Positions 1-64,000 of a stretch of 64,000 nucleotides of DNA are shown here, piece after piece. Location of the stretch: NCBI GenBank assembly GCA_963695545.1, contig OY968796.1, forward strand, positions 2,176,001 through 2,240,000, given 5' to 3'. The DNA comes from Terriglobia bacterium. GTDB taxonomy: Bacteria > Acidobacteriota > Terriglobia > Acidiferrales > UBA7541. Made by a program: the position numbers and the translations under genes. The notes below the pieces were generated by a model. It was not told the origin of the DNA and ran no database searches. It saw nothing but the letters and a program-made list of their open reading frames with translations. How positions within the stretch are numbered: position 1 is the first letter of the stretch; every line of letters starts with the position of its first letter.

Positions 1-710
<710 letters not shown>

Positions 711-759
711 TCGCGAGCCGGGAGTATCATTCATCATGGCCATGCGGGCCGCGAAGGGC

Positions 760-2127
760 ATGACGACGATGACGCGCATAACAACGATGACGCGCACGAC
801 TTCTCTACTAACTCTCCTGTGCATTGCCGCGTTCGCCTGCGCCGCGGCGCGCGCGCAGCAAGCGCAGACGCCGCCCTTGCCCGACGCTCCCGCCGCGGCG
901 TCCGCGCCGCACGCGCTCACGCTCAAGGAAGCCGTGGCCCTCGCCGTGCGCAATTCCCGCGATTTGCAGCTCGCGCAATTGCAATACACCGTCGCGCAGC
1001 GCGAAGCCGGCAACGGCGCCGCGGCGTTTCTCCCGAATATCTACGTCGGCAGCGGCGCGGCTTTCACGCACGGACTGCCCTTGCTCGCCGGCGGCGGCGT
1101 GCCCGCGATCTTCACGGCGTCTTACGATCAGGCTCTCTTCGATCCGCAACTCCGCAGCCAGGTGCACATCGCGCAGCAGCACGCCGATCAGCAACGCATC
1201 GCGCTCGATGGCGTGCGCGACGCCGTGATGGTCAAGGCCGCCACCGATTATCTCGAGCTCGCCAAAGTGCGCCACGAACTCGACCTGATGCGCGACGAGC
1301 AATCGAGCGCGCAGAAAATTCTCGAGCTGATACGCGATCGCGTGGCCGCCGGCCAAGAGCTGCCCATCGAAAGCGTGCGCGCCGAACTCGGCGTGGCGCG
1401 CGCCGAGCAGCAAATCGCGCAGCTTGAAGATCAGGACCAAACCGTCTCCGCCGATCTTGCCGACCTCACCGGCCTGCCCGATGGCCAGGCGCTCGACGTG
1501 ACCCCGGAAGATTTGCCGCCCGCCGCCGGAGCCAGCGTGGCCGATCTCGTGAATCAAGCCGTGCTCTACAGCCCCGATCTGAAAGTGGCCGAATCGGCGC
1601 GCGCGTCCAGCGAGTTCGAGCTCAAGGGCGCGCGCGGCGCGTATTTGCCCACCATCTCGCTGATCGGCCAGTACAATCTGTTGAGCCGCGCAAATCACTT
1701 CGATCAGTTCTTTAACCGGTTCGAGGCCAATAATTTCCTGGTCGGCGTCGAAGTCGAAATTCCCATCTTCGCCGGCAAAAATTCCCGCGCGGTTCAATTG
1801 GCCAAGGCCGATTTGGCCACCACCACCTTTGCCGTGGACCAGAAGCGCGTCGAACTCTCGCGCGACGTCGAAAAGCAGGCGCGCCAGGAACACGAACTCG
1901 AACTCTCGAGCCGCGTGGCCCAACTCGAATTGCAGCTCGCCGAAGACAATCTCCACAACCTCGAAGCCCAGTACGACCAGGGCCGCGCCCCGCTCAAAGA
2001 TCTCGAAGCCGCGCACATGGACGAATCCCAGAAATGGCTCGCCTTCCTCGACGCCGATTTCGCCCGCCAACAAGCCCAGCTCCAGTTGCTCCAAACCACC
2101 GGCCAGATCTCGACCGCGCTGCAGTAG
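760..2127 (+). CDS. TolC family outer-membrane efflux protein
   Basis: Signal peptide, LTLKEAVALAVRNS, two AxxLPxI repeats and helical heptads; follows the ABC permease. Start codon uncertain (736/742/760). Confidence 0.85.
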   Translation: MTTMTRITTMTRTTSLLTLLCIAAFACAAARAQQAQTPPLPDAPAAASAPHALTLKEAVALAVRNSRDLQLAQLQYTVAQREAGNGAAAFLPNIYVGSGAAFTHGLPLLAGGGVPAIFTASYDQALFDPQLRSQVHIAQQHADQQRIALDGVRDAVMVKAATDYLELAKVRHELDLMRDEQSSAQKILELIRDRVAAGQELPIESVRAELGVARAEQQIAQLEDQDQTVSADLADLTGLPDGQALDVTPEDLPPAAGASVADLVNQAVLYSPDLKVAESARASSEFELKGARGAYLPTISLIGQYNLLSRANHFDQFFNRFEANNFLVGVEVEIPIFAGKNSRAVQLAKADLATTTFAVDQKRVELSRDVEKQARQEHELELSSRVAQLELQLAEDNLHNLEAQYDQGRAPLKDLEAAHMDESQKWLAFLDADFARQQAQLQLLQTTGQISTALQ

Positions 2128-2169
2128 ACGCCGCGCCGGCGCCTTTTTTCGCGCCCCTTTTGCCCGCTG

Positions 2170-2206
2170 GTCATCCCGAGTGAGCAGAGCGACGAGGGGG
2201 CTCTCC
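2170..2206 (+). repeat. GTCATCCCGA-type REP-like element
   Basis: GTCATCCCGAGTGAGCAGAGCGACGAGGGGGCTCTC; related copy on the minus strand at 44415-44466 and degenerate pieces near 6945-6985 and 42545-42565. Confidence 0.55.
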
Positions 2207-2529
2207 GTCGCCGCAAGGCACCCTGCGCTCCTTCGGATCGCAATCGCCGCTAACGCCCCGCATCTCGCGCCACTTGCCCTCTCGCGACGTCTCGAGGGAC
2301 CTGTCTCTGCCCTTCCGCTTTGGGCGCCACACGCACCCCTGGCTGTGAACCTTGGCCGTCCGCAGCACGCGCCGAACCGGGGACCGCACGACGACGCGCC
2401 AACGTCTGCATCACACCCCGCCACCCAGGGGGCGGTGTACAATTTCTGCTTACGCCGCCACGTCTCAAAGATTTCCGATCGCGGGTTACGGCCATGATCA
2501 GGAAGCGGTAGGAACAAGAAGGGACGCCG

Positions 2530-3195
2530 TTGTCTGCGGCGCGAAAGGAGGCTCTCTTGCACGAGCCACCCGAGTCCGGTACGCTGGACTTCTGTATTGC
2601 CTTCGCTCCGATTTCATTGCAGGCCCGGTCCTCCCGAAAAAGAGTCGCGACAGCTGAATTTCAAAAAAATTTGCCATCAACGGAGTTTTTGCTTAGTGGC
2701 GACGTCAGCCTTGAGATCGAATGGCTCATCCACGAGGAGACTCGCTACGAATCCGACGCTGCCCCCGACGTCGACAATCTCCTGAAGCCGCTGATGGACG
2801 CGCTTTGCGGTCCGACTGGCATCTTGATTGACGATAACCAAGTCCAATCGATCATGTGTTCTTGGATCGACTGGACCCGCACGGACGAGCTATTGAGCGT
2901 GCGAATTCGATTTACGCCGGGCGACTTCGTTCGGAAGGATGGCTTAATGTTCGTAGCAATGACAAACTCCCTCTGCATGCCGATCAACAGAAATCTGCCG
3001 GCGGAGGCTCTGCGCGAACTTCTATACGATTTTAAGTTGCAGTTCGACACGCGACGCAAATGGCGGGAACGAGGCTACGACTACCACACGGCAAATTCTT
3101 TCATGTCCCTTCAGCGGGTCTTCCATCGATCCCGTGTCACCCGATTCGACGTTACTACCTTCGACGCCCTCCTGGCCCAAATTGATCAACCCTAG
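2530..3195 (+). CDS. RusA-family endodeoxyribonuclease with C-terminal extension
   Basis: RusA catalytic motif PDVDNLLKPLMDAL...LIDDNQV, plus ~95 extra C-terminal residues. Confidence 0.8.
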   Translation: MSAARKEALLHEPPESGTLDFCIAFAPISLQARSSRKRVATAEFQKNLPSTEFLLSGDVSLEIEWLIHEETRYESDAAPDVDNLLKPLMDALCGPTGILIDDNQVQSIMCSWIDWTRTDELLSVRIRFTPGDFVRKDGLMFVAMTNSLCMPINRNLPAEALRELLYDFKLQFDTRRKWRERGYDYHTANSFMSLQRVFHRSRVTRFDVTTFDALLAQIDQP

Positions 3196-3401
3196 GCGAT
3201 TAGCGACGGGTCCAAGTATCTCCGAGACGGCTGGACGTACACATTTCCCCGATGCTCCGATTCCCGAGGCCACACGCGCACCCAATAACACGAGTTTGAC
3301 CGGCGCGGAGAAACTAGCGCGTCAGTCGGGCCGCGAATTGCGCAACAGAACGGGGCGGGCTCGTGGGGGCGGCGCACGACCCGCAAAAATGACAGCGCCG
3401 C

Positions 3402-4829
3402 CTACGCAACGTCGTGGTAGTAGTTAGCGAAGCTTTCCCGAAGCATTACGAAGTTCGTATGAAGTCGCACCACACTTTGAGTCAATCTTTCTCGCAAGCG
3501 CAAGTAACCGTCCGGGTCTTGATCGAGATCATATTCCATCCCGTTAGTGAATATCCGCTCTAGCAGTGTAGCAGCCTCCAAAGGGTTGTTAGTGATCATT
3601 GATCCGACGGGGATACCGGATTCCATCTGAACCAAACGACTGAGCGGGTGGATGTCCCGGAAAAACTTCATCCTCTGCTCGCCCTTCGCTGTGGCAGGGC
3701 ACAGGATAATAACTGGCTTGCCCAGGCTCAACGCCATCGATACTTCCGCATCCTTGCCAAAGCTGTCTGATTCACCTGCGAAATATATTAGCGCCTTGGC
3801 GCATTTCACCATCAAGCACTCAATCAGTCCCTTATCCTCATGACCGTCAGCCGCGCTGATCGTCGGATCGAAGTAGCGAAGCCGAAGCCTTTGAAGAACA
3901 CTTTGCTTAAAAATTATCGCACTGTCACGACTCATTTCCCTAAAATCGGCTCTCCTACGCATGCTAGTCGCCACGTATACGTCGAGCTCGTTCACGATCG
4001 ACAGGTAGAGCCGGGTGTTCGAGATTGCGAGCGCTCTCGCCCTGACAAATCGCTTTGCAACCACCTGGACCTTCTCTCGAATATCCTGCTCCGACGACAC
4101 GGTATCCTCGGCGAATTCTTCGGTCGTGAACTGCAACATCATCTGCGTTTGGGGATCATCCTTGGCGATTTGACTCTTGTCGTCAAACAAGTCTTTAATA
4201 ACCATTCGGCCCCCGCCCCTGGACCGATAAGCGTTGAGGAGCGTCGTCTCAATGAAAAGCGGCGTTCCCGGTTCCATGGGCGAGTACGCCTTACAGGCCA
4301 CCTCCGCAATAAGGTAGCGGTCATCAGCGGGGATCGAATGGAAGGGCAGGACTGCTCCCCTCGACGCCATTGCATTTGAGTCGAAACGTTTGGCATCGAA
4401 GAATGCTGAAAGATCCTCGAAAGTCTTGCCGTGCAATTCTTCATAGGCGCGGGTCACGCTCCGAAAATAAAGCAACGAATCAACAAAAACGCGGCGCAAG
4501 CCCCATTCAAGCTGGTTCAGCGACCGAATCCCCGCAGGCACTCCCTCGAAGGGAGTCGGAAGCAGAAGACGCACCGCATATCCCAGCCCTTCCGGCAGCG
4601 TCAAAAAATAGAAATTAAAGAATCGTTCCGACATCCCCGCCTTTCCCGCCATATGTAGCAACTGATTCAGGTGCGTGCATGTAACCGGCTCCCTATCCAT
4701 GCGGCAAAGACGCTCAACCAATAGGACGCCATCCCCAGATCCAAGAAACTCGGCGCAGGGCGCGAACAAGCGCGGGAAATAGCTCGCCAGAATTTTAAGC
4801 AAACCATCGCGCATCGAGTCCCACCCCAC
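3402..4829 (-). CDS. Hypothetical protein with C-terminal nucleoside 2-deoxyribosyltransferase-like domain
   Basis: 475-aa ORF; C-terminal DVYVATSMR...AKALIYFAGESDSFGKDAEVSMALSLGKPVIIL resembles the NDT pattern S/D-x-G-x3-E-x3-A-x3-GKPV. Confidence 0.65.
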   Translation of the reverse strand: MGWDSMRDGLLKILASYFPRLFAPCAEFLGSGDGVLLVERLCRMDREPVTCTHLNQLLHMAGKAGMSERFFNFYFLTLPEGLGYAVRLLLPTPFEGVPAGIRSLNQLEWGLRRVFVDSLLYFRSVTRAYEELHGKTFEDLSAFFDAKRFDSNAMASRGAVLPFHSIPADDRYLIAEVACKAYSPMEPGTPLFIETTLLNAYRSRGGGRMVIKDLFDDKSQIAKDDPQTQMMLQFTTEEFAEDTVSSEQDIREKVQVVAKRFVRARALAISNTRLYLSIVNELDVYVATSMRRRADFREMSRDSAIIFKQSVLQRLRLRYFDPTISAADGHEDKGLIECLMVKCAKALIYFAGESDSFGKDAEVSMALSLGKPVIILCPATAKGEQRMKFFRDIHPLSRLVQMESGIPVGSMITNNPLEAATLLERIFTNGMEYDLDQDPDGYLRLRERLTQSVVRLHTNFVMLRESFANYYHDVA

Positions 4830-4875
4830 CAGCGGTCGGCGCGCCGCACTCTCGCGCTTTCGCTTTCCTCAATCC

Positions 4876-5790
4876 TCAGAATAGAGTCCGCTGGTAATCT
4901 CTTGGCAGCGCCCTAACGGCCTTGTGATGCGCCCTCACCATAAGAGCCGGCGCTTCTTCGTGATCAGACGTGTGGATCATGTAATACATAACTTTATTAC
5001 CTTCGTCCCGGTCATAAATCGGGTATGCGGCAACGTATCGGTAGCCCAACTCCGTCTGGAATCTGTTCCGAACCAGCTCGGCTATGTCATGAGAGCTCAT
5101 TGCTATTAATTTCTGCCAGTCGGGCCGCCCCCACCATTTCACTACTTTTGCGGCCCTGCGGATGCCGGAAAATGCTCGATGAATCCATCCGACCCCGAGA
5201 AAGTACAAGATTTCAATCTTGTTCTGATCCGATTTTTTGTAAGCCGCCAGTTTCCTCACCGTAGACCAGTGGCACTCAAACATTCGTTGATCCAGCAGGC
5301 AGAATGTTGCTTCCTTTTGCGTGATTTTTCCCGACGCGAGGATTCGACCCACCTTTTCGTTAAAATCGCCGTGCACTATCTCGATGGTGCGAGAAATCTT
5401 GCGCCCCTTCTTGTCTCGTGCGCCCTTTTCCGACCCCGCGAGCTCTTTTAGCGCCCTCGCGCCACGACGCTTTATTTCGCACAAGAAAAAGTGACGCAAC
5501 CACCTGGGCTCGCTCTTCAGAACAAGAGCGACCGACCACGCGTCCAAATTTCCGTACGATTGCGGACCGGCGAACCCGTCAATGTACGCCCCATGCTTTG
5601 TCACCTGTACGAAGTAAGCGAGGTACTGCCTGATGAACTGAGCCTTATTCTCCGTCCACACCGGTCGCTCGATCCGCTTGTATCGGCGAATCCTGCGCCC
5701 CTTGCCCAGCTCCAAGTCGGGGAATAATGGAGCAGTCTCTATGTCGCGAGGCGTATTGCGCCTGCGGGAATGAACGCCGTCGTGTCCCAT
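4876..5790 (-). CDS. tcmP: Three-Cys-motif partner protein (TcmP-like, methyltransferase-like fold)
   Basis: WTENKAQFIRQYL...YIDGFAGP and FCLLDQ motifs; overlaps the end of the DUF5131 gene, its usual partner. Confidence 0.8.
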   Translation of the reverse strand: MGHDGVHSRRRNTPRDIETAPLFPDLELGKGRRIRRYKRIERPVWTENKAQFIRQYLAYFVQVTKHGAYIDGFAGPQSYGNLDAWSVALVLKSEPRWLRHFFLCEIKRRGARALKELAGSEKGARDKKGRKISRTIEIVHGDFNEKVGRILASGKITQKEATFCLLDQRMFECHWSTVRKLAAYKKSDQNKIEILYFLGVGWIHRAFSGIRRAAKVVKWWGRPDWQKLIAMSSHDIAELVRNRFQTELGYRYVAAYPIYDRDEGNKVMYYMIHTSDHEEAPALMVRAHHKAVRALPRDYQRTLF

Positions 5791-6590
5791 TCGCTCTCCT
5801 TAAACTGAGCAATCAAATCGGCCGCAATCTGGTGGCGTTGGGCTCGATCCGGGATGGGAATTCTGGTCGCCATCGGAAATTCATCGTACGTTCTGCCGCG
5901 CAGTTGCCGCCCGTTCAGCTTCTTGCGCACGCCACCCCATTGCTTGAAGAAGAACGGAACGTTCGCGCCCCTGCATTGTAGGAGCAGAGACTCAACCCAT
6001 GCCTCACTCATCGGCCTTGCACCGGCGCCGCTTTCCCCGCCTACGATCACCCAATCAATACCCGCCAAGTCGACCCTCCCGATGTCCTCCAAGAGAGGCT
6101 CAATCGAGAGAAATTTCACCGAGGCCGAAGTGCCGCGAAGATGCTCTATTCGAGGCTTACCGTGTCGCACATCCTCGACGCTCACGCCCCACCAAATGTG
6201 GGCAGCTTTGGCGGCGTAAAGCAATCCGCCACGCAGCATCTGTTGCAGACGCTCGGAGCGCTTAGTCAAGACCTGATAAATGTGCCAGTCGGCCGCCATC
6301 ATCACCGCAACGATACGAGCGATGAATTCATCCGGCACGTCAGGATGAAATAGGTCGCTCATAGAATTTACGAAGACCGTGCTCGGCGCTGACCAAAAAA
6401 GAGGCTCTGTAAGTTTCTCCGGAATAAGGCGCAGGTCAAAGCCTTCCTCATATGGATGACCCTTCACGCCCCTGAAGCGCTCGGCGAAGGTCTCTGCGTA
6501 GCAATGCTTGCACCCCGGACTTACTTTGGTGCAACCACGGACCGGATTCCAGGTTGTGTCCGTCCATTCGATTTTGCTCTTGGTTGCCAT
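5739..6590 (-). CDS. DUF5131 (phage Gp37/Gp68-like) three-Cys, radical-SAM-like protein
   Basis: SKIEWTDTTWNPVRGCTKVSPGCKHCYAE, FVNSMSDLFH, QVLTKR, FLSIEPLL, WVIVGGESG, FFFKQWGG. Confidence 0.92.
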   Translation of the reverse strand: MATKSKIEWTDTTWNPVRGCTKVSPGCKHCYAETFAERFRGVKGHPYEEGFDLRLIPEKLTEPLFWSAPSTVFVNSMSDLFHPDVPDEFIARIVAVMMAADWHIYQVLTKRSERLQQMLRGGLLYAAKAAHIWWGVSVEDVRHGKPRIEHLRGTSASVKFLSIEPLLEDIGRVDLAGIDWVIVGGESGAGARPMSEAWVESLLLQCRGANVPFFFKQWGGVRKKLNGRQLRGRTYDEFPMATRIPIPDRAQRHQIAADLIAQFKESEWDTTAFIPAGAIRLAT

Positions 6591-6756
6591 GTGCACCTCG
6601 GGTTCCCTAAACTGTGCGCGTATTGTAGGGCATTCACGTTTGACTCGACTAGTGGGTTCGTTCACCTATTCGCGCACTGTTCGAAAGCATGCCTTCGCAC
6701 CGCCACCTACGAGCGCAGAACCAGAATGTTTCTGACCAACCGATCACCCGAGCAAG

Positions 6757-6816
6757 AGTATTCGAATACTAACTCATAGATACCTGTTGACCTAGCGTTA
6801 TTAAGCGTGTTATGCT
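6757..6816 (+). promoter_or_regulatory. Palindrome AGTATTCGAATACT and sigma70-like promoter TTGACC-N18-TATGCT
   Basis: Perfect 14-bp palindrome at 6757-6770; -35 at 6787-6792; -10 at 6811-6816; the same layout occurs in copy B. Confidence 0.6.
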
Positions 6817-7290
6817 AGTTTATGAGCCTCGAACAATTCCCCGCGACCGCTCGCCCGCGCAAGAGTCTCGCCACCCGACGGGTCGTTTCGTCCGAGAGCA
6901 ATTCACATTTATTCTCAGAAAGCGAGCATCGGACTAGCGATGCGAGTCCTGAGCGAGCGCGACGTGGCGCGAGTCGAAGGACCCCTCCGCGAATTGAACG
7001 TTCTGCAAAGGACGCGAATCCTGATGCCGCCCTTCAGACAGTGCGAACCAACGGCATAAGGTCGGAACGAACCTCTCTCGAAGAGTCACAACTACCCTTC
7101 AAAATCGCGCCCGCAAATCTCGTACTTTCAGCGGCTTCCGCACCGCTCCAAAAGAGTGCGCAACTCGTTGAAAATAAACATTTGCAAGTCTTTTTTTCTC
7201 AGTCAATTACGCACTCTTTGTCACTCTTTTCCTGGAAGTCCTTTGTTTGCCACTCTTACGCAAAACATACCCGGGGGGTGGGGGGGTACC
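6757..7290 (+). repeat. Composite dispersed element, copy A (operator, promoter, REP mosaic, 129-bp conserved array)
   Basis: 6759-6794 matches the reverse complement of 42619-42654 at 32/36; 7149-7277 matches the reverse complement of 42235-42363 at 114/129 without gaps (manual alignment). Confidence 0.85.
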
Positions 7291-7536
7291 CATTTGATTT
7301 AGCGCCTCGCGCGCGCCCCGAGACAATGTGTCACTTATCGGTGACACGTCGATCAGGAATGGGCGAGCCGGAGGAGATGAAGGGGCGTCAGCGGCGATTG
7401 GGGATGGGGTGACGAGAATAGAACGTTCGGCGGAGGGGCGTTGGCGCGCGCTTTCAGACAGGCCACTAAATCGCGTAGAATGGAGTCTTACTAAGCGTGC
7501 GAAGCTGGCCGGAGCGCCGGACTGTGGGGGAGCGAA

Positions 7537-9030
7537 ATGCCGGAGTGGAAGAAAACATTATTCCTGAATCCGCCGAGCTACGAGGGATTTGATGGCGGCG
7601 CGGGTTCGCGCTATCAGGCGCGGCGCGAAGTGAAATCGTATTGGTATCCGACGTGGCTGGCGCAGCCTGCGGCGATGGTGCCGGGCAGCAAACTGGTGGA
7701 TGCGCCGCCGGACAATCTTTCGGTCGAGCAAGTGGCTCCGATGGCGCGGGATTACGAGCTGGCGATCCTGCACACCAGCACGCCTTCGTTTAAGAATGAC
7801 GCGATGTTTGCCACGCGGCTGAAGGAAGAAAATCCCAGGATTCAGATCGGGATGGTCGGAGCGCACGTGGGCGTGATGCCCATGCAATCATTGAACGGCG
7901 CGCCGGCGGTGGATTGGGTGGGCGTGGGGGAATTCGAGTACGCGTGCCAGGAAATCGCGGCGGGGAAGCCGCTGGCGCAAGTGCAGGGCATCGCGTATCG
8001 CGAAAATGGACGCGTGCAGTTCACTTTGCCGCGGCCGACGCTGGAGGATTTTGACGCGCTGCCGTTCGTGGTGGACGTTTATAAGCGCGATTTGACGATC
8101 GAGCACTATTACAACGGATACTTGAAGCATCCCTACGTTTCGCTCTACACCGGGCGGGGCTGCCGGTCGAAGTGCACGTTCTGTTTGTGGCCGCAGACGC
8201 TGGGTGGTCATCGCTATCGCACGCGCAGCGTGGAGAGCGTCGACGCCGAGATGACGCTGGCCAAGAAATATTTCCCGCAAGTGAAGGAATTTTTCTTTGA
8301 CGACGACACGCTGACCGACGATTTGCCGCGCACCGAACAGATTGCCACGCGCATGTCGCGCATCGGGCTTCAGTGGTCGTGCAACGCCAAGCCCAACGTG
8401 CCGCGGCGCACGCTGGAGATCATGAAGGACAACGGGCTGCGCTTGCTGCTCGTCGGATTCGAGTCCGGCAATCAGGAAATTCTGAACAACATGAAGAAGG
8501 GCACGCGTCTGGATATCGCGCGCAAGTTCGCGAAGGATTGCAAGGAGCTCGGCATCCTGATCCACGGCACGTTCATTCTGGGCATGCCGGGCGAAACGCC
8601 GGAAACCATTCGCCGCACCGTGGAATTTGCGTGCGAAGTCGATCCCGAGACGATTCAGGTTTCGCTCGCCGCGCCGTATCCCGGCACGGAGCTTTATCGC
8701 CAGGCGCACGAGAACGGATGGCTGCAGATTCAGACCGACGATTTGGTGGATACGCACGGCGTGCAGATCGCCGCGCTCAACTATCCCGGCCTGACTTCGA
8801 CGTTCCTGTTCCATTCGGTCGAGAAATTTTATAAACAATTTTATTTCCGCCCGCGCAAAATGTTTTCGCTGGCCGGCGGCATGCTCCGCGATGGGGAAGT
8901 GATGCGCCGCCGCCTCCGCGAGGGCGTGGAATTCTTCAGCTTCCTGTACGCGCATAAGAACGCGCCGTCCTCGGTCGACGTCGCGCCGTCGCTCGCCGGC
9001 GAAACGCCGTCCTCCGGCGCCGGAAGCTGA
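7537..9030 (+). CDS. hpnJ: Hopanoid biosynthesis-associated radical SAM protein
   Basis: KTLFLNPPSYEGFDGGAGSRYQARREVKSYWYPTWLAQ N-terminus; CRSKCTFC motif; hpnI-like gene nearby. Confidence 0.9.
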   Translation: MPEWKKTLFLNPPSYEGFDGGAGSRYQARREVKSYWYPTWLAQPAAMVPGSKLVDAPPDNLSVEQVAPMARDYELAILHTSTPSFKNDAMFATRLKEENPRIQIGMVGAHVGVMPMQSLNGAPAVDWVGVGEFEYACQEIAAGKPLAQVQGIAYRENGRVQFTLPRPTLEDFDALPFVVDVYKRDLTIEHYYNGYLKHPYVSLYTGRGCRSKCTFCLWPQTLGGHRYRTRSVESVDAEMTLAKKYFPQVKEFFFDDDTLTDDLPRTEQIATRMSRIGLQWSCNAKPNVPRRTLEIMKDNGLRLLLVGFESGNQEILNNMKKGTRLDIARKFAKDCKELGILIHGTFILGMPGETPETIRRTVEFACEVDPETIQVSLAAPYPGTELYRQAHENGWLQIQTDDLVDTHGVQIAALNYPGLTSTFLFHSVEKFYKQFYFRPRKMFSLAGGMLRDGEVMRRRLREGVEFFSFLYAHKNAPSSVDVAPSLAGETPSSGAGS

Positions 9031-9350
9031 CCGCGCGCTTGCCGTCGCCCGCGCGTGTCGGGTCTGCGTCGCGGCTTTCGCCGCGTGTCGCGTCGCCGTT
9101 TTCGTCGCGGAAGCGCCGCCGATCAGGTCCCGTCGTCGCCATGAGATTTGTCGCCGCGCCCGGCCGCCGTCGCGTTTTTCTTCGCGGGTTTCGTTGCGGG
9201 TCGCGTTTCCGCTGCGTGCTTCGTCGCGGCAGCGCACCGCCGATCGCGCCGGCCGCGTCGGGCCGCCGTCGTGAGTTTCGTCGCCGCGCCGCGGCCGACC
9301 GCAACGAGCGCGGCATGAGGTAAACTTCGACCGGGCACTGTGCCCATCCC

Positions 9351-9851
9351 ATGCGCTCCGATCGAAGCCTAAGAAGCAAAACCTACATTCTGCTTGCCCT
9401 GATGGTCGTGTTCGGGTCGGTCGGCAACACCGTCCTCGATAAAGGAATGAAGGCCCTCGGCGCCGTCAGTCTCTCGTCCCTCGCTGCAATTCGCGCCGGA
9501 TTTTTCGCCACGATTTCGAGTCCGATCGTTTGGCTCGGCATCGCCTGCATGATCGTCTTCTTCGTCTGCCACATGTTGGCGCTCTCCGGCGCCGACTACA
9601 GTTTCGTGATGCCGTTCTCCGCGCTCACCTACGCGCTCGTGCCGCTGCTCGGATTTCTATTCCTGGGCGAGCACGTGCCCGCGCTGCGCTGGGTGGGAAT
9701 CGTGCTGATCTTCTTCGGCGTGGTGCTCGTCAATCGCACCCCGCCGCGGACCACCGAAACTGTGCGCTCCGCGGAGACCTCGAACGCGATCCGCGCTGCG
9801 CAGTCCGGCGAGGCAATGCGCTCCGCACCTTCCGGCGAGGCCTCGCGCTGA
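9351..9851 (+). CDS. Small DMT/EamA-family membrane transporter
   Basis: Four hydrophobic segments; ALSGADYSFVMP and FLGEHVPALRWVGIVLI motifs. Confidence 0.8.
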   Translation: MRSDRSLRSKTYILLALMVVFGSVGNTVLDKGMKALGAVSLSSLAAIRAGFFATISSPIVWLGIACMIVFFVCHMLALSGADYSFVMPFSALTYALVPLLGFLFLGEHVPALRWVGIVLIFFGVVLVNRTPPRTTETVRSAETSNAIRAAQSGEAMRSAPSGEASR

Positions 9852-9852
9852 C

Positions 9853-11427
9853 ATGCGCGTCGCTGCCATTCTGTTGTTCGTCGTGTTGACCGGCACGGGC
9901 GGTGAAATCGCGCTGGCTCACGCCATGAAAATTGTGGGCGAAGTGCAAACGCTCGGGCTGCGGGATGTGCTGCGCGTGGTCGCGCGCGCGTTTACGGTCG
10001 GCTGGCTGTGGCTGGGAATTGGCCTCATGGCCGCTTCGTTCTTCGCGTTCCTCACGATGCTTTCGTGGTACGAGGTCAGCTTCGTCGTTCCGGCAACTTC
10101 GCTAGCTTATGTCGCCGGCGCCATCGGCGCGTGGTTGCTGTTGCGTGAACATTTGAGCGCGGGACGCTGGTCCGGGATTCTGCTGATTTGCTGCGGCGTG
10201 GCTTTCGCCTGGGCGGATCGCACACCGGCGTGGCTCACTGCGCACAACGTGGTTCACGCCCTGCGCTGGATTGTTCTCGCTGCGGCGCTTGGCCCGCTTT
10301 TCTACTACGCCGTGGGAACATTTGCAGCATGGCGATTTTTTCGCTGGGCGCATCGCGAAGCGCGAGCGAGCGCCGCGGATCGCGTTGCGCCGGCCGCATC
10401 GCGTCCCGCGAGTATTCTGAAGCCGCTGCGAGGACTCGATCCCGAGGCGTACGAAAACTTCGCAAGCTTTTGCCTGCAGGATTATCCCGAGTACGAAATT
10501 CTTTTTGCGGTAAGCGACGCGAGCGATCCCGCCGCGCAAGTCGTCGAGCGCTTGATCGCCGACTTTCCGGAGCGCGCCATTCGTTTGATCGTGACGGGCG
10601 CGGCGGCCGGCGCGAATATCAAAGTCTCAAATCTTTGCCGGCTCGTGCGCGAAGCGCGCTACGACTTGCTGGTCGAAAGCGATAGCGACGTGCGCGTCGC
10701 GCCGGATTATTTGCGCGGCGTCGCCGAGCGCATGGCCGAAGCCGGAGTTGGCGGCGTAACGTCGCTCTACCGCGGAATCGCCGCGCCCAACTTGGTGGCG
10801 GCGCTGGATTGCGTCGGTTCTTCAGCCGCATTTTGCGGGGCGGCGCTGGTGGCGCGTGAGCTTGAAGGTCTGAAATTCATGATGGGCTCGACGATCGCAG
10901 TCACGCGGCAGGTTCTTGCCGAAATCGGCGGATTCGAGGCGCTCGTCGAATTGCACTCCGACGATTACGAACTGGGACGCCGCATCGCCGCGCGCGGCTG
11001 GCGGATTGAATTGACGGCCGAGCCGGTGGAAATGATTTTTCCGAAGGAAACACTAGGCGGCTATCTGCGCCACGAACTGCGTTGGTTCATCGGCATTCGC
11101 CATGTTCGGCCGGGCGGTCACTTGGGCATGTTGTTCACGCACGGATTGCCTCTCGCGATTCTCGCGGCGCTGCTCGCGCCTTCGGCAGCCATCGCGGCGG
11201 CGTATCTCGGCGGCTACGCGGTTCTGCGGTTCGCGATGGCGTGGACCGTCGGCGTGTGGGGTTTGCGCGATCCGGTTGTGCGCCGCAACTGGTATCTTTT
11301 GCCGCTGCGCGATGCGCTCGCGTTCGTGGTGTGGCTCGCGAGTTTTGGAATGAATCGAATCGAATGGCGCGGCAATCGCTTTCGCTTGGAACGCGGGCGC
11401 ATGATTCCGCTCGCGCCGCGCGGTTGA
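9853..11427 (+). CDS. hpnI: Fusion of DMT/EamA domain and HpnI-like GT2/GT21 glycosyltransferase
   Basis: The first ~120 aa are DMT-like (LSWYEVSFVVPATS, LLREHLSAGRWSG). The rest has SILKPLRGLD, QDYPEYEILF, NIKVSNL, SDSDVRV and DDYELG. Confidence 0.8.
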   Translation: MRVAAILLFVVLTGTGGEIALAHAMKIVGEVQTLGLRDVLRVVARAFTVGWLWLGIGLMAASFFAFLTMLSWYEVSFVVPATSLAYVAGAIGAWLLLREHLSAGRWSGILLICCGVAFAWADRTPAWLTAHNVVHALRWIVLAAALGPLFYYAVGTFAAWRFFRWAHREARASAADRVAPAASRPASILKPLRGLDPEAYENFASFCLQDYPEYEILFAVSDASDPAAQVVERLIADFPERAIRLIVTGAAAGANIKVSNLCRLVREARYDLLVESDSDVRVAPDYLRGVAERMAEAGVGGVTSLYRGIAAPNLVAALDCVGSSAAFCGAALVARELEGLKFMMGSTIAVTRQVLAEIGGFEALVELHSDDYELGRRIAARGWRIELTAEPVEMIFPKETLGGYLRHELRWFIGIRHVRPGGHLGMLFTHGLPLAILAALLAPSAAIAAAYLGGYAVLRFAMAWTVGVWGLRDPVVRRNWYLLPLRDALAFVVWLASFGMNRIEWRGNRFRLERGRMIPLAPRG

Positions 11428-11519
11428 CGGCTCGCGCAATCCTGCATAAAGTAGTGTGCGGGTCGTGGCGCGATGATTCGAGTTGCGCACGGCCCGTTTC
11501 TGTCGCCGTGCCTCTCGGC

Positions 11520-11594
11520 TGGGAGGTCGTACAATCGGCAGTACATCAGATTCTGGATCTGATTATCCTGGTTCGAGTCCAGGCCTCCCAGCCA
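11520..11594 (+). tRNA. tRNA-Gln(CTG)
   Basis: Acceptor stem TGGGAGG/CCTCCCA, anticodon arm TCAGA-TTCTGGA-TCTGA, T-loop GGTTCGAGTCC, encoded CCA. Confidence 0.97.
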
Positions 11595-11666
11595 AACTAC
11601 TTCACGCTTACAGGCTGTTCGCCGTGGGACGACGCGGTCGGAGATGCGCGATTTGCGTGAGCGATC

Positions 11667-14330
11667 ATGACAGCTGAAGAATCCCGCCTGGAAGGATCCC
11701 GCAAGCGCACTTCGCATTGGAAGCGCTGGGGTCCGTATCTCTCCGAACGCCAATGGGGCACGGTGCGCGAGGATTACAGCGCGTACGGCACCGCCTGGGA
11801 ATATTTTTCGCACGATCACGCGCGTTCGCGCGCGTATCGCTGGGGCGAAGACGGCATTGCCGGCATTTCCGATCGCCATCAGCACATCTGCTTCGCGCTC
11901 GCCATGTGGAACACGCGCGACTCCATTCTGAAGGAGCGCCTGTTCGGCCTCACTGGAAACGAAGGCAATCACGGAGAAGACGTCAAAGAGTGTTACTTCT
12001 ATCTCGATTCCACACCGACGCATTCCTACATGAAATTTCTCTACAAATATCCTCAAGCTGCGTTCCCATATACGCAGTTGGTCGAAGAGAATCGCCGCAG
12101 GACGCGGATGGACCCGGAATACGAACTGCTGGACACCGGCGTTTTTGAGGAGAGCCGTTACTTCGACGTGTTCGTCGAATATGCGAAGCCATCCGTGGAA
12201 GAGATGCTGGTTCGCGTGACGGCGTTTAATCGCGGGCCCGAGAAGGCCGATCTGGCGTTGCTGCCGACGCTGTGGTTCCGCGACCTGTGGTCCTGGGGAC
12301 GCCGACCGGGGCGTCCGAAACTCTGGCGAGATAAGGAAATCGCCGACGGAGTGGTGATCGGAATCGACGAGTATCGCTACGGCAAGCGCTGGCTGGTGGC
12401 CGAAGGGCGCCCGGAACTGATCTTCACCGAAAATGAGACGAATTTTGCGCGCTTGTTCGGCATGCCGAACCGCACGCCGTACGCGAAGGACGCGTTCCAT
12501 GAATTCGTCGTGCACGGGAATAGCGCCGCCGTGAATCCAGCCGGCACGGGCACGAAGGTGGCGGCGCTCACGCGGCATTCGATTGCGCCGGGCGCGAGCG
12601 CGTCGGTGCGATTGCGATTTACAAATCGCGATCCCACAAAGAGTGCCGGGCCGAAGTCCGGCAAAATGTTTGGGAAGGACTTCGACGAGGTTTTCGCCCA
12701 CCGCATCGCCGAAGCTGACGAGTTTTACGCGGAGCGCATCTCGCCCGAGCTCACGCCCGATGCGCGAAGCGTGCAGCGGCAAGCGCTGGCCGGAATGCTG
12801 CTCACGAAGCAGTCCTATCACTATGAAGTGCGCACGTGGCTCGACGGCGATCCCGCATATTCGCCGCCTCCGCAGCAGCGCAAGCGGGGCCGCAACCACG
12901 ATTGGAAGCATTTGTACAACGCGGATGTGATCTCCATGCCCGACAAGTGGGAATATCCGTGGTACGCCGCGTGGGACCTGGCCTTTCACACGGTGGCGCT
13001 GACGCTTGTCGATCCGGACTTCGCGAAAGAACAGCTGATCCTGCTGCTACGCGAATGGTACATGCATCCGAGCGGAAAATTACCCGCGTATGAGTGGGCC
13101 TTCGACGACGTGAATCCGCCGGTGCACGCCTGGGCGGCGTGGCGCGTTTACAAAATCGAAAAAAGAATACGCGGGCGCGCCGACCGCAATTTTCTTCAGC
13201 GCGTGTTTCACAAACTGCTTCTGAATTTTACCTGGTGGGTGAACCGCAAAGACGTGAAGGGAATGAACGTGTTTGAGGGCGGGTTCCTGGGCCTCGACAA
13301 TATCGGCGTTTTCGACCGCTCGAAGCCGCTGCCGACCGGCGGGCACATGGAGCAGTCCGACGGCACGAGCTGGATGGGCATGTATTGCCTAAACATGCTG
13401 GCGATGGCGCTGGAACTCGCGCGCGACGACCCCGCCTACGAAGACGTGGCCAGCAAATTCCTCGAGCACTTCGTCTACATCGCGCAGGCCATGAACGAAC
13501 ACGGCGAGGACGGCACGTCACTATGGGATGAAGAGGACGGCTTTTACTACGACGCGCTGCATTTTCCCGATGGTTCGCAGCGCTTCATGAAAGTGCGCTC
13601 GATGGTGGGATTGATTCCACTGTTCGCCACGGAGACGCTGGAGCCGGAAATGCTTTCGTCGCTTCCCGGATTTACGGCACGCATGCAATGGTTTCTCGAC
13701 AATATGCCAGCGGTATCTCCCTACGTGGATATGAGCCAGAATTCGGCGGGCGGCCCGCGGCGATTGCTTTCGCTGGTGACGCGCCCGCGCCTTCTGCGCA
13801 TTCTGCACAAAATGCTGGATCGGGAGGAGTTCCTTTCCGACCACGGCATTCGATCGCTTTCGCGCATTCACCTGCAAAATCCCTACGTGCTGCGCATCGA
13901 CGGCACGGAGTATCGCGTGGGATATGAGCCGGGCGAGAGCACGACCGGGACGTTTGGCGGCAACTCGAACTGGCGAGGGCCGATTTGGTTCCCCGTGAAT
14001 TTCCTGCTCATCGAAGCGCTGCAAAAATTCCATTATTATTACGGCGATCAGCTCACCGTGGAATTTCCCACCGACTCTCGCCAGCCGATGAGCCTGTGGC
14101 AAGTTGCAGCCGAGCTTTCGCGCCGATTGACGCATATTTTTCTGCGCTCGAAGGACGGAGCGCGCCCTGTGTACGGCGGCTGCCAGACGTTTCAGTCCGA
14201 TCCACAATGGCGCGATTTGATATGGTTCTACGAATATTTCAACGGCGACACCGCCGCGGGCCTGGGCGCGAATCATCAGACGGGATGGACGGGCCTGGTG
14301 GCGAAATTGCTCGAGCAAAGCGGAGAATAA
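11667..14330 (+). CDS. MGH1-like glucosidase (GH63-related)
   Basis: [55 protein letters not shown]. Confidence 0.9.
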
Positions 14331-14333
14331 CCG

Positions 14334-15050
14334 GTGCCATTTGACGACAAAGTCGTGCTGGTCGCGGGCGGAACCGGGGCATTGGGCCGGGAAGTGGCCA
14401 TGGCCTTTCTGGAAGCGGGCGCGCGCGTCGCGGTCACCTATCAGCACGAGGAAGAGTTTGCCGCGTTCGTCGCGGCGGCCGAGCGAACCGGCTCGGCTGT
14501 GCCGGAGGGCGCGTCACTCGACGTGACCGATCTTGCGGCAGTCGAAAAATATGTTGCCGAGCTTGCGGCGCGGTACGGGCGCCTCGATATCCTGGTGAAT
14601 GCGGTGGGCGGCTACGCGGGCGGCAAGAATGTTTGGGAAGCGGGCGCCGCGGACTACGATCGGATGATGACGCTCAATTTCAAATCAGGGTTCGCTCTCG
14701 CGCACGGCGTTGTTCCGGTGATGATCCGGCAGAATCGCGGCTGGATCGTCAACGTGGCGTCCAAAGCGGCATACGGACATTCGCCGGGCGCGGCGTTGTA
14801 CGCGGCGTCAAAAGCCGCGGCGCTGGTGCTGATCGAATCGCTAGCCGAAGAGGTGAAGCCTTACAACATCAACGTGAATTCGATCGTGCCGTCGATCTTC
14901 GATACCGCGGCCAATCGCCGCGCGATGCCCAAGGCCGACTTCTCCAAATGGCCGAAACCTGAGGAGATCGCTCGCGTTGTGTTATTTTTGTGCTCGGAAG
15001 ATGCGCGGCTGATTAATGGCGCCGCAATTCCGGTTTACGGCCGCAGCTAG
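14334..15050 (+). CDS. SDR family oxidoreductase
   Basis: GGTGALG Rossmann motif; catalytic YAASK. Confidence 0.9.
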   Translation: MPFDDKVVLVAGGTGALGREVAMAFLEAGARVAVTYQHEEEFAAFVAAAERTGSAVPEGASLDVTDLAAVEKYVAELAARYGRLDILVNAVGGYAGGKNVWEAGAADYDRMMTLNFKSGFALAHGVVPVMIRQNRGWIVNVASKAAYGHSPGAALYAASKAAALVLIESLAEEVKPYNINVNSIVPSIFDTAANRRAMPKADFSKWPKPEEIARVVLFLCSEDARLINGAAIPVYGRS

Positions 15051-15059
15051 GGAGCGCCG

Positions 15060-15641
15060 CTAAGATCGACGCGCTTCTTCTTCCAGCTCGATTAGGATTT
15101 TCTTTCCCTGCGCGGCGTCGACCAGAAAAAAATTGATGCGCGCGCGATCCGCGCCCGGGCGCGCTTGCGGATAAATCGGCTGGAGCGCGAATCGCGATTT
15201 CAGTATCTCGGTCGCGCGATCCACGTCCGACGTCGCGATCTCAGTGTGCTGGATGTTGCTGCCAAATTTCCTGAGAAAGCGCGCGATCGCGCCGTCGCCC
15301 GAAGCGTCGCGAGTGGTCAGCACTTCGATACGCGCTTCCACTCCAACATTGACATGAAATTCCAGCGCGTCTTGCTCCGGCGGCACGTCGGCGAGGCGCG
15401 GCGATCCGTTGGCGCTGCGAATTGCGGCGAAGCGACCGGGCTCGACCGCGAGTCCGGCGGTGAATATGGGCGCGCTAATTAGGCGGGCAAATTCGGGATC
15501 CTGCGACCACGCGCGCACAAGTGGCTCGGCTGTATCGCACGCGATGCGGAAAATTGAGAGCGCGGCGGCTTCGCGTTGGTCGCGGCGCGCGCTTGCGAGC
15601 GATGAAATCGCCGCGGCGATGGCATCTTCGCGCTCGGACAT
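15060..15641 (-). CDS. Hypothetical protein with VOC/glyoxalase-like C-terminus
   Basis: AIARFLRKFGSNIQHTEIATSDVD...KILIELEE resembles methylmalonyl-CoA epimerase-like VOC proteins. Confidence 0.6.
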   Translation of the reverse strand: MSEREDAIAAAISSLASARRDQREAAALSIFRIACDTAEPLVRAWSQDPEFARLISAPIFTAGLAVEPGRFAAIRSANGSPRLADVPPEQDALEFHVNVGVEARIEVLTTRDASGDGAIARFLRKFGSNIQHTEIATSDVDRATEILKSRFALQPIYPQARPGADRARINFFLVDAAQGKKILIELEEEARRS

Positions 15642-15646
15642 TCGCG

Positions 15647-16564
15647 TTACTGCGCGGGCATTACGGGTGCGGTGGCGTTCAGGTTCGTGAGCTGAATATC
15701 AGTTGTCTGGCCGGCGCGCACGGGAATCTCGACATCCCACGCTTGGCGGATGTCTCCGGCTTGCGCGACGGCGCTGAGCGTGCCGAGCCAGTAGTCGCCC
15801 GGAGGAACGGCGCTCATCGAGCCGCGACCGTCGAGATCGGAATCGGTCTGGGCCGCAAGGTACTCGGTCTGCGCCAGGCGCAGCGTGCGCTTCTCGACGC
15901 GGTCGCGTTCGGCCGCGACTAACGCGTACCATTTTTGGCTGGCATTCAGATCGGTGAGTTCCGCGTCCATACCGTCCTTGCTTGTGGGGTTGGTGACCGC
16001 GAAGTGGAGCACGGCCGCACGGTACTCTTTTAATTCGAGAGCATATTTGTCTGGATCCTTCTGCAAATCGCCCTCGTGATATTTCGGTTCGGGGAATCCG
16101 GAACCCGGCAGGCCGGAATTGTAGGTCACATAAGCCTTCATGAATTCCGGAACGTCAAGAATCGCTTCCGGCGTGAGCTTATGCGTGAAGTCCGAACCCG
16201 CAAGCTCCACCGATTGATTTGTTTTCATCCAGGCTTTCAGTTCCGGCGAAACCGTGAGCGCGTCGATGAACGCGTCGAGCTGCGGCGGCGGATCGGCGGC
16301 CTGCACTTCGGCGTGGAGATCGGCCAGGCTTCTGCGCAAAAGATAAAACGTGAATTGGCGCACGGGCTGGGGCCGTCCGTCGGTTGGCGTCACGCTGGCG
16401 ACGAATTCAACCGAGCCGGTCGGCGCGGCTTGTTGCTGCGATGCCGCGTTTTGCGCGCGCGCAACGGTCCAGCTGCCCAGCGCGACGAGCGCGGCAATTG
16501 CCAATCCGGCGCGCTGGAGCGGACGGGTGCGATTCATAAATTTATCGGTGTGCATGCGATTCAT
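15647..16564 (-). CDS. Secreted hypothetical protein
   Basis: Signal peptide ending ARA-Q; tightly spaced between the tonB-like gene and the next ORF. Confidence 0.7.
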   Translation of the reverse strand: MNRMHTDKFMNRTRPLQRAGLAIAALVALGSWTVARAQNAASQQQAAPTGSVEFVASVTPTDGRPQPVRQFTFYLLRRSLADLHAEVQAADPPPQLDAFIDALTVSPELKAWMKTNQSVELAGSDFTHKLTPEAILDVPEFMKAYVTYNSGLPGSGFPEPKYHEGDLQKDPDKYALELKEYRAAVLHFAVTNPTSKDGMDAELTDLNASQKWYALVAAERDRVEKRTLRLAQTEYLAAQTDSDLDGRGSMSAVPPGDYWLGTLSAVAQAGDIRQAWDVEIPVRAGQTTDIQLTNLNATAPVMPAQ

Positions 16565-16628
16565 CCTAGCAGAACTGCGGAAGAATTTTGATGCGCGGCG
16601 CGCGCGAGATCGCGCGTGTGATACTAGG

Positions 16629-17837
16629 TCACAGCAGACGGAAAGTGACTTCGATCTCCGTGAGCGTGGCCACCGGCTTGCCGTCCGGGCCAGACGCAGG
16701 TTTGAAGCGCCAACCCTTCACGGCCTCGACCGCTTGCTCATCGAGACCCAGGCCCAGGCCCTTCACGACCTGAATCTGAATTCCGCGGCCGTCAGGCGTG
16801 ATGATGGCTTGCAGAAGAACCGTGCCCTGATATTTTGCCTTGCGCGCTTCATCGGAAAAACTCGGACGCGGGCAGTAGAGGCAAGTGGGGTAGCCGACTC
16901 CGCCGGTTCCGGGGCGGAAAACTCCGCCGCCCGTGCCGCCGCCTTCGCCGGGACCGACGCCGCCGCCTTCACCGCTGCCAACGCCGCCGCCGTTACCGCT
17001 TCCGATTCCTGAGCCCGTGCCGGTGCCGCTCGAGTCGGTGACCGAAGCCGCGAGCGGATCGCCGTAGTTCGGCATGTTGGGGCTCGGCAGCTTCAAATCG
17101 GGCGGACCGAGAACGGTGGGCACGGCGGGCAGCCGCGGGTTCGGATTCTTGATCACCACCATCGGCGGCGTCAGCTGCGTCATGGAAAATTTCGGCAACT
17201 TGCCCTTGGAGGCCGCGACTAAGCTGTGCTCGCCACCACCGCCGCCGCCGCCCGCTGGTTTCGCGCCGGCCGGAAGCTTGGCCTCGTAAGGCGAGACGTC
17301 CGTATCATAAAGCATGGCCTTCACGGTCGGATTGCTGCCTGAAACCACGTGATGGATCAGCGGCACAACAAGCAAGACGATCAGCACGAGGTGCACGGCG
17401 AGCGAAATCCCCTGCGACGGACCGAAGGCTTTGTTGCGGCTCCAAATTTCTTTCACTTTTACGGGCTGGCTCGTGACCTTGAGCGGCGGCAACTTCGGCG
17501 GCGAGATTGCGTCGCGCAGATTTTGCAAAAATGTGCGGTGCCACGCCTGCCAATCGACGGACATGCGCGACGGCGCGGCGCCGCGGGCGATTCTGGGACC
17601 GCTGCTGAAATATTCCTTGAGGTTGGCTATGAAACCGGTGCCGAAACCCTCCTGGGTGAAGGCGGTGGGTCCGCTGCCGCTCACTCTCACGGGGCGCTCG
17701 GTCAAGAATTCCTTTACGTTGGAAATGAAGCCATCGGAGAGCGCGCGGTCGGCGGCGCCAAAATGAGGCGAGTTCTCACCGGCGGGCAAGTTGACTCCCT
17801 TGCCGGTTGATCCTGTGAGGTTTAAATCGTCTGCCAT
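16629..17837 (-). CDS. Energy transducer TonB family protein
   Basis: Transmembrane helix, Pro/Gly-rich linker and TonB C-terminal domain (FSDEARKAKYQGTV...GLDEQAVEAVKGWRFKPA). Confidence 0.88.
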   Translation of the reverse strand: MADDLNLTGSTGKGVNLPAGENSPHFGAADRALSDGFISNVKEFLTERPVRVSGSGPTAFTQEGFGTGFIANLKEYFSSGPRIARGAAPSRMSVDWQAWHRTFLQNLRDAISPPKLPPLKVTSQPVKVKEIWSRNKAFGPSQGISLAVHLVLIVLLVVPLIHHVVSGSNPTVKAMLYDTDVSPYEAKLPAGAKPAGGGGGGGEHSLVAASKGKLPKFSMTQLTPPMVVIKNPNPRLPAVPTVLGPPDLKLPSPNMPNYGDPLAASVTDSSGTGTGSGIGSGNGGGVGSGEGGGVGPGEGGGTGGGVFRPGTGGVGYPTCLYCPRPSFSDEARKAKYQGTVLLQAIITPDGRGIQIQVVKGLGLGLDEQAVEAVKGWRFKPASGPDGKPVATLTEIEVTFRLL

Positions 17838-18094
17838 GTCAGTTGTATAGCCTATTCGAGGCCCTTGTGTCTCTGGCGTTCCGGCTCACTGCACAGCTTA
17901 GATTCTACCCTGCCAGAAAGGATGCCTCCCGCCCGAAGCTGACACGCTGGGTAATCCATTGTAACATACGACGTTTCCGTCGGCAGGCTGGTTTCCCGTG
18001 TGGGCCTGGCCAGCGCCCGCGCGGCGCCCCGCGCGTGTAGTGTAGTATAGACGAGGCGCGCAAATCCTGTCCTGCGAATCGGACACTCCAAAAA

Positions 18095-20962
18095 ATGCCC
18101 AAGACATCGGACCTCAAGAGCACGCTCAACCTGCCGCGCACGGCCTTCCCCATGAAGGCCAATCTTCCCCAGAACGAGCCGAAGCAATTGGCCGAGTGGG
18201 AGGCCGCGGGTCTCTACCACCGCATCCAGAAGGCGCGCGCGGGGGCACCCAGCTACGTGCTGCACGACGGGCCGCCCTACCCGACCGGCACAATACACCT
18301 GGGCACGGCTCTGAACAAGATTTTGAAGGACATGGTTGTGAAATCGAAAACCATGGCTGGTTTTCGTTCGCCATTCGTGCCGGGGTGGGATTGCCACGGA
18401 TTGCCGATCGAAACGCAGGTGGAAAAAGAACTGGGCCGCAAGGGCGCGGTGAGCCCGGCTGAGTTCCGCGAGAAGTGCCGCGAGTTCGCATTGAAATACG
18501 TCGACCAGCACCGCCGGGATTTCAAGCGGCTGGGCGTTTTCGGGCAGTGGGAAAAGCCGTATTTGACGATGAACCCGGAGTATGAGGCGTGCGTGGCGGA
18601 CGCGTTTCTGACTTTTTTGGAAAAGGGATATGCGTATCGGGGTTTGAAGCCGGTCTATTGGTGCATTCACGATCAGACGGCTCTCGCCGAAGCGGAAGTC
18701 GAATACGAAGATCACGCGAGCCCTTCGATCTGGGTGCGCTACAAAGTTTTGGAATCGCGCGTGCCTCAGGTCGGCGGCTCTGGCGCTTTGTACGCGCTGG
18801 TTTGGACCACGACGCCGTGGACGTTGCCGTCCAGCATGGCGCTCGCGTTCCATCCGGATTTTTCTTACGTCGTCGCGCGCGATCCGAAAACGGGCGATGC
18901 TTATCTGCTGGCGCTCGATTTATTGTCGAGCGCGTCGCGAGAAACCGGTCTTGAGCTCGAACCCGTAGGCGAAGCGTTTTACGGAAACCTTCTCGAGGGC
19001 GCGAAATTCCAGCATCCGTTTCTCGATCGCGTGATTCCGGGCGTTCTCGGCAAGCACGTCACGCTTGAACAAGGCAGTGGCATCGTGCACACCGCGCCGG
19101 GACATGGCGCGGAAGATTTTGTCGTCGGCCAGGAGTATGGCCTCGAAACTTATGCTCCGCTCGATAACGCCGGGCGATTCACAGAGGGTTTGCCGGAATA
19201 CAAAGGGAAGTCGGTCTTCGAGGCCAATCCGCTGATCATCGATCTGCTCGAGCGACGCGGCGCGCTGGTCTACCAAACGAAATTGTCGCATAGCTATCCG
19301 CATTGCTGGCGCTGCCACAATCCGGTGATTTTCCGCGCGACCGAACAATGGTTTTTTCGCTTGGATGCGGCGAGCAAAACTCCGGGCGCTGCGCCTGGCA
19401 CTTTGCGCGAGCGCGCGCTGGCCGAAATTCCGCGCATCACCTGGACGCCCGCGTGGGGCAATGAGCGTATGCGGCAGATGGTGGCCGAGCGGCCCGATTG
19501 GTGCGTCTCGCGCCAGCGCTTTTGGGGCGTGCCGATTGTTGTTTTCTACTGCGCGGCATGCAACAAGCGCCTTGAGGATGTGAAGGTGCTGCGCAGCGTC
19601 ATCGAATGGTTCAAGCGCGAAGGCGCCGACGCGTGGTTTTCGCATTCGGCCGAAGAACTTCTGCCGGCGGGAACGCGCTGCTCGTGCGGCGGCGCGAAGT
19701 GGCGCAAGGAAAACGACATTCTCGATGTTTGGTTCGATTCCGGCTGCTCAAATCTCACTGTGTTGGGATCGGCCGAGTTGCCGTGGCCCGCGGATTTGTA
19801 TCTCGAAGGGCCGGATCAATTCCGCGGGTGGTTTCACAGTTCGCTGCTGGTTGCGGAAGGCGTGCGCGAGGCGTCTCCGTACAAGAACGTGCTTACTTAC
19901 GGATGGGCGCTCGACGAAAAGGGGCGGCCGATGTCGAAGTCGCTCGGCAACGTCGTGCTGCCGAGTGAGGTCAGCGAGAAGTGGGGCGCGGATCTGCTGC
20001 GCCTGTGGGTGGCTGCGCATGACTACACGGCCGACATCTGGATGTCCGAAAACGGAATGCAGCAGCTCGCGGAATCGTACCGGAAAATCCGCAACACGTT
20101 TCGCTTCGTCCTCGGAAATCTCTCCGATTTCGATCCGGGCCGCGACGCGCTGCCCGACGCGCAGCTCGAAGAATTTGACCGCTACATGCTGGCGCGCACG
20201 GCCGATCTGGTCGAGCGCTGCCGCGCGTGGTACGAATCGTTCGAGTTTCATCGCGTGTTTCACGCCGTGTACGATTTCGCGGCGGTCGATTTGAGCGCGT
20301 TCTATTTCGACATTTTGAAGGATCGGCTTTACACCTTCGCGCCGCGCAATCGCGCACGGCGCTCGGCGCAGACCGCTGTCTATCGCATTGCGAGCGCGCT
20401 TTTGCGCTTAATCGCGCCACTCTTGGTTTTCACAGCAGAGGAAATTTGGCGGGAATTCCCGCGCGGCGCCGACGCCAGCGACCGGGAGAGCGTTCACCTC
20501 GCGCTTTTCCCGTCGCCCGGCGAGTTGGGCGCGCCACTCGATCAGGCCGCGCGGGCCAACTGGGATCGCCTGCTCGAAGTGCGCACCGAAGTGCTGCGCG
20601 CGCTTGAAGCCGCGCGCAATGCAAAAACGATCTCGTCGGGCCTTGAGGCCAAAGTGATTATCGAGGCCGGTCCAGATTTGGAGCGCTTGCTCACGAAGTA
20701 CGCCGGATCGTTGCCGGCACTTTTTCTGGTTTCGCAGGTGGAATCGAAAAAGTCGCAGCTTGCAATCCCGGTCGACATCCCCGTGCATGTCGAGCGAGCC
20801 GAAGGCGCGAAGTGTGAGCGCTGCTGGAATTATTCGATTCACGTCGGCGAAAACGCCGCATATCCCACCATTTGCGAACGCTGCACCGCGGCGCTTGCCG
20901 AAATCGAGCGCGATCCCGCGCGCGGCACTGATGGCGCGGCGCCCGGAGCCGCGTCCAAATGA
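18095..20962 (+). CDS. ileS: Isoleucine--tRNA ligase
   Basis: LHDGPPY, HLGT (HIGH-like), PGWDCHGLP, WCVSRQRFWG, PMSKS, and C-terminal zinc motif CERCW...CERC. Confidence 0.97.
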   Translation: MPKTSDLKSTLNLPRTAFPMKANLPQNEPKQLAEWEAAGLYHRIQKARAGAPSYVLHDGPPYPTGTIHLGTALNKILKDMVVKSKTMAGFRSPFVPGWDCHGLPIETQVEKELGRKGAVSPAEFREKCREFALKYVDQHRRDFKRLGVFGQWEKPYLTMNPEYEACVADAFLTFLEKGYAYRGLKPVYWCIHDQTALAEAEVEYEDHASPSIWVRYKVLESRVPQVGGSGALYALVWTTTPWTLPSSMALAFHPDFSYVVARDPKTGDAYLLALDLLSSASRETGLELEPVGEAFYGNLLEGAKFQHPFLDRVIPGVLGKHVTLEQGSGIVHTAPGHGAEDFVVGQEYGLETYAPLDNAGRFTEGLPEYKGKSVFEANPLIIDLLERRGALVYQTKLSHSYPHCWRCHNPVIFRATEQWFFRLDAASKTPGAAPGTLRERALAEIPRITWTPAWGNERMRQMVAERPDWCVSRQRFWGVPIVVFYCAACNKRLEDVKVLRSVIEWFKREGADAWFSHSAEELLPAGTRCSCGGAKWRKENDILDVWFDSGCSNLTVLGSAELPWPADLYLEGPDQFRGWFHSSLLVAEGVREASPYKNVLTYGWALDEKGRPMSKSLGNVVLPSEVSEKWGADLLRLWVAAHDYTADIWMSENGMQQLAESYRKIRNTFRFVLGNLSDFDPGRDALPDAQLEEFDRYMLARTADLVERCRAWYESFEFHRVFHAVYDFAAVDLSAFYFDILKDRLYTFAPRNRARRSAQTAVYRIASALLRLIAPLLVFTAEEIWREFPRGADASDRESVHLALFPSPGELGAPLDQAARANWDRLLEVRTEVLRALEAARNAKTISSGLEAKVIIEAGPDLERLLTKYAGSLPALFLVSQVESKKSQLAIPVDIPVHVERAEGAKCERCWNYSIHVGENAAYPTICERCTAALAEIERDPARGTDGAAPGAASK

Positions 20963-21462
20963 GCGAAGCGCGGAGCGGCGCGCGCTGGCTGTGGCTTTCG
21001 GCCGCGACCCTGGCAGCCGACCGCGCGACGAAATATCTGATTGAAGCGCGCACCACCGATTCGTTTCGCTTGGTGATCGTGCCGCAAGGCGTCACGCTCG
21101 TGCACAGCCAAAATCCCGGCATCGCTTTCGGCGTGTTATCGGATTCGCCTTCGCGCTGGCTCGAAATCGCGCTGGTTGCGGGGGCCGCGGCCGTGCTCGC
21201 GCTGCTGGTCTGGCTTTTGGTTTCGGGGCGCGCCGGCGGAGGACTCGCTCGGGCGGGGGTGGCGCTGATGATCGGTGGCGCAGCGGGCAACGTACTCGAT
21301 CGCTTGTTGCACGGAGTCGTCACCGATTTCGTTGAGGTGCGCCTGGGCCATTACATTTGGCCCGCGTTTAATGTTGCCGATTCGGCGCTCACGGTCGGTG
21401 CTGCGCTCATTTTGATCGAGTTGCTTTTCTCCGGACGCGAGCCGCGGCGCGCGCGCGCCTGA
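20959..21462 (+). CDS. lspA: Lipoprotein signal peptidase II
   Basis: NPGIAFG, GNVLDR, VTDF, WPAFNVADS; overlaps the ileS stop. Confidence 0.95.
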   Translation: MSEARSGARWLWLSAATLAADRATKYLIEARTTDSFRLVIVPQGVTLVHSQNPGIAFGVLSDSPSRWLEIALVAGAAAVLALLVWLLVSGRAGGGLARAGVALMIGGAAGNVLDRLLHGVVTDFVEVRLGHYIWPAFNVADSALTVGAALILIELLFSGREPRRARA

Positions 21463-21464
21463 CC

Positions 21465-22520
21465 GTGAAAGTTCGTGGTCATCGCGGTCAGCGTGCCGCG
21501 CAGCTAGCGCCGCCCGATAAGCCGAGCGCCGAGACTGATTCCCGCACATTCACCGTGGGCGCAAGCGACGCGGGACAGCGCCTCGACGTCTACCTCGCCG
21601 CGCAACTTCCCGAACTGAGCCGCACGCGCGTTCAGGAATTAATTCGCGAAGGGCGCGTGCGCGTCGCGCATCGCGCGGCACGCGCTTCGCATCGCGTGGA
21701 CGCCGGCGAAGAAATTGAAATCGAAATTTTGCAGCGCCCCGCGCTGACGGCCGAGGCCGAAGACATTCCGCTCGACATTCTCTACCAGGACGACGACGTC
21801 GTCGTAGTGAACAAAGCGGCAGGAATGGTGGTGCACGCCGGCGCGGGACACGCGCGGGGCACGCTGGTGAACGCGTTGCTGCATCGCCTCTCCGGCTTGC
21901 CCGGCGGACCGCTGCGGCCGGGCATCGTGCATCGCCTGGATCGCGGCACGTCGGGCGTGCTGATTGTCGCGCGAACCGATGCGGCGCATCGACGGCTCGG
22001 CGAACAATTTCGTGCGCGCACGGTGCGAAAAACTTATTTGGCGTTGCTCGAAGGCGTGCTTAAGCCCGAGAGCGGCTCAATCCAACTACCGATTGCGCGC
22101 GACAAACGGCGGCGTGTGCGCATGACGGCGCGCGCCGGAGCCGGACGCGAGGCGCGCACTGATTGGCGCGTGCTGTGGCGCGGATCGCGATATACGCTGG
22201 TAGAAATCGAGCTGCACACCGGGCGCACGCACCAGATTCGCGCGCACTTTGCGGCGCTGGGCCGGCCCGTCGTGGGAGACACATTGTATGGCGCGGCCGC
22301 GCGGCCGCGCGCCGGCAGCCAAAATCTCGAGCCGCTCGGGCGGCCATTTCTTCACGCCGCGCGCATCGGTTTCGCTCACCCTACAAGCGGCAAGTCGATG
22401 GAATTTCGAGCGCCGCTGCCGGCGGAGTTAAGAAAATACGTCGCGCGCGTCGCGGCCGCGGAAACCGGCGGCGCGAAAGCCGCGGCGGTGATTGACGCTG
22501 CTCTCCTCGCGTTCCTATAA
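21465..22520 (+). CDS. RluA/RluD-family pseudouridine synthase
   Basis: S4 domain, GIVHRLDRGTSG, TGRTHQIRAH. Confidence 0.93.
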   Translation: MKVRGHRGQRAAQLAPPDKPSAETDSRTFTVGASDAGQRLDVYLAAQLPELSRTRVQELIREGRVRVAHRAARASHRVDAGEEIEIEILQRPALTAEAEDIPLDILYQDDDVVVVNKAAGMVVHAGAGHARGTLVNALLHRLSGLPGGPLRPGIVHRLDRGTSGVLIVARTDAAHRRLGEQFRARTVRKTYLALLEGVLKPESGSIQLPIARDKRRRVRMTARAGAGREARTDWRVLWRGSRYTLVEIELHTGRTHQIRAHFAALGRPVVGDTLYGAAARPRAGSQNLEPLGRPFLHAARIGFAHPTSGKSMEFRAPLPAELRKYVARVAAAETGGAKAAAVIDAALLAFL

Positions 22521-22541
22521 TCGCTTCGTCGAATTGGAGCC

Positions 22542-23615
22542 ATGTCGCTTTCGCGCATCGTCGGGGCGGTAATTTTTCTGGGCGCGCTCGGTCTCGCTTT
22601 GCAATGCGAGCCGTCATTCGCAGCCCGGCAATCGCCAGCGCCGGCCACGCCTGCTCCGGCTCAAACCAACCCCCCGGCTCCGGCGCAGCAATCCGCGGCG
22701 CCGCAAGCCAAGATCAGCACGACCACAAACCTGGTGGACGTGCAATTTGCCGTGGTGAATAAGCGGCAGAAGTTCGTCACCGATTTGCAGAAAGAAAATT
22801 TTCGCGTGCTCGATGACGGCGCCGCGCAGTCCATCGAATCGTTCAGCCGCCAGACCGACCTTCCGCTGCGCATCGGCCTATTGCTTGACACCTCGAACAG
22901 CATCCGAGAGCGCCTGAGCTTCGAGCAAGACGCCGCATTCGATTTCTTGTACAACGTGATCCGCCGCGGCCGCGATCAGGCTTTCTTGATGACCTTCGAC
23001 GATCAGCCCGAAGTGATCCAGGGTTACACCGACGACCTCGACACGCTGCACAGCGCCATTGATCGGCAGCGCGCCGGCGGCGGCACGGCGCTTTACGACG
23101 CGATCTATCAGGCCTGCGCCACGGAGATGATGCATCCGCCGCCGCCCCCCGGCTCGACCCAGGAATTCCGGCGCGTGCTGGTGGTGATCAGCGACGGCGA
23201 CGATAACCTGAGCCAAAAATCGCGCAGCGAGGCGCTCGAGATGGCGCAGCGCGTAGGTGTGGTGATCTATACCATCAGCACGAGCACGGAATGGATAAAG
23301 CCCGACGACGAAGTAAACGCCGATGACAGCGCCGAGCGGAAATATCACAAGGAAGGCGGCGACCTGGTGCTTCAGGGCATGGCCGATTCAACCGGAGGGC
23401 GAGCCTTCTTTCCCTACAAAGTAGACGACCTCAATCAATCTTTTCTGGATATCGGCGACGAACTGCGCAGCCAGTATTCACTGTCCTACGCGCCACTGGG
23501 CCGCCTGGTTGATGGGAAATTCCACACCATCAAAATTATCGTGGATCAAAAAGATTTGATCGTTCGGGCGCGCGCCGGATACTACGCCGCCCCGCCAACC
23601 TTTCAGGAACCGTAG
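22542..23615 (+). CDS. Secreted VWA domain protein (acidobacterial type)
   Basis: MIDAS LLDTSNS, GGTALYDAI, VISDGDDN, ELRSQYSLSY, RARAGYYA. Confidence 0.88.
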   Translation: MSLSRIVGAVIFLGALGLALQCEPSFAARQSPAPATPAPAQTNPPAPAQQSAAPQAKISTTTNLVDVQFAVVNKRQKFVTDLQKENFRVLDDGAAQSIESFSRQTDLPLRIGLLLDTSNSIRERLSFEQDAAFDFLYNVIRRGRDQAFLMTFDDQPEVIQGYTDDLDTLHSAIDRQRAGGGTALYDAIYQACATEMMHPPPPPGSTQEFRRVLVVISDGDDNLSQKSRSEALEMAQRVGVVIYTISTSTEWIKPDDEVNADDSAERKYHKEGGDLVLQGMADSTGGRAFFPYKVDDLNQSFLDIGDELRSQYSLSYAPLGRLVDGKFHTIKIIVDQKDLIVRARAGYYAAPPTFQEP

Positions 23616-23651
23616 CGTTCCGCGCGGATCATTTTACCCAGCAAATCGAAA

Positions 23652-24638
23652 TCAATCCTGCGGCGCGTAATAGCCTTTGCGCGTGAGCGCGTCCATGTCC
23701 TTCTGTTGGATTTCCACTTTGATTTTGCGATAGGAGCCGTCACGCTTTGCATTGGTGGGATAGTAGCCGATGGTGTACTGGCTGCGCAGTTCTTCGGAGA
23801 TTTGATCGAACGCATCCTGAATATTTTTGGCGCCACGCACGGGAATGGTGCGGCCGCCGGTCTCGTCCGTGATTCTCTTGGCCACGTCGTAGCCGGGCGG
23901 TCCGTACATCGGATCGTAAACCAACAGGATGTGCACGACGGTGTCGGTGCGCTGCGCGGATTCGATGGCGTCCTGCACGCTGACTTTGCTGCCGGTGTCG
24001 TTGGCGTCGGTGATCGCGATGACCGCCTTGCGCCCGGCTTCATCGGACAATTTATCGTGGCAGGCCAGATAAATGGCGTCGTAAAAATCTGTGCCGCCGT
24101 TCGAGCTTGCCGGAAACGGCCCGGTCACGACGGACGGCACGGATGGCGCATTGATCTGCACGCGGCTGATGGCGCGGTCCAGGACATCCTGATCGTCGGT
24201 GAAGTCGGCGACCAGGTCGATGTCCAGATCGAAGTTCGCGACCATCGCCAGGTCGTCCTTGCGCATCACGCGCCGCAGGAATTGCTCGCCGGCATCCTGG
24301 ATGGCCGGGAGCATTTCCGATTCGCTGCCGGAGGTGTCCAGAAGAATGGCGAGGGTGATGGGCAAATCCGATTCTTTTGAGAAGAACGCAATTTGTTGTT
24401 CCTGTCCGTCTTCGTAGACCTTGAAATCGCTTTGGACCAGGTCGGTGATGATTTGCTTTTGCTTGTTCCGCACGGTGACGAATAGGCTGACGAGGCTGAC
24501 GTTCGAGACGATCGGGCCCTGGCTGTTTTGCGGGTTGATCACCTGTGCTGCAGCGAGAGCGGGTCGCGGCACGCGCGCGAGGCCGGCGGCGACGAGGCAG
24601 AACGAAAAAACAAAACCAACGATGCGAAGGCGCTTCAT
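23652..24638 (-). CDS. Secreted VWA domain protein (acidobacterial type)
   Basis: LLDTSGS, GGTDFYDAI, ELRSQYTIGYYP, TRKGYYA. Confidence 0.88.
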   Translation of the reverse strand: MKRLRIVGFVFSFCLVAAGLARVPRPALAAAQVINPQNSQGPIVSNVSLVSLFVTVRNKQKQIITDLVQSDFKVYEDGQEQQIAFFSKESDLPITLAILLDTSGSESEMLPAIQDAGEQFLRRVMRKDDLAMVANFDLDIDLVADFTDDQDVLDRAISRVQINAPSVPSVVTGPFPASSNGGTDFYDAIYLACHDKLSDEAGRKAVIAITDANDTGSKVSVQDAIESAQRTDTVVHILLVYDPMYGPPGYDVAKRITDETGGRTIPVRGAKNIQDAFDQISEELRSQYTIGYYPTNAKRDGSYRKIKVEIQQKDMDALTRKGYYAPQD

Positions 24639-24863
24639 AGAATCCTCAGACGGCTATCGGGAGTAACTGCACGCCACGGTTGGATGCACCGGGCGCGCTC
24701 GAAGATGTGCGCGCCCCGCGATCAGGCGTCATCGTGGAACGAAAGCCGCAATTTGTCCATGAAAAATCGCGGAGTGCGCGCCGATTGGACGCCGCGCGGC
24801 GAAAACGAACGCGACGCGAGCGTCGATGGCAACGAGCGCAGGGAATTTCTTCAGAATTTCTTC

Positions 24864-24892
24864 TTGACACCGAAGGCGTCGCGCCGTAAAAC
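24864..24892 (+). promoter_or_regulatory. Sigma70-like promoter TTGACA-N17-TAAAAC
   Basis: Consensus -35, 17-bp spacer, near-consensus -10; no plus-strand CDS downstream. Confidence 0.6.
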
Positions 24893-24898
24893 CAACCG

Positions 24899-25100
24899 TG
24901 GGCGCGGAGCAATTGGAAATTTTCTGCCGCGCGCGAGAACATACCAGGGGAGAAGTTTCAAACCGAAGTCCAACAGGGAATGCGCGCAAACACTGGCACC
25001 GAACGACGGCTCGCGTAAGCCCCAGCCAGGCGAGCCCGGCGAAAAAGTAATCATGCAAGAGGAAATGCAGGCAATTGAGGGGCGCTCCGGCGCCCCTTTT
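24899..25100 (+). ncRNA. Candidate ~190-200 nt small RNA (possibly 6S-like)
   Basis: Lies between an orphan promoter and a plus-strand terminator; the 5' and 3' ends are partly complementary. Confidence 0.4.
25078..25100 (+). terminator. Intrinsic terminator
   Basis: AGGGGCGC-TCCG-GCGCCCCT hairpin followed by TTTGCTTT. Confidence 0.65.
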
Positions 25101-25148
25101 GCTTTCCGGTGCGGATTACGGAGAGCGCGGGAAGAATTTGAGAGCGCG

Positions 25149-28100
25149 TCACGATTCTTCGAGCGCGGCCTTGGCGCCGCGATCGTGCGCGGGGCAGATC
25201 AGGCGAAACTCGCAGGCCTTGCAGGAATAGCCGACCTTGGGAGGAAACTGGCCTGCGCGAATTTCCGCGGCGACTTCCTGCACGCCGTCTTCAGCGCGGC
25301 CAAGTTGTTTCGCGTCGCGCGTCGCGGCGACCGATTGATTGTTCTGCATGTTGTGAAACACTAGGCGCGCGACTTGCTCGCCGAAGACTTCACGTGCGGC
25401 GAGCGCGTAGACGCTCAGTTGCAAATCTTTTTTTGCCTGCGCTTCGGTTCTCGGCTTACCCGTTTTGTAATCGACGATTTCGACGAGTTTTTCGGCTGAC
25501 GCTCCGATGCGATTCACCTGATCCATGCGGCCGGTCAGCACGATGTGATTGGCAAGCGGTAGCGTGAACGCGCGCTCCTGCGCGAGAACTTCGGGTGGGG
25601 CTTCGATGGTCGTGGCGTAAAACGCGCGCAACTGTTCGAGGCCGTCTTTCTTGTATTCCTGCTCCTGATAATCGTCTTCGTATCCTGCTTTGCTCCATTC
25701 GCGCTCGTAGATCGCGGCAACCTCATCGAAGGGCAGCCGGCGGCCTTTGCGCAAATGCCCTACGAACTCGCGGATCGTCGTGTGCATCACGTTGCCGAAG
25801 CTCAGCGCCGCGCGCGGTCCGGTGCGGATTCGCCAGAGCTGCGAGAAAAGATATTTCTGCGGGCAGGATTCAAACGTGTCGATGGCGGAAGCGCTCAGGG
25901 CCAGCGGGTCGGCAAGCGGCGGACGATACACCTCGGCCCATTGCGCAATGCGCGAGCCCACGCGCGAGTGCGCACGCTCTTGCTCGAATAATTCCGCGGC
26001 TCGCGATTCGTCCGGGGCCGCGGCGGCGGGCGCTTCCTCCGCGCGCGGCGGCGCGAGCTGCTGCAAATCGGCGCGCTGGACGGCGGGCGCCATCAGGATA
26101 TCGTCCAGAAATGGAGACGGCTTTGAGCGCTTCGCCGAAACCGTCGTCAACGTCAGCTGATCCCGCGCGCGCGTGAGCGCCACGTAGAACAACCGGCGCT
26201 CTTCCTGGATGTGGAAATCGCCGCTGGGCAATTGCTCCTTCATCAGCTCGGAGGGAAATTCGAGCACGTGCGGCTTTTCTCCCGACGGGAATCCGCGGTG
26301 CACAAGATGAATCACGAAAACGTGATCGAATTCGAGACCCTTCGCGGCATGCACGGTCATCAATTGCACGACGTCGCCGTGTTCTTCTTCGAGATTGATT
26401 TGCCCGTTGGCCTGCTCGAAGTAATCGAGATATTCGGCAAGCTCCTTGAGGCGCCGCGTTTCGCTTTTCGGTTGCCACTCGAGGATGAATTGCCGCAGGC
26501 GCGCGACGTATTTACGGTCCTGGTCTGAAACGGTCACGCCGATTTCGAGGCGGCCGAGCAATTCGTCGAACCACTCGAGCGCGGGCAATTCGCGCGCGCG
26601 CTTTCGCAAGTCCGCGACCAGCGCGATCAATTCCTGCAAACCCGCGCGCCCGGCGTCGAATGCCAATTCGCCTTGCGCCGATTCGATGGTCTGCCACAGC
26701 GTTCCGCCGCGCGCTTTTGCGGCGCGCTCAGCCAGGCGCTGCAGATCCTGCGCTTCGAGTCCCCAGGCGGGTGCGGCGAGAACGCGCGCACAGGCCACGT
26801 CGTCGCCCAAATCAGATACCAGGCGAACGTAGGCCAGGATGTCGCGCACCAGGCGATGGTCCAGGATCGAAAGATTGCGAATGACGAAGGGCACTCGAGC
26901 TTGCGTGAGCGCGGCGACCAATCGCTCGCGATGCGTGTGCATGCGATAAAGCACGGCCATCGATCGCCATCGGGCGCCGGCGCGGTGCAGGCGCTCGATT
27001 TCGCCGGCGACCCAGCGCGCTTCTTCATCGGAGCTTGAGAGTGTGACGACGCGGATGCGCTGGCCTTCGGATTTTTCCGCGACGAGCGCGGTGTCCTGAA
27101 AATCTTTCGGCTGTTCGGCGGGCAGAACTAGATGGCGCTCCACTTCGTTTGCGACGCGCAAGATGCGCCGCGTCGAGCGATAATTCCGGCGCAGCGGCAT
27201 CTGCACGCTCGCGCGCTCGGCGGGGGAAGCGCCGGCGTATGCATCCAGGAAATGCGTGAAGCTGCCGAATGACGCGCCGCGGAAACGATAGATCGCTTGG
27301 CGATGATCGCCGACCACCACCAGATTGCGGCGCTCGCCACCCAAGAGATGAAGCAATTCGAGCTGCGCGATGTTCGTGTCCTGAAATTCGTCGACGAGAA
27401 TGTAGCGATAGCGTTCGCGCAGCACGGCGAGCAGCGCCGCATCGTTGCGCAGCAACGTGACGCCGCCCATCAGTTGCGTGCCAAAGGTCAAGAGACGCCG
27501 CTCGCGCAGCAGGGCATCGCTTTCGCGATAAACGCGCGCGATTTCCTGCTGACGCGCGATCTCTTCTTCGCGCAGCGCGCGCTCGTCTTCCGGCAGCGCA
27601 GCTTTTTCCTTGGCGTAGAGTGCGGCCTTCTCATCTGCATAGGCCTGATACTGTTCCGGGGAAACGAGTTCATCCTGGCAACGCGAGAAAAAATCCACGA
27701 AGTCGCCCAGGAATTGTCCCGGCTCGGCCAGGCGCCGATAGCGATCAAGACCCAGCCGAGGCAAGTTGCGGCGCAGCAGAATCCAGTGATCGACGCGGTC
27801 GAGCGTGCGCAGATCCGGATCGCGTTCCGTCAACATTTGCGCGCAAAAAGAATGGAATGTTCCGAGCACCACGCGCTCGCCCCGTTCGCCCGCGCTGGCC
27901 ACCACGCGACGCTTCATTTCCGCCGCGGCTTTTTCGGTGAACGTCAGGCCAAGGATTTCGCCGCCCTCAAGTTCGGGCTGCGATTCGAGCAGATTGCGAA
28001 TGCGCTCGGTGATCACGCGCGTTTTGCCCGTGCCCGCGCCGGCCACCACCATCAGCGGTCCTTCGCCGTGATGCACCGCCGCGCGCTGCTCGGCGTTCAA

Positions 28101-28154
28101 CCCGTCGCCCGCTTCGGTGCGCTTCGCGCCCGGCTCGTCGAATAACGTCGCCAT
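25149..28154 (-). CDS. ATP-dependent UvrD/PcrA-like helicase fused to a PD-(D/E)xK nuclease
   Basis: AGAGTGKT, LVDEFQD, QAIYRFRGA, TVHAAKGLEF, EERRLFYVALTRA; C-terminal GRMD...IVDYKTG with Cys motifs SCP and CKACEFRLIC. True start is MATLFDE at 28154. Confidence 0.92.
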   Translation of the reverse strand: MATLFDEPGAKRTEAGDGLNAEQRAAVHHGEGPLMVVAGAGTGKTRVITERIRNLLESQPELEGGEILGLTFTEKAAAEMKRRVVASAGERGERVVLGTFHSFCAQMLTERDPDLRTLDRVDHWILLRRNLPRLGLDRYRRLAEPGQFLGDFVDFFSRCQDELVSPEQYQAYADEKAALYAKEKAALPEDERALREEEIARQQEIARVYRESDALLRERRLLTFGTQLMGGVTLLRNDAALLAVLRERYRYILVDEFQDTNIAQLELLHLLGGERRNLVVVGDHRQAIYRFRGASFGSFTHFLDAYAGASPAERASVQMPLRRNYRSTRRILRVANEVERHLVLPAEQPKDFQDTALVAEKSEGQRIRVVTLSSSDEEARWVAGEIERLHRAGARWRSMAVLYRMHTHRERLVAALTQARVPFVIRNLSILDHRLVRDILAYVRLVSDLGDDVACARVLAAPAWGLEAQDLQRLAERAAKARGGTLWQTIESAQGELAFDAGRAGLQELIALVADLRKRARELPALEWFDELLGRLEIGVTVSDQDRKYVARLRQFILEWQPKSETRRLKELAEYLDYFEQANGQINLEEEHGDVVQLMTVHAAKGLEFDHVFVIHLVHRGFPSGEKPHVLEFPSELMKEQLPSGDFHIQEERRLFYVALTRARDQLTLTTVSAKRSKPSPFLDDILMAPAVQRADLQQLAPPRAEEAPAAAAPDESRAAELFEQERAHSRVGSRIAQWAEVYRPPLADPLALSASAIDTFESCPQKYLFSQLWRIRTGPRAALSFGNVMHTTIREFVGHLRKGRRLPFDEVAAIYEREWSKAGYEDDYQEQEYKKDGLEQLRAFYATTIEAPPEVLAQERAFTLPLANHIVLTGRMDQVNRIGASAEKLVEIVDYKTGKPRTEAQAKKDLQLSVYALAAREVFGEQVARLVFHNMQNNQSVAATRDAKQLGRAEDGVQEVAAEIRAGQFPPKVGYSCKACEFRLICPAHDRGAKAALEES

Positions 28155-28313
28155 GGCACCATCGTAGCCTATTTCGCATCGTCGGGGCTTGCGGCGGCGG
28201 CGCAGCCGGCGGGGCTGGGCAAATTGATTCTTGTTCGCGGGCGCGCCTATACTGCGGCCAGAGGATGCGAGCGCGAAGCCGCGACGCAGAATCGCTAGGG
28301 TGCGACAAAGAAT

Positions 28314-29498
28314 ATGGATCAACCGGTAATTTTGAGCGCGGTGCGCACTCCCATCGGACGATTTCAAGGCGCGCTGGCTCCGCTTTCGGCGGTCGAACTG
28401 GGCGCGCGAGTGGTGGCGGAGGCAGTTCGCCGCGCGGGGATTGAGCCGGGCGCGGTGGATGAAGCCATTCTCGGCAACGTGGTGCAGGCGGGGCTCGGGC
28501 AGAATCCGGCGCGGCAAGCGGCACTGCGCGGAGGTCTCGCGCCGCGCGTCGCGGCGATGACCATCAATAAGGTTTGCGGATCGGGGCTGAAAGCCGTGGC
28601 GCTCGCCGCGCAGGCCGTGCAACTTGGAGAGAGCGAAATCGTGGTGGCCGGCGGCATGGAGTCGATGTCGAATTGCCCGTATCTTTTGCCGGGCGCGCGC
28701 GCGGGCTATCGGCTGGGCAACGCCGAGGTTGTGGATTCGATGGTGCACGACGGTTTGTGGGATGCGCAGGAAAATTTTCATATGGGTATGACCGCCGAAC
28801 TTGTGGCCGAAAAATACGGCATCACGCGCGAGGAGCAGGACGCTTTTGCGGTGGAAAGCCATCGGCGCGCGGTGCGCGCGCGAAAGTCGTGCTTCTTCGA
28901 GGCGCAAATTCTGCCCATCGAGATTGCGCAGAAAAAGGGCGAACCTATCGTGGTCCGATACGACGAATCGCCGCGCGAGGATTCGACGCTCGAGGCGCTC
29001 GCGAAACTGAAGCCGGCGTTCAAAAAAGACGGCACGGTGACCGCGGGAAACGCGCCGGGCACGAACGATGGGGCCGCGGCGCTCGTGGTGACGAGCGCGC
29101 GGCGCGCGCTGCAACTCGGAAAGACTCCGCGGGCGCGCATCGTGGCGCAGGCGGTGAGCGGCGTTGAACCGAAGTGGGTGATGATGGCGCCGGTGGACGC
29201 GGTGGAAAAATTGCTGCAGAAAACCGGCTGGGATCGCGATCGCGATGTCGACTTGTACGAATTGAATGAAGCGTTTGCCGTGGCCGCGATTGCCGTGACC
29301 CGCGAATTGCGGCTGGATCCGCCGAAGGTCAACGTGAATGGCGGCGCGGTTGCGTTGGGGCATCCGATCGGAGCTTCGGGCGCGCGAATTCTCGTGACGT
29401 TACTGTATGAACTCGAGCGGCGCGATCTGAAGCGCGGAATCGCGGCGCTGTGCCTGGGCGGCGGCAACGCCGTGGCGCTGGCCATCGAGCGCGCATGA
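28314..29498 (+). CDS. Acetyl-CoA C-acetyltransferase (thiolase)
   Basis: [25 protein letters not shown]. Confidence 0.95.
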
Positions 29499-30169
29499 AG
29501 TGTCCGGTCTGCGGAAAAGAATATCGCGCGGGCACGCTGCGCTGCCGCAAGTGTGAAGTCCTGCTGGTGGAATCCACTCCCGCCGAAACAATCGCTGCCA
29601 CGAAATCCGACGCGAAACAAAATCAACGCACCCCTCTGTTGCTGTGGTCGGGGCAAGACCCTGTGTTGTTCTCCGCGCTCACGCACGAACTTGCCGGCGC
29701 CGGGATTCCGTTCTACGAATCCGCGGTGCACGATCCCGCCGTCGGATTGTTCGCGTCGTTTCCGTTGCGCTCGGAAGCGGTCGGCGGATTTGAGATTCGC
29801 GTGGCGGGCTGCGATCTTGCCGCCGCGCGCGAGATTCTGGATTCGATCGTCGGAACGATTGGAACGATCGTCGCCGGCGACGCCGCAGGAAGCGATTCCG
29901 AAGAACGCGGCGCCGGCGAAGACGACCGCGGCGGCGCGTCGCGCAGTCTGGGCGATTGGCGAGCGGACGAGGCCACAGCCGAATTGTGGAATGGCGTTGA
30001 CGAAGCCTGGGCCGAATATTTGATCGACGTGCTTTGGGAAAATGGAGTTCGCGCGAAGACGAGCGAAGACGCGGGCACGCCGCTTCACAGGGTGATGGTG
30101 CGCCCAGCGGATTTCGATCGCGCGCAGCGCGTTTTGCGGCTGCTCGAGGAAGCTTCTTCGCCTGACTGA
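29495..30169 (+). CDS. Hypothetical protein with N-terminal zinc ribbon and DUF2007-like domains
   Basis: [10 protein letters not shown]...CRKC; ATG overlaps the thiolase stop. Confidence 0.65.
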
Positions 30170-30538
30170 TTCGCCGTTGCGATCGGCTCGGACCGCGTTC
30201 GGCCGAATGTGATTTTCCGTGCGGCACATTGCGCCGGAGATCCGCGGTTCGTCGTGCACGCGGCGCGGGCCCATGAGGCGGGTATTGCGCGAACGATCGT
30301 TGGTGGATAGAATTCCGCCCCGTCCGGCCTGATCCATGGGGAAAGGACGCTTTCGGCGGCTCATGCTCGTTCTACCGCGACCGGGATCCCTATGGAGCGG
30401 ACCGTTTTCATCCGGACTCTTCTTAGGAACCAGAATGACGGACCCGCTTACGCGCCGTGGCCACCCGCGCTCTGTCTTATCGCGCGGTTCGCGATTCGGC
30501 GGCGGCCCGCGAAGAGAAGAGCACTCCGAGGAGGAAAA

Positions 30539-31597
30539 ATGGCGCTCGACATGGAAAAGCTCGACCAATTGCTCGGCAGAGGAGTCGTAGACTTCGGAGC
30601 CACAATGCACGCGGCGTTGATCGCGATCGGAGATCGCCTGGGGCTTTACAAAGCGCTGGCGCAATCGGGCCCGATGACGCCAACCCAGCTCGCGGCGAAA
30701 ACCGGCACGAGCGAACGCTACGTTCGAGAGTGGCTTTCGTCGCAGGCGGCCGGAGGATACGTGACATATGACAAGGTGACCGGCCGGTTCAGCCTGACCG
30801 AGGAGCAGGTGTTTGCACTGGCCGACGAGAACAGCCCGGCGTTTTTGCCCGGGGCTTTCCAAGTTGCGTTGGCGGCGACTCGTTCGGTCGACAAGATCAC
30901 GGAGGCATTCAAGACGGGGAAGGGCGTCGGCTGGCATGAGCACGACCCCGAGTTGTTCGTGGGCACCGAGCGGTTTTTCCGTCCGGGCTACGCGGCGAAT
31001 CTCACGGCCTCGTGGATCCCGGCGCTCGAAGGGGTCGAGGCGAAATTGAAACGCGGCGCGCGCGTAGCCGATGTGGGTTGCGGCCACGGGGCGTCGACCG
31101 TCTTGATGGCCGAGGCCTATCCGGCGTCGACGTTCACGGGCTTCGACTATCACCAGGCTTCGATTGACGTTGCCAACGAACGCGCGAAGAAGGCGAACGT
31201 CGGCGGCCGCGTCAAGTTCGCTGCGGCAAGTGCGAAGACCTATCCTGGCGAGGGATATGACTTCGTGACCTTCTTCGATTGCCTGCACGACATGGGGGAT
31301 CCGGTCGGCGCAGCCGAGCATGTGCTGAAAAGCCTCGCGAAGGACGGCACTTGGATGATCGTCGAGCCGTACGCGAACGACAAGCTCGAGGACAACCTCA
31401 ATCCCGTTGGGCGCGTGTATTACTCCGCGTCGACGCTGCTCTGCACGCCCTGCTCGAAGGCGCAGGAGGTCGGCTTGGCGCTGGGCGCGCAGGCCGGAGA
31501 ATCGCAGATGCGAGACGTGATTCTGGGCGGTGGATTTTCGCGGTTCCGTCGGGCGACACAGACTCCGTTCAACCTGGTGTTTGAAGCGCGGCCGTAG
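30539..31597 (+). CDS. Class I SAM-dependent methyltransferase with N-terminal winged helix
   Basis: ERYVREWL, VADVGCGHG, FFDCLHDMGDP; GAGGA RBS. Confidence 0.9.
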   Translation: MALDMEKLDQLLGRGVVDFGATMHAALIAIGDRLGLYKALAQSGPMTPTQLAAKTGTSERYVREWLSSQAAGGYVTYDKVTGRFSLTEEQVFALADENSPAFLPGAFQVALAATRSVDKITEAFKTGKGVGWHEHDPELFVGTERFFRPGYAANLTASWIPALEGVEAKLKRGARVADVGCGHGASTVLMAEAYPASTFTGFDYHQASIDVANERAKKANVGGRVKFAAASAKTYPGEGYDFVTFFDCLHDMGDPVGAAEHVLKSLAKDGTWMIVEPYANDKLEDNLNPVGRVYYSASTLLCTPCSKAQEVGLALGAQAGESQMRDVILGGGFSRFRRATQTPFNLVFEARP

Positions 31598-31690
31598 AAG
31601 CGCCGCATCGCGGCTCTCGGGCGCATCGAAGCGCGTCGGCGGATGGGTCGCCTTCGACGGAGCGTGATTTCTTTGCATCCGGGAGGCGCG

Positions 31691-32560
31691 ATGCCGGTCG
31701 GCAAAATTCGGACGGTCGCGGTGATCGGCGGGGGCACGATGGGTGCCGGCATCGCTCATGTTTTTGCGCGTTCCGGTTACGGCGTGATTCTGCGCGACGT
31801 TTCAGCGGAAGTGCTCGATCGCGCGCAGGCCACGATCGCGGCGAATCTCGATCGCGAAGTGAAAAATGGCAAAGTGGCCGCCGGCACGAAGCCCGAAATT
31901 CTCGCGCGCATTCATGCGACCACAGACGCGGCGCGCTTGACCGAAGCCGATTTCGCCGTCGAAGCCGTGCCCGAGCGGCTGGAACTGAAGCGCGCGGTGC
32001 TCCGCGACGCCGATCGCGTTTTGCGGCCCGAAGCCATTCTCGCGAGCAACACTTCCTCGATTTCTATTGCCGCGCTGGCTGCGGCGACTTCGCGGCCCGA
32101 TCGTTTCGTGGGTATGCACTTCATGAATCCGGTGCCGGTGATGGAATTGGTCGAAGTGGTGCGCGCGCCGCAAACGAGTGAAGCGACGCTCGCAACCACG
32201 ATGGAGATTGCCCGCTCGCTCGGAAAAACGCCGGTGGCCGTGAATGATGCTCCGGGCTTCGTTGCCAATCGCGTGCTGATGCCGATGATCAACGAAGCGG
32301 CGTTTGCCGTGATGGAGGGCGTGGCCACGCCGGAAGCGGTGGACGCCGTGATGCGCACGGGTATGAATCATCCGATGGGGCCGCTGGAGCTTGCCGACCT
32401 GATTGGAATCGACGTGTGCGTGGATATTCTGGATGTGCTGGAAGCCGGATTTCCCCGCTCGAAAGAAGCCTCGAAGTACAGTGCCTGCCCGTTGCTGCGG
32501 AAGATGGTCGCCGAGGGGCGGCTGGGCCGAAAATCGGGCCGCGGCTTTTACAAATACTGA
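31691..32560 (+). CDS. 3-hydroxybutyryl-CoA dehydrogenase
   Basis: GGGTMGAG, SNTSS, GMHFMNP, PGFVANR, GRKSGRGFY. Confidence 0.93.
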   Translation: MPVGKIRTVAVIGGGTMGAGIAHVFARSGYGVILRDVSAEVLDRAQATIAANLDREVKNGKVAAGTKPEILARIHATTDAARLTEADFAVEAVPERLELKRAVLRDADRVLRPEAILASNTSSISIAALAAATSRPDRFVGMHFMNPVPVMELVEVVRAPQTSEATLATTMEIARSLGKTPVAVNDAPGFVANRVLMPMINEAAFAVMEGVATPEAVDAVMRTGMNHPMGPLELADLIGIDVCVDILDVLEAGFPRSKEASKYSACPLLRKMVAEGRLGRKSGRGFYKY

Positions 32561-32615
32561 GAAATCGCAAGCGGGTCGACGGACCGCTCGGCGTTTCGCA
32601 TACCAGGCTTTTCCA

Positions 32616-34227
32616 TCACTGATTAGGGACTTCTGAATTCGGCGCGGGTGTAAGGATGATGATTTCGTTGAATTGTTGGTCCCGCGTGAGCGGCGGGAAG
32701 GAGTACATGTTCTGGACGTAGGGGACGGAGGGGTCGCCCGCGACGGTGGCCAGGCGCATTTTATCGGGTGGAATCTGGGACCAGAAGATTCGCGTGGGAG
32801 TGCTGCGGTCGGTGACGCCCCAGACTTTGCGCTCGCTGCCCATTTCATAAAGAGTCCAATTGACGTGGAACGTCGCGGGCCAAACCATCCAGTAATCGCC
32901 GAGGATGTGAGTTGCGCCGGACTGAAGAATTGCCGGAGTGTGCTGGCCTAGTGTTTGGTCAAGATCGGCGCGCACTTTTGCGAGCGACGGGCGGCCGTAA
33001 AGATATAGGGGCGTGCACAGAAACAGAATCATGGCCGTGGCCATCAGGGCGCGTCGCGCGCTGAGGCGGAGGAGGCTATAAAGAGGAAGCAGCGCCCAGG
33101 CGACGGCGCCGACTTGCAGCAGGACCATCGATTGCAGGGCGAATCGTGGATCAAATTCGGTGTTCTGAATATGCGAAAGACTTCCCATCAGCAGAAAGCT
33201 GACGAGCGCGGACGTTATCAGGATCGCCGCGGGAGGATTGGTTCCGCGGATTTTTCCACGCGCGAAAAGGCGAACAAGCACTCCCAATGCGAGCAGCGAC
33301 GCGACGGCGATTCCCCACGATCCAACCAGGTACTCGGACCAGACGCTCTTCGCAAACTGAAACCAGACTTCTGGCAACCTCCACGGCTGGACCGGAGGGT
33401 AAGGCCAATCGCCGTCCGCAGCCGCGATGGAAACGATTCCGGACCAGGCATAGCTGGCTGCGAAGCTGAGAAGTACGAGCAGTGCGGCAATACCCGAATC
33501 GTGATGGAGAAAACTTTTCGTTTTTGAAATGAACGACGGGGAAATGTTCCGCTGGCCGCTGCTTGAGATGCCGCCAACAGTGGCCCTGCTCCCGCGCACC
33601 GCGAGGTCGAGATACCAGCGGAAAAAAATGAGAGGGAGCAGGACAAAAATAACGGCGGCATCGACCCACGAGGCCAGAAGAAGGCACATTAGACCGAAAG
33701 TAATTCGGAGTGGGCGAGAATATTTCGAGTTTTCGAGCAGCAGCAGAGCGGCCAACCCGAAGAACATTCCAACGCCGTACGGTTGCGCGAGGCCGAGGTA
33801 GAGAAAGCGCGTCAGTGGCGTTAAAGAGCAGAAAAAGGGAAGCGGCGAGGGCGCCTGTAAAGAGCCAGGCTCTGGGCACGACGTAGCGCGCGCATAAAAA
33901 GAAAGCAGCCAAGCCGCAGAACACATTGATCGCAGACTGGACCAGCAGATTTGTGAGTGGATTCTTAAAGGGCATCGCCAGGAGCGGAACGAGCATACCC
34001 AGGCGGTCCTGATCCCAGTAGAAGGGCGTCCAGCGGTACAAGCTCACCATTACCGGCACGATCGAATCGCTGTTGTGCAGGCGATGAAACGATCCGAAGT
34101 CGACGCACAGCGCGGCGACGGCGGCGGCGGTCCAAAATAAAATTGTCTGAGCGCGGGGCTGCGTAACTTGCGGTGGATCTGCTTGCGCTGCGGCCAGCGG
34201 GGTGGTGCGATTCGAAGGAATTTCCAT
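32616..34227 (-). pseudogene. Polytopic membrane protein (GT-C-like) split by a frameshift near 33812
   Basis: The frame from MEIPS... (with YWDQDRLGML) reads to LFNAT; the membrane-protein-like sequence then continues in another frame as TRFLYLGLAQPY... Confidence 0.65.
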
Positions 34228-34319
34228 TTTGGCCCGGCCCAACGGGCGACGCGCATCTTACCGTGCCGGTCCAGAATGCTCCAGTCAGGGTTCTGGCGTG
34301 GCGGAAACGCCGCGTGGAG

Positions 34320-35351
34320 CTACGGCCAAATCTTGTTCAGGATCATGGAGAGGCGGACGCCGGCTTTGGCCAATTGCTCTTCGATGACGGGCGCGGCGGC
34401 GTCTTGATAATCCTGGCCGATCTGTTCGTTTAGCGCGAGCATTCGCTCGCCGATGTGATTGTTGTCAGCGCAGGAATTGATTGCGACCGGCGATTCGATC
34501 GGAATCTTCACGGGCAAATCGCCGTATGAAACTTTCTCCGCGAGCTCGTGGCTCTCCCATCCCCAATTGTCGAAGATCATGCCGCCGTGCTGCCAGGATG
34601 CGATCTGGGATTTGAATTGCTGGTCGAGTTGCGCGGCGAATTGATCCAGGGATTGGCCTTCCGATATTCGCCCCAGGATCCTGGAGTCCCACGCGTTGTG
34701 CAGATTCGGATAGTAGGCAATCACAGGGTGCGGAATATAGGGGGGGCCGGGCATGTACGATGTCACCTTCGTGGCCTTGGGAGGAGCGCCGAAAAAGGTG
34801 ACGGGAACGCAATTGCCGCCCTGATCGCTGTTGGTGGTGCAGTGCAGCGGCTGGTGAATGTCTCCGGCAAAGTGGATCACGAATCGCAGGGCGTTGGCTT
34901 TGGCTGCCGGATCGGCTCCCGGAGAATTGAGGATTGCGATCTGAGCTTTGAGCGCGGCCGTGATGCAGCTCGTGGAGGCGGAGCAATACTGATCGATATT
35001 GCGCCGCTTTGCGCCGCGGGGAATATCGAAGAAATGCCAGCCCTCGGTTTCCGGGTGACCGGTACGGTAATCGTCGGCCCAAGTGGAGGCGTCGACGATC
35101 GGGTCTGCGCTCACCGGCTGGCAATATCGCTTGAGATCGGGATCAATGGGATTGTCTTTCAGGATTTTGTCGGCCATCGCCAGCGCGCGCGGGTTGAGAT
35201 GCATTTCGGCGATGAGCGCGACGGTCTGATGGCCTTCGCAGCCCCACGCGCGCGCCTGGGGAGTGGCCGCAACGAAGCAGAAAATCGTGATTAGGATGGC
35301 AGGGGTAAGGATGCGTTTCACCGAAGACCTCCTGGGGCGTAGCATCGACAT
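34320..35351 (-). CDS. Secreted S1/P1 nuclease
   Basis: Signal peptide followed by WGCEGH, WADD, WHF, HFAGDIHQPLH, GGN, NLHNAWD, LAKAGVRL. Confidence 0.93.
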   Translation of the reverse strand: MSMLRPRRSSVKRILTPAILITIFCFVAATPQARAWGCEGHQTVALIAEMHLNPRALAMADKILKDNPIDPDLKRYCQPVSADPIVDASTWADDYRTGHPETEGWHFFDIPRGAKRRNIDQYCSASTSCITAALKAQIAILNSPGADPAAKANALRFVIHFAGDIHQPLHCTTNSDQGGNCVPVTFFGAPPKATKVTSYMPGPPYIPHPVIAYYPNLHNAWDSRILGRISEGQSLDQFAAQLDQQFKSQIASWQHGGMIFDNWGWESHELAEKVSYGDLPVKIPIESPVAINSCADNNHIGERMLALNEQIGQDYQDAAAPVIEEQLAKAGVRLSMILNKIWP

Positions 35352-35507
35352 AATGATAGTGCAGCAACGCCTGGGAGCAAAGTTTGCGGAGTTTTCCGCG
35401 TCCGATCGCGCCCGCGGAGCGGAACCTGGTCTTCGGGCCGGTCACTGACCGCGCACGTTTGGAGATGTTTGGGGCGCGCGTACAGAACCGAGGGCTAGAA
35501 TAGAGGC

Positions 35508-35654
35508 ATGGAGAAGAAGATATTCTGGATTACGTTCACGGTTCTCGGACTGATCGCGGATTTCGCGCTGCCGCTGTGGTGGGCGGTGATCGCCACGATT
35601 CCGATCGGCTATGCGAGCTGGTGGCTCGCGTACCGCAGCGGCTGGCTGGGCTGA
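35508..35654 (+). CDS. Small 48-aa membrane protein (absent from the ORF track)
   Basis: AGAGG immediately before the ATG; MEKKIFWITFTVLGLIADFALPLWWAVIATIPIGYASWWLAYRSGWLG; third codon positions mostly G/C. Confidence 0.7.
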   Translation: MEKKIFWITFTVLGLIADFALPLWWAVIATIPIGYASWWLAYRSGWLG

Positions 35655-35764
35655 CGATCTATCCTCCTTCGAGTCTCCTCGAACACAGTTTGATCCGCCG
35701 TAAGTTTGAAATTCTTCAGTTTCGATTGATCCGGACGCGAAGCGACGAATATACTTCGGGCGTT

Positions 35765-36193
35765 ATGGAGCCCCGGATCAGCATCATTACTCTTGGCGTG
35801 AAGGACCTGGAGCGCTCTTTGCGCTTCTATCGAGACGGCCTCGGATTGCCGACGACGCGGCGGGCGGAGCAGGGAATCATTTTCTTTCAAACTTCCGGAG
35901 CGTGCCTTGCTCTCTACCCCTACCCTGAACTCGCAAAGGACGTATCGGAAGCCTTTCTGGTCGAGAAGTCGAAATTCACGGGCATCACGCTGGCTCATAA
36001 CGTGCGGCGCAAGGAAGACGTGGACAGCGTCCTGCGACAGGCCGAGTTGGCGGGCGCCAAGATCGAAAAGGCCGCTGCAAATACGGATTGGGGCGGGTAT
36101 AGCGGCTATTTTTCCGATCCGGACGGCTATCTTTGGGAAGTGGCGTGGGGAGCATTCGAGATTCGGGACGACGGAAGTTTGATCATTACCTGA
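35765..36193 (+). CDS. VOC/glyoxalase family protein
   Basis: MEPRISIITLGVKDLERSLRFY...WGGYSGYFSDPDGYLWEVAW. Confidence 0.9.
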   Translation: MEPRISIITLGVKDLERSLRFYRDGLGLPTTRRAEQGIIFFQTSGACLALYPYPELAKDVSEAFLVEKSKFTGITLAHNVRRKEDVDSVLRQAELAGAKIEKAAANTDWGGYSGYFSDPDGYLWEVAWGAFEIRDDGSLIIT

Positions 36194-36263
36194 GCGATGC
36201 CGGGCGCGCGGCAGGCTCGGGAATTCCCCTGTTCAAACTGGGCGGGCAAGCGGATGATCCGGG

Positions 36264-36306
36264 AGGCGAATAATGTATTTGCTTTTTCTTCGCCTCGTGG
36301 TAGGAT
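36264..36306 (+). promoter_or_regulatory. recA promoter with candidate LexA site
   Basis: AGGCGAA...TTTGCTT-TTTC-TTCGCCT overlapping the -35 and spacer; -10 TAGGAT; matches the lexA promoter repeat. Confidence 0.55.
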
Positions 36307-36417
36307 GTCGGGCGTGGTGACGCGAAAAACAACTTTGCCCTGCTCCATAGACTTTCTGGTAAACTTGGCGACCGCAGGCAGCCTCGCGTCCCCGAACTGC
36401 CCCCATCGAGGTGAGTT

Positions 36418-37545
<1,128 letters not shown>

Positions 37546-37747
37546 TTTTGGCTGGCCCCAATCGAGATATTAGCCGCCGAAATTGGATCGCAGAGCGGCT
37601 GACACTGGCCAATCGTACAGGTACGTTCAAGCACCGTGGTGCAACGTTGAGCCTTGCCCGCCGCATCTCAGTTTACATAGAATAGACGCAGGTAGGCTTT
37701 CCTCGCGGCCGGGCAATTCAGGACCCGCGGTAAGTCACCGGGCCCTT

Positions 37748-38932
37748 ATGCGGATACCCAACCCTATTCGGCGGGCTCTGGCGATTGTGGCGTGCGCGAT
37801 GTTCCTTTGCGTGCCGCCTGCTCCATTGTGGAGCGCGGGGGCCGCGCCTCGTCCGGGAACGACGACTTCGACTACGACAACGAGGACCGCGCGAAAGCGC
37901 AGCGTAACTCGTTATGGCGTGCCGACGTACGCCGATTCCACAATCGGCGATGACACGGAATACGACGATCCGATTGTGCGCCAGGCCGCGGTCGACGCGC
38001 TGGGGCGCTTCAATGGCGCGGTGGTGGCGATCGATCCGAATAACGGCCGTATCCTCACGGTCGTGAATCAGCAACTTGCGTTTTCCGCGGGATTCATTCC
38101 TTGTTCGACGATCAAGCCGGTGATCGCGCTGGCCGCGCTCGAGCAGGGCGTAATCAACCAGGACAGCATGCTCGAGGTGGCGCGCCGCCGGTACATGAAT
38201 TTGACCGAGGCGCTGGCGCACTCGAACAACGAATTCTTTGCGAGTTTGGGCCGCGAGATGGGCTTCGACACGGTGCTGCACTACGCTCAAATGATGGGCC
38301 TGGGCGAGCGCACCGGATATAACATTCCAGAAGAACAGGCTGGCGTGTTGCCGACGGCGCCGCCGCTGAATGGTGGCGTCGGGCGGATGTCCAGCTTCGG
38401 CGAAGGCATTCAGATCACGCCGTTTGAATTGGGCTCAGTGGTCGCGACGATCGCGAATGGCGGAACGATGTACTACTTGCAATATCCGCGTACGCAGGAA
38501 GCGCGCGACAACTTTGAGCCGCGCATCAAGCGGCAGCTGGCGATCGAATCGCTGCTGCCCGAGATTCGCGACGGCATGCTGGCCGCCGTGCTGTACGGCA
38601 CAGCGCAGCGAAGTTGGGACTACGACGATAACGAGCAGCCGCTGGGCAAGACTGGCTCGTGTTCAGATTCGGCTTCGCGCATCGGCTGGTTTGCTTCCTA
38701 CGCCGACGAACTGCATCCGCGCATCGTGCTCGTGGTGCTGATGCGCGGTCACAACCACGTGGTCGAAGGCCCGATGGCCGCGGGAATTGCCGGGCGCATT
38801 TATCACCGCTTGAACGAAGAAAACTATTTCGCTTCGGAACTGCCCGCCGGGGAAACGAGACCTTCGATTCCCGCCGCGACCGCCGCTTCCGCGACGTCCG
38901 ACGCCTCGGGCGCAGCCGGATCCGTCCGCTAG
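37748..38932 (+). CDS. Penicillin-binding transpeptidase-domain protein
   Basis: SxxK (STIK), SxN (SNN) and KTG motifs; signal peptide. Confidence 0.85.
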   Translation: MRIPNPIRRALAIVACAMFLCVPPAPLWSAGAAPRPGTTTSTTTTRTARKRSVTRYGVPTYADSTIGDDTEYDDPIVRQAAVDALGRFNGAVVAIDPNNGRILTVVNQQLAFSAGFIPCSTIKPVIALAALEQGVINQDSMLEVARRRYMNLTEALAHSNNEFFASLGREMGFDTVLHYAQMMGLGERTGYNIPEEQAGVLPTAPPLNGGVGRMSSFGEGIQITPFELGSVVATIANGGTMYYLQYPRTQEARDNFEPRIKRQLAIESLLPEIRDGMLAAVLYGTAQRSWDYDDNEQPLGKTGSCSDSASRIGWFASYADELHPRIVLVVLMRGHNHVVEGPMAAGIAGRIYHRLNEENYFASELPAGETRPSIPAATAASATSDASGAAGSVR

Positions 38933-39035
38933 GCGCGACCACTCTCCGTCTTTCGCTGTTCTCGCATTTTTCCCTCACACGTTCGCGGTTTGAGGTAGGA
39001 TGTGCGCTCACCGTTCGTCTCGCCGGAGGAATGTG

Positions 39036-40085
39036 ATGCGCTTTGTGAAAATCCTGGGCTACACAGTACTCGTGCTGCTCGCGGTGCTCGCCGTGGGAAT
39101 CACGTTCACGATTGGCTGGCGGCCGTTCATTGGTCCGAAGGCGCGGCCGCTGACTGATCGCAAATTCGATGTAACGCCAGCGCGGCTGGAGCGCGGCCGG
39201 TACCTTGTGGAGAACGTTGCCGGCTGCATGGATTGCCATTCGCAGCACGATTGGACGCAGCACGACAGGCCGATCCTCCCCGGCATGGAAGGCGCCGGCG
39301 GCAACATGCCCTTGGCCGGCTTGCCGGGCGTCGTGAATCCGCCGAATATAACGCCGGATCCCGAAACCGGCGCGGGCACCTGGACCGACGACCAACTCGC
39401 GCGCGCCATCCGCGAAGGAATTGGCCACGACGGCCGCGCGCTGTTTCCGATGATGCCGTACCACGATTTCCGCAGCATGTCGGATGAGGACTTGGCTTCG
39501 GTCGTGGTATACCTGCGCTCGCTGCCGCCGGTGCACAACGTGGTTCCTCCCACGCAGATAATTTTCCCGGTGAAGTATTTGATGCGCAGCGTTCCGCAGC
39601 CGCTGACCGCGCCGGTTCCGGAACCTGATCTTTCCACTCCCGTAAAGCGCGGCGCGTATCTTGTGACAATCGCGGGTTGCCGAGACTGCCATACGCCGGA
39701 AGACAAGCATGGCAATTCCATCACGAAACTCGATCTTGCCGGCGGTTTTGTTTTGGACGGGCCTTGGGGAAAAGTGGCTTCCGCGAATATCACTCCTGAC
39801 CCGAGCGGCATTCCCTATTACAGCGACGTGCTTTTTCTGCAGGCTCTCCGGAGTGGCTACGTCGGATCGCGCAAGCTTTCGCAGATCATGCCCTGGGCCA
39901 CATTTCGCGGCATGACCGATCAGGATTTGCTCTCGATCTTCGCTTATCTGAAGACTGTTCCGCCGATTCATCACCGCGTGGACAACTCTTTGCCTCCCAC
40001 ACTGTGCCCGCTGGACGGAAACATGCATGGCGGCGGTGATGGCAACGCGGCGCCGAGTGCAAGCTCGAGCGGCACATCGAACTGA
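39036..40085 (+). CDS. Di-haem c-type cytochrome
   Basis: CMDCH and CRDCH; repeated NITPD; N-terminal transmembrane helix. Confidence 0.88.
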   Translation: MRFVKILGYTVLVLLAVLAVGITFTIGWRPFIGPKARPLTDRKFDVTPARLERGRYLVENVAGCMDCHSQHDWTQHDRPILPGMEGAGGNMPLAGLPGVVNPPNITPDPETGAGTWTDDQLARAIREGIGHDGRALFPMMPYHDFRSMSDEDLASVVVYLRSLPPVHNVVPPTQIIFPVKYLMRSVPQPLTAPVPEPDLSTPVKRGAYLVTIAGCRDCHTPEDKHGNSITKLDLAGGFVLDGPWGKVASANITPDPSGIPYYSDVLFLQALRSGYVGSRKLSQIMPWATFRGMTDQDLLSIFAYLKTVPPIHHRVDNSLPPTLCPLDGNMHGGGDGNAAPSASSSGTSN

Positions 40086-40100
40086 GAATCGAATCACGGG

Positions 40101-42065
40101 CTAGTCCTGATTCGCGCCGCTGAATGCGGCGCCCTGTGCGGCAAGGACGGCCGGAAGTTTCTCCGGGTGGTCGACGAGATCAAGTACGCCCACGCGAATA
40201 TCGACCGGAGCTCCGAAAAATTCGCGCTGATCGGAAGGGAGAGGGGGGCCTCCCGGGCTGCCGGCTGCGGGGATCGGCGCCGGAAGCTGTACGGCGTACA
40301 TGCTGCCGCCCGCGAGCGCCTCATGCGGGTACTCCATGATCCAGGCGCAATTGTGCGTATCAAGAATCATGTTGGCCGAGAGCACCACCCACTGGCCCTG
40401 GTCCGCGGGCGTGGGCTGCTGGCAATTCCACAGCCGCGCTTGCGGGGCGACCACGCTGGGATCGAAGAGACCGTAAGAGTCCACCTCGATTCTTTGTAGG
40501 CCGCGCTGTTCGGCAAAGCGCGCCACTTCGGGCATGGCCTGGCCCCAATCAACATTCGCGTCGTTCACCAGCGTGTATGCGGGATGCTCGAAGCTGAGAG
40601 CGTTGACATAGGGGAAGTAATACGGATACGTGCGCACTGCCGTGAACAAGCAGCAGAGAGCCATCACAGCGGCGAGTGCGGCCGTAAGGCGCTCCGGCGC
40701 GGGAGCGGACGCGCGAAGCCGCTTCAACATTTGGGGCAGGGGAGCCAGCATTAAAATCAGCAGAACTACCGGAATGGTGAAATGGCGGAAGCTGATATCG
40801 AGGCGGCTCGCCATGCAAACAGCCGTGAACACGATGAGCGAGGTCCACAACGCCCGCCAGTGCAAGCCCCATTCCGCGGGAATGACGGACGGACCGCCCG
40901 GCTCGCGACGCCGACGATGCAGCGCAACGGCGATTGCCAGGACGAGCAGTCCGAGGAATCCCAGCGGAGATTTGAAAAGGAAAACGACCGGAAAATAGAA
41001 CCAGACCCCGTGCTTATAGGCGTGACTCAGGATGAAGGTTGGCCGGCTTGAGGTGATCGCGAGCATGAAAAGCCCGCGCAGATAGAGCCACGGCGGCATG
41101 AGCAGACGGCGCAGAATCGCCGCCGCCGGCCAGTGACCGAGGCGATCGAGAGAGTCCGTCGGCTGGCGCAAAGAAAGGATGAAATAAACCACGTAAACGA
41201 AAAGAGCGGCCCACAGGATGCCGCTCCACGTCGCTCGCCGGCGAAGCCGGCGCCAGGCGCGCGCTTCCGGTTTTGTGCCAGGCTGGCCAGGCACAGGGCG
41301 CCAGAGGGTGCTGAGGGTAAACGCCGCGAAAGCGAAGAACAGAATTCCCGCTGAGAATTTGGAGAGCAGCGCGCCCGCCAGATTCAGAGCGAACCTCATG
41401 ACATTCCCGCGGCTGGGCTCCCGCCACACGCCGGCAAACGTCCATAACGTTGTGAGGGAAAACAGAGTGATCGCCAGGTCAGTGAGGACGAGGGGGCCGA
41501 ATGTGAGAAAGACGGGCATGGCGACGTACAGGCTAAGGCAGAGCAAACCGCCCCAGCCGCCTCCGAGACGCCGCCCGTACACAAAAACAATCCAGCCCAG
41601 CGCGAGCGTTAGAAGCAGCATGGGCGCGCGGGCCCAGGCAAGAGTTGTCGCCGGATCGTTCCAGCGCGTTTGAACCGAAGCGCCAAAGAAAACCTGTCCG
41701 AAATACGCAGGGAAGAATTCCTTACTCATGATCCAAGAAGGGGTCGAATAATCGGCGCGCACTCCGCGAATGACCAGCGGCAATGCCGCGAGAACTTTTG
41801 CCAGCGGCGGATGCTCTTCGTTCAAACGCAAATCGAGCCGTTGGAGATAACTTACTCCGGCACCGATGTGCGTCGGTTCGTCGAACGTGGCGGATTCGCG
41901 GCGCGCGGCCCCGCCCGCCAGAACCGCCATGAGCAGGAGCAGGAGCGCGGCCACAATCGGAAAGAAAACGCTCTGCTTGCCTTGAGCGCGGCCGTTGTCG
42001 CGCGGAACGGGCGGATTCGCGGGCACCGAGTTCTCCTCAGAGTCTGAAATCTGGTGCAAGACCAT
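40101..42065 (-). CDS. ArnT/GT39-like membrane glycosyltransferase
   Basis: ATFDEPTH, NEEHPPLAK, multiple transmembrane segments, DANVDWGQ; start uncertain. Confidence 0.8.
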   Translation of the reverse strand: MVLHQISDSEENSVPANPPVPRDNGRAQGKQSVFFPIVAALLLLLMAVLAGGAARRESATFDEPTHIGAGVSYLQRLDLRLNEEHPPLAKVLAALPLVIRGVRADYSTPSWIMSKEFFPAYFGQVFFGASVQTRWNDPATTLAWARAPMLLLTLALGWIVFVYGRRLGGGWGGLLCLSLYVAMPVFLTFGPLVLTDLAITLFSLTTLWTFAGVWREPSRGNVMRFALNLAGALLSKFSAGILFFAFAAFTLSTLWRPVPGQPGTKPEARAWRRLRRRATWSGILWAALFVYVVYFILSLRQPTDSLDRLGHWPAAAILRRLLMPPWLYLRGLFMLAITSSRPTFILSHAYKHGVWFYFPVVFLFKSPLGFLGLLVLAIAVALHRRRREPGGPSVIPAEWGLHWRALWTSLIVFTAVCMASRLDISFRHFTIPVVLLILMLAPLPQMLKRLRASAPAPERLTAALAAVMALCCLFTAVRTYPYYFPYVNALSFEHPAYTLVNDANVDWGQAMPEVARFAEQRGLQRIEVDSYGLFDPSVVAPQARLWNCQQPTPADQGQWVVLSANMILDTHNCAWIMEYPHEALAGGSMYAVQLPAPIPAAGSPGGPPLPSDQREFFGAPVDIRVGVLDLVDHPEKLPAVLAAQGAAFSGANQD

Positions 42066-42221
42066 AGGGCTGCTGCTCTCCGATGTCAACGTCGGGTTGC
42101 GCCGGCGGCTGGACGTTGAATTCAAAGGGGAATTGAACGGTACGCGCGGTAACGGCTCGATGCTTTGAGTTTTCCGGGAGTTGGCGGAAAAGCTTCAAGT
42201 CGCGGCTGAGGTTTGTGGTCG

Positions 42222-42654
42222 AGGGGGGTATACACCCCCGGGTATGTTTTGCGTAAGAGCGGCAAATACGGGACTTACAGGAAAAGAGTGACAAAGAGTG
42301 CGCAATTGATTGAGAACAATGGATTTGCGAGTGTTTGTTTTCAATGAGTTGCGCACTCTTTTGTATCGCCCTGAAAATAAAGGGGTTGGTGGGGCCACGT
42401 TGTAGAGATGAGTGCGTTCCTGTCGCAATGAATCGATGATATTTGGTAGGACGGGAACGGCGCCGCGAGGACGACGGGGTGTCAAGGACAACGCGGAGGC
42501 CTGCCTGTCGGCAGGCAGGCGTCAGAGAACGCGGAGGCTCGCGGAGATCCCTCGCTCGTTCGCCGGGCGGCGAGTTTTGTGCCAGGTTCATGCGATAGAT
42601 TAGCATGGATGATTACTGTAGGTCAACAGGTATTTGTAGGTTAGTATTCGAATA
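42222..42654 (-). repeat. Composite dispersed element, copy B
   Basis: Inverted homologue of 6757-7290: TATTCGAATA palindrome, TTGACC-N18-TAATCT, REP pieces, and the 129-bp array containing ~27-bp inverted arms. Confidence 0.85.
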
Positions 42655-42835
42655 GAAGTGTTCGAATGCCTGGCTGGTATTGTCGCGTTGTTGGCGCTGG
42701 GGTTGCGCTGCGCGCCGCGCGTGAGGCGAGGCAATACGAGTTGCGAGTGGGGCTCTCGGGGATATATTCTGCGGCGGCGGGGCACGCAAAATGGAAATTC
42801 CGGGTAGGTGCCCTGTGAGGGAGTGCGGAGCAATT

Positions 42836-44149
42836 ATGCGTCATCTGACTTGCTTGCTGGTCCTTGGCGTATTGGTTGTTGCCCACGCGGCTGACGCTCA
42901 AAATCAAGGGGTGTCGGTGGGCGAGGTCGCTGATCGCGCCGAGGCTCAATCGAAGCTCACCACGCCAGGAAGCACGCCCTTTCACTTAAAGGCGACGGTC
43001 TCCCGAAAAGACGATTCGGATTCGCATAACGATCTCACGGCCGAATTAGAAGTTTTCTGGGCGTCCCCTGAAAAGTGGCGTCGCACCATCACGTCCCCGG
43101 GTTTTACGCAAACGCTCATCGTCAATGGAGATGCGATTTCAGAGCAGGATACGGGTGACTACTACCCATTTTGGTTGCGCGAGTATGTGACGGCAATGCT
43201 CGATCCATTACCGATGGTGGAATCGTTGAAACAGATGAACCAACAGATCGCCAAGCCGAGTGGGAACGAGGAAGTGAGTTCGTGCGCACGATTTCGAGAA
43301 AGCGTCGGCGTGCTGCCCGTGCAGAATTCTGTTTTCACGGTGATTTGCTTCGCGGGCTATCGTGGTCTTGTCGATTACGTTGTCTCGCCCTCTTACACAG
43401 TCGATTTCAAGGACTATAAGGACTTCAAAAACAAGCGAGTAGCACGGCATCTCGAAAGTGACGCAGGATCGGGCATTAAGATTGCCGCTGACGTTACGGA
43501 GCTGAGCGAATTAACGAGCGTCGACGAGAGTCTATTCGAAATCTCTCGCCCGACGCCCTCGCAAGCACAATTGCAAAGCATCATCGTAAGTGAGGCCCAT
43601 CTGAGGAACATGACGGTTCAGGATCCCGACATCGTCTGGCCTTCGATCCGCGGCGGAAAGACTACGGGTGTCCTGAGTATTTACGTTTCGATCGACAAAT
43701 CAGGCCACGTTCGGGAGACGTTTCCCTTGAATTCAGACAATCCGGACATGAGCGACGCAGCGGCCGAGCAGTTGAACAAGTGGCAATTCAAGCCGGCTGT
43801 AACCATGGACGGTGCTGCTGTTCAGGTTGAGGGAATTCTGACGTTTGCATACACCACCAAGATCGAAAATCCGGTTGCGACTCTCTCGGATGCGGACGCG
43901 CGCAAGCTAGCGACGAATATAGTCGAACCCCAAATCCCAGCCGGAATTGCTGCCGCGGGAACAACATTCACCGTCTTCGTGCAAGTAGGGACCGATGGGA
44001 AGTTGCTGGGCGTCTCAAATTATAACAACGTGCCCACTCCTCTTTTCCAAGCGGCATATCAAGCCCTGCAGCAATGGCATTTTCAACCGTACGTTAAAGA
44101 CGGTAAGGCGGACGTTTACAACGCCAACATCACATTTCAACTTCACTGA
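42836..44149 (+). CDS. Secreted protein with two TonB C-terminal-like domains
   Basis: Signal peptide; AAEQLNKWQFKP and AYQALQQWHFQPY motifs; codon usage less GC-biased than its neighbours. Confidence 0.75.
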   Translation: MRHLTCLLVLGVLVVAHAADAQNQGVSVGEVADRAEAQSKLTTPGSTPFHLKATVSRKDDSDSHNDLTAELEVFWASPEKWRRTITSPGFTQTLIVNGDAISEQDTGDYYPFWLREYVTAMLDPLPMVESLKQMNQQIAKPSGNEEVSSCARFRESVGVLPVQNSVFTVICFAGYRGLVDYVVSPSYTVDFKDYKDFKNKRVARHLESDAGSGIKIAADVTELSELTSVDESLFEISRPTPSQAQLQSIIVSEAHLRNMTVQDPDIVWPSIRGGKTTGVLSIYVSIDKSGHVRETFPLNSDNPDMSDAAAEQLNKWQFKPAVTMDGAAVQVEGILTFAYTTKIENPVATLSDADARKLATNIVEPQIPAGIAAAGTTFTVFVQVGTDGKLLGVSNYNNVPTPLFQAAYQALQQWHFQPYVKDGKADVYNANITFQLH

Positions 44150-44246
44150 CTTTCTTTCTCCGCGTAAACATTCAGGATTTGCGTACATCGACATCGGGAG
44201 TGATTCCGATTTGAAAACTTCACCCGGAGCAAGCGCGTGACGACCT

Positions 44247-44590
44247 GGTGCCGCCCCTACGGGGCTCGGGAGAGATTATTGCCGCTGGACGACGGCGCGA
44301 AGCCTTCTTCTCTCACGCTCATGCGCCTCGAATTTCTTGGGGAACGACGGAGGGGGATGAGCAGCGCGAAAAAAAGCGACGGAGAGAAACCGGGCGGAGG
44401 CAAGGAGACGAACAGCAGATCCCTCACCACCGTTCGCCAAAATCGGGCGACCGGGTTCGGGATGACGGCGGGAAAAAGAGGCAACGAAAAAAAGCGACGG
44501 TCCCAAAGCCGCGTGCCAGCCTGAAGGCTGGCGCTACACGGGCTAGGACCGAAGGGCTTGCGCAGATGGAGGCCTGAAGGCCTCCGCTAC
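44247..44590. repeat. Cluster of REP-like palindromes
   Basis: GCCCC-TAC-GGGGC; a GTCATCCCGA-type element (44415-44466, minus strand); two GTAGC-stem-TTCA-stem REPs (44515-44537 and 44568-44590). Confidence 0.7.
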
Positions 44591-44609
44591 ATGGAACTGT
44601 CGAGCTCTT

Positions 44610-45632
44610 CTAGTGAACTTCCCAGACGTCGCCGGAGCGCAGGAGTTTGTCGATGTCGCCGGGGCCGCGTTTGGCGGTGACGTCGCGGACTTGGGCGGCC
44701 GTGACGTCTTCGTAGCGCGGCATATTCCATGAGCGGAAAACACCGAGAGGCGTGGGGAAGCCGGGGATGGCGTCCATCTGCGCGAGGACGAAGGCGTAGT
44801 TCGGATTCGGGTTGTGTTCGTCGTGAACCAGCAAATCCTTCTCGGTGATTCCATCGCCTAGCTTGACGACTTCGGGCTCGAGGCCGTTCAGGCGAATGCC
44901 CTTGTCGCGGTTGCGTCCGAAGATCAGCGGCTTGCCGTGCTCGAGTTCCACGACGTGTTCGCTGCGCGCTTCTTTTTCGGTGACTTCGTTCCACGCGCCG
45001 TCGTTGAAGATGTTGCAATTCTGCAGAATCTCGACGTAGGCTGCGCCGCGATGCGCCGCGGTTTTGCGCAGAGTTTCTTTGAGGTGAACCTGAAAGACGT
45101 CCACGGAGCGCGCGACGAACGTGGCTCCGGCGCCGATCGCGAGAGCCAGCGGATCAAAGGGCCGGTCGGCGGTGCCGAACGGAGTGGACTTGGTCTTCTT
45201 GCCGATTTCCGAGGTCGGCGAATATTGGCCTTTGGTGAGGCCGTAGATGCGATTGTTGAACATCAGAACTTTGATTCCCACGTTGCGGCGCAGCATGTGG
45301 ATGGTGTGATTGCCGCCGATGGCGAGCGAATCGCCGTCGCCGGTGGCGACCCAGACTTCAAGGTCCGGGCGCGCGATCTTGATTCCGGTGGCCACGGCGG
45401 GTGCGCGGCCGTGAATCGAATGAAAGCCGTAGGTGTTCATGTAATAGGGGAACCGGCTGGAGCAGCCGATTCCGGAGACCACCACGAATTGCTCGCGCGG
45501 AATCCCGAGTTCGGGGAAAACGGATTGCACGGCGTTCAGGATGGCGTAGTCGCCGCATCCCGGGCACCAGCGCACTTCCTGGTCGGTCTGAAAATCTTTC
45601 TTGGTATAGATCGGCAGTTCGGCGGTGACCAT
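44610..45632 (-). CDS. 2-oxoacid:ferredoxin oxidoreductase beta subunit
   Basis: WCPGCGD, SGIGCSSR, GDGD (TPP-binding), YGLTKGQYSPT. Confidence 0.95.
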   Translation of the reverse strand: MVTAELPIYTKKDFQTDQEVRWCPGCGDYAILNAVQSVFPELGIPREQFVVVSGIGCSSRFPYYMNTYGFHSIHGRAPAVATGIKIARPDLEVWVATGDGDSLAIGGNHTIHMLRRNVGIKVLMFNNRIYGLTKGQYSPTSEIGKKTKSTPFGTADRPFDPLALAIGAGATFVARSVDVFQVHLKETLRKTAAHRGAAYVEILQNCNIFNDGAWNEVTEKEARSEHVVELEHGKPLIFGRNRDKGIRLNGLEPEVVKLGDGITEKDLLVHDEHNPNPNYAFVLAQMDAIPGFPTPLGVFRSWNMPRYEDVTAAQVRDVTAKRGPGDIDKLLRSGDVWEVH

Positions 45633-45736
45633 TTTTCCGTGTCCTCTATGTAGTTCGAATCAAAATCAAATTAAATTCAATTCTCAGATTTCTGCCTGAC
45701 TTTATTTTTCAAACCCAAAAGTCTTGCTTAACGTCA

Positions 45737-47593
45737 CTACCCGAGCAGTTCTTCGATCTTGGCTTCGATCTCGGCCTGCTTGAATGGCCGGCCCTGAATC
45801 TTGTTGTAGCTCTGCGCGTCCACCAAATATTTGGCGCGCAGCACCATGACCAGCTGGCCCATGTTCATTTCCGGAACGAGCACGGTGCGATAGCGGCCCA
45901 GCACTTCGCCGAGATTGCGCGGCAGCGGATTAAGGTGCCGCAGGTGAACATGCCCCACGCGACGGCCCTTGGCGCGCGCTGTGTTTAGGGCCGCGGTGAT
46001 CGCGCCGTAGGTCGAGCCCCAAGCCACGATCAACAGATCGCCATCGGGATCGCCCGAGGGAACCACATCGGGCACCTCGCGCACGATTGCTTCGACTTTG
46101 GCCGCACGCAGGCGCACCATTTTTTCGTGGTTCAGCGGTTCGTAATTGACGTTGCCGGTGACGTCTTGTTTCTCAAGGCCGCCGAGGCGATGTTCGAGGC
46201 CCGGAGTGCCGGGGATCGCCCACGGACGAGAGAGAGTGACGGGATCGCGGCTGTAGGGCTGAAAATTCTCGGGATCGCTGGTGAAATTAACGTGGAATTC
46301 AGGAATCTCGCTGATGCTTGGGATGCGCCACGGTTCGGCGCCGTTGGCGAGATAGCCGTCGGACAGAATGATTACCGGAACCATATATTTGAGCGCGATG
46401 CGGCTGGCTTCCACGGCCATCCAGAAGCAATCGCCAGCGGTAGCCGGCGCGAGCACGGGAACCGGCGCTTCCGAATTGCGACCGTAGAGCGCTTGCAGCA
46501 AATCGGCCTGTTCAGTTTTGGTCGGCAGACCGGTCGAAGGTCCGCCGCGCTGGACATTGCAAATCACGAGAGGCAGTTCGTTGGCTACGGCCAGGCCCAG
46601 CGCCTCGGTCTTCAGCGCCATGCCGGGGCCCGACGTGGTGGTGATCGCCAGATCGCCCGAAAATGATGCGCCGATGGCCGAAGTGATGGCCGCGATTTCA
46701 TCTTCGGCTTGAAACGTGAGCACGCCGAAATTCTTGTAGCCGGAGAGCTCGTGCAAAATGTCGGATGCCGGCGTGATCGGATAAGAGCCAAGGAAAAGTT
46801 TCAGGCCAGCGCGTTGCGCGGCGACTACAAAGCCCATGGCCAGCGCCTGGTTGCCGCTCAAATTGCGGTACACGCCCGGCGCGAGTTTCGCGGGCGGAAT
46901 TTCGTAACTGATCTGAAACGCTTCGGTGGCTTCGCAGTAGGAATATCCGGCCCGCAGCGCGCGCTTATTGGCTTCCACGAGCAGCGGCTTGGCTTTGAAC
47001 TTTTCTTCGAGCCAGCGATAGGTGGAATCCATGGTGCGGTTGTAGAGCCAGTAGCACATGCCCAGCGCAAAAAAGTTCTTGCACCGGTCCATGTTCTTGG
47101 CGTCCATGCCCAAATCCTGGAGCGCCGCGCGCGTGAGGCGCGAAAGCTCGACGGGAAATACGCGGAAACTGTCGAGCGAATGATCCTCGAGGGGATTCGA
47201 GGTCATGCGCGCTTTGCGTAGATCGGTTTCCTTGAAGGCGTCGCTATTGACGATCAGGATGCCGCGGGGTTTCAGGTCCGCCACGTTCATCTTCAGCGCC
47301 GCGGGGTTCATCGCGACCAGCACGTCCACAGCGTCGCCCGGGGTATACACCGTGCCCGAGGCGAAATGAATCTGGAATCCGCTAACGCCGGGTAGCGTCC
47401 CCGCGGGAGCCCGGATTTCGGCCGGGTAGTCGGGGAAGGTCGCCAGGTCGTTGCCGTAGAGCGCGGTGGTGTTCGTGAACTGATTGCCGGTGATTTGCAT
47501 GCCGTCGCCGGAATCGCCCGCGAAACGAATAACGGCCTGGTCGATTTTTTCACGCTTATGTGCGTGGACGTCAGATTCGGTCAGTGTTGCCAT
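45737..47593 (-). CDS. 2-oxoacid:ferredoxin oxidoreductase alpha (gamma-alpha) subunit
   Basis: AGDSGDGMQ, YPITPAS, QAEDEIAA, QRGGPSTGLPTK, EMNMGQ. Confidence 0.95.
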   Translation of the reverse strand: MATLTESDVHAHKREKIDQAVIRFAGDSGDGMQITGNQFTNTTALYGNDLATFPDYPAEIRAPAGTLPGVSGFQIHFASGTVYTPGDAVDVLVAMNPAALKMNVADLKPRGILIVNSDAFKETDLRKARMTSNPLEDHSLDSFRVFPVELSRLTRAALQDLGMDAKNMDRCKNFFALGMCYWLYNRTMDSTYRWLEEKFKAKPLLVEANKRALRAGYSYCEATEAFQISYEIPPAKLAPGVYRNLSGNQALAMGFVVAAQRAGLKLFLGSYPITPASDILHELSGYKNFGVLTFQAEDEIAAITSAIGASFSGDLAITTTSGPGMALKTEALGLAVANELPLVICNVQRGGPSTGLPTKTEQADLLQALYGRNSEAPVPVLAPATAGDCFWMAVEASRIALKYMVPVIILSDGYLANGAEPWRIPSISEIPEFHVNFTSDPENFQPYSRDPVTLSRPWAIPGTPGLEHRLGGLEKQDVTGNVNYEPLNHEKMVRLRAAKVEAIVREVPDVVPSGDPDGDLLIVAWGSTYGAITAALNTARAKGRRVGHVHLRHLNPLPRNLGEVLGRYRTVLVPEMNMGQLVMVLRAKYLVDAQSYNKIQGRPFKQAEIEAKIEELLG

Positions 47594-47981
47594 GATGTCG
47601 GGAGCCCCTATTCCTTTAGATGATGGTATCTACCTAGCGGTCGCTCGCAGAACGGACCCGGCGTCCTGGGGTCAGCGCCTGTCGGAAACATTTCGTTCCG
47701 CACAAGGCACTTAATTCCTTTTAAGGATAGCACAAGCGGCGGCCGCGGAAGCCGCAAAACCCGGCGAGTAATCTTTGCGGTTAACGCGAAAAAGCTAACA
47801 GTGACGTCACGACCGCGCAGAATGGCGCGTATCGCCGCTAGTTCATCCCAGGAACATTGTACGGTAGCGTACGATGAGTGCTGGCTTTGTCTGCGTAACT
47901 TGTATACAGTGGAAGAGGAATCTCCCGCCGGCGAAGAAGTTTCGAGCTGTCCGGGCTGCAAGCAACCAAGTTGGAGGCCGC

Positions 47982-48845
47982 GTGAATCAACCCGCCGTAG
48001 GTGTAATTCGTCCATGGGAACAGCCATTCTGGAAACCGGCGAAAGGCAAATTGGGAGTACTCACCTACCTGGTTCTCATCCACGCTTTGGCAATCGTCGG
48101 CTTGATTCTGTTTCCGCTTCCAAGTCTGAAAGTTTTTCTGATCGCTCTCGGCATTGCCGCAATCGGCGGATTCGGCACAACGGTTTGTTATCATCGGCTG
48201 CTCGCGCATCGCACGCTCAAGCTCAATAAATTCGTGGAACACTTTCTGGTTTTCGGCGCGATGTTCAATGGCGGCGGCGCGCCGGCGAGCTGGGTGGCCT
48301 ATCATCGCCATCATCATTCGCACGTGGAAACGCCGGACGATATTTCGAGTCCGAAACAGGGCGGCTTCTGGTGGTCGCATCTGCGCTGGCTGTATCAATC
48401 CGCGCCGGCCGATAAGCAGCGTTGGTGCCCGGAATTGACGCGCGGTTTTTACAAAGTCTGGATGTTCACCGAAGCGCCGATGCTGATCTTTTCGATTTGC
48501 TTCGGCATCATTTGGGGATGGCAGGGATTTTTCTGGATCGGCGCGATTCGTTTGGTCTACACGCTGCACATGCAGTGCTTCGTCAACAGCATCACGCACC
48601 TGGGTCACGAGGAAGAAGGCGACTCGAGCAAGAACTTGTGGTGGCTCGGTCCGCTGCAACTCACCGCGTGGGGCGAAAACTGGCACAAGAATCACCACTC
48701 GAATGCCGGGTCGGCGCGACTCGGACTGCGCTGGTGGCAGCCGGACATGGGGTGGTATTTGATTGTGGCGCTCGAGGCCGTTGGCCTGGCGAGCGGCGTG
48801 AAGCGGCCGAACATGGCGCGCATCAACAGCCGATCCGGCTCGTAA
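47982..48845 (+). CDS. Acyl-CoA/lipid delta-9-type fatty acid desaturase
   Basis: His boxes HRLLAH, HRHHH, WHKNHH; GTG start after GGAGG. Confidence 0.9.
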   Translation: MNQPAVGVIRPWEQPFWKPAKGKLGVLTYLVLIHALAIVGLILFPLPSLKVFLIALGIAAIGGFGTTVCYHRLLAHRTLKLNKFVEHFLVFGAMFNGGGAPASWVAYHRHHHSHVETPDDISSPKQGGFWWSHLRWLYQSAPADKQRWCPELTRGFYKVWMFTEAPMLIFSICFGIIWGWQGFFWIGAIRLVYTLHMQCFVNSITHLGHEEEGDSSKNLWWLGPLQLTAWGENWHKNHHSNAGSARLGLRWWQPDMGWYLIVALEAVGLASGVKRPNMARINSRSGS

Positions 48846-49097
48846 GCGTTTAACGTCGATTCAATCAACTGCGCGTATTTTGATTCCTCGATCAGCAGAT
48901 ATTTGAACGTCTTGGTTTTGCCGCCACTCGGCAGTCGCTCGGTTTCCAACTGACCTCGCAGCCGAGATCCGCTCGAAACGCTTCAACCTTACATCGCATC
49001 TATGTGAATACCACCTAGCGCCGTCCAACTTGGCGCGGTGCGTAAGCCGGAATGCTCAATCGAGATTAGCGGGCCTTCGCCTGCGGGAGTGCGACCA

Positions 49098-50159
49098 ATG
49101 TCCATACGCGCGCGGCTCGGCTGTGCTCTGCTCGCGTCTTGTTTTTGCGCGGGGATGGCTTCAGGCCAGCAGCCCGGTCCGCGAGCCGAGGCCGGCGCTG
49201 GTACGATCAATCTCGATGTCGTGGTAACGCCGAAGTCCGGGCCGCCGGTCGGCGATCTGCAGCAATCAGACTTCACGCTCTTAGACAACAAGGCTCCGCA
49301 GACCATTACTTCTTTCAAGGTCGTCGATGCACGCGAGGCTCCCATCGAAGTTGTTATCGTGCTCGATGCAGTCAACGACAGTGCTCAAAACCTCGGCTAC
49401 GAACGCACGGAGATCGATAAATTTCTCGAAGCGGATGGAGGCAACCTGGCGCACCCCGTCGCGATTGATGTGGTCACGGATACGGGCATCCAGAGTGTGG
49501 CGAGCTCCTCGAGCGACGGCAACGCGCTGAGCGCCGCTCTGCAGAAGAGCGACATCGGTCTTCGCGACATTGGCCGCGCCGCGGGGTATTGGGGAGCGAC
49601 TGAGCGATTGCAAATTTCGCTCAAGGCGCTGGGTCAGCTTCTTGCGAGCGAGGCCGCGCGTCCGGGGCGAAAATTGGTTTTGTGGGTTTCTCCCGGCTGG
49701 CCTCTTCTAAGCGGCCCTGGCTTGCAGCTCGACGCGAAAGATCAACAACAGCTCTTCTCGAACATCGTCGGCATTTCGACCGACCTTTTGCGGGCCAGCA
49801 TCACGCTCTATAGCATCGATCCTCTGGGAGCTGGGGAATCTACGCTGCGCACCTCGGACTATGAGATGTTCCTTAAAGGCGTCAGCAAGCCGGATCGGGC
49901 GCTTCCGGGGGATCTGGGTCTCGAGGTGATCGCCACGCAGAGTGGCGGCCTGGTGCTCAACTCCGGAAACGATCTCGTGAAGTTCCTGAACGAATGCGTG
50001 TCCGATTCGGCGCCTTACTACGAGATTTCCTTCGCGGCCGCCACGCCTGAGAAGCCGAACGAATATCATCAGCTCGGAATCAAGATCGCGAGGCCCGGCC
50101 TGACCGCGCGCACGCGCGAAGGCTATTACGCGCAACCTCCGTCCGCGCCCGGAAATTAA
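49098..50159 (+). CDS. Secreted VWA domain protein (acidobacterial type)
   Basis: LDVVVT, IVLDAVN, PGRKLVLWVSPG, RTREGYYAQP. Confidence 0.85.
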   Translation: MSIRARLGCALLASCFCAGMASGQQPGPRAEAGAGTINLDVVVTPKSGPPVGDLQQSDFTLLDNKAPQTITSFKVVDAREAPIEVVIVLDAVNDSAQNLGYERTEIDKFLEADGGNLAHPVAIDVVTDTGIQSVASSSSDGNALSAALQKSDIGLRDIGRAAGYWGATERLQISLKALGQLLASEAARPGRKLVLWVSPGWPLLSGPGLQLDAKDQQQLFSNIVGISTDLLRASITLYSIDPLGAGESTLRTSDYEMFLKGVSKPDRALPGDLGLEVIATQSGGLVLNSGNDLVKFLNECVSDSAPYYEISFAAATPEKPNEYHQLGIKIARPGLTARTREGYYAQPPSAPGN

Positions 50160-50186
50160 CGCGACGCGGTTCGATTTTTGGCGGAG

Positions 50187-51284
50187 CTAGCGGCTGGCTG
50201 CCTGGGGCGTGGGCCTGGTCATCAGGTCGACGAATTCCGCGTAGAATTTTTCTTTATCGAGATCTTCCTGCACCTCGACGAGCGCTCCGCCGAGAGTTGG
50301 CTTCTGCGAGAGCGGCCATGCGAGCGTGTCGCCATACGTGGCGCCGTGATCGACGGAGACATCGAGGTAGAATTTTCTGGTGCGCGTAATGATGGTCGGA
50401 TCGAGCCACGCAACCGACGCTATCTCATCCCACATGTAGTATTCCAGCGCGTACTTCGCCACGTACTGCGCGGCCGGAGTTGTTCGCTTCGCGATCTGCG
50501 CGATCAGGGATTTGTCCATCCATGTCTTGATTGAGATGTCGACGGTAGTCGCTTCAATGTGCGCCCACGGCGATCTCAGCACGATTCGCGCCGCTTCCGG
50601 ATCCATCCAGAAGTTGAACTCATGGCGTGGCGTCTTCGCGAATTCCGGATCCTTCGTGATCGGATCGATGCTTCCGCCCATAATCACGAGTTCCTTCGCG
50701 AGCGACGCAAATTCCGGATCGATGGCCTGCGCCAGCGCCAAGTCCGTCAGCGGCCCGGCGGCGAAGATCGTGACTTCGTGCGGATACTGGCGAACCGTGC
50801 GAATCATAAAGTGCGCCGCGTCCTCCTCGGACGGCTTGGTTGTGGGAGCCCCTTCAGCCATCGGAGGAATCACCTGTGGATCGTGATACGGCTGGTTATT
50901 TTTCCACGCACCCTGCCAGATCAGTGGTCCGTAGCGCTTCTCCCACTGCGCCGCTTCTTCGCGGCTATTGAGCAACGGAAACTCCGCGCCGGGATACACG
51001 CGAATGTCCGTGCGACCGATGATTTCGAGCAGCCGGAGTATGTGGGCCACTTCTTCGTCGCGCCACTCGTCGCCCGTCACCACGGCGATTCCCAGCACGT
51101 CCGTGTCCGGCGAATTCACCAGAGCCAGGACGGATTGCATGTTCGATCCGCCCGGCCCTGAACGGTCCTGATCGATGATCACTTTGCGTTTTTCTTGTGC
51201 GAAGACAGGCGAAACGGCCAGGTGAACCGCGGCGGTAGCAGCCAGTGCCGCCAAAGCAAAAAGATTTTGGAGGCTCATTTTCAT
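50187..51284 (-). CDS. Nucleoside hydrolase (IU-NH family), probably exported
   Basis: KVIIDQD, GPLTDLA, IMGGS, EFNFWMDPEAA, MWDE; N-terminal signal peptide. Confidence 0.88.
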   Translation of the reverse strand: MKMSLQNLFALAALAATAAVHLAVSPVFAQEKRKVIIDQDRSGPGGSNMQSVLALVNSPDTDVLGIAVVTGDEWRDEEVAHILRLLEIIGRTDIRVYPGAEFPLLNSREEAAQWEKRYGPLIWQGAWKNNQPYHDPQVIPPMAEGAPTTKPSEEDAAHFMIRTVRQYPHEVTIFAAGPLTDLALAQAIDPEFASLAKELVIMGGSIDPITKDPEFAKTPRHEFNFWMDPEAARIVLRSPWAHIEATTVDISIKTWMDKSLIAQIAKRTTPAAQYVAKYALEYYMWDEIASVAWLDPTIITRTRKFYLDVSVDHGATYGDTLAWPLSQKPTLGGALVEVQEDLDKEKFYAEFVDLMTRPTPQAASR

Positions 51285-51569
51285 TGCGGGATCATACCGG
51301 CGGCCTTACCCGAGGACCATATCATTGATCAGATCGATCGAATTGATTTAGGTGAACCTCTATCCAGCGATGACCCGGCCAGCGCGAGATCTTCTGTGCG
51401 AATCGAGATTCGGATGACCGAATCCCCGCGAACAACGCTGCCTCGTTCCCCCGTGACTAGGCGGGGTTGCGCGCTTGAGGCCCACCTGTCCTTCAGTACG
51501 GCTGGCGTCTAGGGCAACAAGCCAACCACTTGCTTTGCGATGCCCCTGTATCGCTGCAAGAATCAAGTA

Positions 51570-52409
51570 ATGGGAGCACTCGTTCATGTTACGGCTTGGG
51601 AGCGAGTTTCGCTGACAAGACGAATTCCCTGCGCGTTCCTGCGCGTGGCGATTTTGATCTTCATGCTGGCGATTCTGTTCAATCTCCTTGGACCCCCAAC
51701 TGCCATTTTCTTTGCGGCGCGCTGGGAGGCTAGGAGAGACCCAGCAGTGAAGGTCGTCCCTCGACCACTGGCGGATTATTCCGTGTCCAATTCACCAGGG
51801 ACAGAACTGTCGTATTTCGGTTACGAGTTTGAGGTCCCGTGGAGTGGGCCCTTCAAGCAAACGGTATTTGGAAAGGGCGGCATCGTTCAGCTTAGGTTTG
51901 AGTCCGGGCAGTATCTGTCATTCACTGCTCTCACGAATCACGCCGGCCTGCTAACCGAAATTGTTCAGGACAACTCCATGAATTTTCAGTGGCTGCAGCC
52001 CGTCTTTGGCGATTTGCTGAATCGTTCAGCGTACGACCAATACGCCGCAATGCTGAACACGACACCGCAAAGCATTCGAGCCTTCGGGCCGCGAGCGGAT
52101 GCGGCACGCGGCATGATTCTTCTAACATTCAAGGCAATCGCTACCAGTCCGCAGCTGACGACCGGCGTATTCTCGTTTGAATTGCCAGACAAGCGGGGAT
52201 TTGAGACGGGAGATCCACGAAAATCAAGACGCATTGACCTTGAAATTTTCGGTACCGGAGGAGACGACGTCGAGATTGCCTGCACGACGTGGAAAGACAG
52301 CGTTCGGTTCTCGCAACCGGAGCTCAATCGGATTCTCACAAGCTTGCACCGGCTGCCAGCAGACTCCTCCGTAACGTCCTCCGCAAGCATCGCCGCACCG
52401 CTGAATTGA
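51570..52409 (+). CDS. Hypothetical membrane-anchored protein
   Basis: ~280-aa ORF with an N-terminal transmembrane segment; no recognisable motif. Confidence 0.6.
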   Translation: MGALVHVTAWERVSLTRRIPCAFLRVAILIFMLAILFNLLGPPTAIFFAARWEARRDPAVKVVPRPLADYSVSNSPGTELSYFGYEFEVPWSGPFKQTVFGKGGIVQLRFESGQYLSFTALTNHAGLLTEIVQDNSMNFQWLQPVFGDLLNRSAYDQYAAMLNTTPQSIRAFGPRADAARGMILLTFKAIATSPQLTTGVFSFELPDKRGFETGDPRKSRRIDLEIFGTGGDDVEIACTTWKDSVRFSQPELNRILTSLHRLPADSSVTSSASIAAPLN

Positions 52410-52467
52410 ATGAGCAGCGCCGATTGCCGCCTCGCTGAAACGGCCCGCTCGGTGTCGGCAAACGTCC

Positions 52468-52496
52468 TTTACATTCGCCTTCTATTCGCCTAAACT
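52468..52496 (+). promoter_or_regulatory. lexA promoter with direct repeat TTCGCCT-TCTA-TTCGCCT (candidate SOS box)
   Basis: TTTACA-N17-TAAACT with the repeat filling the spacer. Confidence 0.65.
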
Positions 52497-52517
52497 GGTG
52501 GTGGCTGGAGGCGCGCA

Positions 52518-53141
52518 ATGACACTCACCAAACGGCAGAAGCAAGTGCTCGATTTCCTGGTCGGTTTTCACGATAAGCACGGCTATTCGCCGAGTTTCGA
52601 GGAGATGGCGCGATCGCTCAAGCTCACTTCGCTTGCCACGGTGCATAAGCACATCTCGACGCTCGAGCGAAAAGGTTTCATTCGCCGCGGCTACAACCAG
52701 AGCCGCTCGATCGAAGTGATGCAATTGCCGAAGCCAGTGCGCGAGCAGGTGATCGAGCGCCACGCAACCGAGTTACCGCTCCTGGGCCGCATCGCCGCGG
52801 GCCGGCCGCTCGAAGCGGTCGAAGAGAAGGAAACATTTTCGTTGGGCGAATTCGCGCGCGGCGGGAATCGTTTTGTTCTGCAGGTCAAGGGCAATTCGAT
52901 GGTGGAAGATCACATCACGGACGGCGACTTCATCGTCGTGGAGCAAACGCAAGTGGCGAATCCGGGCGAGATCGTCGTTGCGCTTGTCGGCGGCGACGAC
53001 GCCACGCTCAAGCGCTTCTATCGCGAATCGAGCGGGAAAATCCGCTTGCAGCCCGCCAATTCCGAAATGCAGCCCACCATCGTCGCTGCGCAGGACGTCA
53101 AGATTCAAGGCCGCGTCGTCGGAGTCCTGCGCAAATACTGA
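52518..53141 (+). CDS. lexA: Transcriptional repressor LexA
   Basis: LTKRQKQVLDF winged helix, GRIAAG cleavage site, GNSM catalytic Ser, TLKR catalytic Lys. Confidence 0.97.
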   Translation: MTLTKRQKQVLDFLVGFHDKHGYSPSFEEMARSLKLTSLATVHKHISTLERKGFIRRGYNQSRSIEVMQLPKPVREQVIERHATELPLLGRIAAGRPLEAVEEKETFSLGEFARGGNRFVLQVKGNSMVEDHITDGDFIVVEQTQVANPGEIVVALVGGDDATLKRFYRESSGKIRLQPANSEMQPTIVAAQDVKIQGRVVGVLRKY

Positions 53142-53337
53142 ACGCGCCGCAGCATTGCGCAGCGTTCATCGAGTGCCCGAGAAGACAGTATGCGAAAGCT
53201 CTCGGGGCCGTGTACCAATCGCGAACACGCCGCCGAAGATTTTCTTGTAGCACTTCACCCCAGAGCATAAATTGAGCGCCACCCCGGTCCAACCGTCACA
53301 TCAAGTGTCGGCGTCTAACGACCGTGGAGGGCCAATC

Positions 53338-53916
53338 ATGTGGGGAAACAACAAGAAGACAGAAGCGCCGTCGCCGGGAGCGAGCCCTGCGCCGCCGTCC
53401 AAGCAATACAGCACTTCAACATCATCGATACCGGCTTCGGCCGTTGGGGAGGGAACTAGCATGAGCAGTGACGCGATACGTCCCATCAGCACCACACCCG
53501 CCGGCGGAGTTGCACGCCTCGGCGCGAGCCTGCACGTGAAGGGCGAAATTACCGGCAACGAAGACCTGCACATCGACGGCAGCGTCGAGGGCTTGGTCCA
53601 ACTCGAAGAGCGCAAGCTGACCATCGGCGCGAGCGCCAAGGTTACCGCGGATGTCGTAGCACGCGAAGTTGTGGTCTACGGCAGCGTCAAGGGCAATCTC
53701 CGCGCGAAAGACCGCATCGAAATCAAAAAGGACGGCTCGGTCGTGGGCGACCTGACCACCGCCCGCATCATGATCGAGGACGGAGCCTACTTCAAAGGCG
53801 CGATCGAAATCGATCGCACCGCCTCCGAAAACGATCGCGATTTCGCCAAGCCGGCCTTCGTGCGCCCAGCGGCACCTGTGAACACGACCACGCACGTCGC
53901 GAAGTCGGCGAGCTGA
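53338..53916 (+). CDS. Bactofilin (polymer-forming cytoskeletal protein)
   Basis: VKGEITGNEDLHIDGSVEG...IEDGAYFKGAI. Confidence 0.9.
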   Translation: MWGNNKKTEAPSPGASPAPPSKQYSTSTSSIPASAVGEGTSMSSDAIRPISTTPAGGVARLGASLHVKGEITGNEDLHIDGSVEGLVQLEERKLTIGASAKVTADVVAREVVVYGSVKGNLRAKDRIEIKKDGSVVGDLTTARIMIEDGAYFKGAIEIDRTASENDRDFAKPAFVRPAAPVNTTTHVAKSAS

Positions 53917-54012
53917 TCAAATTGTGAATTGCGTGCGGCCCTCGGCGTTTCGCCAGGGCCGCCGCTCTCAGCGACGCCTGGCTCGCGCAGCGCCGGAACC
54001 TCGCCGACACGC

Positions 54013-55776
54013 ATGCACCATTTCTTCTCCTTTCTCGAAGACGCGCTGCAAAATCACCTCGATTGGGTTTGCTTCTATGTATTTCTCGCGCTGGCGTGTA
54101 TCGCTCCGCGACTCGGAGACAGATTGTTCCGCCCGATCGAGCGGATCGGATCGCGCTTTGCGCTCCGGAAAGGCCTCGCCGTCGTTTCGATTTCACTCGC
54201 GGCGATCCTTTTGCGCGTATCTTTTCTGGGCATCGATTATCTGCCCGTGCCTCTGATTCACGATGAATTCAGTTACGTGCTCGCGGGCGATACCTTTGCG
54301 CACGGCCGCCTGACCAACCCGCCGCATCCGATGTGGATTTTTTTCGAGACGTTTCATGTCCTGCAGCATCCCACCTACGCCTCGAAATATCCTCCGGCGC
54401 AAGGCGCATTTCTCGCGCTCGGGCAACTTTTGGGCAATCAATGGATCGGCGTGCTGCTGAGCGTCGCCCTGATGTGCGGAGCCATTCTGTGGATGCTGCA
54501 GGGCTGGATGCCCGCGCGATGGGCGCTGCTCGGCGGCGTCCTGGTGTTGCTGCGCTTCGCCGTGTTCAACGACTGGGTCGAGGATTATTGGGGCGGCGCG
54601 GTCGCCGCGATTGGAGGCGCGCTGGTGGTCGGCGCGCTGCCGCGAATCATGCGCTCGGCGCGCCCGCGCTACGCGCTATGGATGGGACTTGGCGCCGCGA
54701 TTTTGGCGAACAGCCGCCCGCTCGAGGGCTTCATTCTTTTTGCAAGCGTGGTTGCGGCGCTGGCGCTTTGGTTGTGGAAGCAGCCCGCGCCCGAACGCGG
54801 CAAAATCGCCGCGCGTGTGGTGTTGCCGATGGCGGCAATCCTCCTGGCGTGCGTAGTCTGGATGGGCTACTACAATTGGCGCGTCACCGGTCATCCGTTG
54901 CTGCCCCCGTACATTGCTTACGAGCGCGCTTACAATCCCGAGCCATTTTTCCTGTGGCAATCGGCGCGCCCCAACCCGGCCTATAACAATCCTCAGTTCG
55001 ACAACTATTACAACGTTTGGGCGCCGACGCAGGTCGCGCACGATTGGAATGACGTCCTGAACGGAACCGGCGACAGGATCGCGGAATTTTTCAATTTTTT
55101 TCTGGGCAAGGAACTCGCGGTGTGTCTGCTGGGGCTGCCTTGGTTGCTGCTGCGCGATCGGCGCATGCGTTTCCTCGCGGCGCAATTTGCGGTCTGCGCG
55201 GTAGGACTCCTGGTGGTCGTCTGGTTTTGGCCGCACTACGCCGCGCCGGTTATGGCCACTACCTTCGCACTGGTGGTGCAGGGATTGCGTCACGTTCGCA
55301 AATTCCGAGTTCGCGGCTGGGCCGTGGGAATTGGCCTTTCTCGCGCGATCGTTTTCATGTCCATCGGCTGGATCGTGTCGCAGGCCATGGGCCTGGGATC
55401 CGTGCCCTTTGAAGTGATCGCGGAAACCGCCTCGATGTACCAACGCGATTATTTTGAGTCCAAGCTTGAATCGGTGCCGGGAAAGCAATTGGTGATCGTG
55501 CGTTACGCGCCGAATCACAATCCCAATCAGGAGTGGGTCTACAATCGCGCGGACATCGATGACGCGAACGTCGTCTGGGCGCGCGAGATTCCCGGCGTGA
55601 ACGTTCAACCTTTGCTCGACTACTTCCACGGACGCCGCGTGTGGCTTGCGCTGCCGGATACCGTGCCGCCGCAAATGACTCGCTACGTGCCGCTCGCCGC
55701 GCCCGCACCCACCGCGCCGCCGCCGGCGCAAACGAGCGCGCCCGGCGCGGCCGTTCCGAACACGCCCGCGCGTTGA
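54013..55776 (+). CDS. Polytopic membrane protein, GT-C-like
   Basis: HDEFSYVLAGDTF, YASKYPP, many transmembrane segments, EWVYNRADID. Confidence 0.75.
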   Translation: MHHFFSFLEDALQNHLDWVCFYVFLALACIAPRLGDRLFRPIERIGSRFALRKGLAVVSISLAAILLRVSFLGIDYLPVPLIHDEFSYVLAGDTFAHGRLTNPPHPMWIFFETFHVLQHPTYASKYPPAQGAFLALGQLLGNQWIGVLLSVALMCGAILWMLQGWMPARWALLGGVLVLLRFAVFNDWVEDYWGGAVAAIGGALVVGALPRIMRSARPRYALWMGLGAAILANSRPLEGFILFASVVAALALWLWKQPAPERGKIAARVVLPMAAILLACVVWMGYYNWRVTGHPLLPPYIAYERAYNPEPFFLWQSARPNPAYNNPQFDNYYNVWAPTQVAHDWNDVLNGTGDRIAEFFNFFLGKELAVCLLGLPWLLLRDRRMRFLAAQFAVCAVGLLVVVWFWPHYAAPVMATTFALVVQGLRHVRKFRVRGWAVGIGLSRAIVFMSIGWIVSQAMGLGSVPFEVIAETASMYQRDYFESKLESVPGKQLVIVRYAPNHNPNQEWVYNRADIDDANVVWAREIPGVNVQPLLDYFHGRRVWLALPDTVPPQMTRYVPLAAPAPTAPPPAQTSAPGAAVPNTPAR

Positions 55777-55801
55777 CAAACTCCGCATCCTCCTTTATCG
55801 T
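55773..55801 (+). promoter_or_regulatory. rplM operon promoter
   Basis: TTGACA-N17-TATCGT, 40 bp upstream of rplM. Confidence 0.55.
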
Positions 55802-55840
55802 TAGTTGTTTGTCCTTACAGGGAAGGGTGTCACCGAGAGT

Positions 55841-56290
55841 ATGTCGACCTATGTTCCGAAGGGCCGCGAGGCCGAACAAATCACCGCGGGTAACTCCTGG
55901 TTCGTTGTGGATGCGTCCGGCCGCCCGCTTGGGCGCCTTGCCGCGCAAGTCGCGCGCATGCTGATTGGCAAAGATAAACCGACTTTTACGCCCTATATGG
56001 ATTGCGGCGATCACGTCGTGGTAATCAACGCCAACAAAATCGTGCTGACCGGGAACAAGCTCGAGCAGAAAGTTTATCGCCATCACAGCGGCTATCCCGG
56101 CGGACTAAAAGAAGTTCCGGCCAAGCGTTTGCGGCAAGACCGCGCCGATTGGATGGTGCGCGAGGCCGTCCTTGGCATGCTGCCGAAAAATAAGCTCCGC
56201 GCGCGCCGCGCCCGAAAGCTCCGCGTCTACTTGGACGAAAAAGGGCTTGCCCGCCACACAGGGCAGAGCCCGCAGCCGTTGGCGTTCTAA
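55841..56290 (+). CDS. rplM: 50S ribosomal protein L13
   Basis: WFVVDA, LGRLA, KPTFTP, DCGDHVVVINA, HSGYPGG, GMLPKN. Confidence 0.97.
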   Translation: MSTYVPKGREAEQITAGNSWFVVDASGRPLGRLAAQVARMLIGKDKPTFTPYMDCGDHVVVINANKIVLTGNKLEQKVYRHHSGYPGGLKEVPAKRLRQDRADWMVREAVLGMLPKNKLRARRARKLRVYLDEKGLARHTGQSPQPLAF

Positions 56291-56419
56291 TCGCACCTAC
56301 TGCGTGAGCAAGTATCTGCGAACGCATTCGCGTCGGCGCGAATACCCGGCGAGCCTTCTCCAAGCGGCCGCGCACGAGATTCACGAGCACCAAAGACTTA
56401 GCGACACTGAGGGGGAACG

Positions 56420-56860
56420 TTGAGCGAGACTGCACAACCAATCGAAGCGAGCCGCCCCGATCGGCCGAACGCCAAGACTCAGTTCTACGGCACGGGTCGC
56501 CGCAAGGAATCCGTGGCCCGCGTATACATTCGGCTCGGCTCCGGCAAATTCACGGTGAATGGCCGCACGCCCGAAGAATATTTCCGCAACGTGGCCTGGC
56601 GCACCCGTGCGACCGACCCGTTGAAATTCACCGAAACGCTGAACCAGTTTGACGTGAAAGCTTCCGTGCTCGGCGGCGGCGTTGGCGGACAAGCCGATGC
56701 GCTGCGCATGGGGTTGTCGCGCGCGCTCGCCGTGTTCAATCCGGAATTGCGGCCGGGCTTGCGCAAGAATGGTTTCCTCACGCGCGATTCGCGCATGCGG
56801 GAACGCAAGAAGTACGGCCAAAAGGGCGCGCGCAAGCGCTTCCAGTTCAGCAAGCGTTAG
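56420..56860 (+). CDS. rpsI: 30S ribosomal protein S9
   Basis: [39 protein letters not shown]. Confidence 0.97.
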
Positions 56861-56994
56861 TTTTTCGATGTGGCAGTCTCCGGTCCGCCTGGTGGGGCCG
56901 AATTCACGGCCGGCAAGGAGCCGGCAAGAGGGTGTTCGGCGGACGGCGACGTCTTCCGTCAGCTGTAAAACACTCAATCTACTAAGGAGGAAAT

Positions 56995-57964
56995 TTGGCA
57001 GTCGAAATTACCATGAAGGAGTTGCTGGAGGCCGGTGTGCATTTCGGCCACCAGACCCGCCGCTGGAATCCCGAAGATGAAGGAATACATCTTCGGTGAG
57101 CGCAACGGGATTCACATCATCGATCTGCAAAAAACTCTCAAAATGTTTCGCGACGCCAGCCGCTTCGTCAGCGAGTTGGCCGGACAGGGGAAGGTCGTGC
57201 TGTTCGTGGGCACCAAGCGCCAGGCGCAAGGCGCCGTCGCCGAGGAAGCGCGCCGCTGCGGGATGTTTTTTGTGAACCACCGCTGGCTCGGCGGCACGCT
57301 CACCAACTGGGCCACGCTGCAGAAATCCATCAAGCGCCTGAAAACGCTCAAGGCCATGATCGAAGATGGCCGGATGGCGCAGCTCTCGAAAAAAGAAGCC
57401 GCGCGCCTCGAGCGCGAATTGAAGCACTTGAATCAGAATCTCGAAGGCGTCGAGAACATGACCGCGCTGCCCGATTGCATGTTCGTCGTCGATTCGCATG
57501 CCGAGGCTATCGCCGTGCGCGAAGCGCGCCGCATGGGTGTCCCGGTCGTCGGCATTGTGGATACCAATTGCGATCCCGAGCAAGTGAACTGGGTGATTCC
57601 CGGCAACGACGACGCCCTGCGCGCCATCCGCTTGTTCACCTCGAAGATTTCCGACGCGGTGATCGAAGGGCGCCAGGCATACGAGCAAACGCAGATCGCC
57701 GAGGAAAAAGTTGGCGAACGCGGTCCGGGTGAAGATGCCGTCGATTACGTCGACACCAGCGCCTACGAATCCTACGAGAAGCAGGAAGGCGATTTCGTCG
57801 AGCCCGGGCAGGAGGGCGCTGAGGGCGCGACCGACGCCGTCGCCCCCGACGAGCCGCCGGTCGAGCCGCCCGCGCCCAATGGCGCGGCTGCCGCACCGCC
57901 CGCCGCAGCGGAGGCCGCAACCGCCGTCGCGGCGCCTGAAAAAACTCCGGAACTGACGAGTTAG
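56995..57964 (+). CDS. rpsB: 30S ribosomal protein S2 (apparent extra C at 57070-57072)
   Basis: TTG start after AAGGAGG reads [44 protein letters not shown] continues in the +1 frame. Confidence 0.93.
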
Positions 57965-57972
57965 GCCCCGAC

Positions 57973-58617
57973 ATGACAACAAAACCCGACGCAGCTCCCA
58001 GTCAAGTGAACGTACCGGCGCAACTCGTGAAGGATCTCCGCGAGCGCACCGGCGCCGGTTTCGCCGATTGCCGCTCCGCGCTCGCCGAAACTTCAGGCGA
58101 CATCGAAGCCGCCATCAACGTCCTGCGCAAGAAGGGCCAGGCGGCCGCCGCCAAGAAATCGCAGCGCGACGCAACCGAAGGCTTGATCGGCCATTACATT
58201 CACGCCGGCGGCAAAATCGGCGTGATCGTCGAAGTGAATTGCGAATCCGATTTCGTCGCGCGCACCGAGGAATTTCAGAAGCTCTGCCACGACGTGGCCA
58301 TGCACATTGCCGCGCTCGATCCGCGCTTTGTGCGCCGCGAGGAAGTCACGCCCGAAATTCTCGAGCGTGAAAACGAAATTTGCCGCGAGCAGGCCAAGGC
58401 CACCGGCAAGCCCGAAAAAATTATCGACAGCATCGTCAAAGGCAAGATGGAGAAGTTTTACGAAGAGAACTGCCTTTACGAGCAGCACTTCATCAAGGAT
58501 GAATCCGTCACCATCGGAGAGATGGTGAATCAGATGATCGCCAAGCTTGGCGAGAAAATTTCCATCCGCCGCTTCGTTCGCCTCAAAGTCGGCGAAAGCG
58601 CCGCGCCGCAAAAATGA
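57973..58617 (+). CDS. tsf: Elongation factor Ts
   Basis: VKDLRERTGAG, EVNCESDFVAR; position after rpsB. Confidence 0.97.
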   Translation: MTTKPDAAPSQVNVPAQLVKDLRERTGAGFADCRSALAETSGDIEAAINVLRKKGQAAAAKKSQRDATEGLIGHYIHAGGKIGVIVEVNCESDFVARTEEFQKLCHDVAMHIAALDPRFVRREEVTPEILERENEICREQAKATGKPEKIIDSIVKGKMEKFYEENCLYEQHFIKDESVTIGEMVNQMIAKLGEKISIRRFVRLKVGESAAPQK

Positions 58618-58734
58618 CACGCGCGCTGCTGGGCGCTCTTCGGGCGCCGCGAGCGCGAACGCTGCGGTACGCGCCGCGTGAAGATGTTCACGCGGCGCGA
58701 TTCTCTGCTAAGATGCCCGCCGGGCAGCGCCCGC

Positions 58735-59490
58735 ATGGCCAAGACTGATCCCGCATCCTCGCGCGTCGAATATCCCGAACCCAAATATCACCGGGTCGTC
58801 CTGAAGCTTTCCGGCGAATCCCTGCAAGGTCCACAGGGTTTTGGCATTCATCCTGAAACCGTGGCGGGCATCGCGCGCGAGCTGAAAGAGGTCAACGACC
58901 TCGGCGTGCACATCGCCATCGTGGTGGGCGGCGGAAATATTTTTCGCGGCACGCGGCAGAAAACTCTTTCGATTGAGCGCGCTACCGCGGACACCATGGG
59001 CATGCTCGCCACGGTGATCAACGGTCTCGCGCTCCAGGACGCTCTCGAAAAATGCGGCGTGGTCACGCGCCTGCAAAGCGCAATCGAGATGCATCACGTG
59101 GCCGAGCCATTCATTCGCCGCCGCGCCATGCGCCACCTTGAAAAAGGACGCGTGGTGATCTTCGCCGCCGGCACCGGCAATCCTTATTTTTCCACGGACA
59201 CTGCCGCGGCCCTGCGTGCCATGGAAATCAAAGCGCAAGTGATCTTGAAAGCCACGCGCGTAGACGGCATCTACGACGCCGATCCAGAAAAAACGCCCGG
59301 CGCGAAATTTTTCGAGCGCATCACGTATCTCGACGTGATTCAGCGCGGCTTGGCCGTGATGGACACCACCGCCATCTCGCTCTGCATGGACAACAAAATG
59401 CCCATCATCGTTTTCAATATGAACGTGCCCGGCAACATCAAGCGCGTGCTGATGGGCGAACAAGTCGGCTCGCTTGTCGTTGCCACCTAG
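58735..59490 (+). CDS. pyrH: UMP kinase
   Basis: [30 protein letters not shown]. Confidence 0.97.
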
Positions 59491-59513
59491 CGAGTGGTGT
59501 GAGTTTTGGTTTT

Positions 59514-59548
59514 GTAGGGGCGGAGGTCGTCGCGGCGACTCTCCGCCC
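59514..59548 (+). repeat. GTAG-type REP palindrome
   Basis: GTAG-GGGCGGAG-GTCG...CGAC-T-CTCCGCCC between pyrH and frr. Confidence 0.55.
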
Positions 59549-59608
59549 GCTTCTCTTGCAGCCACGAATTTAGAGACTTCATAATCTCTCTGAACGGAGG
59601 CGGTTCAG

Positions 59609-60181
59609 ATGACCATCGCCAACACCAAAGACGCCGCGGCACAAGCCAAAGCGCGCATGGAAAAAGCCGTCGAAGATTTCCGCAAGGAGCTCGGCACCGT
59701 GCGCACCGGCCGCGCCCACGTTTCGCTGCTCGAACACGTTCGCGTCGATTATCACGGCACGCCCATGCCCATCAATCAGCTCGGCACCATGGCCGTCCCC
59801 GAGCCCTCCATGATCCTGATTTCTCCGTGGGATCCGTCCGCCGTCGCCCTGATCGACAAGGCCATTCGCACTTCCGATCTTGGCCTTAATCCCTCGAGCG
59901 ACGGCAAAAGCGTGCGCGTCCCGATTCCTCCGCTCACCGAAGAGCGCCGCAAAGATCTCGTCAAGCATCTCCACAAAGTTCTCGAAAATCACCGCACCGC
60001 CGTCCGCAATATCCGCCGCGACATCAAAGAAGCCATCGAAAAGCTCGAAAAAGAAAAAACCATCAGCGAAGACGAACGCAAGCGCACCGTCGACGAGCTG
60101 GAAAAACTAACTCAGCAAGAAATCAAAAAAATCGAAGACCTCTCCGCCGCCAAGGAAAAAGAAGTCCTCGAAGTCAAATAA
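59609..60181 (+). CDS. frr: Ribosome recycling factor
   Basis: VRTGRA, LGLNPSSDG, PPLTEERRKDLVK, VRNIRRD. Confidence 0.97.
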   Translation: MTIANTKDAAAQAKARMEKAVEDFRKELGTVRTGRAHVSLLEHVRVDYHGTPMPINQLGTMAVPEPSMILISPWDPSAVALIDKAIRTSDLGLNPSSDGKSVRVPIPPLTEERRKDLVKHLHKVLENHRTAVRNIRRDIKEAIEKLEKEKTISEDERKRTVDELEKLTQQEIKKIEDLSAAKEKEVLEVK

Positions 60182-60290
60182 CAGCGCCGTTGACTCGTGC
60201 CCGGGCGCTTTCGCCTTCGGCCCGGACAGCCCATCACTTTGCCGTGCGGAGCTTTCGGGGTAAATTTTCATGTGAGGAGCTCACCTGACC

Positions 60291-61262
60291 ATGAACTATC
60301 GACGCTTTGGCCGCACCGGATGGAACGTCAGCGAAATTGGTTACGGCATGTGGGGCATGGCCGGGTGGAGCGGCTCGCAGGACGAAGAATCGCTCGCCTC
60401 GCTCAATCGAGCCGTCGAGCTCGGCGTCAATTTCTTCGATACCGCGTGGGCTTACGGCAGCGGACATAGCGAAAAACTCCTGGGGCAAATTCTGCGCGCG
60501 CATCGCGACAAAAGACTTTATGCCGCGACGAAAATCCCGCCGAAGAATCGCAAATGGCCGAGCCTCCGATCTTTCACTCTCGACGATTGCTTTCCGCCCG
60601 AGTACATCGCCGAGTTCGTGGATACCAGTCTCGGAAATATCGGCGTCGAGACGCTCGATCTGATCCAGTTTCATACTTGGGAGGACGGCTGGCTCGCCGA
60701 TGAACGCCTGCCGCGCGCGATCGAAAATCTCCGCGCGAGCGGCAAGGTTCGCGCGGTCGGCATCAGCATCAATCGTTGGGAGCCGGCAAACGGCGTGCGC
60801 GCCGTGCGCTACGGCCTGATCGATTCGGTGCAGGTGATCTACAACATTTTCGACCAAAATCCCGAGGACGAGTTGTTTCCCGCCTGCCGCGAAAAAGACG
60901 TCGCCGTGATCGCGCGCGTGCCGTTCGATGAAGGCACGCTCACTGGCTCGGTCACTCTCGAGAGCAAATGGCCGAAAGAAGATTGGCGCAGCACGTATTT
61001 CGTTCCCGAGAATCTGAAGGCCAGCGTGGAGCACGCCGATGCGCTGAAACCCTTGCTGAAGGACGGCATGACGCTTCCCGAGATGGCGCTCCGCTTCATC
61101 CTGAACAATCCGGACGTCGCCACAATCATCCCCGGAATGCGCAAACTGCGAAACGTGGAATCGAACGTCGCCGCCGACGCGAAGGGTCCACTGCCCGCCG
61201 CGCTCCTCGCAGAACTACGGAAACATCGCTGGGTGCGCACCACGACCTCATGGTCGCAATAG
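60291..61262 (+). CDS. Aldo/keto reductase
   Basis: VSEIGYGMWG, FFDTAWAYG, ATKIP, QVIYNIFDQ, IPGMRK. Confidence 0.92.
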   Translation: MNYRRFGRTGWNVSEIGYGMWGMAGWSGSQDEESLASLNRAVELGVNFFDTAWAYGSGHSEKLLGQILRAHRDKRLYAATKIPPKNRKWPSLRSFTLDDCFPPEYIAEFVDTSLGNIGVETLDLIQFHTWEDGWLADERLPRAIENLRASGKVRAVGISINRWEPANGVRAVRYGLIDSVQVIYNIFDQNPEDELFPACREKDVAVIARVPFDEGTLTGSVTLESKWPKEDWRSTYFVPENLKASVEHADALKPLLKDGMTLPEMALRFILNNPDVATIIPGMRKLRNVESNVAADAKGPLPAALLAELRKHRWVRTTTSWSQ

Positions 61263-61285
61263 CGGTAGGAAGAACTCGTTCAGAT

Positions 61286-64000
61286 TTATTTGTCGTTCGG
61301 TGACGGAGCTGGTGACGACGAGGGAGACGGCGGCAAGGTCGATTGTGGCGTCACCGCGGGCGGCACAACGTCTTCCACTTGTGCCAGCGCCCGCGCGGTC
61401 GATTGCTGATATTTTTGGATTCGATCGAAAGCGGCGTCTGACTTCGCATCCGCGCCCACAACTTCCAGCACGCGCTTCTGCCCCGCTTCGTCCATCGGCT
61501 GGGCCAGTTCGTTGACGGCGGCGATGGCTTGCGGCAGCACTTCGCGCAAGTGCGTAAGCTCCGCGCCCGCGGTTTGCGGCCGATAGCTTAGCCGATCGCC
61601 GGTTTGCATCACGTCCACCACTTCGTCGGGCGACCAACCGAGCGGCCAAAGCTGATTCAGGCTGTCGTACGTTTCGTGGAATCGCGTGATGAGCCCGGCG
61701 AAGCCATCGAGCTCCGCCGAGCGCGCCACAAGCGCGTCGGAGCGATGCACGCGGACGACGACGCGCGTCGTCACCGGCACACTGGCCACGCTGATCACCG
61801 TCGTCAGCGTGTTGCCCTCGAAGCGCCAGCCCGGCGCGCCGCTCTTGGGAGCGTAGCGCACGGCCACGCCGGTCACCTGCACGGAGTCCGGCGGCCAATC
61901 GCCGGGCAAGCGCACTTCGTATCCGCGCGTGCGGGGCATACCAGGGTAGGTGCCGCGCACTGGCGCGATTTCGATCGTCACGTCGTCGCCTTTGCGCGAT
62001 GCGCGCAGATCGGTCCACGCAGCTTCGCCGCGCTCGTAAGCGCGCGTGTTGCTTGCGTCTTCGTAAAGCGCGTAGGAGCTGGCTTGTCCATCAGCCAGCG
62101 GAAACACGTTCACAATCAGCGGATCGACGGGCTTTTCACCCGTGTAGCGCATCTCGGGTTCCATGGGCACGATGGCCCCGGCGCGCACGTAAACCGGAAT
62201 CTGGCGGATCGAGAATTTGCGATGAATTGTCGCCGGCCCCGTGAAATGTTTTCCGGTCGGCCACTCGATCCAGTCGCCGGGCGGCAGCCAGATTTTTTCG
62301 GAGGCGAGTTGCGTCAGTTCGTCCACCGGCTTCGCGACGGGCGCGGCGATCATGTTCTCGCCGAAAACGTATTCGTTCTTCGACGTGTAGGCTTCGTCGG
62401 ATTCCGGCCAGTCGTAGTAAAGCGGCCGCAGAAAAGCCACGCCGGTGTCGTAAGTGCGGCGCGCTTCGGTGTAGATGTACGGCTGCAATGCATAACGCAG
62501 ATGATAGGTGTCGCGCAGAATGTCGGAGTAGGGCTCGGGATACGCCCAGATGCGCCGCTCGGAATCCGGATTTTTCGTGGTGTGCGTGCGCAGGATCGGA
62601 CTGAACGCGCCGAATTGCACCCAGCGCGTGAAAAGTTCCGCATCGACCGCGCCCGGCATGTGCCCGCCGATATCGTGGCTCCAGTAGGCGTAACCCACGT
62701 TCGCGGCGGTGGCCGTGAACCACGGCTGAAAGGCGAGCGAATCCCAGACGGAAATTGTATCGCCAGAAAATCCGATTTCGTATCGGTGGTTGCCGAGGCC
62801 GCCCCAGCGATGAAATAGCAGCGGCCTTTTTCCTTCGCGCGCCTGATCCGTGAAATGGACGTAGTTGAGCCACCAGGTCGGATTGACGCCGGCTTCTTTG
62901 GTGTTCGCTTCCTGTTGCCAATCGAGCCACCAGAAATCGATACCTTGCCGCTCGAGCGGGTGGTGGATCAAGTCCATATAGTTCGTGGCGAATTTTTTGT
63001 CCGTGATGTCGAAGGGAACATATTGCTTCGTCGCGGGATCGATTCCCATGGCGCGCGCCATTTCCGGATAGTGATCCTCCCACGGTTGAATGCCGGAGGC
63101 CGGGTGCACGTTGAGCGTCACTTTCAATCCCCCGGAATGAAGGTTGGCGAGGAAATCGCTGGGATCGGGGAAGAGGAAATGGTTCCAACTGTAGCCGCTC
63201 CATCCGAGCGTGTGACCGGAAGCGTCCAGATTGTTTTCCCACCACTTCGCGCCGAACGTGGGGTGCCAGTCCATGTCGATCACCAGCACGTCGAGCGGCA
63301 CGTCGTTTTCGCGGAAATCTTTTACGAGATCGTCGAGCTCCTGATCGCTGTAGGCCCAGTAGCGCGACCACCACACGCCGAAGGCGAATCGCGGCGGCAG
63401 GGGAATGCGCCCGGCGACGCGAACGAAATCACCCAGCGCCGATTTGTAATCGTGGCCGTAGCCGAAGAAATACAAGTCCTGCCGATCGCCGGCGGGCCGC
63501 TCGATCACCCACGGCCAGGGGCTGGCTTCGCCCTTGGTGAACGAGAAATCGTCCGAATCGAAAAGCGGGCGCGTGGAGTCGTCCACCACGGTCCATCCGT
63601 CGCGCGATACAAGTCCCGGTCCGATCGGCTCTTTGGTTTGATCGCCCTTCGCGCCGTCGAGAGTGCGGGTGGTGCCCAGCAAATTTCCGGTGTCGGGCAT
63701 GCCCGGATGCCAGACGACATCCTGTCCGTTGAGCGTGAACTCGATTGCGAGATTGTCCGCAGTGAATTTGCCGTCGTCCGGCGAGACTGGCGTGTAGGTC
63801 AGCTTCAGGGATTCAGTGTCGATCGTCAATTTCTGTTCCGCGCCGGCGCTTTCGATTTGCTGCGTGAATTTCGGCGCAGGCAACTTGCGATTCAGGAATA
63901 CGAACGAAGCGTGATCCTCAAATTTTCCGTCGGCAGACCACTCCATGCGGATCAACCGCGGCGTCAGCACCGTGAAGCGCGCGTTGCCGAGGGTTACGAC
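61286..64000 (-). CDS. Glycoside hydrolase family 31 protein (5' truncated by window)
   Basis: WWSRYW, VIDMDWH, nucleophile region FWWLDWQ, WSHDIGGH, LRTH. Confidence 0.9.
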   Translation of the reverse strand, partial: VVTLGNARFTVLTPRLIRMEWSADGKFEDHASFVFLNRKLPAPKFTQQIESAGAEQKLTIDTESLKLTYTPVSPDDGKFTADNLAIEFTLNGQDVVWHPGMPDTGNLLGTTRTLDGAKGDQTKEPIGPGLVSRDGWTVVDDSTRPLFDSDDFSFTKGEASPWPWVIERPAGDRQDLYFFGYGHDYKSALGDFVRVAGRIPLPPRFAFGVWWSRYWAYSDQELDDLVKDFRENDVPLDVLVIDMDWHPTFGAKWWENNLDASGHTLGWSGYSWNHFLFPDPSDFLANLHSGGLKVTLNVHPASGIQPWEDHYPEMARAMGIDPATKQYVPFDITDKKFATNYMDLIHHPLERQGIDFWWLDWQQEANTKEAGVNPTWWLNYVHFTDQAREGKRPLLFHRWGGLGNHRYEIGFSGDTISVWDSLAFQPWFTATAANVGYAYWSHDIGGHMPGAVDAELFTRWVQFGAFSPILRTHTTKNPDSERRIWAYPEPYSDILRDTYHLRYALQPYIYTEARRTYDTGVAFLRPLYYDWPESDEAYTSKNEYVFGENMIAAPVAKPVDELTQLASEKIWLPPGDWIEWPTGKHFTGPATIHRKFSIRQIPVYVRAGAIVPMEPEMRYTGEKPVDPLIVNVFPLADGQASSYALYEDASNTRAYERGEAAWTDLRASRKGDDVTIEIAPVRGTYPGMPRTRGYEVRLPGDWPPDSVQVTGVAVRYAPKSGAPGWRFEGNTLTTVISVASVPVTTRVVVRVHRSDALVARSAELDGFAGLITRFHETYDSLNQLWPLGWSPDEVVDVMQTGDRLSYRPQTAGAELTHLREVLPQAIAAVNELAQPMDEAGQKRVLEVVGADAKSDAAFDRIQKYQQSTARALAQVEDVVPPAVTPQSTLPPSPSSSPAPSPNDK

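Follow-up and report, generated by a model that had tools for sequence, protein, structure and literature searches.

The window analysed here is a stretch of 64,000 nucleotides from the chromosome of a soil acidobacterium with relatives among the Acidiferrales (G000, the genome under study; genes were called by a simple in-house caller, with some errors). It harbors two copies of a cassette, A and B, on opposite strands (Table 1). As a sequence-only reading of the window had stated, the heads of the two copies are identical at 32 of 36 positions and the tails at 114 of 129 without gaps. BLASTN gave the same figures, and the similarity of the tails is beyond chance (E 5.6e-41 against the genome). 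The TATTCGAATA palindrome was located in both heads, and both also show the described order of TTGACC (6787; 42626), N18, TATGCT or TAATCT, N5 and ATG (6822; 42591). Between A and B the middles are indeed unrelated, but BLASTN found relatives of each in other copies. The term "REP-like" for the insert in the middle of copy A is our own label. Some of the A/T-rich units in the tail of copy A match the IHF consensus. At position 42223, the contigs from all four DNA runs that were inspected have one C fewer.

Table 1. Features at the two cassette copies and at the copy-A site (positions in the window).
Feature	Position	Strand	Basis
tolC-family gene bordering the ancestral site on the left; has the upstream skew rich in C, 4-fold G/C 84/160	637..2127	+	
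Accessory island upstream of copy A: 475-aa unknown, TcmP, DUF5131	2128..6665	-	
Cassette copy A (tail of type 1)	6757..7291	+	sequence, BLASTN
TATTCGAATA palindrome, element-specific putative operator	6759..6768	+	extended-motif counts
Predicted sigma-70-type promoter, extended -10	6787..6816	+	sequence
Leaderless open frame across the tail of copy A	6822..7412	+	ORF
REP-like palindromic insert in the middle of copy A, common to several other copies	6940..6990	+	BLASTN
Conserved tail of copy A; inverted arms 7151-7160 and 7210-7219, repeated A/T-rich units	7149..7277	+	
Terminal CCGGGG/G-run of copy A	7271..7291	+	
hpnJ, bordering the ancestral site on the right; empty-site skew kept, 144/90	7537..9030	+	
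Leaderless open frame across the tail of copy B, 184 aa	42037..42591	-	
Cassette copy B (tail of type 1)	42222..42666	-	sequence, BLASTN
Terminal CCGGGG...TACCCC palindrome of copy B	42222..42241	-	
Conserved tail of copy B; arms start at 42361 and 42302	42235..42363	-	
REP-like palindrome inserted in the middle of copy B	42499..42520	-	
Predicted sigma-70-type promoter of copy B, extended -10	42597..42626	-	
Two TTCGAA sites of copy B: 42666-42661 and palindrome TATTCGAATA 42654-42645	42645..42666	-	

The element had been described as present twice and inverted. The 4.16-Mb chromosome contains about 110 copies (110 were counted), A and B being two of them, and the inverted orientation is incidental, as the 90 type-1 tails split into 45 on each strand. 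Head and tail are linked, with a head found on 100 of the 110 tails. The cassette comprises, in this order, a predicted sigma-70 promoter flanked by TTCGAA, a start codon where +1 is predicted, an open frame, a repeat tail and a G-run, and measures 159-631 nt from start codon to end. Elements account for 117 of the 163 genome-wide matches to the extended TATTCGAATA motif. We also considered TTCGAA as an SOS box; a motif search at recA/lexA gave nothing, and few matches precede ordinary genes. The frame was open in 93 of the 98 copies with a start codon, whatever was encoded, while 4.6 were expected. The frames of A and B are open as well, so that the element is not plainly "non-coding", although the peptide of the copy-A frame is unconserved among copies and has no Pfam family. 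The copies are spaced evenly, near 38 kb (CV 0.56 versus 0.99 by chance), which was matched by 0 of 20000 and 0 of 5000 nulls. The identity of a tail to its nearest neighbour had a median of 87% and a maximum of 96% (81 tails). No description of the family was found in the literature searched; passages of PMC5900883 treat acidobacterial prophages and IS, not the cassette.

The two ideas offered in the sequence-only reading, a non-coding RNA family and a non-autonomous mobile module, fared differently. A multicopy structured RNA would be in line with the predicted upstream promoter and with type-1 tails that fold better than shuffles (mean z -2.15). However, no Rfam match was obtained at copy A or B (at the gathering threshold the window contains only a tRNA at 11520), and no compensatory base pairs were seen in 51 type-1 and 14 type-2 tails. 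The consensus energy of the 51 type-1 tails is just -3.7 kcal/mol, type-2 tails reach only z -0.85, the frame stays open, and the arms that pair do not vary, which a protein-bound DNA palindrome would be expected to show. A structured RNA is thus unsupported and, in our view, very improbable. Of the mobile module, more was retained: head and tail are linked, the unit carries a predicted promoter, and it moves on an evolutionary time scale, since the copy-A site is empty or filled differently within the genus. A classical non-autonomous transposon is not supported because the ends are not inverted repeats, near-identical copies are lacking and the spacing is even. Heads and tails are unlike each other in all copies compared, and the 25 longest inverted repeats listed in the window include none from head to tail and one that is internal to a tail. 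As claimed, transposase or integrase families are not adjacent; a scan of 12 neighbouring ORFs detected none. Like the cassettes, REP/BIME, MITEs and mobile promoters are dispersed intergenic repeats that are polymorphic between relatives. The cassettes differ in that their two ends do not form inverted repeats, in that copies keep apart rather than cluster, and in the skew footprint of kilobase scale that surrounds them.

The proposed comparison with empty sites was possible for copy A. Its site is vacant in two of five genomes of the same genus (G002 and G004), occupied by a different subfamily in G003 and by other DNA in G001 and G005. The accessory island, with genes for which PDC-M41A and PDC-M30B/M41B are the best PADLOC models, is missing at the empty sites. 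These are highly diverged and the island intervenes, which bears on any target-site duplication; at copy B, orthologues of the downstream gene are too distant to define the site. The tolC gene is skewed in G000 and unskewed at the empty sites of the relatives (p 0.0004 and 0.009). The skew footprint arrives together with the element. Bulk soil contigs from four DNA runs of one study, in which depth is flat per contig, showed neither an empty-site joint nor a pile-up of ends. Strain-divergent contigs next to copy A (with 32 differences over 1420 nt and 47 over 1545 nt) had no counterpart next to copy B and were given no weight.

Bacteria are taken to have a single origin that sets strand skew. 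In G000, a kernel placed on the element positions accounted for 58% of the variance in genome-wide synonymous G/C skew (R2 0.575; shifted-null maximum 0.051). The skew is independent of gene strand, which rules out a gene-strand artefact as its source, and element-linked skew was reproduced in other genomes. An origin-like flip is offset by about 4 kb downstream of the elements (median 4.1 kb), and an up-flip within -3 to +12 kb was found at 100 of the 110 elements; by segmentation, copy B is among the ten without one. The shift in base composition is strong and one-sided, spans about 50 kb around the elements and is lopsided (amplitude ratio 1.6, bootstrap 1.4-1.9). The position of the flip depended weakly on the end of the downstream co-oriented run (rho 0.27, p 0.03) and was independent of the direction of the first downstream gene. 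KOPS-like motifs are 68% leading, showing normal replichores, and the oriC term of the 4-fold skew model was -0.001. Since normal replichores exist without 4-fold skew, the local skew process is not the ordinary replisome. Saw-tooth skew also occurred in G017, G023 and G021, where elements were undetectable by the models used; in G016 the head cluster described below is present, elements were undetected and the track is nearly flat.

Such a pattern might arise if the cassettes were nucleoprotein sites organising the chromosome, that is, domain boundaries with strong transcription and DNA-bending proteins, the skew resulting from local supercoiling and strand exposure. The even spacing, the near-consensus predicted promoter and the IHF-like matches in type-1 tails (100 versus about 14 in shuffles) agree with this. 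However, type-2 tails have no excess of the IHF consensus (1 versus 3) and yet the same skew as type-1 tails, and neither the polar 50-kb footprint nor the cargo gene is explained. We regard this explanation as quite improbable.

The cargo gene, which encodes a CCCH zinc finger plus a helical part, is kept by 4 of the 110 copies. All four full cargo genes of the genome begin 34-44 nt past the G-run, and none lies elsewhere. In other genomes, the terminal motif was found upstream of 52 of 72 homologous cargo loci. A C-terminal tail motif is present in 111 of 263 cargo homologues and also in the ORF immediately upstream of the large terminase gene (TerL) in 7 of 10 fetched phage head clusters and in 7 of 25 IMG/VR loci, compared with a background of 6 among 3116 called G000 proteins. 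HHalign of the cargo family against the 92-aa G000 homologue of the ORF upstream of TerL gave 86% over 17 columns. None of the four cargo proteins had a Pfam or PHROG match at E 1, including small terminase (TerS) families. The structure model (pLDDT 74) is a helical hairpin, with generic helical bundles as best hits in the fold search (Z 6.6). IMG/VR yielded neither the cargo family nor the type-2 tail pattern, and 947 kb around 66 IMG/VR capsid loci contained no elements. According to excerpts of PMC6854486, TerS is poorly conserved in sequence, and the C-terminal helix of the RcGTA TerS is needed for the protein to interact with TerL.

The cassettes could also be what is left of a selfish satellite-like unit of promoter, site and small-terminase-like gene, which in the past spread together with a helper phage; most copies would now persist as promoters of the gene that follows, and the skew would be a scar of breaks or repair. 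This would fit the polymorphic sites within the genus, the 106 of 110 copies without the gene, the 76 of 110 that face a co-oriented gene, the upstream flank poorer in GC and coding DNA, and a copy number that varies sharply among genomes. As in SaPI/PICI satellites, the small gene would redirect the large terminase of a helper to its own site. Unlike in these satellites, no integrase or replication module lies beside the examined copies, most copies are geneless and the target is the host chromosome; integrase and replication genes of the PICI type were absent from the elements, which in the window are flanked by genes of the host or of the island. The even spacing and the frames kept open in diverged copies point to continuing selection on each copy. 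Furthermore, near-identical recent copies are lacking, and at the 34 of 110 elements facing an opposite gene the flip position is unchanged. A satellite origin of this kind is therefore rather unlikely.

The head cluster is GTA-like, conserved, single-copy and syntenic. Its capsid gene is single-copy and 55-92% identical in 13 of 40 relatives, and TerL was found in 14 of 40. The gene set is conserved in all ten fetched clusters, four of which have a host flank in common. PF03237 detected the single TerL of G000, where PF03354, PF05876 and PF04466 gave nothing. TerL and capsid genes are intact in G000, but the cluster looks damaged: a connector-like gene has an in-frame stop, a portal-like gene is split by a frameshift that is possibly an assembly error, and an IS sits between these genes and the capsid gene. 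The portal-like gene, named for its position and size, had no notable sequence match in Pfam, PHROG or PDB. In the 90 contigs of G018, elements, as many as 14 cargo hits and the skew are present, but neither TerL nor capsid was found.

Skew alone does not distinguish packaging from local replication. Cassettes acting as local non-canonical origins, by run-off or R-loop priming, would use promoter and G-run to prime or to load helicase and would fire a few kb downstream. The zinc-finger protein would be the initiator and the tail repeats its iterons, and the link to the phage cluster would reflect amplification preceding packaging, as in Bartonella. The sign of the flip and its presence near 100 of the 110 elements agree with origins, and origin interference would fit the even spacing. 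Iteron replicons similarly have a repeat array with a small DNA-binding gene behind it. Of 100 heads, 34 contain the DnaA-box variant of the organism at fixed distances, as a single box and not as a cluster, the cargo finger shares the cysteine spacing of the MCM10 finger (non-significant, E 0.096), and one cluster gene has a weak match to a replication initiator (phrog_1408, E 3e-4). Against origins, the flip is offset and lopsided, the DnaA box has no effect on skew (-0.31 with, -0.28 without), genes near the flip converge rather than diverge, just one of the 10 other clusters fetched showed the initiator-like gene, and the tail motif common to the gene in TerS position is left unexplained. 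We consider local origins the main alternative, though an unlikely one. Excerpts of PMC2697382 describe a likeness in the Bartonella BaGTA with run-off replication, where a site of phage origin influences the choice of host DNA that is transferred and variable genes gather nearby, but BaGTA has one origin and not about 110 polar sites; the main text of that paper does not contain the word "skew".

The cargo gene sits only directly behind the G-run and shares a C-terminal motif with the gene in TerS position. We favor the cassettes as candidate DNA packaging start sites, kept by the host, of the domesticated phage head cluster, with a probability of roughly one half. The zinc-finger protein, made from the few gene-bearing copies, would be an adaptor small terminase, binding in trans to the tail repeats of every copy and bringing in the large terminase via its own tail. 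Transcription with a trailing ribosome would open or load the site, and the ribosome would account for the absence of stops, whatever the frame encodes; in gene-bearing copies, transcription would couple into the cargo gene. DNA would be cut near the site or a few kb beyond it and packaged. A recipient would integrate the piece through single-stranded ends and outward repair synthesis, exposing the bottom strand leftward and the top strand rightward, so that many rounds may write the skew. Even spacing would yield coverage of the whole chromosome.

Several observations count against packaging. Co-occurrence of elements and cluster is imperfect (G018; G016; G017, G023 and G021), the cargo gene is present in just 4 of 110 copies and the G000 cluster looks damaged, the gene downstream of copy A has the skew of the empty sites and copy B has no up-flip, and 18 of the 25 IMG/VR loci have no tail-bearing ORF before TerL by the motif used. 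The 4-kb offset of the flip also exceeds the 120-1000 bp over which known pac cleavage spreads (excerpts of PMC11260489). The same excerpts indicate that conserved host pac-like sites directing transduction are possible: P22 pac-like sites in Salmonella are oriented and conserved, and were proposed to be selected for this role. They are nine short mimics used by the TerS of a free phage, whereas the cassettes are 200-700 bp long with promoter, open frame and a gene of their own. RcGTA, DsGTA and CcGTA share with the proposed system a conserved, single-copy phage head cluster in the host chromosome and a small terminase C-terminus that docks the large terminase; according to excerpts of PMC6854486 and PMC11841831, GTAs are not known to have a discrete sequence at which packaging starts, and their TerS has no DNA-binding domain. 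Unlike in GTAs, the start would here be provided, for putative particles, by about 110 dedicated cassettes together with a separate zinc-finger adaptor.

In one chromosome of an abundant uncultured soil lineage, more than half of the synonymous-skew variance is thus explained by a single dispersed element family. If the cassettes are packaging start sites, the gene-transfer agent here would likely be site-directed and not random. Tentatively, and with somewhat less than even confidence, we propose that a phage was domesticated in Acidiferrales into a site-directed gene-transfer system, in which the chromosome is covered by about 110 cassettes at even intervals, and a zinc-finger adaptor encoded in cassettes guides the terminase, or a prior local replication step, to them. 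Frequent rounds of this process, not replication from oriC, would then set strand composition. The clustering of accessory genes and candidate defence genes immediately upstream of the sites would be accounted for as well. The elements give exact coordinates and directions where packaging or local DNA synthesis should begin, and either mechanism would be new.

BLASTN and ungapped comparison of copies A and B confirmed the reported identities of 32/36 for the head and 114/129 for the tail, and the palindrome and the promoter-to-ATG spacing were found in both copies exactly as described in the sequence-only reading. That reading had the cassette present twice; the family comprises 110 copies in this genome (G000), the window occupying positions 2,176,001-2,240,000 of a single 4.16-Mb contig. 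An iterated tail profile of G000 found 90 type-1 copies, 45 per strand, and the head profile was linked to 84 of these. Further heads were revealed on a second type of tail; once overlapping hits had been merged and two split copies had each lost their left half from the count, this type contributed another 20 copies. The head scored on 100/110 tails, which upholds the proposed head-tail linkage; at least one head in G000 lacks a tail. Tail identity to the nearest neighbor had a median of 87% and a maximum of 96% (81 tails). Gaps between the 110 copies averaged 37.8 kb with a CV of 0.56, and equal evenness was reached in 0/20000 random placements and in 0/5000 nulls confined to gene junctions or to gaps >150 nt.

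The predicted +1 was a start codon in 98/100 heads (ATG 62, GTG 36), at a single fixed offset in 95. From this codon the frame was open through to the G-run in 93/98; the other two frames were open in 7 and 12 (shuffled expectation 4.6). Although the frame was kept open, type-1 tails were read in all three frames (22/30/29), so that translation, not the peptide, appears to be kept. An extended TTCGAA motif was element-specific (117/163 sites in elements). Type-1 tails held 100 matches to the IHF consensus versus about 14 in shuffles, and type-2 tails showed no enrichment of such matches. A role of the cassettes as structural sites seems very unlikely to us. Rfam held no match for the element, no compensatory base changes were found in the tails, and the element failed the defining tests for an ncRNA; we give hardly any credence to the ncRNA family suggested earlier. 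Under the other suggestion, a non-autonomous mobile element, it likewise failed the defining tests of a MITE, and it failed those of a satellite. REP-like repeats of the same kinds as in the window also occurred as insertions within the middles of 12 elements and between genes of the head cluster. Contigs 2-3% diverged from the window flank copy A on both sides (1073-2492, 7256-8801), while the stretch from 9.3 to 20 kb is nearly identical; none were seen around copy B.

Skew was determined as G/C at four-fold-degenerate sites, read on the element's strand. It was about -0.32 upstream, the same for genes of either strand, crossed zero near +4 kb downstream and peaked at +0.15. An up-flip of the skew lay within -3 to +12 kb of 100/110 elements. 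By sensitive segmentation, an element pointed at 121/229 up-flips (38% at random), against 52/229 down-flips. A deconvolved element kernel, lopsided and extending from -26 to +30 kb, explained 57.5% of the skew variance in 8-kb bins (shifted null ≤5.1%, strand-shuffled 28%). The oriC term in the skew model was -0.001, even though the replichores from dnaA are reflected in gene strand (54.6%) and in KOPS-like motifs (68%). This suggests that ordinary replication forks do not produce skew of this kind here and that the local skew-making process is a different one. In other genomes, raw skew at 72/80 mutually non-independent loci, those with usable upstream sequence, was -0.10 on the upstream side and stood at +0.096 in the +4-6 kb interval, where 44/51 were positive; the profiles of relatives G015, G018 and G001 agreed with G000, and that of G022 was weak. 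By itself, the skew is equally compatible with a local origin and with a fragment that was packaged and recombined. A DnaA-box variant that is present at dnaA and also between dnaA and dnaN occurred once in 34/100 heads. That the cassettes are local replication origins is possible, if rather unlikely, and this reading can be combined with that of packaging-start sites.

At the copy-A site, the search for empty sites was successful: in G002 and G004 the left flank gene tolC abuts the right flank gene hpnJ. G003 carries a different element subfamily there, cargo gene included, and G001 and G005 carry other DNA in which the element was not detected. The G/C of tolC was 84/160 in G000 versus 106/100 and 47/46 at the empty sites, and that of hpnJ was 71/144 in G003 versus ~140/88 in the other four relatives; therefore, the skew arrives with the element. 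Contrary to the average element pattern, hpnJ in G000 retained the empty-site value (144/90), so the flip of copy A sits at the element itself. A candidate defense pair, TcmP and DUF5131, occupies the 4.5 kb upstream, in accordance with the lower GC and coding density on the upstream side of elements generally. IS1595-family transposons carrying passenger genes (DUF3800 in one case) split three type-2 copies, and in two of these the same palindrome shows a duplicated TTAAA. Elements of G001 and G018 are also broken by inverted-repeat ends of a similar kind, so the cassette may be a target of these transposons.

Features and their coordinates in the window, in G000 and in relatives
Feature	Position	Strand	Remarks
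Complete head lacking tail	L018 ~6260-6340 (G000 1,205,336)	minus	4 kb from, and facing, complete copy
GTA-like head cluster	L101-L103, G000 3,384-3,419 kb		near terminus
TcmP + DUF5131 pair	window 4876-6665		PADLOC candidate defense models PDC-M41A and PDC-M30B/M41B
Gene for 475-aa protein of no assigned family	window 3402-4829		downstream of TcmP/DUF5131 pair
REP-like palindromic repeats	window 2136-2330, 8960-9290, 44248-44500		intergenic
IS1595-interrupted type-2 copies	L015 2289-4701, L016 2087-5343, L017 from ~2330		G000 245-248 kb, 343-347 kb, 3686 kb
Saw-tooth skew without detectable elements	G017:C3 300-500 kb, G023:C1 100-300 kb, G021:C13 and C3		
Element-like tails	L168-L177, G022:C13 300-500 kb		tandem type-2 + type-1 arrangement

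The single TerL (large terminase) of G000 is clustered with a capsid gene, a lytic transglycosylase and virion-like genes. This GTA-like head cluster is conserved over nine or more of the family's genera, and literature searches found no description of it. The capsid was present in 13/40 relatives and TerL in 14/40; neither was found in the 15 relatives that belong to the more distant family. All 10 fetched clusters retained the gene set, four with a common host flank. The cargo gene, whose only full copies in G000 stand behind four of the cassettes, starts 34-44 nt past the G-run and encodes 139-170 aa with a predicted CCCH finger and helical hairpin; its ATG is overlapped by the leader-frame stop in two of the four. 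The protein had no family in Pfam or PHROG, fold searches with its model gave no specific match, and IMG/VR held no match to its family. Two database searches returned 663 and 2186 homologs, the named ones mostly from Candidatus Acidiferrales, and 21/40 relatives had matches to the gene. The motif of the cargo family forms the C-terminal end of the ORF directly upstream of TerL in 7/10 clusters and at 7/25 IMG/VR loci (background 6/3116 proteins), in ORFs with otherwise dissimilar bodies. The G000 homolog of this ORF (92 aa) is relocated within the cluster, and its tail has 12/17 residues in common with the cargo protein. By analogy with RcGTA TerS (small terminase), which cannot bind TerL without its C-terminal helix according to PMC6854486, the shared motif might have a docking role.

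We favor the cassettes as packaging-start sites, with a probability of about 0.5. Against this speak G018, with elements and skew but no head cluster found, and G016, with a cluster but no detected elements and slight skew. G017, G023 and G021 showed saw-tooth synonymous skew, but G000-based models found no element in the 200-300 kb examined; these regions may conceal other cassette types, and the whole G017 genome held 22 head-pattern matches. In G022, the cluster was not found and the skew was nearly flat at element-like tails. TerL is fragmented in G001, G010 and G023, and the G000 cluster is damaged, which also counts against packaging. That the cassettes are a remnant appears improbable. 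As packaging-start sites, the cassettes would form a system that differs from known GTAs by having dedicated sites. The element itself is real, selected and lineage-wide, with a large mutational footprint.
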